From an uncultured delta proteobacterium (GTDB lineage Bacteria; Myxococcota_A; Polyangia; Fen-1088): 64,000 nucleotides of DNA. The notes beneath the pieces were generated by a model, which ran no database searches, was not told the origin of the DNA, and saw only the letters and a list, made by a program, of their open reading frames with translations. Below are positions 1 through 64,000 of this stretch, piece after piece. Position numbers and translations under genes: made by a program. The number at the start of each line of letters is the position of its first letter. The first letter of the stretch is position 1. The stretch spans positions 6,308-70,307 of the forward strand of contig CAVWIP010000017.1 of assembly GCA_963755125.1 (NCBI GenBank). The letters are read 5' to 3'.

Positions 1-200
1 CGACGGATGGACTGCTCCATGCAGTCGAAGATTTGGCGGCGAGTATAGCGGAAGTCGCCGGCGTGGTGGTCACTGAGAGCGCGCGTGCGCGCATCGGCCT
101 GGTCGACGTGGCCTACCGGCTCTCTGGGCAACCACGTCAGCGGCTGATCGATGGGCGCTTCCTCATTCGATGTCTTCCAGTCGCCCGCGAGACATGTCGC

Positions 201-758
201 CTATTTACGCTTCCGCTTCGTCACCGTGACACGGGGCTTTGTTGGGTATGTCCCGTCTTTGCATGCCCACACCGCCATCTTCGTGGGGGCCTTCCTGGGG
301 CCGGCGATCTGGCCAATGCTCCGGCACTTGGAATCGCCGAAAAGGTAGATGGAGCCATCGTTGTCGAGAATGCCTTCGGTCTTGAGAACCCGCTTGAAGC
401 CGTCTCCAGTGCCCAGGTAGAGGATTATCTTCCGATAGGCTTCGGCTAACTCAGGGTCGTTGCCCATGAAGGTATCCCCGATGACTATGTCGTTCAGACC
501 GTCGCCATTCAGGTCAGCCATGTACACGTACCAGCAGTGGTCGCCGTAGAAGCTGCTGTCTTTCTCGACAGACCGGCAGTAGCGCTCGTCTTTTTCAAGG
601 GACGGCAGCTTTGTGCCGGCGGGTACCTCGGCCGATATCGACAGCGCAACCCAACCCGCCGACGAGTCGGCCGCGCTCGGCTCGACCGCGAGGGTGCGGC
701 CTGAGCCAAGGCCAGCGAGCACGACAGCGAGTGTTGCCACCCTACAGATCGGATTCAT
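201..758 (-). CDS. secreted FG-GAP/VCBS-like repeat protein
   Basis: N-terminal signal peptide MNPICRVATLAVVLAGLGSG; DLNGDGLNDIVIGD Ca-binding FG-GAP-like motif; odd Lys-rich C-terminus suggests possible frameshift. Confidence 0.45.
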   Translation of the reverse strand: MNPICRVATLAVVLAGLGSGRTLAVEPSAADSSAGWVALSISAEVPAGTKLPSLEKDERYCRSVEKDSSFYGDHCWYVYMADLNGDGLNDIVIGDTFMGNDPELAEAYRKIILYLGTGDGFKRVLKTEGILDNDGSIYLFGDSKCRSIGQIAGPRKAPTKMAVWACKDGTYPTKPRVTVTKRKRK

Positions 759-958
759 ATCACATCATCCTTTCAGTCCGCCCCTTTTGGTCGCGGACAT
801 TCGGCCATCGCATTCCGTGAAATAGCACCACAGGATTACGTCCTCGCCCGTCTCCGTCGAAGAAGGCCATGTCTGGTTCTTCTGGAATACCTCTCGGCCT
901 GCAGCCGAACTGACCGCACGCCGCCAGCGCGACGAGGATGCGATAATGGGTTTCATGT

Positions 959-1528
959 TCAAGCGTCGCCGTTCAACGAGACGCGCATCGGCGCGACAGC
1001 GATCTTGCCGCAGAGCCTGCACCCCGGCTTTGTGCATGGCGCGACGCCTCGCCACTCGGGCGCGCCCGGCAGCCCCGGCGGCCGCACCTGACGGCAGTGC
1101 TGGTTCGCGCAGCGCCCGGAAGCGATCGCGTTGGTCGTGCGGCAGGTCTCGCAGAGCCAGGTCGAACTGGCGACCGGCGCCGCCACGTGAGCAGTTTGCG
1201 CGCGGAGTTTCGCGTTGTGCGAGTCACAGAGCTTCTTGGCGTCGACGATGGCCCATATCTGGAAGGCTACGGCCATGATGATGACGGCGAAACCGCCCGC
1301 ACCAAGGGTCTTCGAGGGCGTGCTGTTCACGCCAGTGACGACAGCGGCGGCGGTCATGGTGGTTCCGCAGGCGACAGCCAGGACGCCAAACCAAGCCAGA
1401 ACATAGAGGCCTATGGCGATGGCGAGGACGACAAAGCCGCGACCGATTCGGCCGGCGTACATCTGCCCGACGCCCGGCCAGAAGAGCGAGAGGACGGCCG
1501 CGACGCCGCCATTCTTGGTTTCCATCAC
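959..1528 (-). CDS. small membrane protein, TM2-like core (GxGQxYAGRIGRG) plus C-terminal Cys-rich zinc-ribbon-like tail
   Basis: motif WPGVGQMYAGRIGRG, two TM helices, paralog of next gene; CETCRTTN..CANQHC Cys cluster. Confidence 0.4.
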   Translation of the reverse strand: MMETKNGGVAAVLSLFWPGVGQMYAGRIGRGFVVLAIAIGLYVLAWFGVLAVACGTTMTAAAVVTGVNSTPSKTLGAGGFAVIIMAVAFQIWAIVDAKKLCDSHNAKLRAQTAHVAAPVASSTWLCETCRTTNAIASGRCANQHCRQVRPPGLPGAPEWRGVAPCTKPGCRLCGKIAVAPMRVSLNGDA

Positions 1529-1863
1529 ACCCCCCCTTTGATTGTGGCGTTATGGGCGACGCAGAGCCGCTTGGCGTCCATCATGCCCCAGATCCACCAG
1601 GCGACAGGGATGAGCACGGCGATGAAGCCGCCAACACCCAGCCCGGTGCCCGCGCCGGAAGTTGGTGTCCGCGCCGCAGTGGCTGCAAGATTGGTGGCCG
1701 TGCCGAAGCAACCGGCCATGCCGCCGAACCAACCGATCATGACCAGCGCCGGCGTGATGATCATCATGGTGATGCCGCGACCGATGCGGCCCGCGTAGAG
1801 CTGGCCGAGACCGGTCCAGAAGAAGGAGAGGACGATTGCCGTCCCGCTGCTCTTGGTTTCCAT
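1525..1863 (-). CDS. small membrane protein, TM2-like (paralog of 959..1528)
   Basis: WTGLGQLYAGRIGRG motif, 2 TM helices, DAKRLC conserved with neighbour; ATGA stop/start overlap with downstream paralog; GAGAGGAAG RBS. Confidence 0.45.
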   Translation of the reverse strand: METKSSGTAIVLSFFWTGLGQLYAGRIGRGITMMIITPALVMIGWFGGMAGCFGTATNLAATAARTPTSGAGTGLGVGGFIAVLIPVAWWIWGMMDAKRLCVAHNATIKGGV

Positions 1864-1888
1864 GGTCGCTTCCTCTCGGTGACTGCGG

Positions 1889-2629
1889 TTAGTAGACCTT
1901 TTTCGCGCGAAGTTCCTGCGACTGCTTCTTCAAGAGGGTCACTTCCTCGGGGGAGAGGTAGTCCCATGCCTTCTTCATGACGGCGGCGTACACCTGTTCG
2001 AGGGCGTGAGCGGCGCCGTTTGTGATGATGGTGTTGAGGCCGCGGCTGTCAGGTCGCTCGCCTGAACAGTCAGCCTCGGTTTGCGGGACATCGACCTTCT
2101 TGACCCAGATCTTCTCGCCGGAGAGCGGCTCGAGGAGCACGAAGGAGACGAAACCGGAGACGACGCAGGGGCCGGTGGCCTGGTAGATCTTGCCGGGCCG
2201 GGTTCCGAACATGTCGTCCTGATGATGTATATCCACGTGCGGAGCCGTGATGGTGATCCCGACCTGCGGGGTGAGCGTGAGATCGGCGGTCTTTTTGTCG
2301 ACGAACGTCATCGAATTCAGGTCGTCGAACGGTCCGGTCTGCTTGAACCCCTTCTTGCTGAACATCTCCTGGAACTGCGCGGTCATCGCCGTGTTGAAGG
2401 CGACGGCATTCTTGGCGCTCAGGTTGTCCGTGTTGGTCAGGCCCGCGGAATCAACTGGCCGGACGATGGCGATGGTCACATCCGACGCGGGCGCCTCGCC
2501 GGCCGGGTATGGGAAGGAGAACTGCGGCGCGTAGACCGGCACCGGTGGCGGTGCGCTCGCGCACCCCACGGTCAGCATAGGGGCCAGAGCCAGGGCAAAG
2601 ATAGTCAGGGACCTACGGATCGAGGACAT
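1889..2629 (-). CDS. lipoprotein of unknown function
   Basis: start MSSIRRSLTIFALALAPMLTVGC (lipobox LTVGC) preceded by AAGGAG RBS at 2634..2639; ORF track start further upstream is likely artefactual. Confidence 0.55.
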   Translation of the reverse strand: MSSIRRSLTIFALALAPMLTVGCASAPPPVPVYAPQFSFPYPAGEAPASDVTIAIVRPVDSAGLTNTDNLSAKNAVAFNTAMTAQFQEMFSKKGFKQTGPFDDLNSMTFVDKKTADLTLTPQVGITITAPHVDIHHQDDMFGTRPGKIYQATGPCVVSGFVSFVLLEPLSGEKIWVKKVDVPQTEADCSGERPDSRGLNTIITNGAAHALEQVYAAVMKKAWDYLSPEEVTLLKKQSQELRAKKVY

Positions 2630-2688
2630 GTGAACTCCTTTCTTGAACTTGCGACCACGAACATCCATCTGTGCTGAAACTCGCGCGC

Positions 2689-2720
2689 ACTCCGCGCACA
2701 AGCCGCCTTGTGCGCGGAGT
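2689..2720. promoter_or_regulatory. perfect 14-bp inverted repeat with 4-nt loop in divergent promoter region (candidate operator)
   Basis: ACTCCGCGCACAAG ccgc CTTGTGCGCGGAGT between lipoprotein start (2629) and recombinase start (2751); no U-tract so not an intrinsic terminator. Confidence 0.3.
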
Positions 2721-2750
2721 AGCTCGCCTGAAGACGGCTTGGTCGGTACC

Positions 2751-3704
2751 ATGGAGGTACGCGATATGGACCAGGCCATCGCCGACTTCACCACCCACCT
2801 GCGCGACCGAAACCGGTCGCCGCTCACCGTCGCCCGCTACACCGACCTGCTCCGTCGGTTCGCTCGGTTCGCTTGCGCCGAGCTTCACCAGGACACGGTC
2901 ACCCCTAGCCAGATCGACAAAGCTCTGGTTGTTTTGTTCGTCCGGGAAGGTGGAGTGATCGGCGCTCAAGCATCGGCAGCAACGAGAAATAGCCGGCTCG
3001 CGGCTATCCGAGGGTTCTTTCGCTATCTGGTGGCGGAAGACCGCCTCGCGCGAGATCCGACGACCAGCATCCACTCAGCGAGCCTGCCAGAACGAGTCCC
3101 GACTTTCCTGACCGCGGAGGAGTTCACAATGCTCCGGCGCGCGGTGGAGGGTAGCGCTGCCGAGTTCTACCTTCGGCGTGACTCGGCGATCTTGGTCACT
3201 CTCTGGAACACCGGTCTACGGCTGGCAGAGCTGCTTTCCTTGGATTTGTCGGTGGTCGACTTCGGGGCCGAGGTCTTCCGCACCGTACGCAGAAAAGGCG
3301 GGAAGATCCTGCCCGTCTACTTCAACGTCGACGTGACCATAGCCCTCCGTCGGTGGCTATGGCAGCGCAAGGAATACCCGAATGCCGCCACCAGTCCCGC
3401 CTTGTTCTTGAGTGACCGCGGTCGGCGGTTGAGTTCGCGCGCTGTGGAGGATCTCGTAGGCAAATATGCGAAGCTCGCCGGCATCAAAAAACACGTCACG
3501 CCGCACGTGCTAAGGCACAGCACGGCCACGGCCTTGATCCGCGCGGGAAATGGGATCGAGGTCGTGGCCGACGTGCTCGCGCACTCGTCATTGGATACGA
3601 CGAGGCACTATATCCATCTCGTGGGAGAGCAGGTGCATGCCGCCGTTGCCTCGCTCGCCCAGCCTCCCCGGCGGCAAGTCACAAAAAGAAATACGGCTGT
3701 CTGA
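2751..3704 (+). CDS. tyrosine site-specific recombinase, XerC/XerD-like (phage integrase family)
   Basis: N-terminal SAM-like core-binding region (ADFTTHLRDRNRSPLTVARYTDLLRRF), catalytic R..HxLRH..R..Y pattern (VTPHVLRHSTATALI, TTRHYIH). Confidence 0.8.
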   Translation: MEVRDMDQAIADFTTHLRDRNRSPLTVARYTDLLRRFARFACAELHQDTVTPSQIDKALVVLFVREGGVIGAQASAATRNSRLAAIRGFFRYLVAEDRLARDPTTSIHSASLPERVPTFLTAEEFTMLRRAVEGSAAEFYLRRDSAILVTLWNTGLRLAELLSLDLSVVDFGAEVFRTVRRKGGKILPVYFNVDVTIALRRWLWQRKEYPNAATSPALFLSDRGRRLSSRAVEDLVGKYAKLAGIKKHVTPHVLRHSTATALIRAGNGIEVVADVLAHSSLDTTRHYIHLVGEQVHAAVASLAQPPRRQVTKRNTAV

Positions 3705-3988
3705 CCTCATAGTTCAAGAGAAACAATACCGCGCTGTGTCGGTGGACCCAGCACTTGGCGTTGGAACCGGGCCACGGTTTGGACTGAGCGCGCAATTCCC
3801 GATCATGAAGGTCGACACGAATGTGATTCACGCCTTCCTCCAAATGTGAGCTGTCCAACGACGACATCAAGTCGCTGGAGGGATGGTGAAGGGATCGAGA
3901 GATGTGGGTGAGTCCCTCGTTGACCACAGCCGCGATCGTCGTTCCATCAGTCGAAATGAAACTCCATCCCGATGGAAGACAGGGACTG

Positions 3989-5164
3989 CTAGCCGCCGCC
4001 TCCGACGGCGGGCTTTCCGCCAGGGGGCTTTGCGCCCTGGGCCTTTCCGCCCCCGCTGCCGCCAAAGAACAGACTTGCGACGTCGAATGTTCCGCCGATT
4101 CCAGCAGTCCAAGTCCAAACTTTCGAGTCGACCCCGACTTTCCCTGCCAGCGCTTGGGGTGACGTCGTGGACGCATTTCCAGGACTCACTGAGCTTGGCA
4201 CAGGATAAGCCGCACCAACGTCTTGTTGCACGTACGACTCGGTCACGCCGAACAGGAAATGTATGGCTGGGATGGGCGCCACCACGAGACCGACTGAGAA
4301 TAGCGGCCTTACACTGCGTGATCCTGTGACGAGTCCCGTGATGGTGTTACCCTGCGCGGTCAACACCGGCGTCTTTCCGTCAGAAAACATCAATGGCTGG
4401 TAGAGCGTTGTGTTGGTCTGGAATTGGGACGGTATACCACCAAACAGACCGATCCGACTGTAAATGCAGCTTCCCAATAGCGGATGAGAGTAGTACCGAT
4501 CGCGAGCTTCTTCGTGCCTACTGTGAGGATTCCTTTGAATGTCGGCCAAAATCATTCTAGTGTTGTCGTCGAGTTGACGGTTCGTCGCGTACGCGGCGTA
4601 CTCAGCATTAGCAACCTGGTCAAGCGCCGGTTGTTCCACCTTACTGTCATCAAAAGCCGACCGTGTGCAATACTGCACGTGTTTACTCACATCCTGATGA
4701 CGAAGGTAGCCTACCATGTAGCGAACCCACGTTCCCGGAAACACGGCAACATACGGCAAGGTTCCCGTCGTTGTTGAGTTCACTGCATTTCCGGTCGAGT
4801 TTGGCTTCGGAATCTGGACGATAGCCGCAGCTCCAGCGGCAAACCCATATTGAAGAAGTGCACCGCTTTGCAACTCCTGCCCAATATCCTGCTTTGAGGC
4901 ATCCTTTGAGGCACACTGCACGAGACACTGCGAGGCGCTATTCTGATCGGGCTGTGTGGACCGCCGGTGGGCGTCCGAATCAGGCGATGGGGTATCCTGC
5001 GATTTTGGGATCGCCTCTGCCGTTGGACTTGCAGACCTCGGCGTCGAACCCTCCTGGGAGGTCTGGGTTTCCACCTGCTGCGCAGAAGATCTCGTGGAGA
5101 TAGTGCTCGCAAGCGTAATGCCAGTCACTACCAGCCAGTTACATCGTCGCAATCGAGTTGCCAT
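3989..5164 (-). CDS. secreted hypothetical protein (Gly-rich C-terminus), lower-GC region
   Basis: signal peptide MATRLRRCNWLVVTGITLASTIST; local GC visibly lower than flanks; no recognised domain. Confidence 0.4.
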   Translation of the reverse strand: MATRLRRCNWLVVTGITLASTISTRSSAQQVETQTSQEGSTPRSASPTAEAIPKSQDTPSPDSDAHRRSTQPDQNSASQCLVQCASKDASKQDIGQELQSGALLQYGFAAGAAAIVQIPKPNSTGNAVNSTTTGTLPYVAVFPGTWVRYMVGYLRHQDVSKHVQYCTRSAFDDSKVEQPALDQVANAEYAAYATNRQLDDNTRMILADIQRNPHSRHEEARDRYYSHPLLGSCIYSRIGLFGGIPSQFQTNTTLYQPLMFSDGKTPVLTAQGNTITGLVTGSRSVRPLFSVGLVVAPIPAIHFLFGVTESYVQQDVGAAYPVPSSVSPGNASTTSPQALAGKVGVDSKVWTWTAGIGGTFDVASLFFGGSGGGKAQGAKPPGGKPAVGGGG

Positions 5165-6275
5165 AGAGCCTCGCGGTGCGCTGAGTTATAGGAAAGGCTC
5201 CACCAAACTAGGGATAAGTCATCGACGTGTCAAGAAATGTCAGGCATGTGTCGGGCCTGACTGCCAAAGAGCATTCTCCAGAAAGGGGTCGTGGAAAACC
5301 ACGACGGCCGCACCTTCGCGTCGCGCGTGGCTCCACCGCCTGCCCCCATGGCTCATTCGTATTCCTCGTCGCTGCATGGATATGGAAGCCGAACTTGCCA
5401 GAGAGGCAGCCCCAGCGCCTCGGTTTGAACACGCAAAGTCTCGGTACGAACCGCGCGCATGGCGACACGCTAGAAGGTCTAGTTTACCGTGGTGAGGAGG
5501 CCGACAACTTGAACTTCCCTTTCTTGGCGAAGGATGTGAAGCCCCAAGGCGCTGTCCTTGCCGCGTTCCACGAAGGCTACACCTTGGGCAGCCCACTCGG
5601 TGAGAGCGCCTTCGGTGCCGGATAGACGGAAACAGCTCTCACACCCTCGGTTTACTTCCTTACGTCCGGGGCATCACCATGCATCTTGATCTGGCGATCT
5701 GGCGGGGACAGCCCCGGGCGGCAAGAACCGGCTTTTCTTCAAACTCAATGCGCTTGACTTTGGTCAAACGCCGAGTCCATCATCTCCGATTGGGAGCGCG
5801 CACAAGGCGGCTTGTCTGACGAGTAATTGTTGCGCGAATCCATTGGTTCCTCCGCGTGGTTGTCGCGAAAAGATGGTCGCATATGGGAGAGCCTTCAAGC
5901 CGCAGTGTGATGTGCGCCGAGTAGACCAGAGCCAGGAAAGGAAGGTCGGCTGCGGAGACGAATGTGGCGTGGAATGGCCGTTCCACGCAGAATCTGTCGT
6001 CGCAGTACGAGCACGAGGCCGCCTCGCTCGCCTCGGGCAAACGCCCCGATGAGATTCCCGAGAGCGAATGCCCAATTGTGCTCAGGCGGATCATTCCCGT
6101 CATCGCATGAGCTCCTGATGCGGTTCCGCGCGCCCGACTGGGCCATCTCGGCCGCGCACTTCTTCGCCCCGCGGTTCGGCCGCCACGCGGTTCCCGATCG
6201 CGTCCACATCCTGAACCGGCTCGCGACCGCCAAAGAGTGTCCGTCCGCTCCCCGAGATGAGGCAGCGGTCGATTC

Positions 6276-6920
6276 TCACAACCGGATCGAGGTGAGTTTC
6301 TTCCTAATCCACCAGACCACTACGCCGAGGTATTCAGGGAGATCGCCATCTTTCGGCGTCTGAAGGTCCCGTATCTTCTTCTGAAGCATCCTCGTGGACC
6401 ATCGGCCGGGGCTGCGATGAGTCATCGCCTCAATGACGCCATCGAGTTTGGCGCGACGGTTGTTGCAGAGAAACTTGCGGTTGAGCCCAAGCACCTCGTC
6501 GAGTTCCCTGTCGAGGGTCCTATCGTCAGCGACTACTCGACCGTCGGCTGAGTATTCAACTTGGTCGTCGATGATGTGCTTAGTTGGATCTAGCACAATC
6601 GAGCGATCGCCCTTGCAGGTATCGCAATGCTGTTCTGTAGGCGGCTTGCCCTGTCCACCAAGGCAGGCCGCCAGCAGATTGTTCCAGTCGAGCTGTAGTG
6701 CTTGAAACTCCGATTGTGATCTCCGGTGCTCGATCTTCACTCCGGTTGGATTGTCAGAAATCCGCTGCATGCAGTAGCAACACAGGTTGCCTTGATCTCG
6801 AAGGAGTGCCATTCGGAGGTCGCTCTTGCAGGAGCCACTCAGGTTCCCGAATATGACTGCTCCATCCCGTTTTTCCTTCGTGAGAGACGACGGTTCCCGG
6901 CCTTTCTTGAAGTATCTCAT
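6276..6920 (-). CDS. ptuB: HNH endonuclease (TIGR02646-like), Septu PtuB-like
   Basis: Cys/His HNH-like cluster CCYCMQRI..IEHRRSQSE..HCDTCKG; ATGA overlap with upstream ATPase gene. Confidence 0.55.
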   Translation of the reverse strand: MRYFKKGREPSSLTKEKRDGAVIFGNLSGSCKSDLRMALLRDQGNLCCYCMQRISDNPTGVKIEHRRSQSEFQALQLDWNNLLAACLGGQGKPPTEQHCDTCKGDRSIVLDPTKHIIDDQVEYSADGRVVADDRTLDRELDEVLGLNRKFLCNNRRAKLDGVIEAMTHRSPGRWSTRMLQKKIRDLQTPKDGDLPEYLGVVVWWIRKKLTSIRL

Positions 6921-8266
6921 TGGTGGCCGAGAAACTGCAATAATGAGCGTAGTCGCACGATTTCTGCATCGCGATCGGTGAGCGTTGTTGCCAAGCGGTC
7001 GACAGCCTTCTTGGCATCTATCAGCTTCTCAACGTCGATGAGACCTGCAATTCTTCGCAACTCGGTCGCTTGCTTGTCTGGGCGACTGTGGGTGCCCATG
7101 ACTTCTTCCAGGATTGCATTCATATCTCGACCTAGTGTTGGGCTGTCGGGCACGGTCACAAGCAGTTCCTCGCCATCGCGGCTTAGGCTTCGAACGGAGC
7201 ACAAGGGGACATCGGCGAGTACGAGGGGTGAATGGGTCGTCACTATGAACTGGACGTTTGGAAAGGCTCGTCGAAGTCGAGTGAGGATGTCCCTCTGCCA
7301 GGCTGGATGAAGGTGTAACTCGATCTCGTCAATGAGCACCCAAGCCGGAATCCTGAGGGACGCCGCAGGCGTCTTGCCATTGCGTTCGCCGATCATCGCA
7401 AGACGTCTTGCCAGATCGGCAACGAGGGCGATCAGGCTGCGTTCGCCGTGAGAAAGTTGGTCGAGTAACAGATCTATTCCGGCCTTGTGTATGGCTACCT
7501 TTGGAATGGGCTTGCGTCTGACGTGAAGATCCTTGAAGCTCGGGAGAAGCGTCTCGACTGCGAGGCGCACGGCGTCGAGTTGTCTGTCCGTGGGGCGACG
7601 CCGGTCCAGGCGACTGGGGCGCGCAATGGCCGCATTCTCCGCGTCCTCACGTTCGCGAAACCACTGGGCAAACCATCGAAAGGTGGCTCCACCGATTCCC
7701 AAGGAATCCTCGTAGGGATTATCAGCATGCGGCCGGTCGGCGTCCTTGATGGTCGCTGCTGAGGAATCGACGTTTGCTCGATCAACCGAATAGTGAATTG
7801 TCAGCGGGATGTCTGCCCATGGTTCTCCAGACGCATCGAAGAACTCGCGAACAAGTGCCTCATTTTTAGGTTGGATGACTTCCCGAGCGATGCCATCCCG
7901 CTTGCCAACGTATGCCTGAAGTGGCCAGCCGTATGTTCGTGCTCGCTTCTTGTTTCGCCATCGAACGGCGAAGGAGACCTCGCAGCTCATCCGATCACGA
8001 CCGACAGAAATGTCACTCGCAGACGTGTTGCGGCTAATGGCTACCTTCTCGGCATGAGGTCTGGTCATGAGTTCGGCCGGGCCGTTTAGCGACATGAATA
8101 GGGAATCGAACATGTGATGCAGGCAGTCGAGAATCGCGGTCTTGCCTGTACCGTTTTTTCCGAAAAGGACCGTGAGGGAGGGGTCGAAGGTCGCCGTGGT
8201 GTCGTGAATGCCACGGTAGTCGCGCATAGTCAGGGACCTGATTACCGGTAGTCCGGTCTCAACCAT
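6917..8266 (-). CDS. ptuA: AAA/ABC-type ATPase, Septu PtuA-like
   Basis: Walker A VLFGKNGTGKT, ABC signature-like LSHGERSLIAL, Walker B WVLIDEIELHLHP, H-loop IVTTHSP; ATG at 8266 (alternative TTG at 8302). Confidence 0.6.
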   Translation of the reverse strand: MVETGLPVIRSLTMRDYRGIHDTTATFDPSLTVLFGKNGTGKTAILDCLHHMFDSLFMSLNGPAELMTRPHAEKVAISRNTSASDISVGRDRMSCEVSFAVRWRNKKRARTYGWPLQAYVGKRDGIAREVIQPKNEALVREFFDASGEPWADIPLTIHYSVDRANVDSSAATIKDADRPHADNPYEDSLGIGGATFRWFAQWFREREDAENAAIARPSRLDRRRPTDRQLDAVRLAVETLLPSFKDLHVRRKPIPKVAIHKAGIDLLLDQLSHGERSLIALVADLARRLAMIGERNGKTPAASLRIPAWVLIDEIELHLHPAWQRDILTRLRRAFPNVQFIVTTHSPLVLADVPLCSVRSLSRDGEELLVTVPDSPTLGRDMNAILEEVMGTHSRPDKQATELRRIAGLIDVEKLIDAKKAVDRLATTLTDRDAEIVRLRSLLQFLGHQ

Positions 8267-8409
8267 GGGCACCAGCTTCGCAGATGGACAGCAAAGCGAC
8301 AACTTCTCATGTTCCCCAGCATGGTGCTATGCGACGACAGAGACGCCAGAGCTGTGCTTCATGGGCGGGGCCACACCGGCCCGACCGGAAATTCGGGGAT
8401 CGTCTACAG

Positions 8410-9720
8410 CTAGCTGCGCAAGTGGGCAAGCTGCTCATCGAGCCGCTCGCGGAGCTCGGCAGACTTCCTCGCTGATACGACGTCGCCAGACTCCTTGAAG
8501 AGCTTCTCTGCGACGCTGAGATCGGCAATCTGCGCCTTGAGGTTGTCCTCGTTCCTCGGCTTCAGCGGGAACAAGGAGTGGGTCATCTTGTATGCCGCTT
8601 GGTCGAAGGTGGCGTCAATGTGACGCAAGAGTTCCTCGGCTTGCTTGAGGTAGTCCTTGGCCCGCTCCGTCTGTCGGGCCTTGAGCGCCCAGCGTGCCGC
8701 CGTGGTTTCAGCTTGGGCGGAATCGCGGCCGACGCCGAACTCGTGGCAGACGAGCAGGCACAAGTCGACGAGGTCAAGGCAGACATCGTCCGGATCCAGG
8801 TTCTGCCTCTTGCGTGCCGCCCGCCGGGCGAGAGCTGTATTGAAGAGCGCGCCCTGGAGCGACTGGTAGTCGCCCACGATGCCAGCGAGCACGGCGGCGC
8901 GCAGATGGAGGATGGCGCTCTCTTCGGGGTGATCGTGCCGCCTTTCCAGGATGCCGAGGATATTGAGCACGGAGATGAGTGACGAGATGTCGCCGCTACT
9001 CTCCAGCTGGGCTGCCATGCGACGAAGCATGTCGAGGCCGACCTCGACATCGCCGAACCGCTGGCCGAAAGCCCAGAGGGCCTTGAGTCGGGCGGCCACT
9101 GCCCGCCCGACGGGGTCTTTGCGTTTGCTCCATCTTGACTGGATGTCGCCGAGGAGATCGGCGTCGGCATTGAGAGCTGCCCGGCCCTTAAGGAGCGCGA
9201 CCCAAGCCGCAACGGGGACGTCCGACTTGTCATCGCCTAAATCATCAAGGCCTTCCAGGCTGGCCAATGCTTGCTCGGCGGAGCCTCTCTGTACCAATGT
9301 CGTCGCCTCGACGAGGGCCGCCAGTATCTTCGGCCAATCGTCGGATACCGTCGCCGGCACGCTACGCGATGCCAGCCATGCGCTCACTGCCTCGCGGTCG
9401 GGGAGGAAGGCGACCTCCTCGGGCGGCAGGCTGAGCTTCCAAGCACGGGTCTTCCCGTCGCAGCCCGTAAGCGATCGCGACTCCGCGTCCAGGCCGTCGA
9501 GATGACGGGCGACCTCTTTGCCGATGCTTGACGGCTTCTTGTGGCGCCAATCGCCGATCCTCCGCAGTTCATCCGGGTAGATGAAATCCTGCGCACGAAC
9601 TGGGTTCGTCCGCATCAGCGCGAGGGCCGCATAAAACTCAAACCATTGGCCCTTCGGGAACGAGTTTTTCCCGATGGTCACTGTCCCGTGGTCGAGGTCG
9701 ATTTGCGCGTGTGAATCCAT
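8410..9720 (-). CDS. hypothetical helical protein (436 aa) upstream of Septu-like pair, same strand
   Basis: Ala/Leu-rich helical repeats, no catalytic motif recognised; GGGAG RBS; 108-bp gap to ptuA. Confidence 0.45.
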   Translation of the reverse strand: MDSHAQIDLDHGTVTIGKNSFPKGQWFEFYAALALMRTNPVRAQDFIYPDELRRIGDWRHKKPSSIGKEVARHLDGLDAESRSLTGCDGKTRAWKLSLPPEEVAFLPDREAVSAWLASRSVPATVSDDWPKILAALVEATTLVQRGSAEQALASLEGLDDLGDDKSDVPVAAWVALLKGRAALNADADLLGDIQSRWSKRKDPVGRAVAARLKALWAFGQRFGDVEVGLDMLRRMAAQLESSGDISSLISVLNILGILERRHDHPEESAILHLRAAVLAGIVGDYQSLQGALFNTALARRAARKRQNLDPDDVCLDLVDLCLLVCHEFGVGRDSAQAETTAARWALKARQTERAKDYLKQAEELLRHIDATFDQAAYKMTHSLFPLKPRNEDNLKAQIADLSVAEKLFKESGDVVSARKSAELRERLDEQLAHLRS

Positions 9721-9944
9721 GTGAATCGGTGCTCCCGTAGCCTGACCTTTGCCGCCTCGGTGGCGCCTTCAGGGCGCTCCGGGGCGGCGGAAAGGAGGCT
9801 CGAAGCGATGCATGGATGATAACGCGCCAAGGCGGAATTGAAAAGAGACAGACATGAACTGAAGCCCAAACCCCTCGCCCCCGGCAGTCGAAGCCGCCGG
9901 GGCACCCGCTCCGAAGAACAACAAAGAGCACCAAGGAGAATGAC

Positions 9945-10193
9945 ATGAACGCCAAGAAGAAAGAACCGAACGAGTGCCGGAACCTGGAAGAGCAGAGAAA
10001 CCGCGAATCAATCCGCCCGCGCAGCGCCTGTGCTGGTGAGGTTCGCCACCACCGCGAGTGCGCCTGCGGCCGACCGCGTTCGCTCGTCCGCCACGGGCGC
10101 CGCTGGTACCGCTTGGGCGGCTGCCGGCGCTGCTTGGCCGCCCCAGCGGCGCCAATCGCGGCGTCCTCACTGAAAGGAGGCGGCCATGCGTAG
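9945..10193 (+). CDS. small Arg/Cys-rich protein (possible leader or regulator of downstream module)
   Basis: strong AAGGAG RBS 5-10 nt upstream of ATG 9945; overlaps start of next gene by 8 bp; composition unusual so uncertain. Confidence 0.25.
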   Translation: MNAKKKEPNECRNLEEQRNRESIRPRSACAGEVRHHRECACGRPRSLVRHGRRWYRLGGCRRCLAAPAAPIAASSLKGGGHA

Positions 10194-11190
10194 GCACGGG
10201 AATAAAGTCGATGTAGCCAGCGAATTGCGCATGCGCAAGATTGCGGCCTGCATTCATGCCGGTGCCACCAACATGCCGAGAAAGATCATTGAGGATCGGA
10301 TCGTCAGCGAAATCATCGAGGGGCGCGATGGCGAACCATGCGGGCGGCTCCGTGCCGAGAAGGCGCGACTGAAGGCGATTCGTACCGAAGACGGTGAGAT
10401 TGTCGCCCTCGTCGCCGAGCGGAAGAAGAAGATCGGGCCGGTCGAAAGATGCCTCGATGAGGCTGTCGCCGCCCGGCAGGCGGTCGAGAATGGGGAACTG
10501 CCGTCGTACAGCAACAAGGGGCAGACCATCGGCACGCTCGTCTTCGTGGCCGCCGACGGTTCGTTCATGTTCTGGGCCTTCTGTGACGTCGCCGGCATCG
10601 ACCTCACTCAGGGGGTCGGCGATCTCGCGGTCACGACTGCCGTCATGATCACCTTGGTATCGCTCTTAGGCGTCCTGGTGAATTCCTTCTGCGGCTTCCT
10701 CGCGACGAGCCCCCGCCCGCGGCTGCGGCTCGTCGGCTGGGCGTCGCTGCTAACGATCGCCGTGACCTTGGGAGTCATGCGGGCCAAGTCGACGGCCGAG
10801 ACGAACTACGCCTTCACGGTCTTCGGCTGCATCGTGACCATGGTGGCCGGCTACGCGGCCGGCGCCATCCAGCGGCGGTTGCTCCCGATCATCGGCGCTC
10901 ACCGCGCCCATCGCCGCCGCCTCGAAATCGCCCAGAAGGCTGAATCCGAAGCCCAAGCCAAGCTCGACGAAGTACACGCCGCCGTCGAGCAATTAGAGGA
11001 GCGTCGCCGGTGCCTCAAGGCTGAAGCCGAGAGCCTGGCGAGCATGCCGGCCCGGCGGGCGGCGCGGAAATCCGAAATCGAGAAGATCCAGGACGCCCGC
11101 CTCAAGTCCGTCCGTTACTACTACGCCTTGGGCCGGCGTCTCTTCGGGCGCAAGCCGGCCGACGAGGGGGAGGAGGCGTCCCGTGACTAG
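10186..11190 (+). CDS. membrane protein with N-terminal soluble domain, 3 TM helices and C-terminal coiled coil
   Basis: AAGGAGG RBS; hydrophobic segments LAVTTAVMITLVSLLGVLV / LVGWASLLTIAVTLGVM / FTVFGCIVTMVAGYAAGAI; heptad-like C-terminus. Confidence 0.5.
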   Translation: MRRHGNKVDVASELRMRKIAACIHAGATNMPRKIIEDRIVSEIIEGRDGEPCGRLRAEKARLKAIRTEDGEIVALVAERKKKIGPVERCLDEAVAARQAVENGELPSYSNKGQTIGTLVFVAADGSFMFWAFCDVAGIDLTQGVGDLAVTTAVMITLVSLLGVLVNSFCGFLATSPRPRLRLVGWASLLTIAVTLGVMRAKSTAETNYAFTVFGCIVTMVAGYAAGAIQRRLLPIIGAHRAHRRRLEIAQKAESEAQAKLDEVHAAVEQLEERRRCLKAEAESLASMPARRAARKSEIEKIQDARLKSVRYYYALGRRLFGRKPADEGEEASRD

Positions 11191-11923
11191 ACTGGGGCTT
11201 GCTTTGGCACTCTCCTCGCTCATCGCCTGTGGCGGACGGCCGCAGCCGGTCGAGCGGGTCAGCGTCCCCGACAATTCGACTTCGTCCCACGCCAGCGAGA
11301 TGAGCGTGAAAAAAGAGGCGCAGGCATTCCTCGACGAGCTCGTGCCGGGGAGCCGCTTCACGGTCATGCCGGTGGCCTGCACCAGCGACTTGGTCGAGAT
11401 CATCTACGATATTTGCGTGCCGCTCCGCTTCGGCTCGGGCGCGGCCCAGAAACGGAGAGCCTGGCTCGAGGCCGAGGAACGCCACCTCGAAACGCTCCGT
11501 CTGCGTCGGCCCGAACGCTGCAGCGGCGTCGTCGGCGCCATCTGGCGCGCCAGCCGCTTCCTGCAGGAAAGCGGCCGGCCGGTGAAGGAACTCTACATCA
11601 ACAGCGACTTGCGCGAGGTCTCGCCCGAGCTTGGGCCAGGGATCAATTTCGAGAAAGCCATTCCCGCGCCCGAAGACTTCCTCCTCAAGGTCAAGGAGAA
11701 GAACCTGCTGCCAGACCTCCACGGCGTCCGCGTGTATGTGTACGGCGTGCATGACGAGGCAAGCCCGGACTCCCGCCGGTGGACCTCCCAGCAGGCCGGC
11801 GCCTTGCGCGCGGCCTGGACGGCGTTCTTCAAAGCGGCCGGCGTCGATCACGTCGAATTCCGCGCCACCTCAACTTGGGAGAAGGCCGAGCCGGCCAACG
11901 TCGCCTGGGGCGGGCTGCGATGA
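11183..11923 (+). CDS. lipoprotein of unknown function
   Basis: GTG start after GGGGGAGGAGG RBS; signal MTRLGLALALSSLIACGG (lipobox LIACG); overlaps previous stop. Confidence 0.5.
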   Translation: MTRLGLALALSSLIACGGRPQPVERVSVPDNSTSSHASEMSVKKEAQAFLDELVPGSRFTVMPVACTSDLVEIIYDICVPLRFGSGAAQKRRAWLEAEERHLETLRLRRPERCSGVVGAIWRASRFLQESGRPVKELYINSDLREVSPELGPGINFEKAIPAPEDFLLKVKEKNLLPDLHGVRVYVYGVHDEASPDSRRWTSQQAGALRAAWTAFFKAAGVDHVEFRATSTWEKAEPANVAWGGLR

Positions 11924-12285
11924 CCGCGATCCTCGCGTTCGCATTGGTCGTGGCCGGGTTGGCGGTAGTCGTCGGGGCGCGAGAGACCGCCAAGAAGATC
12001 GGCTTGGCGGTCCTGGCGATCATCGTCTGTATGTCCGTCGGCCGCTGCATCCTTTGCTGGCTTTCCGCGGCCTCGGCGCCGTCGGTTGGCTCCGCGCCCG
12101 GCGTCGGTTGGTTCTGGCCGTCCATCGCCTTGGCGCTGATGGCGATCGGCGGGATTGCGTGGAAGTTGCGGGCAGCCCGGCAAAGTCGCCTGAACGAGCA
12201 TCGGCGTCGCCACATGCACCCGCGCCAACCGGCGCCGCTCCCGCCACCGAGCCACTCATCGGATCGCGGGGAGGAGCCGTTTTGA
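11920..12285 (+). CDS. small integral membrane protein (3 TM)
   Basis: ATGA overlap with previous gene; MTAILAFALVVAGLAVVVGA.., LAVLAIIVCMSVG, FWPSIALALMAIGGIAW hydrophobic helices. Confidence 0.4.
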   Translation: MTAILAFALVVAGLAVVVGARETAKKIGLAVLAIIVCMSVGRCILCWLSAASAPSVGSAPGVGWFWPSIALALMAIGGIAWKLRAARQSRLNEHRRRHMHPRQPAPLPPPSHSSDRGEEPF

Positions 12286-13910
12286 ACCTGGCGCTCACGC
12301 TCGCCCGTCGGGCGCTCCATGGCTCGGACGTGCGCCGGGCCATCGTGCTCCAGCACGAAGCGCTGAAGCGGGAGCGGCAGCGGGCCGAGAGCGGGAATCT
12401 CCCGCCGTGGGACATCGTCGCCGGCACGCCCACCTTTCTCATCGGCCAGACCGCCGACGGCCGAGCCGTCAAGCTCGACATGTCGACGCTGCTTGCCCAT
12501 CTGCTCCTTCTCGGCCCTACGCGCGTTGGGAAGACCGCGCTCATGGCCCTCCTCGTCAATGCCCTGCTTCATTTCGGGATCGTTTCCGTCATCGCCATCG
12601 GCGTTGGTAAGAATGACTCCATCGAGTACACGCGGGCGGTGCTTGCGAAGTGGCTCATGGGCCTGCCGCGGGAGCGGGCCGAGGATATCCTGGGCCGCGT
12701 GATCGTGGTGGCGCCGTCGTCGGGTTCGCACCTGGTGCCCTTCGACCTCACGGCGCCCGAGCCTGGCCGCTCGGCCGAGCTGCAGGCCGCCGACCTCACG
12801 CGCAGCCAGTTCGTCACGCACGCCCATCCCATCGGCCCCAAGCAGGAGGACATCGCCTATCTCACGTTTAGGTTGCTCATCGACACCGGGCTGCCGGCCA
12901 ACTTCTTCGACCGCCCTTTGCGGGATCCGGCGGTCGCTCAGCGTCTAGCCGACCGGACGTCCAACCCCGACCTGTACCGCGGCTACCTCGAACGCCTGCG
13001 CCGCGAGTACCGCAGCGATGCCGTCCTCGGGCTCGTCGCCCGCGCCAACGCCCACTACCGCCATGAGCCCACCCGGCTCATGGTGGGCGGCGCCGAGGGC
13101 GTCACCATCCACGCGCCGAAACTCTTCGACGGCATGGTGGCACTGGTCGACTTGACGGCGGAGTACGGCGCCGAGGACGCCATTCGCTTCATCGGCTCGA
13201 CCTTGTGGAGTCGCTTGGTGCGGGCGTCACTGGCCAGGCTGGTGGGTAGCCCGCCGTGCTTCGTGTTGGCCGACGAGTTCCAGCAGCTGCTCCAGTCGGA
13301 GCAGGATGCGGCACTGGCGCTCGAAAATGTCTTGCGCCTTTGTGCGGCGCGTAGTGTGTGGTGGTGGCTTGCGACGCAGACGCTCGCCGGTCTGGAACGG
13401 TACGGCTCGTCGCTATCCAAGGTCATCGCGGTCAACGCCACGTTCAAGGCGATCTTCCGCACCTCGGACGCCATCGACGGCCTGCTGCCGGTGACCGGTC
13501 GTCGGCGGAGGCCGTGGGCTCCGGCTCCGTGGCAGAAACCGGCCGATTATTATCTCTCGCGGAGCGAGGAAAGGGCCTATCTGGCCGAGCAACTCGCCTC
13601 TCTCGGCCCCCGGCTCTGCTACGTCCAGCACGCGAAGAGCGGCCGGGCCGGGACATTGATCCGCACGGCGGATGCGACCGTGTCCATGCCCGAGGACTGC
13701 CCGGACTTCATCCGCGTGGGGCTCGAGCGCGGCACGTTGGCCGTGCCAGTCGAGAAACTTCGCCGGGGGCTCGATGCTGCCGAGCGGCGGTTCGCGGCGC
13801 TCGTGGACGATCCGCGCGCGGCCGAGATAGCCAGAACCGAGTCCGCGGCCATCGAGGTTTCGTCGCCCAAGCGGAAGACGCCGCGGGCGCGGCCGTTGGA
13901 GATGGGGTGA
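12282..13910 (+). CDS. P-loop ATPase of FtsK/HerA/VirD4 (T4CP-like) superfamily
   Basis: Walker A GPTRVGKT, Walker B CFVLADEF, downstream WWLATQTL (ATQ motif typical of FtsK-HerA clade); probable TTG start overlapping previous stop. Confidence 0.5.
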   Translation: MNLALTLARRALHGSDVRRAIVLQHEALKRERQRAESGNLPPWDIVAGTPTFLIGQTADGRAVKLDMSTLLAHLLLLGPTRVGKTALMALLVNALLHFGIVSVIAIGVGKNDSIEYTRAVLAKWLMGLPRERAEDILGRVIVVAPSSGSHLVPFDLTAPEPGRSAELQAADLTRSQFVTHAHPIGPKQEDIAYLTFRLLIDTGLPANFFDRPLRDPAVAQRLADRTSNPDLYRGYLERLRREYRSDAVLGLVARANAHYRHEPTRLMVGGAEGVTIHAPKLFDGMVALVDLTAEYGAEDAIRFIGSTLWSRLVRASLARLVGSPPCFVLADEFQQLLQSEQDAALALENVLRLCAARSVWWWLATQTLAGLERYGSSLSKVIAVNATFKAIFRTSDAIDGLLPVTGRRRRPWAPAPWQKPADYYLSRSEERAYLAEQLASLGPRLCYVQHAKSGRAGTLIRTADATVSMPEDCPDFIRVGLERGTLAVPVEKLRRGLDAAERRFAALVDDPRAAEIARTESAAIEVSSPKRKTPRARPLEMG

Positions 13911-13913
13911 CTA

Positions 13914-14242
13914 TGGCGGGCAAGAAGTCGGGCATCTGGTGGGCCATGAAGATGGTGTTGTTGTTGACGTTCTTCGCCGTGTACGGCGTCGTCTGCTTGG
14001 TCGGCTCGACAATCCGACTCGCCCGAAGGATCTGCTGGGGCATCAGGCTCCTCCGTCACACGATCCGTTGCCCATATTGCCATTTCGAGGTGCCTTTGGT
14101 CGGTCGCTATTTGTGCTCGACACCGGGTTGCGGCGCCGAATACCAGGGCTTCATCCAGAAGTGCAACATCTGCGGCAGCGGCTGCCTGTGGACGCCGTGC
14201 CCGCGGTGTAGCGCCGCTGTGCAGGTGGGGATGAGGACATGA
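13914..14242 (+). CDS. small membrane protein with double CxxC zinc-ribbon
   Basis: TM helix MKMVLLLTFFAVYGVVCLVG; CPYCHF..CSTPGC..CNICGSGC..CPRC; starts 4 nt after ATPase stop. Confidence 0.4.
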
Positions 14243-15159
14243 CCGGCACCGTCAACGGCACGTGGCCCTTTCTCGATCCGCGCATGGACCGCGAGCGCGT
14301 CGTGCGCATCTGCTACGTGGTCGCACGGCTCGGCTACTTCTGGTGCGCCGACTGCGGCTTCATCTTCTTCAAGCGCAAGAACACGGCTCGGCAGTACCCG
14401 GCCCGGCTCGTGAAGCGCGGCCTGCTCGAAACCTTCCCGCGTCGGAGCCTGGCCGACTCGCACGTCTATCGCGTCTCGGAACGTGCGCTCGAATGGCTGG
14501 TAGACGAGATTGGCTGCGACCCCAGCGACGTCTGGCGGCCCGCGAGTCTAAGGCGCTTGAACGTTCCCGCCGCGCGCGCCATGAACCGCTTCTGGTGCTC
14601 GCTCGTGGCCGCCTGTGAGGGCTCGCCGATACGCTTGCACCGTTTCGTGCCCGAGCGCCAGTTGCGCCGGTTCAAGGCGCCGGGTTGCCCTGTGGTGCCG
14701 GACGCGCTCTTTGTGCTGGAGGCGTCGGCCGAGGGCGGCGCCGAGGGCGCATCGCGGCTGCCCTGGTTCGTCGAGCAGGACAACAGCACCGAGCGCCTCA
14801 AGGTCTGGGCCGAGAAGATCCGCGGCTACCGGTCCAATCTGCCCTCGGGCCGCCTGTACGGGATGCGTGACTGGCTGCTGCTTGTGCTGGCGCCAACGCG
14901 CAAACGCGCGGCCAACATCAGCCGCACGGCCGTCGCCGCTGGCGGCGGCGACTTCACCTACGTCGCCATCGCCGCCGTGCTCGAAGGCGGGCACGCCTTG
15001 GACGCCGTGCTCTGGCGGGCTTCGACCCTCGCCGCGGACGCCAATGCCGTGCCGACCGACACGCTGGTTTCCGCCGCTCGGAGCACGTCTCGACCTACGT
15101 CAACAACCCCTGTCAGGCCTGACGGGCTTTCCCAGCACCTTTCCGGAGGAATTCCGTGA
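14239..15159 (+). CDS. putative winged-helix DNA-binding protein (replication-relaxation-like)
   Basis: ATGA overlap with previous gene; N-terminal wHTH-like RICYVVARLGYF..; family assignment tentative. Confidence 0.35.
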   Translation: MTGTVNGTWPFLDPRMDRERVVRICYVVARLGYFWCADCGFIFFKRKNTARQYPARLVKRGLLETFPRRSLADSHVYRVSERALEWLVDEIGCDPSDVWRPASLRRLNVPAARAMNRFWCSLVAACEGSPIRLHRFVPERQLRRFKAPGCPVVPDALFVLEASAEGGAEGASRLPWFVEQDNSTERLKVWAEKIRGYRSNLPSGRLYGMRDWLLLVLAPTRKRAANISRTAVAAGGGDFTYVAIAAVLEGGHALDAVLWRASTLAADANAVPTDTLVSAARSTSRPTSTTPVRPDGLSQHLSGGIP

Positions 15160-15493
15160 AGTTCCCTTTTTCAAGGCTGCGGTCAATACGCCCTGCCTGC
15201 TCTGGCGGGCAGGGCGCCTCTGTTTGGGCGGCGGCGCCGCCGCCCTCGCGCGCGGCGCGGGCCATGCCCCCGCGCGCCTTCCCGAGATCCCTGTCACGCC
15301 GGCTCGGCCGGCGATTCGTACCGGTATTCATTTGCATTCGCACACAACAAGTTCAGGCGCGGGAGTGTCCGCGCCGAAAGGAGGTCGGTCACGGAACATC
15401 GGGCCACGCGGAAGTTGGTGGAGACTGGCCAGCCGAGTCGCGCTCGCGGCTTGCACACCGGGCTCTCTTTACTCAACTAAAGCAACACCCAAT

Positions 15494-16186
15494 ATGAGCA
15501 ACCACAACCTGACGTACAGCATCTCCAAGCGGACTCCGGCAACGCCGAAGGCCGTCAAGGAGATCTTGGACGCCCAAGCGGCATTAAATAGCGCCTGCAC
15601 CTGGACGCACGAACGCCTCGCGTTCGTACCGCCTCGGGACGCGGGACGCGCGGCCTTCCCCCTGCAATTCGCGAGATTTGGACTCGCATCAGCCAACCCG
15701 CCTGCTTTGGACGGATTCGGCGCTCATCCGCCGACTCCTCCTGCGGATGTCTTCATGTCCGGCTCGACGCGCGTGCGCGACAACCTATGGAACGCCCACC
15801 TCGTCGCAGCATTCTTGAAGCACATCTCGCGCAAGCATCCGACGCTGCTCTTCGAGCTACGCGACGACGGCGGGTTCGTGATCCCGGGTTCCGTATGGAT
15901 CCGGGGAGGTGCTGTGGAAGTAAACCGCGAGTTCCTGAATACAGAGCGCGCGCGAGTGCTGGAAGTCACCGGCGACCCGCAGGCCGCAGTTCCGTACGTG
16001 TGGGCCGAACTTCAGGCTCTCGGAGGGTCCTTCTTCGCGGAAGCGTCGATGGACGACTTCGGGAACGTGCCGGAAGTCCGGGAGCTGGGAGCTTCCTGGG
16101 ACCAGCTTGAGAGCATGAGCATCGAGGATCTCGCCTCGCTTGTCGTCGAACACGCGACGACGGAGGCGGTCCCCGTCGCGGCTTAG
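15494..16186 (+). CDS. hypothetical protein
   Basis: ATG 15494; 230 aa; no recognised motif. Confidence 0.35.
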   Translation: MSNHNLTYSISKRTPATPKAVKEILDAQAALNSACTWTHERLAFVPPRDAGRAAFPLQFARFGLASANPPALDGFGAHPPTPPADVFMSGSTRVRDNLWNAHLVAAFLKHISRKHPTLLFELRDDGGFVIPGSVWIRGGAVEVNREFLNTERARVLEVTGDPQAAVPYVWAELQALGGSFFAEASMDDFGNVPEVRELGASWDQLESMSIEDLASLVVEHATTEAVPVAA

Positions 16187-16337
16187 GCAGGAGGCCCATG
16201 TCATTCGTGATCAACCAGCAGAAGGGGGCGGGCGGAGCGCGAGTCCGGTGTGCGACGCGATCGCGTCGCGGCTTCGCGCCACCGTCCGCCCCCGCTGCGC
16301 TACGAGTCATACGGCAAACAACTACGAGGGGTGCAGC

Positions 16338-16613
16338 ATGAACACGATCACCGCAACGACCGGCGCTGAGCCGTCATCGCCCGCGAGCGCGGCGGACGAT
16401 TCGCGCCTTTGGGACGCGAACGATGTGGCCCGGTTCATCGGCGCCAGCCGTTCCTGGGTCTACCATCAAGCGGAAGCGGGACGATTGCCTTGCATCCGCC
16501 TTCTCGGTTTCCTACGCTTCGATCCCCAAGTGGTCCGGGCTTTCGTGCTGGCGGCGTCGTCCGCGCCAGCAAGGTTGAAGTCCGGCGACGCTTCGGGCGC
16601 TTCAGGGAGATAG
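16338..16613 (+). CDS. excisionase/AlpA-family HTH DNA-binding protein
   Basis: WDANDVARFIGASRSWVYHQAEAGRLPCIRL HTH; GAGGGGTG RBS; immediately precedes integrase. Confidence 0.55.
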   Translation: MNTITATTGAEPSSPASAADDSRLWDANDVARFIGASRSWVYHQAEAGRLPCIRLLGFLRFDPQVVRAFVLAASSAPARLKSGDASGASGR

Positions 16614-16616
16614 GCC

Positions 16617-17981
16617 ATGCCTTCGGTTTTCAAACGCGGTGTTCGCTGGTACGCGAAATACAAGGACGCGACGGGGCGGTGGCGCACCCGGCCGACGACG
16701 GCCGACACCAAGACCGACGCCAAGCGGTTGGCCACTGACCTCGAACGCCAAGCCGAGCGCCACCGGCTCGGCTTGGAACCGCTCCCTACCGACGACGGCA
16801 CCACGCTCGGCGACTTGCTGAGCTGGTGGGAGACGACGTACTTCAAGCAGAGCCCCGCCTATGCGAAGAGCTGCGGCACATTCCGCCGTCACCTAGTCGG
16901 GTCCAACCTGTCGAAGAGCTCAATACGCGAAGTGACGACGGGCAGGGTGGAGCAGTTCATCCAGGCGAAGACGCGCGAGCTGGCTCCCCAGACAGTGAAC
17001 CACCTGCGCAGCTTCCTCTGTCGCGCCTTCAGCGCCGCCCGGCGCGCCGGCAAGGTCACCCAGAATCCGGTCCTCGACGTGAAATGTCGGCGCGTGCCCA
17101 AGCGCCTCCCAACGTTCCTGACCCTGGAGGAGGTTCCGCGCGTCCTGCTCGCGCTCCCCAGGCGCTGGCGGCCACTCTTCGCCACGGCCATCTACTCCGG
17201 GCTGCGCAAGGGCGAGCTGCTCGGGTTGCGGAAGACCGACGTGGATCTCCCGCGGCGGCTCATTAGCGTTTGCCGCTCGTACGCGCGCGACACCACCAAG
17301 GGCGGGCACGCGGAGGCGGTGCCCATCGCCTCCGAACTGGTGCCGTACCTCGAAGCCGCCATCAAACAGTCCTCGTCCGAGTTGGTCTTCCCAAACGAGG
17401 ACGGCTCGATGATGTCCGAGGAGGCGTCGCTCCAGGAACTGCTGCAGTCGGCGCTCGCCCGCGCCGGGATCGTGACCGGCTACAGCCACATCTGCCGACG
17501 GAAGGGATGCGGGCATTCCGAGGTGGCGAAGGACGCCGACCTGCGGCGTTGCCCGAAGTGCAAGATGAAGCTCTGGCCGCGGGCGCTGGTGCGGAAGATC
17601 CGCTTCCACGACCTGCGCCACACGACCGCGTCGTTGCTCATGATGGCGGGCGCGAATCCGGCGGCCGTTCAGCGCATCCTTCGCCACAGCGATCCGCGCA
17701 TCACGACTGAGGTTTACGGCCACCTGGCACCGGAATATCTCCGTCGAGAAATCGATCTCCTGTCCTTTGGCAAGCCCGTGAACGACACCGGAAACGCTTC
17801 CGCAAGCTCACCGAAAAACGATCCGTTTGGTGCATTAGTGGTACAAGAACCGAATGATGCACTGATCGGCGGATCCAGTGGATCTCGGAGCCCCCTGGAA
17901 ATGCAGGGGTTTTCGCTTGAGCGCGAGACGGGGCTCGGACCCGCGACCCTCGGCTTGGGAAGCCGATGCTCTACCAACTGA
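16617..17981 (+). CDS. tyrosine integrase (phage integrase family); 3' tail reads across tRNA-Gly on opposite strand
   Basis: catalytic R..HDLRHT..R..Y region (IRFHDLRHTTASLLMMAG, EVYGHLAPEY); no stop until 17981 so last ~60 codons overlap tRNA 17920..17992. Confidence 0.8.
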   Translation: MPSVFKRGVRWYAKYKDATGRWRTRPTTADTKTDAKRLATDLERQAERHRLGLEPLPTDDGTTLGDLLSWWETTYFKQSPAYAKSCGTFRRHLVGSNLSKSSIREVTTGRVEQFIQAKTRELAPQTVNHLRSFLCRAFSAARRAGKVTQNPVLDVKCRRVPKRLPTFLTLEEVPRVLLALPRRWRPLFATAIYSGLRKGELLGLRKTDVDLPRRLISVCRSYARDTTKGGHAEAVPIASELVPYLEAAIKQSSSELVFPNEDGSMMSEEASLQELLQSALARAGIVTGYSHICRRKGCGHSEVAKDADLRRCPKCKMKLWPRALVRKIRFHDLRHTTASLLMMAGANPAAVQRILRHSDPRITTEVYGHLAPEYLRREIDLLSFGKPVNDTGNASASSPKNDPFGALVVQEPNDALIGGSSGSRSPLEMQGFSLERETGLGPATLGLGSRCSTN

Positions 17982-17992
17982 GCTACTCGCGC
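17920..17992 (-). tRNA. tRNA-Gly(CCC), 73 nt, no encoded CCA; atypical T-loop TCCGAGC
   Basis: minus-strand GCGCGAG TA GCTC AGTTGGTA GAGC A TCGGC TTCCCAA GCCGA GGGTC GCGGG TCCGAGC CCCGT CTCGCGC T: 7-bp acceptor, D arm, anticodon CCC, U73 discriminator. Confidence 0.6.
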
Positions 17993-17993
17993 A
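17955..17993. repeat. 39-bp direct repeat (tRNA-Gly 5' half), left copy; putative att core
   Basis: identical to 58272..58310. Confidence 0.6.
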
Positions 17994-18026
17994 AACGTAA
18001 TGTTTTCAAACTGTTATCTGTACTTC

Positions 18027-19256
18027 TTAGCCCCCGTTATGTGCCCCTGTAACCACAGCGTAACCAACGGTACCGTTCTGCGTCCCCGGACAGCCTATTG
18101 ATACCACGTCCCCACCGGAGTGCGAAAGGTCTACCCGGACGGCATCGAAGTCCTCTTCCTTGAAGTGCTCGGGTCGAAGATGCGCGTAGCGTTCCGTGGT
18201 GGTCACGCTGGCATGCCCAAGGATCTTGGAGAGCTTCTCCAGCGAGTGGCCATCCATCACCCACAGGCTCGCGAAGGTGTGCCTGGTGGCCTGGTACCAC
18301 GAGATGGGCGGTAGCTTGCAAGCCTTCAGCGCCTTCGCAAGGTTGCTTCGTAGGGAGTGGGCACGCATGAAGGTTGAGGGTCGCTTTGCCGTTCCCCCAC
18401 GCGTGGGACACGTAGGAACGAACAACATCCCCTCGCCTCCGGTCTTGAGCTTCCACCGCGCCAAGATGGGTGCCAGGGCATTCTGCAAGGGCACGATGCG
18501 GGGGTCGTCATCCTTGAGCGGGGCCAGCCTCCCGTCCTTCACCTGTTGTGTTACGTGGATTCGCCGGTTGGCTAGGTCCACGTCCTGCCAGGAGAGCCCC
18601 AGTACCTCGCCTGTTCTCAGTCCCGCCAGTGCCCCCACGGCGAACGCCACGTCGTAGGGCTCGCTCAAGGCCCGGAACACCCGTTCGACATCCGATATCT
18701 TCTCCAGGAATGGCGTGTTGGTGGTATCCAGCTTGGAGCGATACAGCCTTCGTACCGAACGAGGAAGCAGGGAGACAGGATTCACCCGTGCGAAGCCCTG
18801 TTCGATCACCTCCGCGAAGAAGGTGGAGAACAGGCGGATGCAATGTCCTACGGTTGTGGGGTGCATCCCCTCACTGAGCTTGCGTTCCACGAAACGGCGC
18901 AGGCTTGTCGAATCCACCTCGGTTGGCTTGCAGGCCCCGAAGAAGGGATCGAGATGCTTGCGCCATCGGCAACGATCATCGCGCCAGGCCCGATGAGTCT
19001 GCTCGCGCCGGTCGAGCCAGTCCTTGGCCAAGTTCTTCAAGCTCGGGGCCGTCTTGAGTTCGACGGGCATCCTATCCCGCCCTGCACGCGCATCTGCGGT
19101 GAGCACGTCCAGCATCTTCTTGGCTTCGTCCTCGGTGGGATACCCTCCCTTCGTGCACACCCGCCCTGCTACACGCCACTTGATCCAGAAGTTTCCGGGG
19201 CCGCGCTGGTAGACGCAGCCTTGCCCGCTGGGCCTTTTTCGTTTCTTTCGTGCCAT
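18027..19256 (-). CDS. tyrosine integrase (phage integrase family)
   Basis: start MARKKRKRPSGQG with AAGGAG RBS; R..HTFAS..R..Y catalytic region (ATRHTFASLWVMDG, TTERYAHL); 3' end 34 bp from tRNA 5' end. Confidence 0.85.
   Translation of the reverse strand: MARKKRKRPSGQGCVYQRGPGNFWIKWRVAGRVCTKGGYPTEDEAKKMLDVLTADARAGRDRMPVELKTAPSLKNLAKDWLDRREQTHRAWRDDRCRWRKHLDPFFGACKPTEVDSTSLRRFVERKLSEGMHPTTVGHCIRLFSTFFAEVIEQGFARVNPVSLLPRSVRRLYRSKLDTTNTPFLEKISDVERVFRALSEPYDVAFAVGALAGLRTGEVLGLSWQDVDLANRRIHVTQQVKDGRLAPLKDDDPRIVPLQNALAPILARWKLKTGGEGMLFVPTCPTRGGTAKRPSTFMRAHSLRSNLAKALKACKLPPISWYQATRHTFASLWVMDGHSLEKLSKILGHASVTTTERYAHLRPEHFKEEDFDAVRVDLSHSGGDVVSIGCPGTQNGTVGYAVVTGAHNGG
18044..18075. repeat. ~32-bp repeat cctgtaaccacRgcgtaaccaacggtaccgt (also 58126..58158; partial 58661..58690); encodes integrase C-terminus, candidate arm-type site
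   Basis: direct comparison of the three loci. Confidence 0.45.
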
Positions 19257-19368
19257 GGTCTCCGCTCCTTTCTTTGTCCGCGACCTGGACGAGACCAGCG
19301 GCGCAGGGCCTGTCCGTCCCGTCCTCGGTCCTGTTGCCCTGATAAAGATCCTCGACGCCTGACCAGAT

Positions 19369-19690
19369 TCAAGCTGATCGCAGCTTGGCCACCTTGTCGG
19401 CGATGGTCTCGCGGTCGGTTCCATGCAACCGCGCCATGTCCACGCGCACGGTGTTGCCGATCTTGACCGTCGGCACCTCGCCCCTCTTCACCCACCGGCG
19501 CATCGTGGGAACGCTGACCTTGAAGGCGGTAGCTGCTTCCGTGATGGTCACGAGGGCAGGGGGCAGGGCGGCCCGCAAGCTTTCCAGCTTGTCTGTGTTG
19601 TCGGTGACTGCACGCTCCAACGCCGCGAGCCGCGTGGGGATATCCCCCATGGCCGAGAACAAGGCAGCCAAGTTCTGCGTGTCGCTCATC
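19369..19690 (-). CDS. excisionase-family HTH protein
   Basis: C-terminal FKVSVPTMRRWVKRGEVPTVKIGNTVRV HTH; start MSDTQNL (alt. M14); adjacent to integrase. Confidence 0.5.
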
Positions 19691-21307
19691 GGCTCACCAC
19701 CCAACGTGGAGCCGCAAGCGTACCAAGACGACACGGTCACCCAGAGCAGCGGCGTCGAGGACAACAGCTTCTCCCAGATCTTGGCACCCCTGGGCGGCTT
19801 GACGACGAGCAGCACCCCCGACGAGATCAATGCAGCCGTGCGCACCTGGGCCACCGGTGTGGTCGACTTGCCGCCCGTGGAGCGGGTGACAGCCAGGGCC
19901 GAGGCGGTCCGCCTCTTGAAAGATGTGAGCGTGCGATCAGCAGCAGCCCTGGTCGATGCGGCGCTTGCCGAGGCGCTTGCAGCCAAGCAGGACGAACCAG
20001 ACGGCGACGACGCGCCGATCTCGACTGGACAGTTTGCCGAGGTCGAGCCGTGGCCGGACCCCGTGGACGGGCAGGACCTCATTAGAGAGCTGGAGTCATT
20101 CGTCCGCAGGTTCTTGATTTTGCCCAGCGAGCACGCCTACATGGCTTTGGTTCTCTGGGCGCTGGCGACGCACGCGCACGACCTGTTCCAGCTTTTCCCG
20201 ATCTTGGTGATTTCCAGCCCCGTTCCGGGAAGCGGCAAGACCACGGTCCTGACGGTGTTGTCCGCGCTGGTGCCCAAGCCGTTCTTCACCAGCAACGCGA
20301 CCGCGGCATCATTATTCCGTGCAATCGATGACTTCCACCCCACGGTGACGATCGACGAGGCTGACAGTTTCTTGATCGGCAACGAGGCCCTGCGCGGCTT
20401 GCTCAACTCTTGCCACCTCCGCGCTTACGCTTTCGTGACCCGCGCCATTGGCACGTTCTCGACATGGGCGGCCGTGGTGCTCGCCCTCATCGGCAAGGTG
20501 CCCAAGACGGTCGAAGATCGCGCCATCATCATCCCGATGCAACGGCGTGCGCCGCACGAGCAGGTCGAGCGCTTCCGTCAGGACCGGCTCCACGAGTTTG
20601 AACACTTGCGTCGGAAAGCTGCCCGCTGGGTGCAAGATCATGCCGAACAAATCCCGACGGCCGATCCCGAGATTCCCGACGAGATCTCGCGTGACAGAGC
20701 GCGCGACAACTGGCGCGTTCTCCTCGCGCTTGCAGATGAAATTGGTGGCGATGTTGCCCGCCGTGCGCGAGAGGCGGCAGTGGCGCTGTCGAGAGCCGAC
20801 GAGGAGTTCGACGAGGACCCGGCTACGCTGCTTCTGCGTGACCTGCAAGGGCTCTTCCACCATCGGTGCGCGGACCGCCTCGAGAGCCAGGAAATCGTGA
20901 ACAGCCTAGTCGCGATGCCAGATCATCCTTGGTCCGCCTACAACCATGGGCAACCCCTGACCACACGAGGCTTGGCAGTGATACTGGGGCTATTCCGCAT
21001 CAAGCCCCAGAAGTGGTCGGTGACGGAAGCTGGAAGACGGATATCGAAGCGGGGCTACCTGCTTTCAGATCTAAAGGACACGTTCGCCCGCTACGTGCCG
21101 GCTCCGGCTGGCCCGCTGCCCGAGCCGACTGAGCCCAACGAACCGCCCCAAGCGCCCCATCCGCCCCAGGTGCCACCGCTGCCGGAGCCCACGGAATCGC
21201 CAGAGCCAGTGCCCAACGAACCGCCCCAAGCGCCCCAAGCGCCCCCGCCGGAACCTGCGAAGAAGAAGACCAAGCCAGTCATTCCGTACTCTAGGGCCCG
21301 GTCGTGA
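19649..21307 (+). CDS. P-loop NTPase, DUF3631/VirE/phage-primase C-terminal-like, with Pro-rich PEPTEPNEPPQAP C-terminal repeats
   Basis: Walker A VISSPVPGSGKTTVLTVL; Walker B-like TVTIDEAD; start uncertain (overlaps xis 5' end). Confidence 0.4.
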   Translation: MAENKAAKFCVSLIGSPPNVEPQAYQDDTVTQSSGVEDNSFSQILAPLGGLTTSSTPDEINAAVRTWATGVVDLPPVERVTARAEAVRLLKDVSVRSAAALVDAALAEALAAKQDEPDGDDAPISTGQFAEVEPWPDPVDGQDLIRELESFVRRFLILPSEHAYMALVLWALATHAHDLFQLFPILVISSPVPGSGKTTVLTVLSALVPKPFFTSNATAASLFRAIDDFHPTVTIDEADSFLIGNEALRGLLNSCHLRAYAFVTRAIGTFSTWAAVVLALIGKVPKTVEDRAIIIPMQRRAPHEQVERFRQDRLHEFEHLRRKAARWVQDHAEQIPTADPEIPDEISRDRARDNWRVLLALADEIGGDVARRAREAAVALSRADEEFDEDPATLLLRDLQGLFHHRCADRLESQEIVNSLVAMPDHPWSAYNHGQPLTTRGLAVILGLFRIKPQKWSVTEAGRRISKRGYLLSDLKDTFARYVPAPAGPLPEPTEPNEPPQAPHPPQVPPLPEPTESPEPVPNEPPQAPQAPPPEPAKKKTKPVIPYSRARS

Positions 21308-21323
21308 ACCACGCATCGTGCGT

Positions 21324-21354
21324 GGGGCGGATGGGGCGGATGGGGCGGATGGGG
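21324..21354 (+). other. canonical G-quadruplex motif (GGGG CGGAT)x3 GGGG, 9-bp tandem repeat
   Basis: gtGGGGcggatGGGGcggatGGGGcggatGGGGcac directly after stop of P-loop gene. Confidence 0.4.
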
Positions 21355-21839
21355 CACGGTTTTCGGGGCGGCTTTCCCCAGGCACCGAAAGTTGATCTGC
21401 CACCGATGGCATCGACCACCGGCACGGCTTCACCGCCTTGAAGCAAGGCGACAGGGGTTCTGGAAGGAGAACGAGCAACAATGGGCTATCGACTTCGACT
21501 CATAGAGTTGGAAACCGACGAGTGTGACCGTTGCCTGCGCGGAACAACGGCAGCGCCGCGGGCGATGGGGGCGGGACCCGAGAAGGCTAAGATCGTAGTC
21601 GCCGTACCGGCGATGACCGCCGAGATGGCCGCAATCGGTCACCCGATTCCCCCAGCAAGCCGCGCCTGGGAGTTTTTCGACTGGCAGTTCACCACCTGCA
21701 GCTACCCGATCAATGGGGTGCGCTTCACCGGCCTCGTCAGGTGTCCCGGGCGTGCGCTGTCCGAGCCAGGCTGCGTTGCCCAATGTGAAGACCACCTTGC
21801 CCATGAACTTGCGGCCGTTGGCGCAGAGGTCCTGCTGCT

Positions 21840-23084
21840 CTATGGCCGCGTCACGCCGGAGTCATTTGAAGGAAGCCGCCGGTTCAGCAGCTCTGGAGAT
21901 GCCGTCACGTTCGCCTGCAGCGACGATGTGATCGTGCCGGTGCTCTTCATCGACGACCTGGACACCGTGTTGCAGCAGGCGGACATCGCGTTCTGTCGGT
22001 TGTTGTTCACGGTTACAGTCCGAACCAGTTCATCCTCGGAGGTTTGAACGATGCGAATCGGCAACAGGACTCGCTCCCAAAGATCCTCTTTGATCTTCGT
22101 TCTAAGGTGGGGGTCGTAGCGGAAGAAGAATGCGTTCTTGATCGTCTGGCAGCCGTTGAGCACAAATGCCTCGCGCAGCTCAACCCCGCCATCGACAACC
22201 TCACTGCGACGTGCGAACAACGTGATGCCATTATGAAACATGGCGAACCGCTCAGGGGTGAGCGTGCCTTCCACGCAAATCTGCTTTAGGGTCGCCCTCA
22301 TCTTTCCGGCCGGGCCCTTCTCGGTGTTCTTCTTCGACATGAGGTAGTACCGCACGTTTCGGGAGAACAAGGCATCTCGCCGAGCGCAGTACAGATTCAC
22401 CAAGTCCGCCAGTCGACCTACGCCGGTTAGCATGCTAGCCCCTTCGCCGGCGGAGAAGTGGTGTGCCCCTTCAAGACGAAGCATCACCGTCTCAGGGCGC
22501 GCTACGACGATTTGTTGTGGCCCGACGTGTACTGGCCCAACCGGTCGGATGCGGCACGTGTGTCCGTCGAGCACGTCTGCGACAACCTCGCGAAGCCGGG
22601 TCATCGCGCCTCCCAGACGCTGACCAAGTATCGCCTCCTCTTCGCCCGAAAGGTGGAGGACTTGTAGCTCCAGCTCAAGCGAGGATCGGCTCTCCTCCGT
22701 GAGCCTGTTCAGAGCTGCGCGCAGATTCATCAGGACCTTGTTTTCGACCACGTTCTCGGGCTCGAGTCCTTGAAGACATCGGCCTATCTCACCTAAGGTC
22801 CGTTCAAGATCCTTGAACCCCTTTGCCACCATCTGGAGGGATTCCGTGTACTTCGCCTGCACAAGTACCAGCGTGTCCGGTTTTGCGCCGTTCCCAGATT
22901 CGAAATGAAAAGCGTCGACCCCGAAGTCGTAGTTGCCATCCGAAGACTGCTGCATAGCCTGGCTTTCCGGCAGTTGGAACTTTTGGTGCAGGTACCAAGG
23001 GGCGAAGCAGTGTGCCTCGGTCCCGGTGAAGGCAGTCCGCTTCCAGAAACTCCTGACCTGGTCCCTGACTGCTGCGCTATTCAT
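21840..23084 (-). CDS. AIPR-like abortive infection protein (putative)
   Basis: N-terminal PD-(D/E)xK-like DFGVDA..VLVQAKY; later VLNGCQT matching AIPR NGxQT motif; strong AAAGGAGG RBS. Confidence 0.45.
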   Translation of the reverse strand: MNSAAVRDQVRSFWKRTAFTGTEAHCFAPWYLHQKFQLPESQAMQQSSDGNYDFGVDAFHFESGNGAKPDTLVLVQAKYTESLQMVAKGFKDLERTLGEIGRCLQGLEPENVVENKVLMNLRAALNRLTEESRSSLELELQVLHLSGEEEAILGQRLGGAMTRLREVVADVLDGHTCRIRPVGPVHVGPQQIVVARPETVMLRLEGAHHFSAGEGASMLTGVGRLADLVNLYCARRDALFSRNVRYYLMSKKNTEKGPAGKMRATLKQICVEGTLTPERFAMFHNGITLFARRSEVVDGGVELREAFVLNGCQTIKNAFFFRYDPHLRTKIKEDLWERVLLPIRIVQTSEDELVRTVTVNNNRQNAMSACCNTVSRSSMKSTGTITSSLQANVTASPELLNRRLPSNDSGVTRP

Positions 23085-23647
23085 CCTTCCTCCTTTGTAG
23101 GGTTCATCGTGAATACCAGACTGGCTGGGCGATTGATCGTGGTGGGATGCTCGATGAGAGGGCCCTATCGAGACACGAATACCTAGTCAGGCTCATCGCC
23201 TTGGCCAGTCTCTCCTTCGGGAATAGTCGCACTTTGTTAACCAGCATCTCTTTCCCGCTGCTCAAACCAATTTACAGACACGACATCCTAGGATTGCCCC
23301 ATCAGAGTTCGCCCCTTCATAGGTCGGCAGAATCCTGGTGCGGGTTGAGCCACCGCAACATCCCAGGTCGGGAGCACTGGCGGATGACGGTTTCGGCGGT
23401 GCTTACGTCCGGCACTTTGAGCACGTTGTGCGAGTGGTCGTTGCCTGCCTGCTATCACCACTGGCTTGGTGGGGATCGGTGGACATGGCAGGCACAGAGG
23501 GATGGACCTGCTTGGGTAAAGCGGTACAGCTGACCCACCGATGAAACGAGTGTCACGGGTATCCGGCCCGTGGTACAGGTGATACGGAACCCGAGCCGGA
23601 GGGTGCAGATCCCCGGGAGCCGACAGTTTTCGCGTAGGAGTCTGCCC

Positions 23648-24931
23648 ATGACGTCCGAGTCCACTCTGCCCAATTTCGGGGACGCAGCGCTCACCACAAG
23701 GCCAGGTGCTCGACGCTCGCTCTCGCCAGCCAGAAGAGACGTGGAGTTGGCAGCCGGCCTCTTCGTGGTTCTACTCGTCTCCGCCTGTGCATCAACTGGC
23801 CTGGTTTTGAGACGTCCGATTGAAAAGCAGTGTAAGACAGTGAAGCTAAAGCAATGCGACGACTTGGTCAACGGCATCCTCTTGTACGTTGACGGCGATG
23901 AAGATGGTGCGCGTTCGGCCCTGGCTGATGCGGTGCGGGCGAACCAGCCGGAGAAGCTCAGGAAGTTCGCTGAGGGTTTGCAGACTATTTCGCACATCCC
24001 CGGGGCGTCTTCGTACATGGAACCCATCGCGAAGGTCAGCGAGTTTCTAGCGCCACCCGCACCGGCACCGAAGTCGAAGCCCGTGCGGAAGACCCAGGTT
24101 GCAAGCCGAACCGGCAGCGAAGACGTAGAACCGCAAGAAACTGAGCGTGCGCCCGGTGCGGCAAGCTGTCCGCCTGAGACCCAGAAGAGCATTGTACCGA
24201 AGACAGCCCCGGTGCCCGAACCGGCCGCCACCTGGAATGACCCGACCAAGATCGATGGCGGCACCGTAACCCCATCGCTTCAGGCGGGAGCAGAAGCCTG
24301 CAATATGGGCATCGGCCTACCCATGTACGAAAACGCTCCATTCAACTCAAAAGCCGCAGGTGCAACATTGGGGGTTTGTCTGGGGGTAGTTTCAGGACCG
24401 ATCACGGTTACCGACATCCACGCCAGCGGGGGGTGTACCGTGGATCTATTCGTGATCGGAGGGACGCCGTCACATTCACGGTGGCTCGTGCAAAGCCCCG
24501 CCCGCACCCCACTACACATCACGGGCGCTCGATTGGCAGCGCGGGAAGGCGAAGTCATCTCGGTGGGTGTCGCCGGCTCCGGTCGGAAGACTGACGCACG
24601 ATGTGCACTCACGTGGGCCGGTTGGAGGCCCTATGGGACGATGTCCCCGACCGCGAGAGGACTCCCAACGCCTTCCCAGTCTGGACAACCGCTGTCAGCC
24701 ACACTGGTGCCCCCCATGCAGCCGGGCACTCAGGGACGTTCGTTGCGAATGGCTGCCGGCACTGGGAACAGCGTGGCCGACAAAGAGACCTCACCCACAG
24801 AAGCCACCCGACCTACCCAACAGCAACGAGCGGTTAGGGAGAAGAAGCCCACTGAGCCTGAAGATGACCACCCCTTGCCACCCAGGAAGGAGGCATGGGA
24901 AGACCCCTTCACTCGCCCAGTGACTCAATAG
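23648..24931 (+). CDS. lipoprotein of unknown function, Pro-rich middle
   Basis: hydrophobic LAAGLFVVLLVSAC lipobox ~50 aa after ATG (start uncertain). Confidence 0.4.
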   Translation: MTSESTLPNFGDAALTTRPGARRSLSPARRDVELAAGLFVVLLVSACASTGLVLRRPIEKQCKTVKLKQCDDLVNGILLYVDGDEDGARSALADAVRANQPEKLRKFAEGLQTISHIPGASSYMEPIAKVSEFLAPPAPAPKSKPVRKTQVASRTGSEDVEPQETERAPGAASCPPETQKSIVPKTAPVPEPAATWNDPTKIDGGTVTPSLQAGAEACNMGIGLPMYENAPFNSKAAGATLGVCLGVVSGPITVTDIHASGGCTVDLFVIGGTPSHSRWLVQSPARTPLHITGARLAAREGEVISVGVAGSGRKTDARCALTWAGWRPYGTMSPTARGLPTPSQSGQPLSATLVPPMQPGTQGRSLRMAAGTGNSVADKETSPTEATRPTQQQRAVREKKPTEPEDDHPLPPRKEAWEDPFTRPVTQ

Positions 24932-25038
24932 TACACTTATGAGTCGGCCCCTGCTGGCCCTCCGGAATCGGCGGCAAAAGCCCCGTCCACACCTCCCGGG
25001 CCGAGGCAGGTTTTTGAAACGGTGCCTGCGAGTCAGGG

Positions 25039-25425
25039 TTGAAACGAATCCCGAATGGAGCGAGCATGGTCCCCATGATGGCCAGGCTGTGGATCGTTCT
25101 TTCGTGTCTTCTGGTGGTATTCGTCGGCGGTTGCAGCGGCGGGAGTCAAAGCCCCAAGTGCGTTACCGGCATCACGGTAGAGTGCCCGTGTGCTACCGGA
25201 CGACAGGGCTCCCAGACGTGCACGTCGGCAGGCACGTTCGGAACGTGCGTGTGTGCCACGCCTGCGGTGGATGCTGGGGGTTCCATCGGAACCGGTGGGA
25301 CGACCACCCTTGCCACGTCAACAGGTGGGGTCGGTGGGCAGTCATGCTCGTGCGCGTGTTGCACAAGTGCTCGAAGCATCTCTGGCACGGGGCTGGTCTC
25401 GTTGAACCCGGGCGTCAGCAAGTAG
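25039..25425 (+). CDS. small Cys-rich lipoprotein
   Basis: signal MMARLWIVLSCLLVVFVGGC lipobox; 13 Cys; overlaps C-terminus of antisense PrimPol-like ORF. Confidence 0.35.
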   Translation: MKRIPNGASMVPMMARLWIVLSCLLVVFVGGCSGGSQSPKCVTGITVECPCATGRQGSQTCTSAGTFGTCVCATPAVDAGGSIGTGGTTTLATSTGGVGGQSCSCACCTSARSISGTGLVSLNPGVSK

Positions 25426-26402
25426 CTTCCCTGGCCCAGTGGGAGCCGGACGCCCTGTTCCGGCACCTCGACGCGGACGAAACGGCAAGGACCACGGTGA
25501 ACAACTCCGAGATCGAACTTCTCCAGTCTTCGCCGTGCGATGCTGACCAGGAACTGGTAGGAGACCGGCTGGTCGAAGAACAGCAGCAGGTGCACCCCAC
25601 CGCTCGATGACGAGCGAATCGGGAGAGCCTCGGGGAAGGCGGCCATCGCCAGCTTGAGCGTCTCCTCGAAATTGACTCGCTGTAGGTCACCGTGTCGATC
25701 TAAGTCAAGCGTCAGGACCTGGGTGCTTTCCAGGCCGAAGCTCGACAGGGGCATCTCGCCCGTGAGATGCATCGCGATGAGATTGTCATTGGGCCGCTTG
25801 TTGGGCGTGGTCTGCCAGTACCGGCGATGCCGGCGCTTGGATTTTCCGCGCATAGACTCGGGCGACTGGAGAGCCCGGTATCCGGTGGAACCTTCAAGAA
25901 AGAGTCGGCGTATATCCGCAATGGCTGTCTGCTGCGCCCAGCCCCGGGGAAAACCCACAGCTTCAAATCGTAGGTGGACCTTTTCCAGCCAGTCCACCTC
26001 TGCGTCCGGGTCCAGGCCGTGGTCCTGAAGAATCTTGGCAAGCAAGATCTGAGCAGGCGTGCGTCCCATGAACTGTTGGGCGAATGGCCTGACCAAGTCC
26101 ACAAGGCTGCGACTGACCAGCGGGTTGCCGCCGGTGGCGATTTCCACCGCGCGCGCGATGGCCGTGATGTTCTTGGCAAGCGGTGACTCGGGCGGAATGT
26201 AGAGCGGGTCCGCAGCTGCGCTCAGGTCAAACGATCCGGTCCAGATTGAGCTTGAAGCTAGATTCAAGGCGCGGCGTATCGTGTACGAACGCCAGGAAGG
26301 CGCGTTCGACAATCTTTGGAGAACGAACCCGCAGGCGCTTGAGGACGAGTACGAGAACACTCGCGGGGCCTGGGTGGACATCTCTGAACTTGCCCGGGCC
26401 AT
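25146..26402 (-). CDS. PrimPol-like (archaeo-eukaryotic primase superfamily) protein
   Basis: motif I LTLDLDRHGD, motif II SSGGVHLLLFF, motif III RFVRVE; low-complexity C-terminal ~80 aa overlaps 25039..25425 so true 3' end uncertain. Confidence 0.45.
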   Translation of the reverse strand: MARASSEMSTQAPRVFSYSSSSACGFVLQRLSNAPSWRSYTIRRALNLASSSIWTGSFDLSAAADPLYIPPESPLAKNITAIARAVEIATGGNPLVSRSLVDLVRPFAQQFMGRTPAQILLAKILQDHGLDPDAEVDWLEKVHLRFEAVGFPRGWAQQTAIADIRRLFLEGSTGYRALQSPESMRGKSKRRHRRYWQTTPNKRPNDNLIAMHLTGEMPLSSFGLESTQVLTLDLDRHGDLQRVNFEETLKLAMAAFPEALPIRSSSSGGVHLLLFFDQPVSYQFLVSIARRRLEKFDLGVVHRGPCRFVRVEVPEQGVRLPLGQGSYLLTPGFNETSPVPEMLRALVQHAHEHDCPPTPPVDVARVVVPPVPMEPPASTAGVAHTHVPNVPADVHVWEPCRPVAHGHSTVMPVTHLGL

Positions 26403-26520
26403 CGCAGCTGCCGCAGGTGAGGTCAGGATGGCACTGTACGGTAACGATATCTTTGAGAGTGACGCTGCCTACGAACGATGTTTTGACGATGGAGTTGACC
26501 CGATTTGGTGGACGGTTTCG

Positions 26521-27405
26521 TTACGCAGCTTTCTTACCAGCTTTCTTCACTGAGTGCATCAGCTCAAATTCGATTGGGCTGTTGTAATTGAGCGCCGAAT
26601 GACGGCGGCAAGGATTGTAGAAGCCTTCGATGTACTCGCCAATCGAGAGGTTAGCTGCCTCCCAGCTTTCGAGATCGTCGATGTCTTCCAACTCGCGCTT
26701 GAGGGTCGCGAAGAAACTCTCGGCCACGGCATTATCCCAGCAGTCTCCCTTCCGGCTCATGCTGCATTCTATGCTTCCGGCTTCCAAGGCTTTGCGGTAG
26801 TCGTCGCTCGCGTACGTGCTGCCTCGATCTGAGTGGTGAACCAGGCCGCTGCCGGGCTGGCGTTGGCACAAGGCCATGGCCAGTGCCGCGAGCGCGAGGT
26901 GGCGATCGACATTCCGACTGGTCGCCCAGCCGACAACCCGCCTGGAAAACAGGTCGAGAATCACCGCGAGGTACAGCCAGCCTTGCTGCGTCCACAGAAA
27001 CGTGATGTCAGTGACCCACGACTGGTTTGGACGAAGCGCGGTGAAGTTGCGCTCCAGCACATTCGGCGCGATGGGGAAGCTGTGCTTCGAGTCGGTGGTC
27101 GTGCGAAAACGATGACGACAGCGCGCCACCAGCTTGTTTTCGCGCATCAGCCTGGCCACCCGCTTGCAACCCACCCGATCCCCGGAAGCTTTGAGGTCGG
27201 CATGAACACGGGGACTGCCGTATCGTCGCCGGCTCCCGTGATGAATCGCGGCTATCCGCTCGGACAGATCCTGGTCACGGCGTGCGTGCAACGAGGCGGG
27301 CCGTCCCTGGCTGGCGTAGTAGCCACTGGGCGAAACGGCCAAGACACGGCAGAGGACCGCGACGGGGAAGGCCACCTTCTCCTCGGAGATGAACGCAAAC
27401 CTCAC
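26521..27405 (-). CDS. IS3-family transposase OrfB (rve integrase core)
   Basis: HHSDRGSTYAS .. DNAVAESFFATLKRE DDE-region motifs. Confidence 0.85.
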   Translation of the reverse strand: MRFAFISEEKVAFPVAVLCRVLAVSPSGYYASQGRPASLHARRDQDLSERIAAIHHGSRRRYGSPRVHADLKASGDRVGCKRVARLMRENKLVARCRHRFRTTTDSKHSFPIAPNVLERNFTALRPNQSWVTDITFLWTQQGWLYLAVILDLFSRRVVGWATSRNVDRHLALAALAMALCQRQPGSGLVHHSDRGSTYASDDYRKALEAGSIECSMSRKGDCWDNAVAESFFATLKRELEDIDDLESWEAANLSIGEYIEGFYNPCRRHSALNYNSPIEFELMHSVKKAGKKAA

Positions 27406-27707
27406 GCGCTCTCCTTGGCGAAGAAGGTGGCCGCCCTTTTTAAAATCTCACGCTCCATGCGGAGGACTTTCACCTCGCGACGCAGATGCGAAAGTTCTTC
27501 CTTCTCGGCGGTCGTCAGGGCGCCAGCAGGGCCCTTGCCCTCGTCTACCCTCGACTGCCGATCCCACTGGTACACCAGGCTGCTTGCCACCCTGAAGTCC
27601 TTTGCTACCTGCGCGACGCTGCGTCCTGCACGGACGAGCGCCACCAAGTCTGCCTTGAACTCGCGCGTGTGCATGCGCCGGGATCGCTTCTTCTCTTTGT
27701 CCAACAT
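27402..27707 (-). CDS. IS3-family transposase OrfA (HTH)
   Basis: MHTREFKADLVALVRAGRSVAQVAKDF; -1 frame relation to orfB; candidate slippery run TTTTAAAAAG near junction. Confidence 0.8.
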   Translation of the reverse strand: MLDKEKKRSRRMHTREFKADLVALVRAGRSVAQVAKDFRVASSLVYQWDRQSRVDEGKGPAGALTTAEKEELSHLRREVKVLRMEREILKRAATFFAKESA

Positions 27708-28423
27708 GTGGTCACCTTTCTACGCCCATTTTCCTGAGCGAGGGTGTCCACCAAACCGGGTCAAGTCCACGAGAAGAAGCGGTTGTCCTCGATTGTCCTC
27801 CTCACGCTCCTCCAGAACCTTCATGATGTGATGGCCCTTGTCCTCAAGAAGGATCTCAACCTGGTTCCCAAAGAGGGCGCGCCCAAGCCCGCTCGGCTGA
27901 TGTACCACGCCATATGCCTACTGACTCGCTATCTCGCGAAAGAGGACATGCGCGACTTCGTCGCGCTCTGGGGGGCACAGCTTCACTACAAGGACAAGGA
28001 CTTCCGGGAGGAGGTTCGCCGGATCCTGAACTCGACCAAGAGTGGGATTCGCGCCGAATTGTCTCGGCAATTCATGTCGCTTGAGTCTGGGAGCGCGGAG
28101 CAGCTCAACGAGGCTTTTGATCGATGCAAAGCCGCTTTGAAACTCAAGGACGGCATCGATCCCTTCGAGACCTTCAAGGACCTAGATGAACAGGTGCCGG
28201 TGTTAGGGGAAGCTGATGATTGACTGAGGGGATCCCCGCATTTGGGAGTAGCAAGTGTTGATATTGTTGGGTCAGGGACCGGCGCGGTGGTGTGCAGGAG
28301 GTTGATGTTCTTGCCACCATCCACCGAGGCCCGCTGTTTTTCCGACGGTCGCTTCCAGGTATACTACCCCGCGTGGTTGATTGAGTGCCCATGGTTCCTG
28401 TCTCACGTGCAATCGGAGGCACC

Positions 28424-29551
28424 ATGTTGAAGGGTGTGTGTTCTGTCTTCGTGAAGCTGGCCATGGTGTTCGTGTTGGTATTCACCATCGGTGCAACCGG
28501 GTGCAGCGGTGGTAGCGGTGGCAGAGGAACGGATGCCGGCGGCGATGCGACTGGTGCTGCGACGCTGGAAGGGGTCTTCGTGCCGACGGGCAGCCTGACC
28601 GTGGCTAGGTTCGGCCAGACGGCGACGCTGTTGGGCAACGGGATGGTGCTCATTGCTGGCGGGGCTGGTTCGAGCGCGGAGCTGTACAACCCAAACGCCA
28701 GAACGTTCACCCCCACCAGCAGTATGACAACGGCAAGACAGAGCCATACGGCGACGTTGTTGCCGAACGGGATGGTGCTCATCGCTGGCGGAGATGAACT
28801 CGCCAGCACCGAGCTATACGACCCAAACGCCCAGACTTTCACCGCCACCGGCAACATGACCGTGGCGAGACAGGGGCACACAGCCACGCTGTTGCCGAAC
28901 GGAATGGTCCTCATCGCTGGCGGAGACGAACTTGGCAGCACCGAGCTATACGACCCCAATGCCGGGACTTTCACCGCCGCCGGGAACATGGCCGAATCCA
29001 TGCATACGGCAACGTTGTTGCCCGATGGGGAAGTGCTCATCGCCAGCAGCTACGCTGGCGGCGTGAATGCCGAGTTGTACGACCCAGTGGCCGGGACATT
29101 CACGGCCACAGGTAGCCTGTCGACGGCGAGGGAAGGCCACACGGCATGTTTGCTGCCTAACGGCAAAGTGCTCATCGCCGGCGGACGGAATTACGATAAC
29201 AGCGGCTCGCTGCAGTTCCTTGCGAGCGCGGAGCTATACGACCTGACAGTCGGGGCATTTGCGCCAACCGGCACGATGTCTGTACCAAGGCAGTACCACA
29301 CGGCGACGTTGCTGACGAGCGGGAAGGTGCTCATCGCCGGCGGACTCAGTGACGGCGGGGATCTCGCAAGCGCGGAGCTATACGACCCAGAGGCTGGGGC
29401 ATTTGGAGCAACCGGCAGCATGTCCGTAGCAGGGGCATGGCACACAGCGACGTTGTTGACGAGCGGGAAGGTGCTCATCGCCGGCGGCGGCTTTGCCGAT
29501 TACGAGACTCTCTTGCTCACGCCCCTCGCAAGCGCGGAGCTGTACGAATAG
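28424..29551 (+). CDS. Kelch-repeat beta-propeller lipoprotein, paralog 1
   Basis: GGAGG RBS + ATG shared with paralog 2; lipobox FTIGATGC; ~7 repeats AELYDPxxGTFTxTGxMxxARxxHTATLLxNGxVLIAGG. Confidence 0.65.
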
Positions 29552-29600
29552 CGGCGACAGTCGGTGCCAACGGAAGAGCTACAGCTACGTCAGGGAAGGA

Positions 29601-29720
29601 CAATCGGGCACTCTTCGTTTGGTACCGAGTAAGCTACAGATACTGGGTCCCCTTTCCCCAAACGTACCCACGGTTATCCATGCACCGGGGGGGTATGTCA
29701 ACGGCGGCGGGAAAAATGCG
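29601..29720. repeat. conserved 3'-flank element copy A (shares ~100 bp with 33771..33900)
   Basis: gggacaatcgggcaYtcttcg..gggtcccctttc..ccatgcaccggggg..atgtc..cggcgg. Confidence 0.5.
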
Positions 29721-29968
29721 AGCTACTTGATCCAGAACACACGTGACGCATGATTTCCGGCCAAGTTGAACATAATTCGGTGCGCTGCAGATCGTGGTGT
29801 CGGTGGTCTGGCCATGTGAGCGGGAACACCTGGGACAGGTGGCAAGAGCAGCCTTCGATACAGCCGGGAATGGTAAGGGACCACATCACACACATCGTCG
29901 CCAGAGCTTGCGAGAAACGGCGTGCGGAGGGAAGCTAGGGCCGGATAAAAAGTTCGAAAGGGCTGAGG

Positions 29969-30490
29969 GTGATCCCCATTCACATAAGCGGTACACAGCC
30001 CGAAGTTCATGCCTCGACGATTGCAGTCGTGCCCGAAGGGGCAACCACGCCGCGCAAGCTTACGGAGCCGCTGACAAACCCCAAGGGCAGCATCGTGTTT
30101 CAGCCACGAGACTGCTATTTTCGCGCCTGTGATCCCTCTGATGCAAATGGTTGGGTCCTCTCGATATATGTCTTCCCCATTCGAAAGGTGCCGCCATGCC
30201 AATACGTGGATGGTGAATGCGTCTGTGATGTGGCGATCGATCACTTGAACGGACCGCTTGCTTGCGTCATGCGTCTCAAGGTGGTCAGGCTGCAGAACGA
30301 GAATGTCTTTCTTGGGCTGGCGATGAATCGGGCAGTCCTGTCATTTCCGAGCAGCTCCGGCTGGATGATTAATGGGCCGGGTGACTATACCGCTGCCAAG
30401 AAGGGCCATGTTCTGATGGCATGCTACCCTCGCAATTCCATTCCTGTCGTCGGCCGACCATCTCTCGATCGAAGCATAACCAAGGGGTGA
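29969..30490 (+). CDS. hypothetical protein, low-GC islet
   Basis: 173-aa ORF; Cys-containing; no motif; GC lower than surroundings. Confidence 0.3.
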   Translation: MIPIHISGTQPEVHASTIAVVPEGATTPRKLTEPLTNPKGSIVFQPRDCYFRACDPSDANGWVLSIYVFPIRKVPPCQYVDGECVCDVAIDHLNGPLACVMRLKVVRLQNENVFLGLAMNRAVLSFPSSSGWMINGPGDYTAAKKGHVLMACYPRNSIPVVGRPSLDRSITKG

Positions 30491-30611
30491 ACCCATTGCA
30501 GCAGACGGGCTTGCCGCAGGGAAACCGGTGTAGAGTTGCACCGTTCCGAGCACGCCTTGGCCTCCCAACCTGTGGTGACCGGGTGGCACCTACGAAACTC
30601 TGGAGCGCAGG

Positions 30612-31760
30612 ATGAACGAAGATGGCAGAATTCGACGACTACGGCCGGAGGCACTGCACTTTTTTGATGCGAATTTCCTCATTCTTCCAGCGGCTGACCT
30701 TCCCACGCTGAAGAATGTTCCACTCCAATCTCGTTGGATCACAGAAACCGTTCTCCAGGAGGTCCTGGAGCGGCTCGGCCCAGGAGCACAGGAGGCAGTC
30801 GACGCGGAATTTCATACACTGGGATTCCATGACCTGTATGCCAAGGACCCCCGAGTGTGCCCCGTGTTTTACTGGTATGTCCTCGCGATGTACAATCCTG
30901 CCACTGTAGGCAGTGATAGTTTCGTCGATGACCTATTCGAGTCGATGCTAATCAAGAACACCGTGACGCAGGCGGATCGCGACCAGTATCAGGAGTTTCG
31001 CCGCCAAATAGCCAATAGTCAATCCCGCAATCCCAATGGCGACCCAGTTCTCCAGGGCCTTGAGCGCATGGCAGCACGAATGCGGAAGAAGGCAAGGCGC
31101 TCATTGCAAGACAAGCATCCGGCATATCTGCGCGACATCAAGAGTCTCGGCCTGATCCTGTACCACGCTCTGTCTTCAAGGCAAAATATCGTCTACCACA
31201 CGTCCGATGGCGACCCGGTGATATTGCTTCTCAAGTGGCTCGATTCGATGGCCACGTGGACGACCCTGACCCACGCTGTGCTTTCCAGGTTGACCGCCTT
31301 GGACAAACAGCTCATCTTGCGAGGTGGTTCAGTCGACGTTGTCCTTGATTTCGCGGAATTCGTCCGCGAGAAGTCTCGGCTATTCTTCGGTTTCCTCAAT
31401 GACCGACACAAGACCAAAGCTTGCCGTTTCACGATCAAGCACTGGAATCAGGCGGAGCGGAAACTCGATGAGGACGTGTATGTGTGGTTCGATGATCGGG
31501 TTGCCGCCGGCCTAGCGAACTCACACGGCACACTATCGTGCCCATGGACCATCAACGCTGAACTCGGCAACTGGCTTCAGATACACTACGATTGGCCTCC
31601 AGATGAGGCGCACCAAGGCCAACTATGCGTGCACGTCAAGCGGAAGCGAATCATTAACCGCACATCGACTTCTATCACGCCTTCGGAACATGACCGGTTG
31701 TGCGCCTATCGGCAGGATGACGTAAACGGCAGGATTCACCACTGGTCGCAGTTCCTTTAG
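30612..31760 (+). CDS. hypothetical protein, low-GC islet (N-terminus weakly PIN-like)
   Basis: 382-aa ORF; LHFFDANFLIL near N-terminus resembles PIN strand-1 motif (weak). Confidence 0.4.
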   Translation: MNEDGRIRRLRPEALHFFDANFLILPAADLPTLKNVPLQSRWITETVLQEVLERLGPGAQEAVDAEFHTLGFHDLYAKDPRVCPVFYWYVLAMYNPATVGSDSFVDDLFESMLIKNTVTQADRDQYQEFRRQIANSQSRNPNGDPVLQGLERMAARMRKKARRSLQDKHPAYLRDIKSLGLILYHALSSRQNIVYHTSDGDPVILLLKWLDSMATWTTLTHAVLSRLTALDKQLILRGGSVDVVLDFAEFVREKSRLFFGFLNDRHKTKACRFTIKHWNQAERKLDEDVYVWFDDRVAAGLANSHGTLSCPWTINAELGNWLQIHYDWPPDEAHQGQLCVHVKRKRIINRTSTSITPSEHDRLCAYRQDDVNGRIHHWSQFL

Positions 31761-32570
31761 GCTGGAGTGATTGGCTTGTGTGCGCGTGATGAGGCCGACC
31801 GCAAGAGAGAAGCGAAGTGGTGGTTCATGCGCCGGCTCCCTGGACAAGTGCTGCCTCGGGACTCCCGGTAGCACGAGTCGTCCATGATCGGCGGCGGAAA
31901 AACACAAGACAGCGAATCCCATATCCAGCAACTCCATGTCCCTGGTGCTGCAGATCTTGATCTCCACCACCCAGACCAACTGCCACCTCGTTTGTCGGGG
32001 ATGGATGACGGCACATGCTCCTCCACGTTCTCTGCCGACAGCACCTGCTGAAGCATCATTTCGCGGCGGGGACAAAGATCAAGCGTGGCATCAGCCACTA
32101 CGATCTTTGTGCTCGACCAATCTGCCGTTCGATCTGACCAGACCCGGCTCTTGATGACCTGAACATGGGTTCTGCTCTTGTAACGCAGCAAGCGACTGGC
32201 TCTTGTACGCGGGGAAGAGAAGATGAATAATTTCCAGCAGATACGGCTACCCCTCCCGCAGATTTCAGGTCTCGCCTTATATAAGATAAGGCGACAGTCG
32301 GAAAGTGCGGGAGCCCTGTAGTCCCCTTCTCCCGCGTACAAAGCCAGACCACCTGGGTCCCGCCCTCTAAGTCCGACAAGAACGGCGGAGAGGGAGGAGG
32401 AATATGATCATGCGATGCCGTCACGGCCAGTTGATCCCAGGAGGGCGATGTTCCTGACCTGACCCCCATGGTCATCCACCTGTTTTCTCTCCGGCTGTTT
32501 CCAGATACACTACCCCAGGATGGGTGATAGAGCATCCAGGGTTCCTGTCTCACGTTCAATCGGAGGCACC

Positions 32571-33734
32571 ATGTTGAAGGGTGTGTATTCTGTGCTTGTG
32601 AAGTTGATCGTGGTGTCCGTGTTGGTATTCACCATCGGTGCAACCGGGTGCAGCGGTGGTAGCGGTGGCAGAGGAACGGATGCCGGCGGCGATGCGACTG
32701 GTGCTGCGACGCTGGAAGGGGTCTTCGTGCCGACGGGCAGCCTGACCGTGGCGAGAGGGAGCCACACGGCGACGTTGCTACAGAATGGAACAGTTCTCAT
32801 CGCCGGCGGAGCCTACGATTTTGAGGGCCTTCCGGAAGGTGAGATGAGCGCGGAGGTATACGACCCAGGGACAGGGACATTCACCGCCACTGGCAGCATG
32901 ACCGTGGCAAGGTGGCAGCATACGGCAACCTTGTTGGGCAATGGGGAGGTGCTAATTGCCGGCGGACTTGGCGCTAGCCCAGATAGCGCGGAGCTGTACG
33001 ACCCGAGCCTCGGCACGTTTACATCCGCGGGCCGGATGACCGTGGCAAGATATGGCCACACGGCGACGTTGATGGGGAACGGGGAGGTTCTGATCAGCGG
33101 TGGACAGTCTGTTGCGGGTGGCAACTACCTCTCTAGCGCGGAGCTATATGATCCGGTGGCTGGGGTATTTACTCTGACGGGGGCGATGACCGTAGAACGG
33201 TATGGTCACACGGCTGCGCGGCTGACCGATGGCAAGGTGCTCATCGCGGGCGGGTACGATAACAGTGGAGCCCCCCTCGCCAGCGCAGAACTATATGGCC
33301 CTAGCACTGGAGCATTTTCAATAACCGACAGCATGATTTCGGCGAGGGCGTACCAAACGGCTACGGTGTTGGGCAATGGGGATGTGCTTATCGCTGGCGG
33401 AACCGATGGAACCGACACCAATTGGAATGCCATCGCGAATGCGGAACTGTACAACCCGGCGGCCGGCACATTTACCACGACAGGCGGTCTAACCGTAGCA
33501 CGGGGCATGCACACAGCGACATCGTTGCTCCTGGGGACGGTACTCATCGCCGGCGGATACGACGGCACCAGTGGACTTGCGAGTGCTGAGCTATATGACC
33601 CAGCGTTCGGGACATTCACGGTTACCGGCAATATGACTGTGGCAAGGACGGAGCACACGGCGACGTTGCTGGGTAACGGGAAGGTTCTCGTCGCAGGCGG
33701 AAGCGGCGATACCAGTGCGGAACTATACGAATAA
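32571..33734 (+). CDS. Kelch-repeat beta-propeller lipoprotein, paralog 2
   Basis: first ~55 aa and 5' UTR near-identical to paralog 1; same repeat motif; same C-terminal AELYE. Confidence 0.65.
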   Translation: MLKGVYSVLVKLIVVSVLVFTIGATGCSGGSGGRGTDAGGDATGAATLEGVFVPTGSLTVARGSHTATLLQNGTVLIAGGAYDFEGLPEGEMSAEVYDPGTGTFTATGSMTVARWQHTATLLGNGEVLIAGGLGASPDSAELYDPSLGTFTSAGRMTVARYGHTATLMGNGEVLISGGQSVAGGNYLSSAELYDPVAGVFTLTGAMTVERYGHTAARLTDGKVLIAGGYDNSGAPLASAELYGPSTGAFSITDSMISARAYQTATVLGNGDVLIAGGTDGTDTNWNAIANAELYNPAAGTFTTTGGLTVARGMHTATSLLLGTVLIAGGYDGTSGLASAELYDPAFGTFTVTGNMTVARTEHTATLLGNGKVLVAGGSGDTSAELYE

Positions 33735-33770
33735 ACCCCGACAGCCAGCGACAGCCGAAGAGTCATAGCC

Positions 33771-33960
33771 CCATTAGGGAGGGACAATCGGGCATTCTTC
33801 GCTTGGTGCTCAGTAAGCTATCGAAACCGGGTCCCCTTTGATTCGCGCACCCACCATCATCCATGCACCGGGGGCTCCGATATGTCGGCGGCTGAAAAAT
33901 TCCGGGGCAAAAATTCAAGCCGGCTATCCAGCTTGAACCTGGAGACACGAACGTCTCCAT
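33771..33960. repeat. conserved 3'-flank element copy B incl. hairpin GGAGAC acgaac GTCTCC
   Basis: aligns with copy A (5' part) and copy C 37241..37400 (3' part). Confidence 0.5.
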
Positions 33961-33971
33961 CTCCCCTTTGA

Positions 33972-34583
33972 TCAGTTTCGCACTCGCTGGCGGGAGACAG
34001 GAATCTCAAGCTGTGCTCGTTCTGCCAGTTCATGCCCCAGCCGACGGCAACGAGACCAGGCTCGCTCGGTTCTGATACCCAGCCGTCTTGCAATGCTCTT
34101 CAACCTGTGACCAGCCATTTTCATGGACAGCAGAGTTTGATCATCCTCAGGCAAGCTGGCAATCCAGGCTTCCAGGTCGATGGCTGATACGATCTTCCTG
34201 ACCGGATTCGCAGCCAGAGATTCCGCCAGCCCCAGCAACCTGCACTCTTCTTTCTCCTGGAGAATTTGATCGAGCCTGAGAACCTCCACCTTGCCCTCGA
34301 TGTAGTTGCGCAAGTCCATCACACAGCCTTTTCGAGCTTTGCCACCAGCGGGAACAATCTGACGGCTCAAATCCTCAGCACGAAGCCGGGCAGCAAGAAC
34401 AAGAATAGCATCATCCGGAATCTCCCCCCTCTCTGCATGCCGACGGTACTGTTGATACACGAGAGCAAGTGCATCTTGGGTTCTGTCTTCCGCCATGTCG
34501 GCATGAAGCCGGCGGGTGATAGGCTTGAACATGCCACTGCGGATTTTCTGGTCAAAGCACGAACGGATTGTCTCGATATTCAT
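33972..34583 (-). CDS. ECF-type sigma-70 family factor (putative)
   Basis: GGAGG RBS; region-2-like DALALVYQQYRRHAERG and C-terminal HTH LKSIARRLGIRTERAWSRCRR. Confidence 0.45.
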   Translation of the reverse strand: MNIETIRSCFDQKIRSGMFKPITRRLHADMAEDRTQDALALVYQQYRRHAERGEIPDDAILVLAARLRAEDLSRQIVPAGGKARKGCVMDLRNYIEGKVEVLRLDQILQEKEECRLLGLAESLAANPVRKIVSAIDLEAWIASLPEDDQTLLSMKMAGHRLKSIARRLGIRTERAWSRCRRLGHELAERAQLEIPVSRQRVRN

Positions 34584-34816
34584 GGTCAGGACCTCCGTAG
34601 GCGTGCACACACGGAGGGCCTTGTGGTCCACGTGGCGCACAGTTGCGCCAGTGGGCGCGTGGGGTAACAGTGTCAGTCAGGCCAACACTGTGGATTACGG
34701 TGCAAATGCACCGTTGAGGGCTGAAGAGCCGCTCCTCACTATACTTATACCCGAATTGCGGGTGGGATTTTCAGGGGGGATTGCTTTGGTCCAACGCCAA
34801 TCCCTCGGCACCAATT

Positions 34817-36931
34817 TCAGGAACCACTGCCCAGGGCAGGGCATATCTGATCAGACGCCGGACAGGTCAGACACGTCAGCGCGAGCAGCGTGCCTGGAGG
34901 CGCCAGCGGCGCAGTGCTCGGTCGCAGAACAGTGATTCTCTGGTTCATAAATGCGTTCGGGCAGCCCGTGGTTCGATCCGCATCGTAGTAGAGGTACCAG
35001 CAAGGCCGAGCGCTGTCCGGGACGTTGGCCAGCAGGGGATTTGTGGGATCCAGCGGGAGTTGGGTAGTGGGATCTATGCACTCGGTGAGAGTTTCTTGCG
35101 AGTAGCCAGTTGTCAGACACCCATTTTGGCCCGGCGTGGTGCACCCGCTGTCGTAGACAACCTGGCATTCAGGCTGCACGCCAGGTGCATTTGGGTTCGT
35201 GTCGATCAACGGGTACTGCACGCAACCTGGACTCAGCGCCTGCGAGATCGCCTCACCAATTTGGGTCATCGCGTCCGTGAAGTCCTGGTTGCAGATGCTG
35301 AAACGCTGTCCGTTGGCGCCGAAGGCACTGACGAACTTGTTATGGCGAAGACCGCCGTAGGCTTTGTAGATGTTGCCGTCAGAGGCCTGCACAGTGGGAT
35401 TCCAGCAAATGGGCATGTAGTCCCAATAGGTGTTCTCTGGGGCCGGGAGCGACGTGGTGTCAACCCCGATCCTGTATTGATCCGTGGTCTGGACATTGGG
35501 CAAGGCAGTGTCCGGGGGCCAGCCGAAGATGCCAGACACGAGGATCTGGGTCTGGGGATTGCCCTTGACACCGTTGACGCTGTCGATGATGTCCCGCACG
35601 TCGATGAGCGGAAGGTAGGTGGAGTCCAGATTGTTCCTATCGAGCTGCTCCTTGTCCGTGCAATCGGAAAATGGGTGCATGAACCCCAAGGCGCCAGTTC
35701 CAGGTCCAACGTTGGGCGTCGGGGCCGGGTTCTGCGGGGTGAAGCCGTTCACGGGGTCGTAGCCAGGGATTGGTTGGCCACCGCAGAGATGGCCCCGAGC
35801 CGCGCATTTCAGGCTGGCGGTTTCCCCAGGGGGCCTGGTCAGGAACATGCCATCGTTATTGTTGCCGTTTTGGGCTACGTCGGCGACTGGAGCAGAGCAA
35901 TCATCCTCGTCGGTGATGAGCACAATGGCCAGGTATGCCTCGGGACGCAAGAAGCCGACGTTCTCCATGTTGATATCGGTGCAGTTATTGCCTTGGGCGT
36001 TGCAATTCACCTGTTGGGGGTTGAGTGCGACTTGAATCGATTGCAACTGGTGCTCGTAACCGCAGCCCGCGATTCCCACGGACTGGGCGAGGCAGGTGAA
36101 GACGTCCGTAAGCTGGCCGGTGTAGTTCTGCGCCCGCCCAACCCCGTTCGCATTCGCAACATCTGAGATCCACCGGGCACCCGAGTTGAGGCCGCACCCG
36201 TTGGGTGTGGGGTAGGTTGAAATTTGACCGGGGGCGGTCGAATATAGCGTATTGCCGGGCGCGACCGAGGCAATCAGGTTGTTGGGATCGTTTCCCCACA
36301 AAAGGCCGCGATCGCCCAGAACCCGTGAGCAGTTACCGCCGATATTGTCCGAGCCAGCCCCCATGTCGCTGCTGATGACGCCGATGTGGACGTCGGGCAA
36401 ACTTACAGCTGTGCCCGAAGGGTCCAAAGGGTCTGGAAGGTTCTGCAGTACCTGGATCATCTTGGGGAAGTTGGCAGCCAGTGCCTGCTGCTTGGGATCC
36501 ATCGAAGGGGAATTGTCGATCATGAACAAGATGTCGACTTCGCGGCTGACCAAGACGGTGAAGGAGGTCAATGGGAAAATATCGACTGCGTTCGTCACGG
36601 CCTCGCTTGCGCTGGTCACGCCACCGGCTGCGCTGGTCACGCCACCGACTGGGCCCGTCGTGCCACCGGCTGCTGGGCCCGTCGTGCCACCGGCTGCTGG
36701 GCTCGTCGTGCCACCGGCTGCTGGGCTCGTCGTGCCACCGGCTGCTGGGCTCGTCGTGCCACCGGCTGGGCCCGTCACGCCTCCGGGGGCTACTGTCGCA
36801 CCCCCAGGATTCGCGCTGGCGTCGTTGGGTAGGCTGGTGCCTGCCAACGGATCGGACATGCATGCGGCCGACAAGCCTGTGAGCAGGAGTGCGGCCAGCG
36901 AGCCTTGACTGCTGCGAGTGTGGTTTCTCAT
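34817..36931 (-). CDS. VWA-domain lipoprotein with N-terminal GGTTSPAA tandem repeats
   Basis: lipobox LLTGLSAAC; MIDAS DxSxS motif LFMIDNSPSM; many Cys. Confidence 0.6.
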   Translation of the reverse strand: MRNHTRSSQGSLAALLLTGLSAACMSDPLAGTSLPNDASANPGGATVAPGGVTGPAGGTTSPAAGGTTSPAAGGTTSPAAGGTTGPAAGGTTGPVGGVTSAAGGVTSASEAVTNAVDIFPLTSFTVLVSREVDILFMIDNSPSMDPKQQALAANFPKMIQVLQNLPDPLDPSGTAVSLPDVHIGVISSDMGAGSDNIGGNCSRVLGDRGLLWGNDPNNLIASVAPGNTLYSTAPGQISTYPTPNGCGLNSGARWISDVANANGVGRAQNYTGQLTDVFTCLAQSVGIAGCGYEHQLQSIQVALNPQQVNCNAQGNNCTDINMENVGFLRPEAYLAIVLITDEDDCSAPVADVAQNGNNNDGMFLTRPPGETASLKCAARGHLCGGQPIPGYDPVNGFTPQNPAPTPNVGPGTGALGFMHPFSDCTDKEQLDRNNLDSTYLPLIDVRDIIDSVNGVKGNPQTQILVSGIFGWPPDTALPNVQTTDQYRIGVDTTSLPAPENTYWDYMPICWNPTVQASDGNIYKAYGGLRHNKFVSAFGANGQRFSICNQDFTDAMTQIGEAISQALSPGCVQYPLIDTNPNAPGVQPECQVVYDSGCTTPGQNGCLTTGYSQETLTECIDPTTQLPLDPTNPLLANVPDSARPCWYLYYDADRTTGCPNAFMNQRITVLRPSTAPLAPPGTLLALTCLTCPASDQICPALGSGS
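36595..36790. repeat. 24-bp in-frame tandem repeat (~7 copies) encoding GGTTSPAA
   Basis: ccggctgctgggctcgtcgtgcca repeated. Confidence 0.6.
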
Positions 36932-37240
36932 GACCTTACCTAGTCCCCGAACACCAATCGACCTTACAAACGACATCAAAGAAACCAGAAACTGACGCCC
37001 AGGCAAAGCTGGGCTTCGATTCGCGGCAAGGCTGCCAGACGGGGGCTGCCCTGGCCATGTCGTCGCGAGTGTTTGGCGCGACCGGCCACAGGAAGGTGCG
37101 CAGCAAGGGCGCAGCTCGGCCCATTACGCCGACTTGCTTCTGCTCCGGTGCGCGAGTGGGAGCCCGGCCAAGGCTCCCCAGGATGGGGCCAGGTCGCTGT
37201 GTTTCTGGTCTAACCGGTTGTGGGAGGCGGAAGGTCCTGC

Positions 37241-37400
37241 GGTGAATAAGCTATGGGAACTGGGTCCCCTTTGATCCGGGTGTCCACCGTCGCACGCACA
37301 CCGGGGGTGGGGTATGTTGGCCGTTGGAAAAATTTTGGGGCAAAAATTCAAGCCAGCCGGGCCAGCTTGAACCCGGAGGCAGGCTCGCCTCCATCATTAG
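37241..37400. repeat. conserved flank element copy C incl. hairpin GGAGGC aggctc GCCTCC
   Basis: stem differs from copy B by paired A>G / T>C substitutions. Confidence 0.5.
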
Positions 37401-37585
37401 ATCAGGTACCGGAAGCCGCGGCCATCTTCAAAGTGAGCGTGGCGACCATGCGCAGATGGGTCAAGACCGGCCACGTTTCGGTCGTGAAACTGGCAAACAC
37501 GGTCCGTGTTGACCTGCCCCGAGTCCACGGCGTCGATGCGGCGGACGTCGCACGGATGGCCAGGGAGGCACGGGCTCGACGCTGA
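37400..37585 (+). pseudogene. truncated excisionase-like HTH gene (paralog of 19369..19690)
   Basis: IFKVSVATMRRWVKTGHVSVVKLANTVRVDL matches xis HTH; N-terminal half replaced by repeat copy C; no ATG upstream. Confidence 0.3.
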
Positions 37586-37699
37586 AGGCTATCGGTAGGC
37601 GATCCTATCCCGTCCCCAATTCACTACCGACAGTGGGCCCCCTTCGTCGAAGATGCCCACTGTCGTCCGTGCACCAAGGGCAAGGTGTGTCCGCGGGCA

Positions 37700-38548
37700 T
37701 CAACTTCGTGAAACTGCCCTCTCCGACCGATCTCCTTTGCCGAGGTTGCATGAGGTGCAAAGAATCTGAAGGTTCTTCTTCTCGGTCCGGCCACCCCGTG
37801 CCACGGGGATGATGTGGTCCACGTGGAGCTTAACTCCCTCCTTGGCACCATGGCCGCAGGCGCAGCACCGGAATCGGTGAGCCTCCAGAATTTCGTAGCG
37901 CAGGCCGAGGGGGACGCTGCGACCCTTGAACACGCGACCGGCGTCTTCGGGGTGCACTTCACGCTTCGGCAGCGATTGGAGGGAGTAGCCCTTGTTGCCC
38001 ATGAAGTGACCCTTCACCAGCGCCACGGTGAGGAAGGATCGCAGGAAGGATTGGGGAGTGGTGTCTACGAGGACGCCCGATTTCCCATCGAACGTGCCCA
38101 ACACCAGACGGTGGTTCTCATCGACCTCCATACCCAACCGTCGGAGCATGCCGCAAAGTTCATCGGCCCGAGTCGCACGGGCAGCTGCGCCAATCTTGCG
38201 GGTGGCGAGTCGCAGGGTCTGGGTCAAGGTGAAGATGGCTCCCTTGTGGCGCAGCAGGGTTAGGTTCACGGAGAAGAGCATGCCTCTTGCGCAGTAGGCA
38301 AATAGCCTCCAGTGGTCGTTCACGTTCAAGTAAAGCTGGAGGGAGATCTCAAGTTGCTGTTCCCTACCGATAGTGAACGTGTACTCCAGTTCGCGGTGAA
38401 GCAACTGCCAGTCTTCGTGGTTGTACTGAAGCCTCGAAGTCGTAAGGATTCCTCGGTGTCCGGCAATCCGGGTCTTGCCGAACTCCAGGTCCAGTGCTGG
38501 CAAGGTATTCTCTACGAGCAAATCTCGAAATCTCAACACGTAGGCTGG
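37700..38548 (-). CDS. HNH-nuclease-domain protein with unknown N-terminal domain
   Basis: C-terminal CCACGH..VDHIIPVARGG..NLQILCTSCN HNH motif; downstream of Detocs-like operon. Confidence 0.5.
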   Translation of the reverse strand, partial: PAYVLRFRDLLVENTLPALDLEFGKTRIAGHRGILTTSRLQYNHEDWQLLHRELEYTFTIGREQQLEISLQLYLNVNDHWRLFAYCARGMLFSVNLTLLRHKGAIFTLTQTLRLATRKIGAAARATRADELCGMLRRLGMEVDENHRLVLGTFDGKSGVLVDTTPQSFLRSFLTVALVKGHFMGNKGYSLQSLPKREVHPEDAGRVFKGRSVPLGLRYEILEAHRFRCCACGHGAKEGVKLHVDHIIPVARGGRTEKKNLQILCTSCNLGKGDRSERAVSRS

Positions 38549-38965
38549 GGCTCTCATCTTCGCACCACCCTTCTGCCAGGTTGCCGTGACGTCTCTGCGA
38601 CTGAACCGGGAACGGGGTTGGCCTGCGCCGCACGTAGGTCCGCCACGATCACCTCGGCATCCCGGCGCTTGAATTCCTTGGGAGAACCCCGAAACTGGCC
38701 CGTCCACGCGATGGGCGAGACCATGTTCTGGAAGAAGCTCAGCCGGTCACGCTGGGTCAGCACCGGCACCCCAAGGCCCTTCACACGGAACCGTACGTAG
38801 AAGTTCTTGGATCTCGCGGGAATCCGGCGATTTCCATTGTCTTCCTGGCGAGGAAAATCGGGCACTTCCGCACTTTTTCGACCAGTAGTGCTAGCCGTCC
38901 CCTGGTCCGGACAAAGTCTTTTGCGGCTGACAGCCCCGTCGTGCAAATCCATTCTTGCGCGGTCT

Positions 38966-41538
38966 CTAGGATTCCCGTCCGAGCTGCCCCGGGCTGGTAC
39001 GGTTCGGTCCTCGTCGGCGCTTCCCTCCTCCATCCTTGGGGCCAGCCAAGTGCTCCAGAGCGAATTCATACAGGAAACGCGCACTCGTGTATGCAGCGTA
39101 CCGTTGATAGTCGTCCCCCTTTGCGGAGTCCCCGAAATCGCAAACTGACTTGACAGACATAGCCGCAGGCCGCGGTTCCCTACAGTGCGCCGCCGCCACG
39201 AAAACGGCGTAGGTCTCCATCTCGACGCCGATGACCTTGCGGTTTCTTCGAACGATGTCCTCCATGACCGTCCTGTCTGCGACGACGGAGGCCCCAGACG
39301 CGATGGGACCGATCTGAGCGCTGAGTTCAAACCGCGGCCGGGTTCCTGGCCATTTCCCAGATATCCCCGCGAGCATCTTCCCATCGAGCCGAAACTGCCC
39401 CAATCTCGCCTTGAGGACTGGATCTAGTGGCAATGGCGAAGGAGATGGAGCGAAGCGACTCCCGCTACCGGCAACAGCTGTAACCTTGCCCGCACCGTAG
39501 TCCCACGACTGGTCGGCAATTAGGATGTCGCCGAAATTGCCCTCCACGCCGGCTGCTATCCCCGCCATCGCCAAGTACCGCGGCCGGAAGCGCTCCACGA
39601 TCTTCATAGCCAGAACAGCCGTAGCGGGCATGCCAACATCGCCCGTAGCAGCTGCGACGACCCGCATCCGCTTACCCGAACGGGTAAAGACTCCACAGTG
39701 GTAGATAGCGCTGTCGCCCTTAAAGCTCTTTTCCTTCCATTTCCCTGGCAGGTTCAACACCGCCTGCAACTCTACGGCCTCCAGAGCGGTCATGATCGCC
39801 ATGTCGACCGGCCCGCTGGGCGCATCACGACCGAAAACCTCATCAACTATGTATACCAACTTCTGTCCAAGTGGAGTTGACCCGATTTGGTGGACGGTTT
39901 CGTTACGCAGCTTTCTTACCAGCTTTCTTCACTGAGTGCATCAGCTCAAATTCGATTGGGCTGTTGTAATTGAGCGCCGAATGACGGCGGCAAGGATTGT
40001 AGAAGCCTTCGATGTACTCGCCAATCGAGAGGTTAGCTGCCTCCCAGCTTTCGAGATCGTCGATGTCTTCCAACTCGCGCTTGAGGGTCGCGAAGAAACT
40101 CTCGGCCACGGCATTATCCCAGCAGTCTCCCTTCCGGCTCATGCTGCATTCTATGCTTCCGGCTTCCAAGGCTTTGCGGTAGTCGTCGCTCGCGTACGTG
40201 CTGCCTCGATCTGAGTGGTGAACCAGGCCGCTGCCGGGCTGGCGTTGGCACAAGGCCATGGCCAGTGCCGCGAGCGCGAGGTGGCGATCGACATTCCGAC
40301 TGGTCGCCCAGCCGACAACCCGCCTGGAAAACAGGTCGAGAATCACCGCGAGGTACAGCCAGCCTTGCTGCGTCCACAGAAACGTGATGTCAGTGACCCA
40401 CGACTGGTTTGGACGAAGCGCGGTGAAGTTGCGCTCCAGCACATTCGGCGCGATGGGGAAGCTGTGCTTCGAGTCGGTGGTCGTGCGAAAACGATGACGA
40501 CAGCGCGCCACCAGCTTGTTTTCGCGCATCAGCCTGGCCACCCGCTTGCAACCCACCCGATCCCCGGAAGCTTTGAGGTCGGCATGAACACGGGGACTGC
40601 CGTATCGTCGCCGGCTCCCGTGATGAATCGCGGCTATCCGCTCGGACAGATCCTGGTCACGGCGTGCGTGCAACGAGGCGGGCCGTCCCTGGCTGGCGTA
40701 GTAGCCACTGGGCGAAACGGCCAAGACACGGCAGAGGACCGCGACGGGGAAGGCCACCTTCTCCTCGGAGATGAACGCAAACCTCACGCGCTCTCCTTGG
40801 CGAAGAAGGTGGCCGCCCTTTTTAAAATCTCACGCTCCATGCGGAGGACTTTCACCTCGCGACGCAGATGCGAAAGTTCTTCCTTCTCGGCGGTCGTCAG
40901 GGCGCCAGCAGGGCCCTTGCCCTCGTCTACCCTCGACTGCCGATCCCACTGGTACACCAGGCTGCTTGCCACCCTGAAGTCCTTTGCTACCTGCGCGACG
41001 CTGCGTCCTGCACGGACGAGCGCCACCAAGTCTGCCTTGAACTCGCGCGTGTGCATGCGCCGGGATCGCTTCTTCTCTTTGTCCAACATGTGGTCACCTT
41101 TCTACGCCCATTTTCCTGAGCGAGGGTGTCCACCAAACCGGGTCAAGTCCAAAGTTTCTCCGCCCAGTCGTTCGAGCTTTCCTCATACTTAACCAGGTGC
41201 CACAGGCTCGCCTCGAAGTCGCCACGGTATTGATCGCGAAGATCATCAAAGGCAGTAAGCCCCACGATGTGCCCTGGTCGGATAGCACCTCCCCGCTTCT
41301 TGAACCGAATCATTACCGTCATCCCGCCGTCCGATCGCGCTGGTTCGCCACGTCGGACTGGCAACTTCAAGTCGATAATGAGGAGATCAAACCGCTGTCG
41401 CGTCATGGCCTGCGTGGCATCATTTGCCGTGGTCGCAACCTCCACGATCAGATTCTCTTCCGCGACGAAAGCATGCAGGGTCTGGATGACAGCGTCCACC
41501 TTCCGCCGGTTGTCATCGGCAATAAGTACTCTAATCAT
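38966..41538 (-). pseudogene. dtcC: dtcC-like REC-PNP effector gene interrupted by IS3 copy 2 (REC 41152..41538 | PNP-like 38966..39871)
   Basis: REC MIRVLIADD..LLIIDLKLP; PNP/MTA-nucleosidase-like MRVVAAATGDVGMPATAV..VIGVEMETYAVF; frames join as ..AEKL|GQKLVYIVDEV.. after removing IS and one TSD. Confidence 0.55.
39872..41151 (-). mobile_element. IS3-family insertion sequence, copy 2 (identical to copy 1)
   Basis: same IRs; 3-bp TSD aag (39869..39871, 41152..41154); contains orfB 39903..40787 and orfA 40784..41089. Confidence 0.85.
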
Positions 41539-41992
41539 CTCTCTTCAGCCTTCTTTGCACTATCTCGCGCAGTTTGTTGCGCCAGCCAGACTCGGACGGC
41601 TCGTAAAAGACCGTCCCCCAATATCTACCCTCAAATTCCGCCCCCATCTTGGCAGCCAATTCATCGAGACTCTGCGTCTCTTCTCCCGTTCCAAAACTCT
41701 CAAACTGAGTGACCACAACGACGCCAACCGCGAGGTTCCTTCGCTTCAATTCTGCAAGGATATCATAGCCGCTGAATGGGCGCGGTCTGCCGCCCTTCTC
41801 CAAAGACGAAATGTCATACGTTGGCATGCTCATGTCGAGAAGTATAAGTCTGGGCTTCAGCTCCACCGCCGCCTGGAGACCGCTCTGGTATGAGCGGCGC
41901 TCAGTCACGTCCCCTTGAAGAAGATCTTCCCGAACAAAGCGCATCAACTCCCGACTCTTGTTCGGGTCGTCCTCAATGATGAGGATTTTCAT
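41531..41992 (-). CDS. dtcB: stand-alone receiver (REC) domain protein, DtcB-like
   Basis: MKILIIEDD..LILLDMSMP..K REC motifs; ATGA overlap with upstream kinase gene, 8-bp overlap with downstream REC. Confidence 0.5.
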   Translation of the reverse strand: MKILIIEDDPNKSRELMRFVREDLLQGDVTERRSYQSGLQAAVELKPRLILLDMSMPTYDISSLEKGGRPRPFSGYDILAELKRRNLAVGVVVVTQFESFGTGEETQSLDELAAKMGAEFEGRYWGTVFYEPSESGWRNKLREIVQRRLKRDD

Positions 41993-44900
41993 GTTTGCAA
42001 ACCCTCCAGCGACAATTCTACCCTTATCGCAAAGCCCTCTTTGGGCTTAACATCGACATCGATGGAGTAGTCCTCTTGCCCCAGGTCGTACTTGGCGATC
42101 TTGTGTAGCTTCGCAAACCCACTGCCCCCCTCCTGACGAATGACGCCTGTCGCCCTCTTTGCTGTTTCAAGGAGAGACCGAGCCGTCCTCTGCAAGTCCT
42201 CGACCGAGATGTCGGGGCCCAAGGCATTACGTACCTCAATAACCAAGCGAGCGCAATGCGCGAATATCCGGCCCTGCACCCGTGGTCGGTCAAGCTGGGC
42301 GTGTCTCACAGCGTTCTCGAAGAGAATAAAGAGCAGGTCAATGAAGGCTGTAAAGCTACTCCCCTTCATCATAAGAGATTCGTCCCCGATCTCCATTTCA
42401 GGGAACTCCGCGAGGTTAGGAAAGCAGTTTCGCAGGATCTCGCTCGACGCGTAGGCAAGAAGCGTAAGCTTGTAGTCAGGTACTGCCTCCTCCTCCCCGA
42501 CTTTGAACCAGGCCGCAATGGCACCAAGTTCGTTCGCGACGCTCGTACGACAGCGCGCCAGAGCCGCAGAAAGGTCTGCGTTGCGCGTGCCAGGGGCCAA
42601 TTCTCCGAGCGCCCTCTCCAAGTCGTCGATTGTCTGAAGGAGGCGCTGGCAAAGCTCCCCGGTGATTCGGTCTCTGATCTTCGCTAGCTGAGCCTGGGTC
42701 CTTTCCCAGAGGTTCGCAAACACGGCTTCAACGAACCGCTCGACGTCGGCTATCTGAAGTACGGCGAGGTATAGATTGACGGCATCAGCGTCGGTGTAGT
42801 CGAAGTCGAACATCCCAGCAGCTTTGCTCCGCGACTTGATCTGGAGCCAATCCTCCTTTACCTCCTGGATCAGCCCGTCGATCGTGGCAGAGAAGCGGCG
42901 AAACGCATCGTTGATCTTGTCGCGGACCGCAGCGGGGCTGGACAGCGTTAAGGGCTTGCTCCAATGCGCGTTGTACTCGTATTGTGCTGTTCTTGCGTTC
43001 TTTCGGGTGATCAGTGCCTCTCTCTCGAACTGGCTTCTGATTTGGCCCGATAGAGTCCCGTGCCGAATCCGGACGCTCAGGTACGAATCGAGGCCAAATT
43101 CGTTGCTCGAAATGAACCTGGCGCGAAGATCGTCGAAGAGATCCTGGAACTGCTGCAGAGTCGCATCGCTAATGACAAGTACGGGCTCCTCTGTGTCGAA
43201 TCTCAGGTCCTTCAGAGCGAGCGTTTCTCGGAGCCTTCCGGTCAGCAACGAGAACGCCCGGAAGCGCAGAAACTTGTCGTAAAACCCACGGTCGAGAGAG
43301 CGAACGATCCCCGACGTATCGACGTGGATTTTGCTCTCGCCATATCGTTGGAGCGCCCGACGGATCACCAGGGCTTCCGTTCTTCGTGCAATTTCCGTGG
43401 AGGATGCGTCGGAGGAAGCAGGATCTATGGCGAGGAGCGTCTGGCATATTGCAATCCGCTCACGCTCAAGGTCCTCCGAGCTACCAAACGCGACGGAGTA
43501 GTCCATCACCTCCGGAATGCAAACGTGTCGAAGAAAGTGAATGTAGCGCCTGGCTGGGAAACTGTCTTTGCGTGTGAAGAGTTCGCTCGGCTTCCGCGCG
43601 CCGGCTTGCGAAAGAAAGTCGTCATAGGCGGCGTAGGTAGACCGAAAGGAGTCTTGTCTTCGGCGTGCCTGTCGCGGGATCGAGAAGAGAATGGGCCAGA
43701 CAAGCGAATCTTGTCGGGTTGGGGGATGGGCCTTGCATGCATCGATGATTTCTTGGATAGGGAAGGCCCCTATACCGTTGGGCCGCTCCAGGTACGCGTC
43801 CACAGTAATCTCGGCCGCTTCGGCGGGCTGCCCTGCGGACAGGTAGGCAGAGCAGAGACCGAGCGACGCTTCATGGCGGAGCGGCATGCCCCCCTGGGGG
43901 TGTGAAAGGAGGGCTGAATAGTGCACAATTGCGCGACGATACTCTCCACGCAACACAGCATGACGAGCTTCGTACTTCTCTGCGCGCGGCGGCCAGATCC
44001 CTTCGAAGGAAGTGGGGGCGCGATCTCTGAATAGGTCGACGACTGGGCCGTGCTCGTACCAAGAAGCGATCTTGTCGAGAAAGGCTGGCTTGTCGTTCGG
44101 AGGCAGAATCTCCGAGAAGCGGGGGGTAATGGCGCTTGCGGCCAGAGCGCCGAAGACCTCCATGTCAAGGCCGGTTTTTATGCATCCTTGGACTGCGAGA
44201 AATGCCAGGACCTGGTCGGCGAACCTGGTCCCGTCGAGCGTGTGCGTGAGTTTCCGCAACCACGCGACGGCCTCGGTTGTGTCCGGGCCTCGCGCTAGCA
44301 CCGAAATCACGGCGCGAACCAATGGCTCGGCCGACCCGAACCTGGCGCCGTCCGGCTCCCGCCCGAGATAGAGGCAGCTTTTCGCATAGAGCTCAACGAA
44401 CTCGAATGCGTCCGTTCCCCTCGCGAGCACGTCTTCGGCCTTGAGGGCCGCCTCTTCGTGGGCACCACTGGTGTAGGCGTTTAAGACGTATGCGAGAAAC
44501 GGGTCCGGAGGCGTCGCCGGAAGCGCGGAACGCGGATTTGCTAAGAGATTCAACAGCTCCAACCGCTTGTCCTTCACGGCTTGGGCGAGGGAGCCAATGC
44601 ACTCACGGAGGGCCCCTCGGGCGTGCGTTTCCGGGTCGCTGGCGCAGATCTGAAGGCACCGCAAATAGCAGCAATACCGATCCACCATCGGGTAGCTCGC
44701 CTCCCGATGGAGCACATGTCGAACATCCGGCTTGAATCGGAGGCTGGAGAAATCGAATTGGAAACGGAAGGCGCTAATGGCGCCCTTTATCTCTGGCTGG
44801 TCAGATCCTGGGACCCCCGCACAAAGGGTGTCTATTGCACTCTCATAGTTCGAGGCCGAGAGTTCCTCCTCCACCCTTTGACTAATGAGCGTTGCGTGGA

Positions 44901-45486
44901 CGCGCACAAATTCACTGCCGGCTTGTTCAGCCAGATCGGCAAGGTGGGCTCGATTTTCCTTGAGCCCACCCTGCTTCTGGGCCAGGAGCAGCTCAGCTCT
45001 GAGCGTCCAAAGGGACTGGCCTAGTCGGTCGACGATTTGTCGGAGCGTTGCTGCGGCTTCGGCGAGATCTACCGTGAGCAGGGCTGCCTCGAACCGGTCC
45101 CGCAATGCAATGAATCCAGAAAGACGATCAGCATACCTCTTTAGGACGGCGCAGTTCCACCGCAGTTCATCGGCAAGAGAGTTGCCGATCGGCAGGACCT
45201 GCGCTCTCGTGAAGTCGGCGTAGGTCTGCGGAAAGGCAGTGCCTGTGATCAGACGTTCTGCGGCGGGCTGGTGATACCTGAGCACACGACCAATAAGCTT
45301 GATGGACTCCGCTTTTAGACTGATCCGGGCTGCCGCCCCACGCCTCGTAGGTTCAAGCAGACGCAGATATCGTACGGGGATGAACCCTGGCGCATTCTCG
45401 CCCTTTTCTCGAAGCCTGCGGACCTCTCTGCGTTTCGCGCGGCGCAGCACGCCTGCCCGCTTTGCTTGTCTCTTCAGTGCCACCAC
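41989..45486 (-). CDS. dtcA: large histidine-kinase-like protein (helical N-terminal region + C-terminal HATPase_c), DtcA-like
   Basis: GHKL motifs ILFENAVRHA (N box), EVRNALG, GGSGFAKLHKI (G box); ~900-aa helical N-terminus; GTG start uncertain. Confidence 0.5.
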   Translation of the reverse strand: MVALKRQAKRAGVLRRAKRREVRRLREKGENAPGFIPVRYLRLLEPTRRGAAARISLKAESIKLIGRVLRYHQPAAERLITGTAFPQTYADFTRAQVLPIGNSLADELRWNCAVLKRYADRLSGFIALRDRFEAALLTVDLAEAAATLRQIVDRLGQSLWTLRAELLLAQKQGGLKENRAHLADLAEQAGSEFVRVHATLISQRVEEELSASNYESAIDTLCAGVPGSDQPEIKGAISAFRFQFDFSSLRFKPDVRHVLHREASYPMVDRYCCYLRCLQICASDPETHARGALRECIGSLAQAVKDKRLELLNLLANPRSALPATPPDPFLAYVLNAYTSGAHEEAALKAEDVLARGTDAFEFVELYAKSCLYLGREPDGARFGSAEPLVRAVISVLARGPDTTEAVAWLRKLTHTLDGTRFADQVLAFLAVQGCIKTGLDMEVFGALAASAITPRFSEILPPNDKPAFLDKIASWYEHGPVVDLFRDRAPTSFEGIWPPRAEKYEARHAVLRGEYRRAIVHYSALLSHPQGGMPLRHEASLGLCSAYLSAGQPAEAAEITVDAYLERPNGIGAFPIQEIIDACKAHPPTRQDSLVWPILFSIPRQARRRQDSFRSTYAAYDDFLSQAGARKPSELFTRKDSFPARRYIHFLRHVCIPEVMDYSVAFGSSEDLERERIAICQTLLAIDPASSDASSTEIARRTEALVIRRALQRYGESKIHVDTSGIVRSLDRGFYDKFLRFRAFSLLTGRLRETLALKDLRFDTEEPVLVISDATLQQFQDLFDDLRARFISSNEFGLDSYLSVRIRHGTLSGQIRSQFEREALITRKNARTAQYEYNAHWSKPLTLSSPAAVRDKINDAFRRFSATIDGLIQEVKEDWLQIKSRSKAAGMFDFDYTDADAVNLYLAVLQIADVERFVEAVFANLWERTQAQLAKIRDRITGELCQRLLQTIDDLERALGELAPGTRNADLSAALARCRTSVANELGAIAAWFKVGEEEAVPDYKLTLLAYASSEILRNCFPNLAEFPEMEIGDESLMMKGSSFTAFIDLLFILFENAVRHAQLDRPRVQGRIFAHCARLVIEVRNALGPDISVEDLQRTARSLLETAKRATGVIRQEGGSGFAKLHKIAKYDLGQEDYSIDVDVKPKEGFAIRVELSLEGLQT

Positions 45487-45663
45487 ATCCCTCTTGGATC
45501 AATGTTCGCAGATTTCCATTCTCACAGTGTCTCGACAACTGTCCCAAACGTCAACATGATCGCTGGACTCCGTCCCCGTATTGATTCTTCTGGCCTGCGA
45601 CCAACGGTTGCGGCGGCTGGGAGATCCAGATCGAAGTGACCCTGGGACACCGCTGATGCGACT

Positions 45664-46257
45664 CTACTTCTCCCTCTTCTTCATCGACCGCGCCAGCTTC
45701 ACGGCCTCGGCAACACCCTTCTCCGCTGCGGTCTTCTTCACCTTGGCTCTGTCCGCGCCTGTGAGCGATTTCAAGGCAGCCAGGTACTGCCCTTGCAGCT
45801 TCCGCGCCCGCCTGACCTTTGGCGTGACCTTCTTCACCTTCTTTGCCGCCGCCGGCTTGGCCCCTGTCCCGTGAGTGACCTTGCCCGCCCGTCGCTCCTC
45901 CCGGTACTTCTTGATCTTGCTCTTGGCCACGTTCTTGTGGTCCTTGCAGACCATGCCGAAGACTGGTGCTGCCACGTTCTTGCAGCCGGGTACTGGACAA
46001 AGGTGCTTTGGTGGCTTCTTCTTTTCCGCCGATTTTTTCACCGTCACATCCGCCGCAAGTGCCACAGCATGCTTGGGTGGCCTACCTGGTCCGCGTTTTT
46101 GCGGAATACCAAAGGCACCAGCAAGCGCAGCCTGGATTCGTTGAGCTACGGCTGCCTCAACGGTGGCAACGATCTGCTGGGTGAAGGTTTCGATCTGAGC
46201 GGTGATGTGCGGGTCGGTGTGGGGCATGAGGTCTCCTGGTTGTTTCTTGCCCGCCAT
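45664..46257 (-). CDS. Lys-rich DNA-binding-like protein with CxxC..CxxH zinc knuckle
   Basis: CPVPGCKN..MVCKDHK; AKKVKKVTPKVRRARK tails typical of histone-like proteins. Confidence 0.4.
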   Translation of the reverse strand: MAGKKQPGDLMPHTDPHITAQIETFTQQIVATVEAAVAQRIQAALAGAFGIPQKRGPGRPPKHAVALAADVTVKKSAEKKKPPKHLCPVPGCKNVAAPVFGMVCKDHKNVAKSKIKKYREERRAGKVTHGTGAKPAAAKKVKKVTPKVRRARKLQGQYLAALKSLTGADRAKVKKTAAEKGVAEAVKLARSMKKREK

Positions 46258-46260
46258 CGT

Positions 46261-46320
46261 ATGGGCTGCCGGGGAAATGGGCAACCAGATCGAAGTGGCC
46301 GGGGATGAAGGGGTCTGGCT
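46261..46320. repeat. ~60-bp repeat, copy 1 (copy 2 at 48895..48958)
   Basis: atgggctgcSgggaaatgggcaaccagatcgaagtggcSggggatgaagggg. Confidence 0.5.
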
Positions 46321-46540
46321 ACGCCACCGCGTTTGAGTTGGCCATCTCCGCGTGAGAATCGGGCTGGTAGGCCGGAACAAGACGGGGCTCAGACATAGAG
46401 CCGCTGCTGAATCGAATTGACGAGCAGTAGCCGCCTAGTCCGCAGTCTCCGTTGATGTGACGATTGCTTCCCGTCACATAGGAACCTGGGATGGTTCCTT
46501 GATCGTCAAGAACCACCCTGGCTCGTTGCGCTAGTCTCGC

Positions 46541-48526
46541 CTAGGTCTTACCAGTGGCGGTCATGCCTCCAGTTGCCTTGGTTCCGCCCATGGCTGAGGT
46601 GCCGCCGGTGGCGGTCGTGCCTCCCGTTGCATGGCTTCCGCCCATGCCCATCGAACCGCCCGAACTCGTTACGCCACCCGTGGCTGAGGTGCCACCGGCG
46701 GATGTCGCGCCTCCAGTTGCATTACTTCCACTCGTGCTCGTCGAACCGCCGGAGCTAGTTGCGCCGCCCGAGGCCGAGGTGCCGCCAGTGGATGTTGTGC
46801 CTCCAGTTGCGTTAGTTCCACCCGTGCTCGTCGTGCCACCCGCACCTGTTGTGCCACCGGTGGATGTCGTGCCGCTGCTCGCGAGCTTGTATACCTCGCT
46901 GCCTGCCAGCAGGAAGCACCCAACCCCGTAGTCGTCGAAGTCGGCGAGCATGGTTGGACCTAGACGTCCAGGGTCTTGTGGGTTTTCGGTGCAGGGCAGA
47001 GCGCCCGTGGCCTGCACGTACCCGAGCAGGCCATCCGACTGAAGGGCGATGGTGGAAAGGCCGTTCCAGGCGCTCTGCAGGGCTGGGCCGTAGGTCGCAA
47101 CGTCAAGAAATCCCTTGCGAATGCCCCAGGCTAGACCGTAGGTAAAGAGCGCCGTTCCGCTGGTTTCTGGACCATCGTCGCCGGTCAGGCCGATGCTTGC
47201 GCACTGGGTGGGATCGAAAAGACTCTCATTCCAAAAACCGTCGCTGCGCTGGAGGGGCACCAGCGCCTTGGCAATGGCCTGGAAGTCCGAGACGTACGTG
47301 GCCCGATGGGCATCGGTGGTCGGCAGGATGTCGAGAACCCGCGTCAGAGCTGCGAAGACCCAGCCGTTTCCACGCGACCAGTAAATGCTCTTTCCGTTCG
47401 GGGCCACGATGTAGGCATCGGTGGTTTGCGCCGGTAAGCTCGACATCAGGCTTGCGGTTATCGTCAACTCGGAGCAGTAATCGAGGCCGGCATCGGCGTT
47501 GCCGTCGACGCTGCCATCGACACTGGCATCAATACTGCCGTCGACGCTGCTTGCAACGCCGGCATCGGGGCTGCATTCGCCGGCTTCACTGTCCAGGGTT
47601 GGCGTGTAGTGCAAATCGCGCCACCAGAGCCCATCGGCGGCGTTAAATAAGCCTCCGCCTTCGCTCATGCGAGCGTCATTGTAGAGGGCCCACATGGCAT
47701 CGAAGTAGCCGCCATTGGGGTACAGAACCCCCAACTTCGCGAACACGGGCATGGACATCTGGATGGCGTCGATCCACCACCACACATTCGCGGTCCCGTT
47801 CGACACCATGGCGTCGATGCTTGCCTTGATTGCCTGGATGCGGACCGGCTGCGGATCGATGTTGTAGAGATCGATGTAGGTCTGGCCGCAAGCCTGATTG
47901 TTCGCGTCGGTCGACGTAACACCTGCCGCTGTGTTTGCCAGGAGCCAAGGATGCGTCGGGCTCGCACCCCATGTGACGGCGTAGTTGTAGTAGGTCTGCT
48001 GGTTCGTCGTGTCGGGGTCCACGTTGTAGAGCCCCATGAGTCCTTCGTAGTACGCAGCCCGAGTCCAGAGATTGCTGGGCCTAGTCTTGTTCGTGACGAT
48101 GTCCGCAGTGGGATCGGGATGTTTCGTCATGAACCAGGTATTCGCTCGCTGCATGTTTTCCAGCACTGACGAGTTAGCCGGCAAGCCCGTGAGTGTTGTC
48201 ACCCCACCGGAACTGGTCGCGCCACCCGAACCTCCGCCGGTTGTGGTGGAACCACCCGACATCGTTGCTCCACCTGAACTGCTCACACCACCTGAGCTGG
48301 TTGTCGAACCACCGGTCACGATAGTTGAGCCACCGGTACTCGATCCTGCGGTACTCGTGCCGCCGGCACCGATACCACCGGTGCCTCCGTGCGAGCTGGC
48401 GGACGCCGTGCCCCCGTTATGTCCCGCAGTGTTCGTGCTCGATGAACTTGAGCATGCCGCGAACGTGACGGCGGCAGACAGAAGAAACGCACAACGCCAG
48501 TAGAATCGAAAACAGTTGGTGCTCAT
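46541..48526 (-). CDS. glycoside hydrolase family 88/105-like lipoprotein with Gly/Ser/Thr-rich linkers
   Basis: YYEGLMGLY, WWWIDAIQMSMPVFAKLG, GNGWVFAALTRVL motifs of unsaturated glucuronyl/rhamnogalacturonyl hydrolases; lipobox FAAC. Confidence 0.55.
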   Translation of the reverse strand: MSTNCFRFYWRCAFLLSAAVTFAACSSSSSTNTAGHNGGTASASSHGGTGGIGAGGTSTAGSSTGGSTIVTGGSTTSSGGVSSSGGATMSGGSTTTGGGSGGATSSGGVTTLTGLPANSSVLENMQRANTWFMTKHPDPTADIVTNKTRPSNLWTRAAYYEGLMGLYNVDPDTTNQQTYYNYAVTWGASPTHPWLLANTAAGVTSTDANNQACGQTYIDLYNIDPQPVRIQAIKASIDAMVSNGTANVWWWIDAIQMSMPVFAKLGVLYPNGGYFDAMWALYNDARMSEGGGLFNAADGLWWRDLHYTPTLDSEAGECSPDAGVASSVDGSIDASVDGSVDGNADAGLDYCSELTITASLMSSLPAQTTDAYIVAPNGKSIYWSRGNGWVFAALTRVLDILPTTDAHRATYVSDFQAIAKALVPLQRSDGFWNESLFDPTQCASIGLTGDDGPETSGTALFTYGLAWGIRKGFLDVATYGPALQSAWNGLSTIALQSDGLLGYVQATGALPCTENPQDPGRLGPTMLADFDDYGVGCFLLAGSEVYKLASSGTTSTGGTTGAGGTTSTGGTNATGGTTSTGGTSASGGATSSGGSTSTSGSNATGGATSAGGTSATGGVTSSGGSMGMGGSHATGGTTATGGTSAMGGTKATGGMTATGKT

Positions 48527-49018
48527 GAGTCCTCATCTCCTCGGCAGCGCCAATCTCGCGCTGCTCACTTCAGTTGTCTCTCGGTCCAGGATTCGTAGGG
48601 TGAAACAACATCAGCGCACGCCGCTCAGAATGCCTCAGCGTGACACCGCGGGTATGCATATAGCTAGATCGGAAACGTGGCAAGTGGAATCTTGGCAGAC
48701 GAGCTTTTGCGCTCTCGGAGGCTGGCCCCTTGGAGAATTGAAGTGGCGGGGGGCAGTAGCCGTTTCTTGGGGAAGCAAGATGGCGACCTGCCTGCCTTCC
48801 TGACAAGGGCGCGCGCTTTCTCGGGTCCGAGGGTCATGTCCACTGGGTAGCTGCGGCGTTTCGAGTGCGTCTGTGTCCTTGTCTTCCTGCCCGGCAATCG
48901 GATGGGCTGCGGGGAAAATGGGCAACCAGATCGAAGTGGCGGGGGATGAAGGGGGCTCCGGTCACGCCCGATGCCACCCTGTCACCGGGTAGGACGCTAG
49001 TCCTGTTGAACCCTGCCT

Positions 49019-49750
49019 TCAGATTTCCACCACGAGCCGGTCCAGGAACTCGGGATTGGGCTCCTCGCCCATGTACCCGAACGGATTGCACAGCACCGTG
49101 GTCTCTCCGATCTGAGTGCGCATGGATGCATGTGAGTGCCCATGCAGCCAGAGCCTTGGCCGGCGTTCTAGTATCAGCTCCGTGAGGTCGCACACGAAGA
49201 ACGGGTTGAGCAGGCTTCCCGCGAATCTAGGTGCGACACAACGCTGTGACGGCAGGTGGTGAGTCACGACGATGTCGCCGGGGCGCAACTGCTGATCGAG
49301 GAAGGCGACAGCCCTGGCGTTCTCCTCGTACACCCAGGACTCGAAGTCCTTGATGACGGAGAAATCGCTCAACAAGTGCTTGAGTCCTTCATTGATGGTG
49401 GAGCGCGGGAACCACAGCGGTACCCCCAGGAAGTTGAACCCGAGAAGTTCGGTGCCCGAGGCATCAAGCCAGATAAGATTGGGGTTCTCGGCCTGCGCCT
49501 GCCGGGTGAGGTCGAGCACGCTACTGCGGTTCGTCCTGTAAAATTCGTGGTTGCCGTGAACGTACACGACGGAGGCGTCACGGAATCTCCGGCACAGCAG
49601 CGCGAGTGCCGCGGGGATGCCATCCGCAACGGCGACATCGCCGGCAAGCACCAGCACGTCGACACCAGATGGGTCGAGCGACTCAACGAAGGAGCGCCCA
49701 CCGTCCCGGTGAAACTCGAAGTGCAGGTCGGAGAGGAGTTGGAGGCGCAT
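49019..49750 (-). CDS. metallophosphoesterase (calcineurin-like)
   Basis: LSDLHFE, LAGDV, GNHEF, THH, GHSH motifs. Confidence 0.6.
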   Translation of the reverse strand: MRLQLLSDLHFEFHRDGGRSFVESLDPSGVDVLVLAGDVAVADGIPAALALLCRRFRDASVVYVHGNHEFYRTNRSSVLDLTRQAQAENPNLIWLDASGTELLGFNFLGVPLWFPRSTINEGLKHLLSDFSVIKDFESWVYEENARAVAFLDQQLRPGDIVVTHHLPSQRCVAPRFAGSLLNPFFVCDLTELILERRPRLWLHGHSHASMRTQIGETTVLCNPFGYMGEEPNPEFLDRLVVEI

Positions 49751-49795
49751 ACAGGTCCATCCCAGGGTAGCATGCGTCCCTGACGAGCTTTCAGA

Positions 49796-50695
49796 ATGAC
49801 TACCCAGGCCCACCTTCCCCGTCAGGCCGCACCAAACGACGACGAACCTGCCCGTCAGGCAGCAATCGAGCGCTACCTACGCACCGGCAAGTACGAGACC
49901 ACTTCTCCCGCCTGGCCGGGTAACGCCTGGGAGCGCGAGGTCCGTGCACACGACGACATGATCCGGGCTCTGGTGGCCGAGGTGAACAAGCTCGCAGCTG
50001 GGCACGAAATTCCATCTGCTTCGCTTCCCGCCGACTTGGTGGCGTTCACACGCAAGAAGGTGGAGCCCATGGCGCGTGGGCTGTTCCGGCGTGACGAGCA
50101 GGAGGCTGTGCTGGCGGTTCTGGAGAAGTCGGTGGTGTTCTTGACCCCCGCGAACATCGACCAGGTGCTGCTCCAGTGCAGCTGGCTGCACACGGCATGG
50201 TCCCTGGCGAACCTGTATCTGGACAGCATGGGCGCGTCCCTGCTGGGACCGGATGCTGACAAGATCGTGGGCCTGAGCGAGGAGACCACCTGCTTCGTGT
50301 CCCTCAAGTATTTCAAGATGGAGGACCCGTTCGCGGACTTCGTCGTCCACGAGGCTGCGCACATCTTCCACAACTGCAAGCGGCGCACGATAGGGCTGGC
50401 GGAAACAAAAAGGCAGGAATGGCTGTTGGATATCGAGTACCGGAAGCGCGAGACTTTTGCCTACGCCTGCGAGGCGTACGCACGCATCCTGGAACGCGCA
50501 CCCAAGCCACAAGATCGCCCGGCCCTTGCCACCGAGTACGCAAGCAAGGTGCGCGTGTCAGGTGAGCGTGTGGACACGGTCGAAGTGAACAGCATCTTGG
50601 CTGATGCGTGCGCGGCAAGAAACGGGTGGAAGATCATCCTGGGCAGGTGCGCACCGGAGAAGAGCAGGACCATTTCCATGCCGCCTCAGATCTAA
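49796..50695 (+). CDS. hypothetical protein with HExxH motif (putative metallopeptidase)
   Basis: VVHEAAHIFHN. Confidence 0.35.
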   Translation: MTTQAHLPRQAAPNDDEPARQAAIERYLRTGKYETTSPAWPGNAWEREVRAHDDMIRALVAEVNKLAAGHEIPSASLPADLVAFTRKKVEPMARGLFRRDEQEAVLAVLEKSVVFLTPANIDQVLLQCSWLHTAWSLANLYLDSMGASLLGPDADKIVGLSEETTCFVSLKYFKMEDPFADFVVHEAAHIFHNCKRRTIGLAETKRQEWLLDIEYRKRETFAYACEAYARILERAPKPQDRPALATEYASKVRVSGERVDTVEVNSILADACAARNGWKIILGRCAPEKSRTISMPPQI

Positions 50696-50715
50696 TGATG
50701 GGCAGTCGTCCAGTT

Positions 50716-50780
50716 AGCTATCGCGCTGCAAAATGAGGGCGGCCCCACGAACCTGGGTCATGCATACCAGGGGGTGGATA
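50716..50780. repeat. ~65-bp repeat, copy 1 (copy 2 at 57947..58010)
   Basis: agttagctat..ggcggccccRcRaacctgggtcaYgc..gggggt. Confidence 0.45.
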
Positions 50781-50813
50781 TGTTGATGTCTTTGCCGGCC
50801 ATCGTCCATGCAG

Positions 50814-51476
50814 CTATAACGGCGGGAATAGGCAGCTTTGGGTACAAGACACTGAACAATTTGGCTCATTCCCGGGGTTCCCTTGGGAATCCAAGCACAC
50901 GCCGTTCAGTGGACCGAGGTCGCACTGCTCGTCATATTGCGAGTCGAGAATGCCATCACCGCAGCAGGGTATCCTTCCCGCATCCCTGCCGTCGGCCGAT
51001 GCGCCCTCTGGCTCGATAAGCCCCCCATCTGACGAAATGCCACTGCAGACACTCCCATAGTGAATCGCAGGGTTAAGGCATGTGATGAACCGCGTACACA
51101 GATACTTGGTGTAACAGAGACTGGGGTCCTCCACACAGGTCTGATCCCCCTGCGGCATCTGGATATCGCCCGGATTGCAGGACAGTGTATCGTCACAATG
51201 CTTACCGTTAGGCAACATGCACAGTGTGGAGCCACAGGAGTATCCCACATCAGGGAGGTTCGTTGGGGAATAGCACTCGCGGTATGTTGGACAGACCTCG
51301 GAGTAGTCTGATTCCTGCCCCGAGGTTAGCGTCTGGTCGCCTGGGTTGCAGTTACATAACGAACCACATGGTCCTAGGCCACAAGACTCTGTGCTGCATG
51401 CCGCCAGGGTGATGGTGAGTGCCAGGCCCATGCCGGCTACGAGGAGAGCTGTCACAGTTCCTGGCATCTTGAACAT
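50814..51476 (-). CDS. Cys-rich secreted lipoprotein (MFKMP family), paralog a
   Basis: signal MFKMPGTVTALLVAGMGLALTITLAAC; repeated CNPGD modules. Confidence 0.5.
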   Translation of the reverse strand: MFKMPGTVTALLVAGMGLALTITLAACSTESCGLGPCGSLCNCNPGDQTLTSGQESDYSEVCPTYRECYSPTNLPDVGYSCGSTLCMLPNGKHCDDTLSCNPGDIQMPQGDQTCVEDPSLCYTKYLCTRFITCLNPAIHYGSVCSGISSDGGLIEPEGASADGRDAGRIPCCGDGILDSQYDEQCDLGPLNGVCLDSQGNPGNEPNCSVSCTQSCLFPPL

Positions 51477-51509
51477 TGGGTTTCGTTCACGCCCACTTAT
51501 TGAAGGCGA

Positions 51510-52658
51510 TCAATTTTGGCAGACAGAGCAAACGGAAGCATCTCCGCAATGGGTGTTGGTTACGCAGGATGCTCCAGCGTTGCAGTCGTCGTTGAAGCGA
51601 CAGGCTCCTCCTACAGGGGCACCTATTGGTCCATCGCAAAGATAGTAGTTGTAGCCGACGTCGCCTCCGCCGAAAATCATGATCGGCCCACAGATAAGAC
51701 CACCAGCACAGCTGCCTCCTTGCTGGGGCGGTGTGCACTGGGTGTAGCACCAGCCGTCGCCACGGGGCTCGCAAGAGGAATAGGAGCAAAGGGGCGGGCC
51801 GGCAACGCAAGGGCACATCTCGCCAAAATTTAGAACTTCGCCGGGAAGACACGGTTGGGGGTGAGGAGCGCCCACACGCGGAGAACTGCTATCAGGTTCC
51901 GGCTTGCCACTCGCATCCACACCGGCATCTGCCCCAAATCTGCATACAATGGTTTGCGTACACAGCTTGCTCTCATAACACGGACTGGGGTACCCCACGC
52001 AAGACTGATCCCACTGCGGTATCTGTGTATCGCCAGGATTGCATGATAGAGAATCGTTGCAATGCACACCCTGGGGCAATACGCACAGTATGGAGCCACA
52101 GTTGTCTCCCAAGGAGTAGCACTCGCGTTCCGCTGGGCAATCGGACAGGTCGGTGTACTCTGATCCAGGCGCGAAGCCCACCTGCTGGTCCCCTGGGTTG
52201 CACCCAGGAATCGCCCCACACATGCCGCCTTGGCTGAGTGGAGAATCGGTGGCGTCCCCTTGGCCACCAGTTCCACTATTCCCGTTTGATCTGCCGGCAT
52301 CCGAAGCACTCATGCGCCCACCAGCATCTGCCCCATATATTCCACCAGCACCAGCAGCACCTGTGCTGGCACCTGCTGCTCCACCCTGACCACCAGTACC
52401 ACCTGTGTTGACACCCCCGGTTCCACCTGGACCAATCATGCCAGCAGTACCACCTACGCCGCTACCTCCTGCTCCACTTGGACCAATCGTTCCTCCTGAG
52501 CCTCCGGTTATCCCGCTGATGGTGCTGTTGCCTACCTGGCCTCCGCTTCCAACTCCTGCATCACCGGCTCTGCTCTTGAGTCCGGAGCTGCTGCATGCGG
52601 GTCCCACCATCAGGCCGGCTACGAGGATGACTGTCACCGCCGTTGGCATCTTGAACAT
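51510..52658 (-). CDS. Cys-rich secreted protein (MFKMP family), paralog b with Gly-rich linker
   Basis: signal MFKMPTAVTVILVAGLMVGPAC; shares CNPGD..LSCNPGD modules with paralog a. Confidence 0.5.
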   Translation of the reverse strand: MFKMPTAVTVILVAGLMVGPACSSSGLKSRAGDAGVGSGGQVGNSTISGITGGSGGTIGPSGAGGSGVGGTAGMIGPGGTGGVNTGGTGGQGGAAGASTGAAGAGGIYGADAGGRMSASDAGRSNGNSGTGGQGDATDSPLSQGGMCGAIPGCNPGDQQVGFAPGSEYTDLSDCPAERECYSLGDNCGSILCVLPQGVHCNDSLSCNPGDTQIPQWDQSCVGYPSPCYESKLCTQTIVCRFGADAGVDASGKPEPDSSSPRVGAPHPQPCLPGEVLNFGEMCPCVAGPPLCSYSSCEPRGDGWCYTQCTPPQQGGSCAGGLICGPIMIFGGGDVGYNYYLCDGPIGAPVGGACRFNDDCNAGASCVTNTHCGDASVCSVCQN

Positions 52659-52706
52659 ATGGTCCTCCGTGTGCTCGTCCGGTGAGTGCCAAGCTGGATC
52701 GTCGGG

Positions 52707-53183
52707 TCAGTGCAACAGGATGCAGTCACGGTAGCGTTCGAAATCGTCTTGGTCGTGGCAGATGCGCCGGGCCTCGCCAGACGAAGAGCGCAGGCGGCGG
52801 TCGTAATAGTCTTCCGTTTTTGGTGATTGCGGCTTAGGCAGGCTTGCAACATCCTTTGGGTCCGGGTCCCACTTCGGCGGGTCTGGCTCGCGCATGCACG
52901 CCGTGACCACCCCCCTCGATGAGATGATGCACAGGTAGCGGGCCCTGTGCCCGCAAGCCTCGATGTCATAGAGGTTGTCTGAAATGTCGGCCCTCTCGAT
53001 CAGGCCGATCTTTTCTTCCGGACAGGAGAATTCCCGCGAAGCTCTTCGAATCGCACTATCCCCGGTCGTTGCGCAGCCCACCCCGAAGAACAGGACGAGG
53101 ACACCAATTCTGACGATGGACGAGTGCGCGCCTCGAACCGAAGGGCTTTCTTCCCGGTGGCTGCTGTTCGAGGAAACTATCAT
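52707..53183 (-). CDS. putative lipoprotein
   Basis: VLVLFFGVGC lipobox; start uncertain. Confidence 0.3.
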   Translation of the reverse strand: MIVSSNSSHREESPSVRGAHSSIVRIGVLVLFFGVGCATTGDSAIRRASREFSCPEEKIGLIERADISDNLYDIEACGHRARYLCIISSRGVVTACMREPDPPKWDPDPKDVASLPKPQSPKTEDYYDRRLRSSSGEARRICHDQDDFERYRDCILLH

Positions 53184-53539
53184 GCGACACCGTGCCCGAA
53201 ATCACCCATCGACACGGGCAACTCTACTTCCCGTGCTGTCCTCTTGAGGAAGCTCTCGATGCGCTGCCGGACAGCCTGTTCCTTCATGACCCCGGGGAAC
53301 ATGGTACCGCTTTTCGGGTGCACGGGATGCAATATGAGATCCAGGGGGATTCCTGAGCATCCGAAAAGCGGCAGACAGCCCCGGTTGATGCGTCTTGGGA
53401 CGCTATGTCAAAGCCGACACCAGCTTGGTGTGCTGACCATGTTGGGGAACTCGATCATCTTCCTGACGTCGGTCGACATCGACCACAGGGTGTGCATCAC
53501 CCATCGTCTGCCCCTTCAGCTCTCCCGTTGGTCGATGGC

Positions 53540-53818
53540 CTACGAGTTGAGCGCTTTGGTCAGCACCAGGCTGGCCTTGAAGGTCAACACGCGGCGGGCG
53601 CTGATTGTGATCTCTTTTCCGGTATGCGGGTTGCGACCGGGGCGTGCCTTCTTGTCCCGGACCACGAAGTTGCCGAAGCCTGAAATCTTGATCTTCTCGT
53701 TCTTTTCCAAGGTCTTCTTCACCGTCTCGAACACCGTCTCGACGATAGCTATGGCCTCCTTTTTCGAGAATCCGCCGTCCTTCGCGTAGACGGCGTCGGC
53801 TATGTCCGCCTTGGTCAT
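53540..53818 (-). CDS. ihfA: integration host factor alpha-like (HU/IHF family)
   Basis: GFGNFVVRDKKARPGRNPHTGKEITISARRVLTFKAS. Confidence 0.65.
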   Translation of the reverse strand: MTKADIADAVYAKDGGFSKKEAIAIVETVFETVKKTLEKNEKIKISGFGNFVVRDKKARPGRNPHTGKEITISARRVLTFKASLVLTKALNS

Positions 53819-53994
53819 GTGACTACGTTCGCCAGAAATCCCGTCGGTGTCAAAGGGTTGAGCAGGCTGGCCATGCGGACATTTGCGTCAGCGAGGATGC
53901 GCTGGGAAGGCGTTTAGATCGCTGTTGGCGAGGGCGATGCCGTAGAAACAATTTGGTCTGATTGCAGCCGAGGAATTCCTCCGACTCCTGCGGA

Positions 53995-55440
53995 TCAGAA
54001 CGTCACGGCATTTTGGAAGCTTGTCAGGGCCGCTCCATTCAGGCGCATCTGATATTCTTCCGTGTAGGTCAAGATCGGGTATGCCCCTGGTGCTGCGTAT
54101 GGATTGCCCCCTGCTACGGTACCATCCTTAATCACCTCGCCAAGGTAGACATTGCCATTGAGGTCGTAGAATGTGATGTAGGAAGGGGTTGTCCTCGGTG
54201 ATGGACGAGGATCGGTCGCTACATAGGTATTTACCCCGTTAATCATTGAAACACTACCCAGGGCCATCGTGTAAGTTGTGCTGTCGCTGCCAACCAAAAT
54301 GCCCCCAGCATTCATGAGTGCGGCAATCGTGGTGCCAGTGGCAACGGGTTTGGGGGTGCTGCCAGATGCAGCTTGTATTGAAGAATAGTCGAACACAAAA
54401 TAGGTGTCCCCAATCTCGGTTGAGGTAAATTTCATATAGGACGCGCCTGCCGCCCAGGTTGCACCAGGGGCGAGCAGGGGTGTCGTATTGTAGAACAGTG
54501 GACTAAAGTAATTGACCAAATCCGAGAAGGAACTGGATGCTACATTCCCAGTTAGCGGAACCACGGAGTAACCAGAGTTGATGTAGCTGTTGACGATTGT
54601 GGTACCAGTCGCGTCAAGAATGTCGGTTCGGACGCCCCCGGAGATTCCTTCAACAACACCCGCTGGATAGGTGACATTTCTGATCCACGCAGGGCCTGAG
54701 CTGACCACGATCTTACCACCAACAAGGTAACGATCTGGCGCATAGCCGCTGGGGATAGGGATCTTTGCGATATCAACTAAAGCCGTATCGGTAACTTTTT
54801 GAGTGCCAGTCGACGGTGACGCAGTCAATTGAGCAGAGTTTTGGGCAAAATAGTTCGTGCCCGATACTGGAATTCCAGTGTAAGGCAGGGAGTAGTAGCA
54901 TTCATAGGAAGCGTTGGGAGCCATCGTGAAACTCTCATACGTGGCTTGGTCCTGACTTAGGGCAGGAGGAGCGCCGGAAGAGCCGCCACCGCTTGTCGTG
55001 CCGCCAGCGTCAGACTCGCCTCCTATGCCAGAAGTGCCGCCTGTGCCGCCGCCACCCGAGCCACCGATGGGTGCATCCGGCTGAGTGGCAGGGGCGTCTG
55101 GCACCCCGGCATCGCCGCCGCCGCCAACGGCTGTTGCGCCACCGACAACTGTCGTTGCGCCAGAGGCTGCACTGCCGCCCTGCGGCGCAATACCACCGGA
55201 TGCCGTGATTCCGCCGACAATCGTACTGCTGCTGACAACCGTAGTTCCACCACTTGGCGCAGTACTTCCACCCTGCGCGCTGATTCCGCCAGCGCCGCCG
55301 CCGGAAAGAGTCGTTGACCCGCCGGAGTTACTCGGACTTGTCTTTGTGCTCGAGCTGCAACCGCTGGCCAGCGTTGCAAGAGAGATCCCAAAAGCTCCGA
55401 TGAAACACAACCTGAAACGATTGGGTCGGTCCGCGTTCAT
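53995..55440 (-). CDS. Gly-rich lipoprotein of unknown function
   Basis: signal MNADRPNRFRLCFIGAFGISLATLASGC shared with 59777..61339. Confidence 0.45.
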   Translation of the reverse strand: MNADRPNRFRLCFIGAFGISLATLASGCSSSTKTSPSNSGGSTTLSGGGAGGISAQGGSTAPSGGTTVVSSSTIVGGITASGGIAPQGGSAASGATTVVGGATAVGGGGDAGVPDAPATQPDAPIGGSGGGGTGGTSGIGGESDAGGTTSGGGSSGAPPALSQDQATYESFTMAPNASYECYYSLPYTGIPVSGTNYFAQNSAQLTASPSTGTQKVTDTALVDIAKIPIPSGYAPDRYLVGGKIVVSSGPAWIRNVTYPAGVVEGISGGVRTDILDATGTTIVNSYINSGYSVVPLTGNVASSSFSDLVNYFSPLFYNTTPLLAPGATWAAGASYMKFTSTEIGDTYFVFDYSSIQAASGSTPKPVATGTTIAALMNAGGILVGSDSTTYTMALGSVSMINGVNTYVATDPRPSPRTTPSYITFYDLNGNVYLGEVIKDGTVAGGNPYAAPGAYPILTYTEEYQMRLNGAALTSFQNAVTF

Positions 55441-55907
55441 GATGTTCGCTCCTAGTCTATGGGCGGTCTGAGGTTGAAACAGGCAGAAATCAGTCACCTG
55501 CTCGACGGGGAGAGAGAGTGTACAGCTTTTCTGGTGCATGGGGTGTCAGAAAGATCGCTGGGGATTTCAGGTCACCTGGGAAGATGCACATGCGCACCCG
55601 GCCAAGGCAGCGGAAGGGACTTCTTCGTCATCGGGATCCTCCCGACCAAGAATCGCAATATCGTACGCCTTGCGCAACCGCATGCGACGGTGGAATGCGC
55701 CTCAAGAGCCACAGCCGCATGGGACCTGTGTCCGGCCCGCCGTCCATCAGCGCCGCTTGGGAGCATCACCGAACCGGGATACAATCATTCCCATCCCGGC
55801 AACAATGCCGACGGCGGCATCAAGCGCGATGAGCGCGCCCTTGACCGTGTTCCCGGCGGGGTTGAGCACGAGGTTGTTGGCTCCTGCCAAGTTCGCACGT
55901 GACAGGT

Positions 55908-56618
55908 TCAGTTTTCCGCCGTTTTCCCGCAACATTTCTTGTACTTCTTCCCCGATCCACACGGGCACGGCTCATTCCTGCCGATCTTGGGAGTACTGCG
56001 CCTTGGCTCGGTGGTAACTATGTCCTGTCCGTGGGCTTCGCGGCCTGCCCGGAAATAGCGATAGGCATACGCGATGCCAGCTGTCATGTGCGCAATGACA
56101 TCTTCGCGCTGCTCAAGGCTGATCGGCCCCGGTCGCATCTTCGGGTCTTTGTCATGCTCGTGGTGGAGCATCATCGTCGGAATCAAGCAACCGCCGTTCT
56201 CTTCGTCATTCAGAAGTTTCGACCAGCCACCGGGCCGCATCTTCACGCCTCGCATGAAGCCGTTTGCCCAGTCGTTGCCACTTGCGAATCCGTGCTCGTC
56301 TTCCAGCAGGAGCGGCAAGTGGACGTCGTCTTTGAAGAACGCATCAGCGATGGTGTTCCAGTGCCGCATCATGAGGGCAAAGAACTCGTTGGCCTCGTCG
56401 CGACTGGCGAATCCGGAGTGGTTTGACATGTCGCCGCCGAAGACCTCCGGCAAGTACTCGCTCGGCATCACGGTCTCCGGGCCCACGACCAAAGCTGCGA
56501 AGAACCCATCCAGTTGCTCCAGGTTCATCGCTTTGTCACCCCCGCGGCTTTCGAGAAGGTCTCCGAGGCGGTCCAACTCGGCGTCGTTCAAGGGCTCGCT
56601 GGCGGTCTGATTTTTCAT
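55908..56618 (-). CDS. yecA: YecA/UPF0149-family protein with C-terminal SEC-C metal-binding motif
   Basis: C-terminal [18 protein letters not shown]. Confidence 0.6.
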
Positions 56619-56747
56619 GGGGATTCCGACTACTCTGGGTAACCATTTACCACACGAAGCCCATCACGAGCTGCCATCGGTGCCCTGGTGGAACCCTCGC
56701 GAAACCTGGATTGAAACCCCTTCCGACAGGCACTACCGTTTCTTCGC

Positions 56748-57914
56748 GTGCCTCCTACCGCCTTCATCCACCTGGACATGGACGCGTTCTTCGCGTCGGT
56801 GGAGCAACGCGATTCTCCCGAGCTGCGAGGCAAGCCCGTCATCGTAGGCGGCGACCCGCGACGCGGAGTCGTGCTGGCGGCCTCGTATGAGGTGAGACCG
56901 TTCGGGGTGCACTCGGCCATGCCCATGGCAGTCGCCATGCGACGCGCACCCAAGGCCATCGTGGTTCCGCCGCGCATGACAGCGTACGAGGAAGCGAGCG
57001 ATGCCGTCTTCGCGATCATGAGCAAGGTCACGCCGCTCATCGAACCGGTCTCGCTTGATGAGGCATTCCTGGACGTGACTGCATCAGTCAAGCTGTTCGG
57101 CACTCCCAGCCAGATAGCCTCCGACCTGCGAGCACGGATTGCATCTGAGGTGGGGTTGCCGTCGTCGGCTGGAATCGCGTCGGTGAAGTTTGTGGCCAAG
57201 ATCGCATCTGACCTGGCCAAGCCGAACGGGCAGAAGGAAGTCGCACCAGTTGAGGCCCGCGAGTTTCTCGCCCCGTTGCCCGTCGGACGTCTGTGGGGCG
57301 TGGGTCCGAAAACCGAGGCTGCTCTTGCAGACCTTGGACTTCGCACCGTCGGGCAGATTGCAGCTTCAGATCCAAATTGGCTCGACAAGCGCATCTCTGG
57401 TGGGCGCGATCTGTGGGAACTGGCATGTGGGATCGATCTGCGACCAGTTGTTCCCGACCGTGAGGCGAAGAGCATCGGTACCGAGGACACATTTGATGAG
57501 GACCTGGCTGGCACGGATGCGCTGCTACCCCACGTGCACTCGCAGGCTCTGCGCGTAGGACGGCGTCTGCGCCAGGCGGGCAGAAAAACAACGGTGGTGC
57601 AGCTCAAGGTGAAGCTGGCGGACTTCACGCTGCTCACGCGCCAGACGACGTTGCACGAACCGACAGACGATGGTCAGGAGATCTATCGAGCCGCAAGCGC
57701 TCTCCTGCTGGCGGAGAAACTGAAACAGAAGGTCAGGCTCACGGGTGTATCAGCGCAGTCGCTCGTCGGTGAAGGCGGGCAGTTGCCTCTCTTTGATTCT
57801 GACCGCCGCGTTGGTCGGCTCAACGCCGTCCTCGACCGCATCCACGACAAGTTCGGCTCAGATGCGGTGACCACGGCAGACTTGCACGCAGCACCAGGCA
57901 AGAAACGGGAGTAG
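56748..57914 (+). CDS. dinB: DNA polymerase IV (Y-family)
   Basis: IHLDMDAFFASVEQRD..GKPVIVGG N-terminus and overall Y-family layout; GTG start. Confidence 0.85.
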   Translation: MPPTAFIHLDMDAFFASVEQRDSPELRGKPVIVGGDPRRGVVLAASYEVRPFGVHSAMPMAVAMRRAPKAIVVPPRMTAYEEASDAVFAIMSKVTPLIEPVSLDEAFLDVTASVKLFGTPSQIASDLRARIASEVGLPSSAGIASVKFVAKIASDLAKPNGQKEVAPVEAREFLAPLPVGRLWGVGPKTEAALADLGLRTVGQIAASDPNWLDKRISGGRDLWELACGIDLRPVVPDREAKSIGTEDTFDEDLAGTDALLPHVHSQALRVGRRLRQAGRKTTVVQLKVKLADFTLLTRQTTLHEPTDDGQEIYRAASALLLAEKLKQKVRLTGVSAQSLVGEGGQLPLFDSDRRVGRLNAVLDRIHDKFGSDAVTTADLHAAPGKKRE

Positions 57915-58271
57915 AGGGACGATCTGCTTCCGAATGCTGTGCTGAGTTAGCTATGTCCGTTTGAATTGATGGCGGCCCCGCAAACCTGGGTCACGCGTAG
58001 TAGGGGGTAGAGTGGGGTGGGGTGATGTTCCTGGCTGAGCACAACCAAGGGCAGGGGATGCTGGCCATCAGGAAGGTCGATCCGAGCCGTGCGACACACC
58101 TCTGATGACGTCGTTTTCACCTGTAACCACGGCGTAACCAACGGTACCGTATTCGGTACCAAACCGGAGGGATCACGGATGACCTGTTCCCTTCGTGGTG
58201 TTCAAAAATCCCCTATAAAACAAGGGGGTTTGAGCACAAAGGGTGATCATCCGTGATCATGTCCAGGTGAG

Positions 58272-58310
58272 TTGGGAAGCCGATGCTCTACCAACTGAGC
58301 TACTCGCGCA
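58272..58310. repeat. 39-bp direct repeat (partial tRNA-Gly 5' half), right copy; putative attR
   Basis: identical to 17955..17993; tRNA similarity stops after anticodon loop. Confidence 0.6.
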
Positions 58311-58360
58311 TTCTCTTTTAATTTCAGTTAGTTAGGCTAGATTTCGTTCGCAGCGAATTC

Positions 58361-58633
58361 CTACTCTCTGCCCATTCTCTGCCCAAGTGGGGCGGGAACC
58401 TCGCGAAGAGATAGCACAACCGACGCCGGTTTGGAAAGGTCGACCGCAACTCTATCGAACGCCTTGGCGCCGAAAAAGTCCGGGGCCAAGTGCGCGTAGT
58501 GCTGGGTCGTGGAGGTTGAAGAATGGCCCATGATTTTGGCCAGTTCTTCCATGCTGCCGCCGTTCATCACCCATTGGGATGCGAACGTGTGGCGGGTGCA
58601 TTGGTACGCAGACCAACGGCTGGAACTACACAT
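58361..58633 (-). pseudogene. integrase C-terminal fragment (remnant of an older element)
   Basis: CTRHTFASQWVMNGGSMEELAKIMGHSSTSTTQHYAHLAPDFF parallels C-terminus of 18027..19256 integrase; lacks N-terminal domains. Confidence 0.5.
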
Positions 58634-58940
58634 CCCCGTCGGACACCAGCATCCAACTCTACGGCTCGTGGTGTACCAACGTAACCAACGGAACCTACAA
58701 GTCCGCCGAGGTTCTGATGGGCTGCCCAGGGGATAGTGGCATTATCCCGTAGCGCAGGACCTTCCCCGGCAATAGGCGGCAGAGTTGGAGCGTGAAGCGG
58801 CGAATCACCACACGCTCACAGACGAAGGGAAGCCAGGCGGTAGAAGGCGGTCTACAAGAAGCAAGACGACTCTGGGCAGTTGGCGACGATGCCGGTAGCG
58901 TGTGAAGGTCGCGGAAGAGTGTAGAAGCCAAGCCGGGATC

Positions 58941-59267
58941 ATGACCAAAGCCGACCTCATCACCATCATCGCCGACAAGCTCAAGTTCCCCGGGGCGCGA
59001 GCGGAGCTACTTGTAGATCATATCTTCTCGTCCATGTCAGACGCCCTCATGCGCGGCGAAAAGATCGAAATTCGAGGGTTCGGCAGCTTCACCGTGCGCC
59101 AGTACCGCGCCTACGACGGTCGTAACCCGCGCACAGGTGCAATCGTTCCCGTCAAGCCCAAGCGTCTGGCCTTCTTCAAAGTGGGCAAAGAGATGAGGGA
59201 GCGCGTGAATGGTGGGAAACGCTCGACAGAGGTAGGAGCAGCGGCTGAGCCGGACAAGCTGGTCTAG
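58941..59267 (+). CDS. HU/IHF-family DNA-binding protein (IHF beta-like)
   Basis: GFGSFTVRQYRAYDGRNPRTGAIVPVKPKRLAFFK. Confidence 0.6.
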   Translation: MTKADLITIIADKLKFPGARAELLVDHIFSSMSDALMRGEKIEIRGFGSFTVRQYRAYDGRNPRTGAIVPVKPKRLAFFKVGKEMRERVNGGKRSTEVGAAAEPDKLV

Positions 59268-59317
59268 GGCGGATACGGATGTGAGTTGTCCGACGCTCGG
59301 CATTCCGTCGGCGGCGT

Positions 59318-59749
59318 TCAGAGTATCCAGTCGCACGCATTGAGTGCCGTGCAGTTCTGCGCCGCCATCGCATTCTGCAGGCAGGCCACATTTGAAGGGC
59401 CGTAGCACTTCGAGTAGCCCGCGCCCATGGTGCAGTTGATCATGCACTGGCCGGCGCTGGTGCTTGATCCGCACTGCGCCGAAAAGGCACAGATTGTGCC
59501 GGGTGACCCGTCGCCGCAGAGCTGGCTCGCGCCGGCGTAACTGAGGCACCCACCGTCGGTGTAGCCGAGCGACGAGGCATCGGCTTGCCCGGAGGCTGTG
59601 TCGAGCGGACGGGAAGCGTCCGGCCCGTGGCTGACCGCCGAATCGGACCCGCCTGGCCCGTCCGGGGTGGAGTTGGCCGTAGAACTGCACCCCATCATGC
59701 CAAGTCCGAGCAGCAGCATGAAGAATCGGACAGGAAAACCGTTGCGCAT
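59318..59749 (-). CDS. small Cys-rich lipoprotein
   Basis: FFMLLLGLGMMGC lipobox; 12 Cys. Confidence 0.4.
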   Translation of the reverse strand: MRNGFPVRFFMLLLGLGMMGCSSTANSTPDGPGGSDSAVSHGPDASRPLDTASGQADASSLGYTDGGCLSYAGASQLCGDGSPGTICAFSAQCGSSTSAGQCMINCTMGAGYSKCYGPSNVACLQNAMAAQNCTALNACDWIL

Positions 59750-59776
59750 GTTGGCCTCCAAGAGATCGGTTCGACG

Positions 59777-61339
59777 TCAGGGGCAGCCGCCCTGGGGACA
59801 GGTGTTGCAGGTGATCTCCACTCCGCTGGTGAGCGTGGCATTCACGACACATCCGCCTGAAGTGGTGCCGCATTCGGGAGTTACCGGCCCCTGGCCACAG
59901 GCATTGTCGACACATTGAACCCCAACCGAGCCGTCTTCGATCACCAGGCACATCTGTCCGGAGGGGCACGTGCGAGAGATGCAATTCACCGTGCTGCAAG
60001 CCCCGGTCTGGACTGTCCATTTGCCGCCTGCACAGCCGGCCTGCGTGCGACCCGTACTGGGGCAGTTGTCGTAGAAACAGGTCATGTCCGTGCTCCCGCA
60101 GGAAGAGGCGTTTGTCGGCGGTGTCGAAGGACAAGTGGTAGGGGTGACCCCGGCATCGGCATCGGCGCACTCGTTCTGGAGGACACAGCCTTCGTAGCAG
60201 TTGTTGGCATACGAGAGGGCATACGGCGTCACACAGACGGGTTGCGGGGCTAGACACGCAACCGGGCCAGTGCAGTTGGCGTGACCGCCGTCGGCGCATC
60301 GGCTGAAGTTCGGGGGATTCTCGAAGACCGAGTGGCAGTCGCTGCGGCTATCACACTCCGCCTGGGTTGACACCTGGCTGCAGCTTGCAACAGCAGCATC
60401 GCTCACTCCAGCGTCCGGTGGCGGACAAGCGACGGCGCCGCACACGGCGAAGCACATGCCGGTTCCAGGCGTGCATCCCGGACACCAGGTCTGGCCTGCC
60501 GGGCAGACTCCCGGACAATAGGAGGCCGTGCAGGACTGCCCGCAGCTGCCGGGGATGCCAAGACTTGTGCACCCTGGGCACCAGATCTGTCCCGCTGGGC
60601 ATGGCCCCGCGTCCGCCCCTGCGTCCGCGCCGCCAGCCATCACGAAGGTCATGCACCGGCCGCTGACGCATTCCAGGCCGATGGAGCCGCCCTGAGCCGT
60701 GTTGTTGCCGTCCTCGGCTAGCTGGTAGGTGAAGCTGGCGCAACCAAGGTTTCCGCAGGATAGCGACGGGAACGTGCACGAGGACGACTTGGCCAGGCCC
60801 ACCTCCGAGATGGCACCGCAACAGGTTGGCTGGACCACCTGCCTGCAATCGCTCGCCAGGGTGCAGGTCTTGGCCGTGGTCGCGATGGTGCCGCTGGAAT
60901 CGTAGCAAGAGTTGCCGCTGCTGCTCGACGAAGCACCACCGGTTCCAGTTGTTCCGCCATTTTCCCCCGTGGCGGTACTGCTGCCGCCAGCGCCACCAGA
61001 ACTCGGGCAGTAGCAATCACACTCTCCCCCCTGGCAAAGGGCGAAACAAGTGGAGGGCCTTCCACTGCACACATTCTGGCTCCCGCCGGACCCCGCAGCA
61101 CCACCCGTGCCGAAAGCTGAGCTTCCGCCAGAAATCATGGTCCCGCCGCCTGCCGTGATTCCGCCCCGCAAACTCGTACTTCCGCCTTGTGCCGTGATTC
61201 CGCCAGAAGCCGTGGTCCCGCCGGAGCTATGGAGACCGGTCTTGGCGTTCGAGCTACAGCCGCTGCCCAGCATTGCGAGGGAGAGCCCAAAGGCTCCGAC
61301 GATGCAAGACCTGAAACGATTGGGTCGGTCGGTATTCAT
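59777..61339 (-). CDS. Cys-rich lipoprotein (signal peptide paralogous to 53995..55440)
   Basis: MNTDRPNRFRSCIVGAFGLSLAMLGSGC; >60 Cys. Confidence 0.5.
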   Translation of the reverse strand: MNTDRPNRFRSCIVGAFGLSLAMLGSGCSSNAKTGLHSSGGTTASGGITAQGGSTSLRGGITAGGGTMISGGSSAFGTGGAAGSGGSQNVCSGRPSTCFALCQGGECDCYCPSSGGAGGSSTATGENGGTTGTGGASSSSSGNSCYDSSGTIATTAKTCTLASDCRQVVQPTCCGAISEVGLAKSSSCTFPSLSCGNLGCASFTYQLAEDGNNTAQGGSIGLECVSGRCMTFVMAGGADAGADAGPCPAGQIWCPGCTSLGIPGSCGQSCTASYCPGVCPAGQTWCPGCTPGTGMCFAVCGAVACPPPDAGVSDAAVASCSQVSTQAECDSRSDCHSVFENPPNFSRCADGGHANCTGPVACLAPQPVCVTPYALSYANNCYEGCVLQNECADADAGVTPTTCPSTPPTNASSCGSTDMTCFYDNCPSTGRTQAGCAGGKWTVQTGACSTVNCISRTCPSGQMCLVIEDGSVGVQCVDNACGQGPVTPECGTTSGGCVVNATLTSGVEITCNTCPQGGCP

Positions 61340-61406
61340 GATGCTTCCTTGTCGTCTGCCGTTCGGGAAATGGAGTGTTCGCTGGGTGTGAACTGATGGT
61401 CAAGTC

Positions 61407-62372
61407 TCACGGATACCCGCAGAGCACGTATGCGGAGGTCACGCTGCATTCAACACCACCGACGGCGGGGCAGAGGCAGTTGCAGAGATCACCGCTGCAC
61501 GCGTCGGGGAGGTCAACACAACCTGGGGCGGGTGCGGGCTCCGTGCAACCTGGGCTCACCTGATCTCCTGTTGCCGGGTCACGGCAGGAGGCGGCATACA
61601 CGAGGCCCGGCGGACAGCCCCCGTCGCCCAGAGCCTGGCACAGCGGAGCTGGGCCGCCTGAGCGGAGCACGCAGGCTTGGCCGGAATGACACGTGGTGCT
61701 TCCGCAGGACTGACTTCCGGCGTCCCATGCTGTGTCCACCGCCGAGGGGACGTCTTGCCCGGCATCCGTCGGCGGCACCACGACGTCCGTTGTGCATAGG
61801 TGCCCCACGCACCGGACGGACACCAAATCGATCGGCTGCGTGTCCGTTCCCAGGAAAGGCGTGGTCTTGCCCGTGTCCGTCAGGTAGCCGAGATACTCCG
61901 CACACCCAAGCCCGCTACAGGCTCCCGGAGGCAGTGCAAAGCAACCTGCATATGCACTTGCCTGGGTCTTGGCTATTCCACGTGCGTTGTCTGCCCCACA
62001 ACAGGTTGCTGCGGTAAGAATCGTGCAGTCCGAATCCTGCGTGCACTGGCGCGCCACCGCCGCAAAGCCGACCCCTCCATCGTCACTACACGCGACGCCT
62101 GCGCCAGCGTCGCTCGTCACTCCGCCGGTTCCTATGGCCCCACCTGTGCCCGTACCGGCGTCAGTTCCCATGCCGCCAGTTCCTACAGCTCCACCCGCGC
62201 CCGTACTGGCGTCAGTCTTCACACCGCCAGCGCCTCCAGAAGAACCATCAGGTAGTCTTCCAGCGCTCTGGTCCGTCCTGCCACAAGCCCCAGCCCATCC
62301 CATGAGCAGGCAGGCTGCCCAGGCAGCGAGGTTCCATGAAGCACGCGGACGCAAAGTGTTGTTTGCGCTCAT
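61407..62372 (-). CDS. Cys-rich lipoprotein
   Basis: AAWAACLLMGWAGAC lipobox; start uncertain. Confidence 0.4.
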   Translation of the reverse strand: MSANNTLRPRASWNLAAWAACLLMGWAGACGRTDQSAGRLPDGSSGGAGGVKTDASTGAGGAVGTGGMGTDAGTGTGGAIGTGGVTSDAGAGVACSDDGGVGFAAVARQCTQDSDCTILTAATCCGADNARGIAKTQASAYAGCFALPPGACSGLGCAEYLGYLTDTGKTTPFLGTDTQPIDLVSVRCVGHLCTTDVVVPPTDAGQDVPSAVDTAWDAGSQSCGSTTCHSGQACVLRSGGPAPLCQALGDGGCPPGLVYAASCRDPATGDQVSPGCTEPAPAPGCVDLPDACSGDLCNCLCPAVGGVECSVTSAYVLCGYP

Positions 62373-62649
62373 CCTATCTTGCCGTGGCATTTGTCGACGA
62401 TACAGCAAGCTGCGTGCCACCCGCTGTCGAGGCTGGTTTCATGGAACGATCATGTATGTCGGCATGAAAACGGTCGATTGTGCGCATACCCGTCGCGACA
62501 GGGCCGTCCTCATACCCTCAGAATTCTGAGGGCAATCTCAGACGGCTGATGGATCGTGTCCAAGATTTCACTTGGTCCCCGGTCAAGAAGTCAACTCGAA
62601 CTTGGCCTCGAACTTGCTGATATTTTGCCCACTCGATCTGGAGGCAGCC

Positions 62650-64000
62650 ATGACTCGATGGATTCGACCTGGGACCGGTTCTTGTGTTCTTTCCGCGCTT
62701 TTCTTCGCCACATTTGCTGGGTGTGGTTCAAGCAACTCGAAATCTGCGCCTGATGCCACCACCCACGACACCGCGTTGTCGCAAGATGTTGTCGTGGCCC
62801 TTGACGGTTTTAGCGATCACGCCGTCGCGCCTGACGCCGCTGCAAGCGATTCCACCGTGGCACCCGATGCTGCCCAGAGCGATGCTTTGGTGGCCGATGT
62901 CCCCGCGACCGACGCTGCTTCCTCCGATGCCGAAAGTGTTTCTGACGCTGGGTCTGCCCCGGACATCGTCACCGCCATGTCGTCCGTCCAGCGCATCGCC
63001 GATCCCCAGGTGCCAGCGGCTGACATCACTACCCTGGCTTCCGACAACGCCGCGTTCGCGTTCGCAGCCTACCAACAGCTCATCACCACGAACACCAATC
63101 TGGTCTTCTCGCCAGCCAGCATCTCCATCGCCCTTGCCATGACCTATGCCGGCGCAGCAACCACGACAGCGACCGAGATGGCTCAAGCACTTCACTTCAC
63201 CCTGCCACCCGCGCAGTTGCACCCGGCGTTCAATGCTCTGGACCAGACTCTGGCCTCACGTGGTCAGGGCTTCCTGGGCGGTGATGGTGGACCCATGCAG
63301 GTAGACATCGTCAACGCGCTTTGGGCCGAGCAGACCTACACGTTCAGGAGCGATTTTCTGGACACTCTGGCCGAGAACTATGGCGCCGGCGTGAACCTTC
63401 TCGATTTCATCAATGCCCCCGATCCATCGCGGCTGACCATCAACGCGTGGGTGGCTGGCCAGACCAACGATAAGATCCAGAATCTGCTGCCTCCGGGCTC
63501 CATCGGAAGCGCGACAAAGCTGGTTCTCACCGATGCGGTCTACTTCAATGCTGCCTGGAGCACCCCGTTTGACCCGAACAATACCCAAGACGGCCCATTC
63601 ACCCGCCTCGACGGTAGCACCGTGACTGTGAGTTTCATGAACGCATACCTCCCCGGCCTTCCGGCGATTCAGGGGACGAGCTTCGTAGCCGCGTCTCTGC
63701 CCTACGCCGACACTCGGCTCTCGCTGGTGGTGGTGGTGCCTGATGAGGGCCAGTTCAGCCAAGTCGAATCCTCTCTGAATGCAACCACGCTGGCGACTCT
63801 GGTGGCCGGGCTGGTCAGCCAGCCGGTTATTCTCACGCTTCCCCGCTTCAAGGTCGAGACAGCGACGAGTTTGAAGCTACTCCTCCAGGCCCTGGGCATG
63901 ATATCGGCTTTCATCCCTCGCGTCGCCGACTTCTCGGGCATGGATGGTACGCTCACCCTCTTCATCTCGAACGTATTCCACGACGCCTTCATCGACGTTG
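62650..64000 (+). CDS. serpin-family lipoprotein (3' partial at window edge)
   Basis: own translation of frame from ATG 62650 (not in ORF track, no stop in window): lipobox FFATFAGC; NLVFSPASISIALAMTYAGA, LPRFK, HDAFIDV serpin motifs. Confidence 0.65.
   Translation, partial: MTRWIRPGTGSCVLSALFFATFAGCGSSNSKSAPDATTHDTALSQDVVVALDGFSDHAVAPDAAASDSTVAPDAAQSDALVADVPATDAASSDAESVSDAGSAPDIVTAMSSVQRIADPQVPAADITTLASDNAAFAFAAYQQLITTNTNLVFSPASISIALAMTYAGAATTTATEMAQALHFTLPPAQLHPAFNALDQTLASRGQGFLGGDGGPMQVDIVNALWAEQTYTFRSDFLDTLAENYGAGVNLLDFINAPDPSRLTINAWVAGQTNDKIQNLLPPGSIGSATKLVLTDAVYFNAAWSTPFDPNNTQDGPFTRLDGSTVTVSFMNAYLPGLPAIQGTSFVAASLPYADTRLSLVVVVPDEGQFSQVESSLNATTLATLVAGLVSQPVILTLPRFKVETATSLKLLLQALGMISAFIPRVADFSGMDGTLTLFISNVFHDAFIDV

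Follow-up and report, generated by a model that had tools for sequence, protein, structure and literature searches.

A probable 40-kb integrative island at the 5′ half of a tRNA-Gly(CCC) gene in Myxococcota, and the layout of its integrase family

The phage Mx9 reportedly has one attB in the 5′ region of a tRNA-Gly gene, as Julien described in 2003, and Zhao and Williams are said to have presented a reverse-orientation tRNA-integrating element in 2002. The Mx9 genome (OQ709411) carries tRNA-Gly(CCC) positions 1–42, and because this is the 5′ half of the gene through the anticodon loop, Mx9 also possesses a 5′-half attP. In reverse-orientation integrators, archaeal ones included, the partner in recombination is the 5′-distal part of the tRNA gene and the integrated element lies on the upstream side; such use is "considerably less frequent" than that of the 3′-distal part (PMC6563490). 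The Islander rules allow such a "5′ fragment upstream" configuration (PMC4383910).

The 64,000-nt stretch of DNA analysed here (the window) contains an interval, 17994–58310, that is very probably a 40,317-bp integrative island of a Myxococcota (Polyangia-type) genome, which entered tRNA-Gly(CCC) through its own integrase, IntR. It shares with Mx9 the phylum, the target isoacceptor and an att region entangled with the 3′ end of int, and because Mx9 carries the same tRNA half, the island is a new case of a known but rare kind. The two differ in that Mx9 is a 53-kb tailed phage whereas the island has no recognisable phage genes, and in that the Mx9 core lies inside the int ORF in antisense whereas the island core is placed 34 bp past the int stop on the same strand. 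The features of the target site are as follows.

17919–17992, minus strand: intact tRNA-Gly(CCC), the integration target (ARAGORN; Rfam tRNA model, 66.9 bits)
17955–17993, no strand assigned: left 39-bp core repeat, at the junction with the intact tRNA (exact match; sequence read directly)
58272–58310, no strand assigned: right 39-bp core repeat, the displaced tRNA 5′ half (exact match)

An exact-match search found the 39-mer TTGGGAAGCCGATGCTCTACCAACTGAGCTACTCGCGCA at both places with 0 mismatches between the copies, and no further copy with up to 3 mismatches in the window, the interior of the island included (0 expected from 100 shuffles). The repeat corresponds to tRNA positions −1 to 38, from the 5′ acceptor end to the entire anticodon loop, just as the first-pass annotation had read it, and the 5′ half of the tRNA-Gly(CCC) is now derived from the island. 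That annotation had also taken the repeats as the limits of an island of about 40 kb and had proposed a comparison with island-free strains, which bears it out. In four metagenome contigs (L082–L085), the window sequence up to 17993 is joined directly to that from 58272, with flanks 98–99.8% identical, a complete tRNA-Gly and only one 39-mer, so the intervening 40,317 bp represent a discrete insertion. Near-identical strains lack the island, which is thus polymorphic in the natural population. A fifth contig (L086) is an occupied variant of 92.7% identity with a 3.9-kb indel relative to the window.

The island is cleanly delimited, and its integration into the tRNA has the rare upstream polarity. 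It carries the tRNA 5′ part and sits on the upstream (5′) side of the restored tRNA-Gly, like the reverse-orientation integrators and opposite to the common 3′-side arrangement, and 9 related elements are placed likewise. In the terms of Islander (PMC4383910), there is a full tRNA with a same-strand 5′ fragment upstream, an integrase inside the interval, a length within 2–200 kb and a sporadic presence with an uninterrupted site in relatives. The locus further resembles Islander and TIGER cases in having an older neighbour at the tRNA, but this neighbour has no detectable fragment of its own and would consequently not be called an array member. The key oddity of the locus, a polarity reversed with respect to the tRNA, had gone unremarked in the first reading.

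The interval could also be a fixed scar of an old insertion, its presence and absence stemming from old lineage divergence or from homologous recombination between the 39-bp repeats rather than from an integrase active today. Such a history would agree with the lack of a match for the excised circle or the attP junction in viral contigs, with a defence operon already damaged by an insertion sequence and with the decay of an adjacent family member. It is nevertheless improbable: the two 39-mers do not differ, both int and xis are intact, the arm clusters described below agree at 30/31 positions, and the right-side flanks of the empty and occupied forms are 99.0–99.8% identical, arguing for a recent event. 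Moreover, RecA-dependent deletion is inefficient at repeats as short as 39 bp.

The preferred reading, a site-specific insertion, is consistent with the two genes that open the island next to the tRNA.

18027–19256, minus strand: IntR, intact tyrosine integrase, 409 aa from MARKKRK (Pfam Phage_integrase)
19369–19620, minus strand: xis, excisionase with a helix-turn-helix, start codon uncertain (Pfam HTH_17; NCBIfam TIGR01764)

The full-length IntR retains the R, K, R, H and Y positions conserved in its family, and its stop codon precedes the 5′ end of the tRNA by 34 bp, both genes being on one strand. It has more than 2,000 homologues, the best being 95% identical over 100% of the length, and the integrases 95% and 89% identical to it are both integrated adjoining a full tRNA-Gly, a context uninformative about attP. 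Among the phages of IMG/VR, no relative above 34% identity was found. Pfam gave no match for an arm-binding domain, and in the AlphaFold model residues 13–57 form an N-terminal domain of three strands plus a helix (pLDDT 83–89); the best structural matches of the model were Tn1549 Int and full-length lambda Int, with TM-scores of only 0.32–0.40. The xis product scored 35.3 against the TIGR01764 "excise" profile (cut-off 28.8), as a recombination directionality factor does, and its adjacency to int is conserved in 24 loci. Int and xis genes had been listed inside the island, and Pfam and NCBIfam located both, the latter being of the excisionase type.

The attachment region on both sides of the core comprises the following features.

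18046–18076, no strand assigned: putative integrase-proximal arm-type sites (GGTACC, GGTTAC, GGTTAC on the minus strand; motif comparison)
58120–58160, no strand assigned: putative distal arm-type sites, the 31-bp motif and then one more GGTACC (motif comparison)
18004–18016, minus strand: A+T-rich module TAACAGTTTGAAA, 12–24 bp upstream of the tRNA (family motif YAA-N4-YTGA)
58166–58266, minus strand: structured spacer from the core to the distal arm, with a 12-bp perfect inverted repeat (folding z-score −6.05)

The recurring motif of about 32 bp in the first-pass annotation is real, but its coordinates needed correction: it spans 31 bp at 18046–18076 and 58120–58150, 30/31 identical, rather than starting at 18044 and 58126. 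The motif search suggested there returned the two end copies and one stray 1-mismatch pair at 54557. The idea that the motif represents arm-type sites gained weight from other elements. Pairs of 7-mers with an 11-bp period (18-bp pair) occur 69–79 bp upstream of the tRNA and again 117–132 bp inside the far repeat, and these positions hold for the window as well as for five independent elements (L003, L015, L018, L028 and L050). The pair sequence differs among elements and matches within each element, and this co-variation at conserved positions supports the arm-type reading. The TGGTTAC pairs are candidate arm-type sites that the N-terminal domain may bind.

The organization recalls lambda in several respects: a tyrosine recombinase whose predicted N-terminal domain may be of the arm-binding type, clustered direct arm repeats that flank the core on both sides and are distinct from it in sequence, an excisionase next to int, and, on the stretch from the core to the proximal arm, a motif resembling the IHF consensus YAANNNNTTGATW. 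It departs from lambda in that the core is half a tRNA gene, the putative arm sites are 7-mers with the period given above, and the proximal arm overlaps the coding tail of int, covering the final codons of the IntR ORF.

The motif of the A+T module keeps a constant place, −20 to −26, in 22 of 47 family ends (1.7 expected); the A+T content upstream of the tRNA climbs to 0.65. The module resembles an IHF-type site and may function as one; alternatively, it could be a promoter element. A role purely as a tRNA promoter is weakened by its occurrence next to the tRNA 3′ end in 2/5 relatives of the opposite (3′) polarity and by the int stop codon that it often contains. In the spacer, a terminator-like hairpin (58210–58226) is enclosed by the 12-bp inverted repeat, and a structured spacer recurs across the family (mean folding z = −2.3).

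From these sequences we infer the mechanistic steps, including catalysis by IntR, binding and strand exchange. Insertion would proceed via conservative site-specific recombination by a lambda-type IntR with core-binding and arm-binding parts. The attP of the island would carry the tRNA 5′ half (positions 1–38), not the 3′ half, and strands would be exchanged in or beside the 7-nt anticodon loop, the exact point of exchange being an estimate. After insertion, the element would lie upstream and provide the tRNA 5′ half and everything ahead of it, leaving the original 5′ half at the far end. Read along the tRNA strand, the reconstructed attP would run from the int 3′ end with three arm sites through the A+T module YAA-N4-YTGA to the 39-bp core, followed by the structured, terminator-like spacer and four distal arm sites, with the predicted junction GGGTGATCATCCGTGATCATGTCCAGGTGAG-[39-bp core]-AACGTAATGTTTTCAAACTG. 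A host bending protein might act at the A+T module, and excision would require the adjacent excisionase. Core-type sites are not obvious, because the attP sequence past position 38 does not mimic the anticodon stem. A doubtful further idea is that exchange at the central, symmetric anticodon stem-loop allows one attP geometry to carry either tRNA half, which would account for the family members of 3′ polarity that are nested at two or more places within the 5′-polarity clade.

Beyond both ends of the island, the window contains two further integrase loci.

58311–58729, minus strand: remnant of an older element of the same integrase family (Pfam; tblastn with family members)
58311–58345, minus strand: A+T-rich module of the remnant
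58366–58385, minus strand: the remnant's own arm pair
Within 58311–58729, minus strand: about 120 C-terminal integrase codons of the remnant
16617–17981, plus strand: IntL, a second intact tyrosine integrase, on the tRNA 3′ side (36% identical to phage Mx9 Int)

The 90-aa ORF right of the repeat (58361–58633, minus strand), which had been interpreted as an integrase C-terminal fragment of an older, decaying element, matches the C-terminal end of Pfam Phage_integrase, and tblastn with family members as queries extended the remnant integrase to about 58729. The interpretation is reinforced by an end structure normal for the family and an arm pair of its own, GGGCAGAGAATGGGCAGAG, unlike that of the island. 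The island-free contigs carry the remnant in unchanged form. This tRNA would already have been the target of an earlier family member with another arm-site specificity, of which about 420 bp are left, and the new island would have been inserted beside it. No outer repeat of the older element was detectable up to 64000, and no third copy of either tRNA half, such as the far end of the older or the left element, rose above shuffles in the whole window; a candidate degenerate core near 58827 (GGGAAGCC) scored under the shuffle mean. A third copy of the arm motif, previously reported at 58661, was rejected as an arm site. The match (58676–58691) comprises 15/16 bases only, with a local alignment score of 27 (shuffles: mean 18, maximum 25), and it lies within the remnant integrase CDS without the pair structure, while the remnant's own arm pair differs.

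IntL, on the other side of the tRNA, was overlooked in the first reading; its ORF runs antisense into the tRNA-Gly. The Mx9 Int aligns with IntL at E = 8e-44 and falls outside the IntR family, to which it shows a local match of 38% over 53 aa. How a tRNA comes to be expressed is a question that this locus poses, its entire upstream region being mobile DNA and, in this case, the 3′ side too. Neither the intact tRNA nor the displaced half has a consensus sigma-70 promoter upstream, a point against the preferred reading; transcription of the rebuilt tRNA might start from the tRNA's own promoter in the int 3′ end or arrive by read-through from int.

A survey of 80 genome loci related to IntR showed that the layout is widespread. 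A same-strand tRNA just after int, within 35–145 bp, was found in 39 of the 80 and additionally in L028, with 13 tRNA species by anticodon. Of 30 loci checked, 21 have 6–26 bp separating the int stop codon from the tRNA, and in 3 more the stop codon overlaps the tRNA; the distance in the window is 34 bp. A far repeat beginning at the tRNA 5′ end was recognized in 9 loci, reaching position 37–40 in 5 and being shorter (21–31) in 4; in five elements with full-length int, the far copy ends at the anticodon loop. Judged from these sequences, with about half of the sampled members adjoining a tRNA 5′ end, the layout, with a conserved attP plan, is a rule of a large Myxococcota integrase family. Earlier reverse-orientation reports concerned single elements, whereas here about half of one sampled bacterial integrase family is involved. 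The family thus gives island-finding software a concrete calibration class and offers many candidate integrase/attB pairs for engineering myxobacteria.

The frequent pairing of int with a tRNA might instead indicate that family elements carry a complete tRNA after int as cargo, the far 39-mer being an unrelated partial duplication, and the tRNA in the island-free contigs does still adjoin an integrase remnant. This explanation is very hard to sustain. The empty site retains the complete tRNA while the island and its int are absent, and the far copy always begins at the tRNA 5′ end and stops at the anticodon loop in the five full-length-int elements. The 3′ side is bounded by a different element, that of IntL, and in L001, the closest relative, a separate 3′-side element on the same tRNA has duplicated the 3′ half. 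The latter repeat begins at the anticodon loop, so that the 5′-type and 3′-type repeats of L001 overlap in TTCCCAA only.

Co-transcription of int and tRNA is possible because the int stop is close to or overlaps the tRNA in the loci counted above. A doubtful extension is that the tRNA is wired to int, the rebuilt tRNA forming the 3′ end of the int message with no terminator between. If so, the int transcript of the integrated form would end in a complete, RNase P-processed tRNA and that of the excised form in a half-tRNA followed by the strong terminator hairpin; the state of att would then switch the fate of the int mRNA, much as in sib retroregulation of lambda.

The cargo identified within the island is listed below.

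19700–21307, plus strand: DUF3631 protein, start uncertain as the ORF overlaps the opposite-strand xis (Pfam DUF3631, E = 2.5e-38)
26490–27769, minus strand: IS3-family copy A, 1,280 bp (terminal inverted repeats starting TGGAGTTGACCC; CGA target duplication)
39872–41151, minus strand: IS3-family copy B, identical to A, inside the Detocs-like effector gene (AAG target duplication)
38966–45486, minus strand: Detocs-like operon (PADLOC PDC-M60 profile matches)
41989–45486, minus strand: Detocs-like gene A (PDC-M60A, E = 4e-101)
41531–41992, minus strand: Detocs-like gene B (PDC-M60B, E = 2e-36)
41143–41538 and 38966–39859, minus strand: receiver and PNP halves of Detocs-like gene C (PDC-M60C, E = 1e-25 and 3e-77)

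Primase-like genes had been announced in the island; the DUF3631 protein is there, but Pfam, PHROG and NCBIfam profile searches found no primase domain in it. No PHROG structural match for virion or packaging genes appeared among the ten largest unassigned island ORFs, and a Pfam scan of the ORFs revealed no conjugation genes inside the island, so that an identity as prophage or ICE was rejected.

The cargo may have accreted, since 40 kb exceeds the relatives and only int-xis is common to L001. The island is four to six times larger than the delimited family elements, which measure 3.6–10.5 kb in a survey whose 10-kb flanks permitted only small elements to be delimited. It is accordingly conceivable, though unlikely, that a small int-xis element (7–10 kb) grew by accretion of other elements or cargo with the help of insertion sequences and lost its internal att sites, the repeats then bounding an array. 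L001 matches at 86% across the tRNA, int and xis but departs beyond them, the occupied variant L086 carries its 3.9-kb indel, the two IS3 copies are identical and the G+C content inside the island varies from 0.55 to 0.64, all in keeping with piecemeal growth. Against it, the core has no internal copy at up to 3 mismatches, the island contains a single integrase, the arm motif is confined to the two ends apart from the stray pair at 54557, and the island-free contigs miss all 40.3 kb together, which indicates that the island moved, or was lost, as one unit at least once.

The IS copies anticipated in the first-pass annotation are the identical IS3-family pair. As for the Detocs operon named there, PADLOC assigned PDC-M60, which we take to be Detocs from its presumed architecture (TPR/kinase-like A, receiver-only B, receiver-plus-PNP C). 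All three genes are present, with Pfam matches to Response_reg (twice) and PNP_UDP_1, but the effector gene C is split, IS3 copy B parting the receiver from the PNP domain. This defence island carries an IS-inactivated Detocs-like system, and deletion of IS copy B plus 3 bp from the sequence restores a 429-aa effector ORF.

The stretch between 17955 and 58310 is a genuine tRNA-targeting genomic island of reversed polarity, carried by some strains and absent in near-identical ones; comparison supports its arm-type sites, and a decayed, older element lies next to it. The 39-mer TTGGGAAGCCGATGCTCTACCAACTGAGCTACTCGCGCA occurred in two exact copies in the window (17955-17993 and 58272-58310; 0 expected by chance), and no further copy was found there at up to 3 mismatches. 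The equality of the two repeats reported in the first-pass annotation was thereby borne out on re-inspection. The left copy lies in the sole tRNA gene in the window:

17919-17992, minus strand: tRNA-Gly(CCC), Rfam 66.9 bits

As had been described, the repeat runs from the 5' acceptor through the anticodon loop, spanning tRNA positions -1 to 38, that is, from the 5' end to the end of the whole loop; the repeat-to-repeat interval is 40,317 bp. Since the tRNA gene is read from the minus strand, the island to its right lies upstream of it. The intact tRNA owes its 5' half and upstream region to the island, and 58272-58310 is the old 5' half, now displaced. This polarity is opposite to the usual case, in which the 3' part is duplicated. 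Recombination at the 5'-distal part of tRNA genes is called "considerably less frequent" in a review (PMC6563490), which refers to Zhao & Williams 2002 and to a handful of archaeal elements, and the Islander rules (PMC4383910) permit a configuration with the 5' fragment upstream.

A metagenome collection was searched with the right junction (the final 8 bases of the repeat followed by 15 from the right flank), and the pattern was matched in six contigs (L081-L086). In four of these (L082, L083, L084 and L085) a complete tRNA-Gly(CCC) adjoins the junction, and BLAST against the window showed that sequence ending at 17993 runs straight into sequence from 58272 onwards with a single 39-mer. Right-flank identity to the window was 99.0-99.8% in all four, and left-flank identity was 98-100% in L083-L085 and 88% in L082 (BLAST). 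In contig L086 the site is occupied by a variant of 92.7% identity that differs by 3.9 kb at 53870-57742; L081, more distantly related, shows the same tRNA-plus-remnant arrangement. Some members of a natural population thus carry the island and others lack it, with the repeats as its exact bounds; alignment with island-free strains, which had been proposed as a check, upheld the delimitation of a ~40-kb island.

The recombination genes adjoin the tRNA:

18027-19256, minus strand: IntR, tyrosine recombinase of 409 aa (Pfam)
19369-19620: excisionase adjoining int (Pfam HTH_17; TIGR01764 above cut-off)

IntR shares its strand with the tRNA, and its stop codon falls 34 bp short of the tRNA 5' end. 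More than 2,000 homologues were found (the best with 95% identity over the full length), and every name or title seen indicated Myxococcota metagenome-assembled genomes. R214, K248, R325, H348 and Y357 were conserved in an alignment of 29 homologues, with Q322 replacing the first histidine; we take these to be the catalytic residues by comparison with lambda Int. The AlphaFold model (mean pLDDT 77) displayed three strands and a helix in residues 13-57 (pLDDT 83-89), a predicted fold with the pattern of arm-binding domains, and its best Foldseek matches were Tn1549 Int and full-length lambda Int.

The 32-bp motif of the first-pass annotation proved real at both island ends, with its coordinates corrected from 18044 and 58126 to 18046-18076 and 58120-58150. 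The copies are 30/31 identical and read GGTACC-N3-GGTTAC-N5-GGTTAC on the tRNA strand, the distal one carrying one extra GGTACC. The decisive evidence came from comparison. When the integrase-proximal 7-mer pair was sought throughout each delimited element, the window and L003, L015, L018, L028 and L050 each showed an 18-bp pair (0-3 mismatches) 69-79 bp upstream of the tRNA that recurred 117-132 bp inside the far repeat; elsewhere, just single stray 3-mismatch matches appeared, in the window and L050. The pair varies across elements (GGTTAC, GGCTAC, GGGCAC) and matches within each, as would be expected of arm-type sites recognised by an integrase domain specific to each element, in keeping with the role first proposed. 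The partial third copy, listed at 58661, was rejected as an arm site; it falls in the remnant's coding region.

Right of the right repeat, the annotated integrase C-terminal fragment was recovered as part of a decayed element with the order, on the tRNA strand, of integrase C-terminus, arm pair, A+T module and tRNA half:

58361-58729: remnant integrase C-terminus, ~120 codons
58366-58385: remnant arm pair GGGCAGAGAATGGGCAGAG
between the arm pair and the tRNA half: remnant A+T module CTAGCCTAACTAACTGAAAT

This arrangement is the normal integrase-proximal end of the IntR family, except that its arm specificity is another one, of the kind found in L076 and L078. The remnant predates the island, since it is kept unchanged in the island-free contigs; a truncated form occurs in the diverged L081. 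The idea of tandem, decaying elements at one attB is supported by these features, and no outer repeat of the remnant's element was detectable up to 64000.

Scanning one genome per species by alignment gave 80 IntR-family loci, all in Myxococcota metagenome-assembled genomes.

Layout of the integrase-family loci
Same-strand tRNA 35-145 bp past the int match: 39 loci, plus L028 (arm pair at -71)
Opposite-strand tRNA after int (classical polarity): 5 loci
Contig end too near to tell the layout: 7 loci
No tRNA adjoining int, mostly a separate Anaeromyxobacter branch: 28 loci

The same-strand tRNAs comprise Gly, Arg (three anticodons), Phe, Met, Thr, Lys, Leu (two), Val (two), Ser (two) and Asn. 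A far repeat starting at the tRNA 5' end was found 3.6-10.5 kb upstream in nine loci; it ended at position 37-40 in five and was shorter in the remaining four, where three of the integrases are truncated. The closest genome, MAG Myxococcales fen_1123 (L001; Int 89% identical to IntR, same tRNA target), bears an IntR-type element on the 5' side of its tRNA-Gly (7455-7528) and a separate 7.6-kb element on the 3' side, whose 46-bp repeat (15115-15160) begins at the anticodon loop. The 5'-type and 3'-type repeats there have only TTCCCAA, the 7-nt anticodon loop, in common, and this places the putative strand exchange at that loop. The classical-polarity loci (L013, L027, L042, L068 and L073) were nested at at least two places in the 5'-polarity clade of a neighbour-joining tree without bootstrap, which suggests repeated polarity switches; a similar arm pair was seen in L068. 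In L022 (11223-11298), the anticodon loop of the tRNA-Lys beside the integrase is 8 nt long, CTTTTTAA, with one extra T exactly at the inferred crossover region; inexact recombination could account for it, or a sequencing error in a homopolymer. The Anaeromyxobacter-type branch (L032-L035, L039, L051, L052, L061, L069 and L070), with no tRNA adjoining int, has an opposite-strand tRNA-Met 1.3-3.9 kb downstream of int.

The final 40 bp before the tRNA have an A+T content of 0.59-0.65 versus ~0.3 further upstream. Here YAA-N4-YTGA, which is TAACAGTTTGAAA in the window (18004-18016), kept a fixed position, between -20 and -26, in 22 of 47 ends, compared with 1.7 expected from shuffles and 0 in the control zone. 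The motif resembles the IHF consensus YAANNNNTTGATW. Two of the five opposite-polarity loci (L068 and L073) have it as well. In 21 of 30 loci checked the int ORF terminates 6-26 bp short of the tRNA, and in three more it extends into the tRNA; it often stops at the module's TGA or TAA. The module may therefore be a bending-protein site, the int end, a promoter, or several together. Native tRNA promoters in these genomes resemble TTGACN-N17-TAAGTA, and no such promoter was found ahead of the window tRNA. Past the displaced half the sequence is strongly structured: in the window z is -6.05, and a terminator-like hairpin (58210-58226) sits within a perfect 12-bp inverted repeat; across ten elements the mean z was -2.3 versus ~0 in internal controls.

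A second integrase approaches the tRNA from its 3' side:

16617-17981, plus strand: IntL, intact tyrosine integrase with canonical HxxR, H and Y residues

The IntL ORF enters the tRNA antisense. The protein is only 26% identical to IntR but 36% (E = 8e-44) to the Myxococcus phage Mx9 integrase, whose Cys-rich insert it also has. Because Replic_Relax (14239-15159) and weak TraD-like (11631-13910) proteins lie left of it, IntL probably belongs to a separate small mobilisable element. No 3'-half tRNA repeat was found in 1-17918, nor the far end of this element in the window. The tRNA thus has mobile DNA on either side. Mx9 (OQ709411) carries tRNA-Gly(CCC) positions 1-42 antisense within its int ORF (~20187-20228) and thus sets, in this phylum and for this tRNA, a precedent of an attP with the 5' half; its integration was studied experimentally (Julien 2003, cited in PMC10281127 and PMC6070905). 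Reversed-polarity tRNA elements are known (Mx9; Zhao & Williams 2002) but rare. The searchable literature yielded no report of them on such a scale, a large Myxococcota integrase family with 5' polarity at half of the sampled loci, many tRNAs and apparent occasional switches to classical polarity.

Within the island, the annotated int, xis, IS copies and Detocs operon all stood, the last as a Detocs-like system; the "primase-like" gene encodes a DUF3631 protein in which no primase domain was detected. The insertion sequences are:

26490-27769: IS3-family copy A, 1,280 bp, 3-bp target duplication
39872-41151: IS3-family copy B, identical to A, 1,280 bp, AAG target duplication

The Detocs-like (PDC-M60) operon has three genes, with a receiver plus PNP effector. 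Its defence function is probably lost, because copy B splits the effector gene (38966-41538) between the receiver and PNP parts; in silico deletion of the IS plus 3 bp brings back a 429-aa effector ORF. Other cargo encodes an AIPR/AbiU-like protein, an HNH protein, GH88, a metallophosphatase, UPF0149/SEC-C, DinB and two Kelch-repeat paralogues (28385-29551 and 32520-33734), which share ~75% DNA identity over 600 bp and have kindred repeats in L017 and L062. No phage structural genes were found in the island (PHROG comparison of its ten largest unassigned ORFs), and no close IntR relatives in IMG/VR.

Some similarities extend beyond the island. A 514-aa ORF in the island (53995-55539) and a 520-aa ORF in the right flank (59777-61339) have 5' ends (55309-55444 and 61208-61343) that are 79% identical over 136 bp; neither product had a protein-family match. 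A 177-bp stretch of the right flank (62559-62734), an intergenic region plus the start of a putative lipoprotein ORF with no Rfam match, is 82% identical to 13463-13638 in the flank of the unrelated locus L017. On the minus strand, 6276-8302 holds an AAA_21/AAA_15 ATPase (OLD- or AbiEii-type) with a small upstream ORF, in the left part of the window where G+C is low (0.57-0.59), possibly another defence locus.

Follow-up and report, generated by a model that had tools for sequence, protein, structure and literature searches.

The DNA considered here is a 64-kb stretch of the genome of an uncultured member of the Polyangia (Myxococcota), referred to below as the window, and copy counts given for the window cover that stretch only. 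It contains two genes, Kelch A and Kelch B (Table 1), each encoding a seven-bladed beta-propeller with seven blade repeats and several Pfam Kelch matches (E 1e-22 to 1e-34). An earlier note had described them as paralogs with a common 5' region and first codons, divergent propellers, the shared ending AELYE* and a conserved element downstream of each, and all of this was borne out. The leaders were found to be 89.5% identical over 276 nt, with a long perfectly identical run covering the signal peptide and linker, whereas outside the leader amino-acid identity is 58%, up to a common C-terminal SAELYE*. Synonymous divergence was 0.106 over the first 62 aligned codons, as against 1.30 in the propeller, where dS is saturated and dN/dS is 0.28. 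It is clear from dS that the leader was homogenised recently by gene conversion or recombination, and from the saturated dS and low dN/dS that the propellers are old and under purifying selection, without active diversification. The dedicated shuffling of variable propellers suggested in the earlier note is not what such values indicate. A Kelch-type leader also precedes unrelated lipoproteins in L001, L020, L024 and L035, and the proteins found under it include Kelch, Cys-rich and other types; Kelch A and Kelch B are two members of a lipoprotein family defined by the common leader (promoter, 5' UTR, signal peptide and linker). The slot between this leader and the core repeat described below holds different lipoprotein genes in different genomes, and in the related strain L001 the place of Kelch B is taken by a Cys-rich lipoprotein whose leader is related.

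Table 1. Features of the tRNA-Gly island and the Kelch region, in window coordinates.
Feature	Position	Strand	Remarks
Left 39-bp direct repeat	17955..17993	.	5' half of tRNA-Gly; island boundary
Integrase of island	18027-19424		beside left direct repeat
Leader A	28334..28608	+	putative promoter (TATACT), 5' UTR with GGAGG, signal peptide with lipobox Cys, Gly/Thr-rich linker of Kelch A
Kelch A	28424..29551	+	375 aa; 7-bladed propeller, probable lipoprotein; Pfam Kelch_3/4/6
Kelch-paralog-specific 3' flank, copy A	29552..29624	+	aligns with Kelch-linked copies only (profile positions 2-70)
Core repeat, copy A	29625..29709	+	nhmmer E 2.5e-16; 'A-type' right part next
Leader B	32480..32755	+	counterpart of leader A, at Kelch B
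Kelch B	32571..33734	+	387 aa; 7-bladed propeller, probable lipoprotein; Pfam
Kelch-paralog-specific 3' flank, copy B	33735..33807	+	alignment to copy A flank and profile
Core repeat, copy B	33808..33891	+	nhmmer E 3.2e-46 (33808-33975); in 23-core alignment
U-rich tract and hairpin 2 (33914-33937), copy B	33892..33937	-	11-12-bp stem, then UUUUUGCCCC on minus strand
Hairpin 1, copy B	33940..33959	-	12 nt past sigma-like gene stop codon; covariation
Divergent ECF-sigma-like gene	33972..34640	-	222 aa; stop TGA adjoins hairpin 1; weak TIGR02937 sigma70-ECF match, E 4e-4
Secreted protein with PAAGGTTS repeats	34817..37006	-	729 aa; upstream of sigma-like gene, same strand
Core repeat, copy C	37243..37324	+	nhmmer E 1.8e-47
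Hairpin 2 (37347-37371) and hairpin 1 (37375-37392), copy C	37347..37392	-	GGAGGC/GCCTCC in hairpin 1
HTH_17 / excisionase-type ORF	37364..37585	+	Pfam HTH_17 E 2.7e-5; PHROG matches to MerR-like and excisionase families
Core repeat, copy D	37616..37697	+	divergent, without hairpin 1 or 2; nhmmer E 7.8e-11
Right 39-bp direct repeat	58272..58310	.	100% identical to 17955-17993

The element downstream of the Kelch genes is a composite intergenic junction with three layers, namely paralog flank, core repeat and hairpins. The first ~75 nt past each Kelch stop codon are ordinary flank shared by the paralogs. Copies A (29555-29715) and B (33739-33899) are 73% identical, and B (33814-33961) and C (37247-37395) 76% identical. 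The core motif CCCCTTY..CCAC..CACCRRGGG has four matches in the window against 0.00 expected from 100 shuffles; the third copy, C, already recognised as lacking a Kelch gene, is joined by a fourth, D. In copy A the hairpin region is entirely absent, its 'A-type' right part, with neither hairpin 1 nor hairpin 2, being common to L012/L020, L014, L028 and L026. Copy D has a 10-bp hairpin of its own (37629-37664; fold z -2.4 to -3.0) and adjoins the stop codon (37700) of an HNH gene. Copy C (37243-37409) matches L016/L024b at 98% identity over 167 nt, and the sequence to either side is unrelated. The sequence GATCAGGTAC (37400-37409) beside copy C preserves the two final codons and the stop codon of a PD-(D/E)XK nuclease gene otherwise missing there. 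In the HTH_17 ORF, whose 5' end runs into copy C, the interval from hairpin 1 to the HTH contains no canonical start codon, and the ORF is probably truncated or fused.

With the addition of related Polyangia/Myxococcales metagenomes the core, ~85 nt of the form CAGTWAGCTAC..GGGTCCCCTTTG..CCCAC..CACCGGGGG..GGTATGTC, was found in at least 23 distinct contexts (23 metagenome loci with the strict motif; 23 distinct cores aligned). Further copies thus exist well outside the window, and most have no Kelch gene upstream, which disposes of the element as a Kelch 3' device. Most copies begin at CAGTWAGCTAC, the Kelch-specific 70 nt being missing there, and an A/U-rich tract always accompanies the core. 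It sits where gene modules meet within mobile and defence islands of related myxobacteria, in most cases with convergent genes on its two sides. Left neighbours are diverse, with lipoproteins, GmrSD and HD-CE proteins among them. On the right there is a sigma-like gene at window copy B, L015, L023, L024a, L030, L021, L033, L034 and L035, and a nuclease-Rad52-VWA-bpMoxR-DUF6744 operon at L016/L024b, L032, L025, L019, L017 and L011, the nuclease having been identified through Pfam PDDEXK_1 in L025. The TGA stop codon of the minus-strand gene is contained in an invariant TCAG at the right edge. The blocks GGGTCCCC, CCCAC and CACCGGGGG vary hardly or not at all over the 23 aligned cores, which implies a selected function beyond what a homology block explains. 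The core is a lineage-specific dispersed repeat of peat-soil myxobacterial mobile DNA and no Kelch-specific device, and the element built on it represents a new, though fairly commonplace, type of bacterial repeat.

Hairpin 1 pairs GGAGAC (33941-33946) with GTCTCC (33953-33958) in copy B and GGAGGC (37375-37380) with GCCTCC (37387-37392) in copy C, a difference of one compensatory A-T to G-C pair, just as the earlier note had read it. Beside it lies the nearly invariant hairpin 2 (TTCAAGC..GCTTGAA; 33914-37 and 37347-71). Conservation of structure extends far past these two copies: over 18 copies 95.8% of cells are paired, with double changes in six pairs (17 cells), a level reached by 0/500 shuffles, and slid controls gave at most 50%. 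Hairpin 1 covaries freely while the arms of hairpin 2 hardly vary, its outer 7 bp being almost sequence-invariant beyond the need of a pure structural constraint; this could reflect sequence-specific recognition. Both hairpins are rich in minus-strand G-U pairs, which are A-C mismatches on the Kelch strand, with G-U pairs at two stem positions of hairpin 2. Alifold gave consensus energies of -24.1 kcal/mol for the minus and -10.6 for the plus strand, minus being the more stable in 15/15 copies; individual folds gave -35.2 (z -3.98) versus -26.2 kcal/mol for window copy B and -30.6 (z -2.28) versus -24.7 (z -0.47) for copy C. The hairpins begin 8-20 nt past the stop codon of a convergent minus-strand gene, sigma-like here and elsewhere a PD-(D/E)XK nuclease. 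Homologs of the sigma-like gene are named sigma24 and carry Sigma70_r4; those with 63-75% amino-acid identity retain both hairpins and the U-tract, whether the core is adjacent, 1.3 kb off or missing. Behind an HU-like minus-strand gene in L013 the same U-tract and core come after a different hairpin. A 721-aa gene of L024, lying between its elements a and b, is the syntenic counterpart of the 729-aa secreted protein gene.

The strand, the position and the covariation of the hairpins are shown directly: both are minus-strand structures that go with the convergent gene. On the minus strand hairpin 2 is followed by UUUU(A/U)GCCCC..AAUUUUU, a short and interrupted U-tract (4-6 U, GCCCC, 5 U), and a simple terminator scan of the region flagged neither hairpin. 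We infer from their arrangement that they form a Rho-independent-type terminator or a 3'-stabilising end of the sigma-like operon. Like an intrinsic terminator they comprise a stable same-strand stem-loop just past a stop codon and then a U-rich tract, with compensatory and G-U changes maintaining the structure. Departures of this putative terminator from the textbook form are the tandem arrangement of two hairpins, a hairpin 2 stem whose sequence is conserved as well as its structure, and the short, interrupted U-tract.

All four core copies in the window lie inside the ~40-kb tRNA-Gly island. Two IS3 copies are unrelated insertions, each with its own 3-bp duplications. Mosaic breakpoints among the related loci recur at the hairpin 2/hairpin 1 junction: L025 agrees with L030 (~98% identity), and L019 with L033 (100%), up to and including hairpin 2, past which a nuclease gene stands in one member of the pair and a sigma-like gene in the other, with the caveat that assembly breaks at repeats could affect some metagenome pairs. 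In L034 and L037 inserts are found between two hairpin-2 copies. The recurrence of breakpoints indicates that the repeats are probably homology blocks for module exchange. The reading we consider likely is that of a composite junction within the tRNA-Gly island, made up of paralog flank, dispersed core and terminator-like hairpins of the opposite strand. The core would act mainly as a portable homology block at which recombination swaps neighbouring modules, while hairpin 1, hairpin 2 and the U-tract would form the 3' end of the convergent minus-strand operon. Leader and core bracket a slot whose lipoprotein genes differ between genomes, presumably through ordinary homologous recombination between dispersed repeats and with no dedicated shuffling machine.

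Of the other explanations, the earlier note's proposal, a structured RNA in the Kelch 3' UTR or a dedicated recombination site shuffling variable propeller cassettes, is very unlikely. The bracketing of both Kelch genes by a conserved leader and 3' element, and the other lipoprotein genes that fill the slot elsewhere, including the L001 replacement of Kelch B, speak for it; yet most copies have no Kelch gene beside them, copy A has no hairpin, the propellers show dN/dS 0.28 and saturated dS, and no recombinase is linked specifically to the cassettes. What stands of the structured RNA is a conserved, covarying hairpin, but one on the minus strand and bound to the convergent gene; what stands of the recombination site is that the flanks coincide with recombination junctions and the slot holds varied lipoproteins. 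A plus-strand RNA function could instead reside in the core itself, as a 3'-UTR structure or protein-binding site of the upstream gene (Kelch or other lipoprotein), with the minus-strand terminator insulating the convergent units. A plus-strand gene does end shortly before the core in at least 11 of ~15 assessable contexts, and a weak plus-strand helix can be drawn, GGUCCC/GGGGGY, with 96% pairing; two of its positions have G-U, which would read A-C on the opposite strand, and L035 shows a single double change, from C-G to U-A. However, covariation as high as observed arises in 53/500 shuffles, folding of the core is no better than that of shuffled sequence (z +1.3 to +1.5), the consensus energy is only -7.5 kcal/mol against a single-sequence mean of -29.5, and copy C and L024b have a minus-strand gene to their left, so we regard this as quite unlikely.

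Hairpin 2 and the core might also form a site for site-specific recombination, attC- or att-like in function, at which a recombinase would stack and exchange island modules. Two independent pairs share one junction position (..GCTTGAACCCCG / hairpin 1), two hairpin-2 copies flank inserts in L034 and L037/38, same-orientation arrays occur in the window, L024, L028 and L034, the arms of hairpin 2 are nearly invariant beside a freely covarying hairpin 1, and an integrase, an excisionase-type HTH and an HNH gene are close by. Hairpin 2 is, however, the longest near-identical stretch, where homologous crossovers are expected anyway, and suits a terminator stem followed by a U-tract; moreover no recombinase consistently co-occurs with the copies, neither a single long attC-like hairpin nor GTTRRRY / RYYYAAC boxes were found, and modules occur in both orientations, which leaves such a site unlikely. 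Spread by transposition, as a MITE, an IS200/IS605-type PATE or a REP-like non-autonomous element, would account for the many contexts, the subterminal hairpin at one end and the discrete 167-nt unit shared by copy C and L016 between unrelated flanks. It is highly improbable: there are no terminal inverted repeats (score 8, with shuffles averaging 5.9 and equalling or exceeding 8 in 48/500 cases), the C/L016 junctions show no target-site duplication, subfamilies differ in their boundaries, and neither a Y1 nor a DDE transposase accompanies the copies, the pair of IS3 insertions being unrelated.

Several known systems invite comparison. Integron cassettes likewise have a repeated structured site 3' of genes, are arrayed in one orientation and show junctions that recur at a hairpin; here, in contrast, there is no single imperfect hairpin fold with R''/R' boxes and no IntI, the modules are multi-gene and in both orientations, and the site sequence itself is conserved. 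Mycoplasma vlp/vsp and Borrelia erp/mlp (upstream homology boxes) are lipoprotein multigene families with a conserved leader and a variable mature part. As there, a conserved promoter, 5' UTR and signal peptide are joined to divergent or unrelated mature domains and recombination keeps the leader homogeneous, but none of the devices of phase variation (homopolymer, invertible promoter, silent cassette array) was seen here, and the genes lie in a mobile island of a soil myxobacterium. Known bacterial interspersed repeats are, like the present element, short (~100-160 nt), lineage-specific and intergenic, and share with it a stem-loop with a terminator-like motif and a bias to the space between convergent genes, but the element has no sequence relation to them and no Rfam match. 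REP/BIME clusters have been linked to recombination, mRNA stability and IHF binding (PMC3184786; see also PMC3049150). Unlike those repeats the present one has its host in a different phylum, Myxococcota, has a non-palindromic core, occurs so far only in mobile or defence islands and is modular, consisting of core, U-tract, hairpin 2 and a gene-specific hairpin 1.

Downstream of both Kelch lipoprotein genes of the window (61% G+C) lies a repeat that turned out to belong to a dispersed family. Comparison of the 3' flanks of the two plus-strand paralogs, 29555-29715 for Kelch A and 33739-33899 for Kelch B, gave 73% identity, and 33814-33961 of the copy after Kelch B is 76% identical to 37247-37395 in a third copy without a Kelch gene. 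The two flanks and the third copy of the earlier note are thus real, with the correction that the copy after Kelch A has no hairpin. The motif shared by the ~85-nt core of the repeat occurs four times in the window against 0.00 expected, and the fourth site (copy D; copies A, B and C being those already mentioned) was confirmed by profile searches (E 9.5e-8; 7.8e-11). Copy D, between convergent HTH and HNH genes, has a perfect 10-bp hairpin at 37629-37664, GACAGTGGGC/GCCCACTGTC, which extends a 3-4-bp complementarity (UGGG/CCCA) common to all cores.

Positions in the window of genes, repeats and mobile elements
Feature	Positions	Strand	Description
Second Phage_integrase ORF	16617-17981	+	
tRNA-Gly	17920-17992	-	
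Island bounds	17955-17993 and 58272-58310		perfect 39-bp direct repeat, 5' half of tRNA-Gly(CCC) through anticodon loop
Tyrosine integrase	18027-19424		left end of island
IS3-family copies	26490-27769 and 39872-41151		1280 bp, 100% identical, direct orientation
Kelch A	28424-29551	+	strong Pfam Kelch matches, seven blade repeats, signal peptide with terminal lipobox Cys
Kelch B	32571-33734	+	strong Pfam Kelch matches, seven blade repeats, signal peptide with terminal lipobox Cys
Hairpin GGAGAC/GTCTCC	33941-58		copy B
Hairpin GGAGGC/GCCTCC	37375-92		copy C
Copy D	37616-37697		fourth copy of the core

When further copies of the flank motif were sought beyond the window, a strict core motif matched 23 metagenome contigs, none of the GTDB representative genomes and none of the IMG/VR viral contigs, and plasmid and phage sequences had no blastn match to the core element. 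An alignment of 23 distinct cores, drawn from the window, from contigs of metagenomes and from two GTDB MAGs, showed no or almost no variation in GGGTCCCC, CCCAC and CACC.GGGG. In profile searches most copies begin at CAGTWAGCTAC; they do not have the first ~70 nt, a stretch peculiar to the Kelch-linked copies. The genes to the left of the core are diverse and encode lipoproteins, GmrSD and HD-CE proteins, among others, and the element is therefore not Kelch-specific. The idea that it is a 3' device of the Kelch genes is not supported. Rightward from the core, type-1 copies consist of an A-rich tract, hairpin 2 (TTCAAGC..GCTTGAA), the adjoining hairpin 1 (the GGAGAC/GTCTCC or GGAGGC/GCCTCC stem) and an invariant TCAG within which a minus-strand gene has its TGA stop codon, so that the right edge of every type-1 copy is the end of such a gene. 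On the left, at least 11 of ~15 assessable contexts have the end of a plus-strand gene a short way upstream of the core, as judged by heuristic ORF calling. This bias to convergent genes' 3' ends, together with the many copies in unrelated intergenic contexts within one lineage, is what is seen in interspersed intergenic repeats of the SPRITE or REP-BIME kind; the core element has no sequence or covariance-model match to any described family in Rfam or by blastn to plasmids and phages. Rfam at the gathering threshold returned only tRNA-Gly, and nothing was found over 28-38 kb at E<=5. To our knowledge almost no repeat elements have been described from the Polyangia of peat and fen, and the family represents a previously undescribed interspersed repeat in these uncultured bacteria, which also share the lipoprotein leader described next. 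Such repeats help to explain why short-read MAG assemblies break at these sites.

The leader (putative promoter, 5' UTR, signal peptide and linker) shared by the two Kelch genes was correctly recognised before: 28334-28608 and 32480-32755 are 89.5% identical, including a long perfectly identical run. Between the paralogs dS is 0.106 over the first 62 codons and 1.30 in the propeller, and the leader has therefore been recently homogenised. The propellers have a dN/dS of 0.28 and are old and under purifying selection; a protein collection search found neither exact Kelch protein, and the nearest Kelch homologs were 55% identical at best. The leader is itself dispersed among loci from related genomes and metagenomes (numbered with L, a letter suffix marking a separate copy within a locus), where its carriers are a Kelch paralog (L020), three unrelated Cys-rich lipoproteins (L001, L024 and L035) and another protein (L001b). 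It resembles the conserved leaders known from variable lipoprotein families. The slot formed by the leader, a gene, the core with its hairpins and a convergent sigma-like gene is occupied by Kelch B in the window and in L015, and by Cys-rich proteins in L024 and L035. Another small block of dispersed sequence, CGCGGTGGTGTGCAGGA(G/C)G, lies upstream of the Kelch A leader (28283-28301) and in the left flanks of L016, L025 and L030, ~65-100 nt upstream of several core copies.

Compensatory changes in the hairpin were upheld, both stems being as described, while its assignment to the Kelch 3' side was not. The consensus fold of the hairpin region reaches -24.1 kcal/mol on the minus strand as against -10.6 on the plus strand, and the minus-strand fold was the more stable in all 15 copies compared. 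For copy B the values are -35.2 kcal/mol (z -3.98) on the minus and -26.2 on the plus strand, and for copy C -30.6 (z -2.28) and -24.7 (z -0.47). A minus-sense alignment of 18 sequences, of which a 13-sequence version was also made, had 95.8% of cells paired, with six pairs (17 cells) changed on both sides, a level of covariation reached in 0 of 500 shuffles; slid registers paired at most 50%. G-U pairs are frequent at three stem positions and would be A-C mismatches if read on the Kelch strand. Hairpin 1 begins 8-20 nt past the TGA of the minus-strand gene, and the G-U asymmetry and the neighbouring stop codon together assign the hairpin to the convergent transcript. In nearly all copies the minus strand continues after hairpin 2 with UUUU(A/U)GCCCC..AAUUUUU. 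Given the minus-strand folding, the covariation and the recurrence after sigma-like homologs (below), we conclude that the convergent minus-strand transcription unit probably has the hairpins as its 3' end. A stable sense-strand stem-loop just past a stop codon is what an intrinsic terminator presents, and the hairpins are most likely a terminator of intrinsic type, although the U-tract is short, with only 4-6 consecutive U, and a simple terminator scan did not flag hairpin 2 with its U-tract. The more general point is that a covarying hairpin beside a gene may belong to another gene.

The gene that ends at the type-1 right edge encodes either a divergent ECF-sigma-like protein of 203-222 aa, as in the window, or a PD-(D/E)XK/Cas4-like nuclease. 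The former had no match in Pfam or PHROGs and showed weak signals of sigma region 4 only, later supported by distant homologs. Its family is lineage-restricted, with 68 homologs, some annotated as sigma24 with Sigma70_r4. Downstream of homologs at 63-75% amino acid identity, hairpin 1, hairpin 2 and the U-tract were found again, with the core adjacent in L039, 1.3 kb off in L037/38 and absent in L040-42. After an HU-like gene in L013 a different hairpin is followed by the same U-tract and core. The nuclease gene is the last of a long operon with Rad52-like, VWA, bpMoxR and DUF6744 genes. This minus-strand order of nuclease, Rad52-like annealing protein, VWA, bpMoxR AAA+ and DUF6744 is conserved to the right of the element in L025, L032 and L019 and resembles MoxR-vWA modules of conflict systems and mobile elements; the operon and the sigma-like gene end with the same hairpin design. 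In L037-L042 (including L039) the sigma-like genes adjoin genes of defence or conflict, which encode BrxL, SEFIR/TIR, a subunit of a type I restriction system, SbcCD and PNP_UDP_1, and in the window the family is accompanied by HNH, PNP_UDP_1 and AIPR. The neighbouring 729-aa secreted protein, also on the minus strand, has a faint MIDAS-adhesin match and tandem 24-nt repeats (36625-36789) encoding PAAGGTTS-type units.

With 1-nt indels between its copies and stops in frame, the core is non-coding. It folds no better than shuffled sequence (z +1.3 to +1.5), with a consensus energy of -7.5 kcal/mol against a single-sequence mean of -29.5. A candidate helix on the plus strand, GGUCCC/GGGGGY, shows 96% pairing and is G-U rich, with a single C-G to U-A double change (L035), and its covariation was reached in 53 of 500 shuffles. 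Strict conservation of three blocks suggests that the core may bind a protein or have some other selected role. A sigma-70 promoter scan of the element found nothing, and a reading of the core as an ECF-type GAAAC-N18-CGTG promoter was rejected since conservation is higher in the 'spacer' than in the putative boxes. A tRNA-like origin was likewise dismissed, there being no ARAGORN prediction at the core and no similarity to the tRNA-Gly sequence. Among known mobile classes, a MITE does not fit, as terminal inverted repeats scored no higher in the element than in shuffles. An integron cassette would require a single imperfect hairpin in which R'' (RYYYAAC) pairs with R' (GTTRRRY), whereas the element has two local hairpins and an unstructured core, its boundary sequences do not fit these boxes, and no IntI was found near it, only generic Phage_integrase ORFs 10-20 kb away. 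A diversity-generating retroelement of the VR/TR type was rejected because the substitutions between copies A and B and between B and C are of all types and not adenine-specific; no reverse transcriptase was found among the island ORFs scanned.

Mosaic junctions were apparent. Over 167 nt copy C is 98% identical to L016 and L024b, while the flanks on either side are unrelated and no target-site duplication is seen at the junctions of this unit; copy C retains the last two codons of the nuclease (GATCAGGTAC) and then enters an HTH ORF. Two pairs of loci, L025 with L030 (~98% identical) and L019 with L033 (100%), agree from the left flank through the core and hairpin 2, and in both pairs the sequences split abruptly at hairpin 1 into nuclease and sigma-like genes. 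An insert lies between two copies of hairpin 2 in L034 and L037/38, and the order copy B, sigma-like gene, 729-aa gene, copy C of the window corresponds to copy a, sigma-like gene, 721-aa gene, copy b in L024. Module exchange would be explained most simply if dispersed repeats underwent homologous recombination or gene conversion; hairpin 2, as the longest of the nearly identical stretches, would then be expected to gather the crossovers. It is improbable, in our estimation, that hairpin 2 and the core instead serve as the recombination site for an undescribed system of module exchange in the mobile and defence islands of myxobacteria, analogous in function and unrelated to integron attC, that would stack modules for lipoproteins, sigma factors and nucleases at a precise hairpin 2/hairpin 1 junction; were the recurrent junction truly a site-specific crossover, its interest would be considerably higher. 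The original observation stands, and its interpretation as a structured RNA or recombination site that shuffles cassettes holds only in part. The repeats mark points of module exchange in mobile and defence islands and are useful to delimit cargo hotspots.

All four copies lie inside an island of ~40 kb (~40.3 kb), in which the tyrosine integrase gene at the left end is followed by DUF3631 and AIPR genes, and which also holds an HNH endonuclease, a PNP_UDP_1 protein, an excisionase-type HTH ORF, GH88, an impB/mucB-type polymerase and others. The duplicated part of tRNA-Gly at its bounds is, unusually, the 5' and not the 3' half. Two IS3-family copies bracket the region; a composite transposon was rejected as the 3-bp target duplication is CGA at one copy and AAG at the other, and the copies therefore inserted independently. 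The pair is a ready substrate for deletion of the 12-kb segment. In a related strain (L001, GCA_049590665.1) 98% identity to 29696-32652 extends up to the Kelch B leader, past which ~26 kb is replaced by a Cys-rich lipoprotein whose leader is related and by ~5 kb of other genes, homology resuming at an HU-like gene (58901) and a serpin gene (62970). A second integrated element is suggested to the left of tRNA-Gly, where the second integrase ORF overlaps the tRNA gene by ~60 nt. This recalls myxophage Mx8, in which attP lies inside the int gene. The same metagenomes contain another repeat family of ~97-106 nt and 92-97% identity with several copies per contig, found in L011 (8225-8337, just upstream of the core), L030 (3 copies) and L021 (5 copies).

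Follow-up and report, generated by a model that had tools for sequence, protein, structure and literature searches.

A Detocs operon of a Polyangia genome probably inactivated by an IS3-family insertion in its effector gene

In the window analysed here, a 64,000-nucleotide stretch of DNA from a metagenome-assembled genome of Polyangia (Myxococcota), three genes resembling those of an abortive-infection system are accompanied by a mobile element within the last of them, which raises the question of what the locus encodes, whether the insertion is genuine and recent, and what it would leave of the defence. In intact Detocs, infection is sensed by DtcA, a histidine kinase with TPRs, which phosphorylates itself on a conserved histidine (Rousset et al. 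2023, 10.1101/2023.01.24.525353). The phosphate is passed to the receiver domain of DtcC and switches on its PNP-type domain, and activated DtcC cleaves ATP and dATP to adenine and ribose-5'-triphosphate, aborting infection, while DtcB, a lone receiver, has been proposed to act as a phosphate 'buffer' that takes up stray phosphate (10.1101/2023.01.24.525353). [quoted passage not shown] The locus described here is very likely a canonical Detocs operon whose effector was cut by a recent IS3-family insertion and which, in all likelihood, no longer functions in defence.

All three genes are encoded on the minus strand. The sensor histidine kinase gene dtcA (45486..41989) specifies 1165 aa when read from the GTG at 45486 and 1164 aa when read from 45483, and is followed by dtcB (41992..41531), which encodes a stand-alone receiver domain of 153 aa. 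The third gene is present as a 5' ORF of 131 aa (41538..41143, native over 41152..41538) and a 3' fragment (39868..38966) encoding a PNP/MTA-nucleosidase-like domain, equivalent to residues 130-429 of the restored protein. The initial annotation had described three co-directional, overlapping genes in the DtcA/DtcB/DtcC layout; the former is borne out by the ORF arrangement, with overlaps of 4 nt (dtcA/dtcB) and 8 nt (dtcB/dtcC), and the latter by profile searches, in which DtcA, DtcB and restored DtcC matched PADLOC PDC-M60A, PDC-M60B and PDC-M60C (E = 4.2e-101, 2e-36 and 1e-107, respectively), restored DtcC over residues 3-398. PADLOC PDC-M60 and DefenseFinder Detocs are names given to identical protein sets (PMC11811056 supplement). 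Detection of Detocs requires dtcA, dtcB and dtcC with no more than one foreign gene between neighbours (Rousset et al. 2023, 10.1101/2023.01.24.525353), and the locus has precisely these genes, adjacent and co-directional, the insertion sequence (IS) lying inside dtcC and not between genes. The locus is nevertheless a disrupted Detocs rather than an intact member, since the receiver and PNP domains are carried by two ORFs flanking a 1,280-bp IS and are found on one polypeptide only after in-silico removal of the element.

Of 80 related genome loci, 73 have the same gene order and a single dtcC of ~410 aa, most of the other seven being interrupted by a contig end. The HNH gene downstream (37700..38557) was considered as a fourth Detocs gene and rejected, as a homolog was found in none of the 80 loci, and the 132-aa call (38554..38952) that separates this HNH gene from dtcC is probably spurious, having no Pfam match and a composition like that of an off-frame translation. 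Compared with Detocs of Vibrio alginolyticus UCD-32C, the operon shares gene order and protein sizes (a histidine kinase of ~1,150 aa with candidate TPRs, a receiver of ~150 aa and a receiver-PNP protein of ~410 aa) and keeps the kinase histidine, the acceptor aspartates of both receivers and the acidic motif of the PNP domain; it differs in its host, a member of Polyangia, and in the IS-split effector gene, which probably renders the system inactive. The nearest full-length relatives of its DtcC, ~50% identical, are found in Archangium and Corallococcus, and the DtcC of the window additionally carries a basic C-terminal tail of ~25 residues.

DtcA is so divergent that a word-seeded homolog search with the full-length protein returned only itself, and its relatives were collected from the neighbours of DtcC homologs, a profile search yielding 15 proteins suitable for modelling. 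Modelling was used to test the fold because DtcA by itself matched nothing in a PDB sequence search and the family profile matched PhoQ only weakly. The N-terminus appears helical and TPR-like, whereas the C-terminus forms a DHp-CA kinase module with the conserved phospho-accepting histidine and a GHKL ATP-binding domain. The HATPase_c C-terminus proposed earlier for this protein therefore stands at the level of fold, although Pfam HATPase_c itself was not detected on DtcA in the Pfam search. Pfam TPR_16 scored 18.9 bits (E = 0.0021), under its cut-off of 32.7, and the family profile matched consensus TPR proteins at 7.9e-16 over profile positions ~326-354 and ~500-590. Among 40 highly conserved columns, DtcA departs from the majority residue in one. 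An exact-sequence look-up of the 1165-aa protein found no match because other annotators begin dtcA one codon later; the corresponding look-ups of DtcB and of the PNP fragment succeeded. DtcB is a stand-alone receiver that matches Pfam Response_reg at 32.9 bits (cut-off 30.2), and the aspartate at its acceptor position, D53, is kept in 77 of 79 homologs.

The reading of dtcC as a single interrupted gene is carried by its restoration. Deletion in silico of the IS and one AAG gives the empty site GACTGGGCGGAGAAACTTGGACAGAAGTTGGTATAC and an ORF of 1,290 nt, divisible by 3, that encodes 429 aa and reads ..WAEKL|GQKLVYIVDEV.. across the junction, exactly as the initial annotation had predicted. Its comparison with IS-free homologs gave the same picture, restored DtcC aligning without a gap at the junction with 29 full-length proteins. 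As also anticipated, the receiver fragment ends within the IS (..WAEKLWT*), the 131-aa ORF running to 41143, and the PNP half is retained, open from a TTG at 39859 to 38966. Restored DtcC matches Pfam Response_reg, and the DtcB profile aligns to its residues 2-134. Pfam PNP_UDP_1, the family whose absence had been named beforehand as grounds for abandoning the assignment, matches residues 152-377 at 58 bits (E = 1.2e-15, cut-off 25.1); the other such ground, lack of a GHKL fold in the kinase-like protein, was likewise put to the test, with an outcome that favours the assignment. The insertion point, residue 129/130, falls within the final few residues of the receiver-homologous region and 22 residues before the Pfam PNP match; it is thus not in a separate free linker, the REC-PNP linker in which the IS had first been placed.

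Further searches also link the PNP half to nucleosidases. The NCBIfam MTA/SAH nucleosidase model matched at 1.9e-11, below the model cut-off, a PDB profile search retrieved MTA/SAH nucleosidases in alignments that bring the VEME and SD motifs into register, and the PADLOC profile 'Effector, PN-superfamily' matched DtcC residues 313-394 (E = 9.7e-16). Fusion of a receiver to an effector is a feature of DtcC, the effector being PNP in ~80% of Detocs systems. The same domain type, presumably with the same chemistry (cleavage of the N-glycosidic bond of ATP or dATP), is found in the Cap17/immune ATP nucleosidase clade of the PNP_UDP_1 superfamily, a CBASS effector; Cap17, here likened to DtcC by profile match, is controlled by a cyclic-nucleotide sensor, whereas DtcC is controlled by phosphotransfer to its receiver. 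Residues D9, D56, E347 and D373 of DtcC are invariant in 30 sequences, E345 is nearly so, and the acidic motif VEME...CDFGD is conserved; judging by alignment position, D56 and D373 probably correspond to D58 and D353 of the V. alginolyticus protein. The conserved residues of both halves are all intact, and in the 67 columns where >=90% of homologs agree, restored DtcC has the majority residue in 65. Such preservation would equally fit continued selection on the fragments.

The inserted element (39872..41151, minus strand, the same orientation as the operon) belongs to the IS3 family, as originally proposed and at the length of 1,280 bp given then. It is bounded by terminal inverted repeats of 24 nt (41128..41151 and 39872..39895; 22/24 complementary, TG...CA) and by a 3-bp target-site duplication, AAG on the plus and CTT on the minus strand (41152..41154, at the left IS end in gene orientation, and 39869..39871). 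It encodes orfA (41089..40784, minus strand, 101 aa, HTH_Tnp_1) and, in the -1 frame, orfB (40787..39903, minus strand, 294 aa, DDE/rve), with an A-rich slippery-like site, TTTTAAAAAGGG (A AAA AGG), from ~40827, a layout suited to programmed -1 frameshifting. Pfam matches of the two ORFs comprise HTH_Tnp_1, HTH_21, rve and rve_3; in the NCBIfam IS3 transposase model NF033516, orfA covers positions 1-86 and orfB positions 90-369, the latter with 344.8 bits (cut-off 160). A 395-aa 'IS3 family transposase' in the 90% cluster of orfB at NCBI is, by its length, consistent with a fused OrfAB product. The length of ~1.3 kb, an HTH-encoding orfA followed by a DDE-encoding orfB, the A-rich slippery site, the TG...CA ends and the 3-bp duplication are shared with IS3, IS911 and IS150, the family assignment being made by model and anatomy.

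A second copy of the element (26490..27769, minus strand) lies 12 kb from dtcC, differs by 0 mismatches over 1,280 bp, has its own CGA duplication and interrupts an AIPR (Abi-like) gene in its C-terminal part. That the two direct copies make up a composite transposon was ruled out because each has its own matching duplication (AAG and CGA). No inverted repeats were found at the apparent AIPR inversion breakpoints, where they were sought. Both the Detocs and the AIPR locus are situated on an island of ~40 kb bounded by att repeats derived from part of a tRNA-Gly gene, and tRNA-Gly was the only hit of Rfam and tRNA scans of the window. The inverted-repeat pattern of the IS was matched four times in the window, the expectation from shuffled sequence being 0. 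The element seems to be present at high copy number in the source genome, as its exact transposase protein occurs on 43 contigs and contigs assembled from short reads are broken at it.

The insertion is also seen in other assemblies of the lineage. Among contigs drawn from ENA, NCBI and Logan assemblies, each of the nine independent ones that extend to the dtcC edge of the upstream junction runs on into the IS, by 4 to >45 nt, and both of those that reach the PNP edge of the downstream junction emerge from it. Over the aligned stretches the identity of these contigs to the window is 99.4-100%, and the nine must therefore be counted as one lineage and not as independent events. An IS-free dtcC allele was found in none of the sampled contigs reaching the junctions. 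JGI metagenome contigs gave 0 matches both to the empty site and to sequence common to the two alleles; the source organism is absent from that collection, and its zero counts are thus uninformative on an IS-free variant. The insertion is inherited by every sampled member of a near-clonal lineage. It is also evolutionarily recent, as had been suggested, given the identical copy 12 kb away, the intact duplication and the near-complete retention of conserved DtcC and DtcA columns.

Taken together, the element would have inserted where the receiver domain ends, at codon 129/130 of dtcC, duplicating 3 bp. With the receiver and the PNP domain now encoded by separate reading frames, phosphotransfer could no longer reach the effector. 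Translational coupling would presumably still allow synthesis of the receiver fragment (129 native residues and 2 encoded by the IS), whereas the PNP half, deprived of start codon and ribosome-binding site, is probably expressed barely or not at all. Translation of this half might begin at the TTG at 39859 (297 aa) or at an ATG at 39802 (278 aa, the choice of other annotators); neither is preceded by the purine-rich element that dtcA, dtcB, dtcC, orfA and the HNH gene have upstream. On the other side, read-through transcripts may reach the PNP half, since the IS runs in the direction of the operon and holds no terminator-like site above chance, and NCBI lists this half as an ordinary protein of 297 aa rather than a pseudogene. 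With phosphotransfer presumably blocked and the PNP half probably almost silent, the system is most likely non-functional. IS3 elements transpose by a copy-out-paste-in route in which the donor copy stays in place, so the break in dtcC is effectively permanent. A 3-bp duplication is also too short for efficient precise excision, and on these two general grounds a reversible phase switch was rejected.

Whether the loss was merely tolerated or was favoured is a separate matter. If the Detocs effector were costly, for instance through autoimmune depletion of ATP, the knock-out could have swept the lineage rather than drifted. The toxicity of the deregulated effector in the published system, where the DtcB acceptor-aspartate mutant acts PNP-dependently, fits such a sweep, as do the presence of the insertion in every sampled contig of the lineage and the disruption of a second defence-type gene of the island, AIPR, by the same element. 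However, two hits on one island can be due to chance when the IS is at high copy, and in a near-clonal lineage fixation by hitch-hiking is indistinguishable from selection; selected inactivation is accordingly regarded as unlikely.

The possibility that the insertion created something new is weaker still. The truncated receiver, the domesticated decoy proposed in the initial annotation, could serve as a second phosphate sink like DtcB, the free PNP domain could act as a differently regulated toxin expressed by read-through from the IS or from an IS-borne promoter, or both. The fragment does keep 129 of ~134 receiver-homologous residues, including all invariant ones, with a start still coupled translationally to dtcB; the PNP fragment closely matches the construct reported as active by itself in vitro (residues 140-387; 10.1101/2023.01.24.525353), and a weak promoter-like site (9/12; 40024..39996) in the co-oriented IS points at it. 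Yet the region has five promoter-like sites where 2.0 +/- 1.3 are expected, which is near chance, neither candidate PNP start has a ribosome-binding site, and the high toxicity of free PNP in E. coli argues against any meaningful expression here. Moreover, a natural two-gene arrangement of receiver and PNP occurs in none of the 80 related loci, giving no sign that a split design is viable. New functions for the fragments are thus improbable, and the same low probability attaches to the broader proposal that the IS rewired Detocs into an extra phosphate sink and a PNP toxin that is low-level or dependent on IS or operon transcription, and that the element perhaps preferentially disarms the abortive-infection effectors of the island, both Detocs and AIPR having been hit, as a selected route for shedding costly immunity.

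Misplacement of the IS in an intact dtcC by repeat collapse or chimeric joining is extremely improbable, for although the IS is a multi-copy repeat at whose borders short-read contigs end, and one long contig (L003) terminates in a fold-back of IS sequence, nine contigs cross from unique dtcC into the IS and two leave it into the PNP half, no contig has the empty site, and the perfect 3-bp duplication with exact in-frame restoration is the signature of real transposition.

The probable inactivation of a canonical Detocs operon by a recent insertion is ordinary decay of a defence gene in a known anti-phage system and reveals no new mechanism or family. Its practical use is in annotation: automated pipelines give the pieces as 'response regulator' and 'hypothetical protein' and do not recognise that the two jointly make up a disrupted Detocs effector. 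The locus represents a well-documented natural example of the probable disabling of Detocs by a mobile element, in Myxococcota, a phylum in which the system is not known to have been studied, and the cut lies almost exactly at the receiver/effector boundary that was used experimentally to obtain a constitutively toxic PNP construct. The hits on Detocs and AIPR by one and the same IS illustrate how rapidly the abortive-infection genes of defence islands turn over.

Three closely packed ORFs on the minus strand between 37.7 and 45.5 kb encode DtcA (45486..41989; 1165 aa), DtcB (41992..41531; 153 aa), which shares 4 nt with the dtcA ORF, and the receiver fragment of DtcC (41538..41143; 131 aa), which shares 8 nt with the dtcB ORF and ends in ..WAEKLWT before its stop codon. 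They are followed by two ORFs of the insertion-sequence type (41089..40784, 101 aa; 40787..39903, 294 aa) and then by the PNP half of dtcC, open from a TTG at 39859 to 38966. Scripted removal of the IS (39872..41151) together with one AAG yields a 1,290-nt ORF of 429 codons that reads ..WAEKLGQKLVYIVDEV... The initial annotation, which had described the three-gene layout, the 1280-bp IS with its 3-bp duplication and the in-frame joining of the two halves, thus proved right in every detail when assessed by DNA reading, a repeat finder and the deletion script.

The products of the operon are recognized by the PADLOC profiles PDC-M60A (DtcA, E = 4.2e-101), PDC-M60B (DtcB, 2e-36) and PDC-M60C (restored DtcC, 1e-107, residues 3–398 of 429). 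PDC-M60 is the provisional PADLOC name for Detocs, the same triplets being called 'Detocs' by DefenseFinder and 'PDC-M60' by PADLOC (PMC11811056 supplement). DtcB matches Pfam Response_reg (32.9 bits, cut-off 30.2), while restored DtcC matches both Response_reg and PNP_UDP_1, the latter over residues 152–377 (58 bits, cut-off 25.1), in agreement with the earlier assignment of a PNP-like segment. A PDB search with a profile of 30 DtcC sequences retrieved MTA/SAH nucleosidases and response regulators, with the VEME and SD catalytic motifs aligned.

At E <= 1e-10, 216 proteins are related to restored DtcC. The nearest full-length ones, from Archangium violaceum, Corallococcus coralloides and metagenomes, are approximately 50 % identical, and the sole 100 % match is the 278-aa PNP fragment itself. 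In an alignment with 29 full-length homologues the junction is ungapped and all 38 invariant columns are kept, including D9, D56, E347 and D373, with E345 nearly invariant. At columns with at least 90 % agreement among the other sequences, the window departs from the majority in 2 of 67 for DtcC, both conservatively, and in 1 of 40 for DtcA. The order dtcA (~1,150–1,200 aa), dtcB (~150 aa), dtcC (~410 aa) was found in 73 of the 80 genome loci with DtcC relatives, most of the remainder being interrupted by a contig end, and none of the 80 contains a split dtcC. In three of these related genomes (L056, L089 and L090) dtcA is spread over several ORFs with dtcB and dtcC seemingly intact, which reflects either decay of Detocs in other lineages too or errors of MAG assembly. 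A Cellvibrionaceae MAG (L057, 4574..7573) carries a 1,000-residue open stretch that at its C-terminus resembles the PNP domain of DtcC (match to residues 95–403), and DtcA and DtcB are absent nearby, representing the same effector in another architecture.

The DtcA kinase is less readily recognized by sequence. Pfam HATPase_c gave no match in this DtcA and was matched in just 1 of 30 relatives; a direct PDB sequence search with DtcA also returned no match. DtcA relatives gathered from genes adjoining DtcC homologues are only 18–29 % identical to it. H809 (His, in LSxRIRHGxLxG) and N1058 (Asn, in DNxxxHS) are invariant among them, and an EGGSGxxK motif is conserved. The family profile matches consensus TPR proteins at 7.9e-16 and gives a weak match (0.0045) to the PhoQ catalytic domain. 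Fold comparison named ThkA, HK853, CheA and others, and Foldseek concurred, ranking GHKL kinases top with a TM of 0.68–0.73 to the ThkA CA domain. This agreement confirms, at the level of structural comparison, the predicted GHKL/DHp-CA fold of DtcA; the kinase-like reading of the protein thus stands at the level of fold, whereas its HATPase_c domain goes undetected by Pfam. Precomputed annotation labels all DtcA-family proteins as Pfam PF27260 (Y4jQ), a match not given by the Pfam copy scanned here, so the family appears to have a recent Pfam model of its own instead of being recognized as histidine kinases.

The IS is exactly 1,280 bp long, flanked on both sides by AAG (plus strand) and, according to DNA reading and the repeat finder, bounded by 24-nt inverted repeats (41128..41151 and 39872..39895; 22 of 24 positions complementary) with TG...CA ends. 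Its transposase scores 344.8 bits against the IS3-family model NCBIfam NF033516 (cut-off 160), with orfA covering model positions 1–86 and orfB, in the -1 frame after an A AAA AGG site, positions 90–369. In the NCBI listing, orfB shares a 90 % cluster with a 395-aa 'IS3 family transposase' that, judged by length alone, would correspond to the fused OrfAB product. The pattern is not a product of chance: the inverted-repeat sequence is present four times in the window and never in shuffles, and these occurrences delimit a second copy at 26490..27769 that shows no differences over 1,280 bp and has its own 3-bp duplication, CGA.

Removal of the second copy (flanks 26202..28223) restores a plus-strand ORF corresponding to positions 119–301 of 308 of Pfam AIPR (E = 1.7e-7). 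It breaks the C-terminal part of an abortive-infection-type gene, and therefore the same IS has struck two defence-type genes on one island. The N-terminal piece (21840..23084; model positions 1–118) lies 3 kb away on the minus strand, and the complementarity of the pieces on opposite strands suggests rearrangement besides IS insertion. It looks as if a single AIPR gene was broken by inversion or rearrangement of roughly 21981..26210; inverted repeats sought at the presumed breakpoints were not found.

Both genes lie within what looks like an integrated genomic island of ~40 kb. It is defined by a 39-bp exact direct repeat of the 5' half of tRNA-Gly(CCC) (17919..17992), present at 17955..17993 and 58272..58310, 40.3 kb apart, by two genes adjoining the tRNA (tyrosine integrase, 18027..19424; DUF3631 protein, 19385..21307), and by a G+C content of 0.53–0.63 between the repeats versus 0.65–0.69 at 10–18 kb. 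Besides Detocs and the AIPR gene, the cargo comprises a calcineurin-like phosphoesterase (Metallophos; 49019..49813, minus; PADLOC PDC-S10, 1.1e-10), a UPF0149/SEC-C protein (55908..56618, minus; PDC-S12, 2.4e-44) and a 285-aa HNH protein (37700..38557, minus). The latter has a C-terminal Pfam HNH match (3.3e-11) and weak PADLOC matches to PtuB and type II REase, with no family match in its N-terminal ~230 residues. Its gene follows dtcC in the same orientation, after a gap of ~400 nt, and is probably independent of Detocs, since no homologue occurs beside Detocs in any of the 80 related loci. Across the tRNA from the first integrase, a second tyrosine integrase (16617..17981, plus), whose ORF runs into the tRNA gene, and further left, in higher-G+C DNA, a Replic_Relax protein (14239..15159, plus) possibly belong to a separate element integrated at the same tRNA.

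By its NCBI names, the source lineage is a Polyangia MAG. The 131-aa receiver fragment, whose last residues are IS-encoded, recurs, as does the 153-aa DtcB, in ENA, NCBI (at least four MAG protein accessions) and Logan assemblies. At the upstream junction, all nine contigs reaching it read TGGA(CTTGACC...), that is, IS sequence, after ..GAGAAACTT, and both contigs reaching the downstream junction emerge from the IS; the empty site occurs in none of the contigs examined. These contigs are 99.4–100 % identical to the window across aligned stretches and sample one near-clonal lineage rather than independent insertions. Scans of JGI metagenomes found neither the empty site nor sequence shared by both alleles, and have no bearing on an IS-free allele. 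The assemblies do differ: over 12.4 kb (window positions 35555..47992), a 1.5-Mb ENA contig (L002) shows two mismatches and a single gap relative to the window. At the end of a 253-kb ENA contig (L003, 7869..8874) the IS continues into its own copy in inverted orientation, 99.9 % identical, probably a fold-back assembly artefact at the repeat and not a real nested insertion.

In the published model of Detocs, DtcA detects infection, autophosphorylates and passes phosphate to DtcC, whose PNP domain then splits ATP and dATP, leading to abortive infection, while DtcB acts as a buffer for leaky phosphorylation; defence is lost when the kinase His or either D58 or D353 of DtcC is mutated, and the PNP domain alone (residues 140–387) is highly toxic in E. 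coli (Rousset et al. 2023 preprint, 10.1101/2023.01.24.525353). The PNP fragment in the window is almost identical in extent to that toxic construct. The IS separates it from a receiver of 129 native residues, essentially complete relative to the DtcB profile; in the DNA the two domains lie physically apart, with their residues intact and the IS copies identical. After such a split, phosphotransfer to the effector would no longer be possible. The PNP half is probably poorly translated, because both candidate starts lack the purine-rich element found upstream of dtcA, dtcB, dtcC, orfA and the HNH gene; toxicity would be expected from a PNP domain expressed freely. Two features count against its full silence: the IS shares the orientation of the operon, and it contains a weak promoter-like site (40024..39996, 9/12) that points to the PNP half, although such sites are near chance in the region (5 found versus 2.0 +/- 1.3 expected). 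IS3 elements transpose by copy-out-paste-in, and for this reason the break is likely to be stable.

By architecture, profiles, fold and conserved residues, the locus is a Detocs system, which upholds the initial annotation of a Detocs operon with an IS-split effector on the basis of the PDC-M60 profiles, PNP_UDP_1 and the joined frames. It falls short of the Detocs definition in lacking an intact receiver–effector DtcC, so the system is a disrupted member. The disruption of defence genes by insertion sequences is common. Detocs has been known since 2023 (10.1101/2023.01.24.525353), and the locus is a probably inactivated member of this known system, with no departure from its known mechanism.
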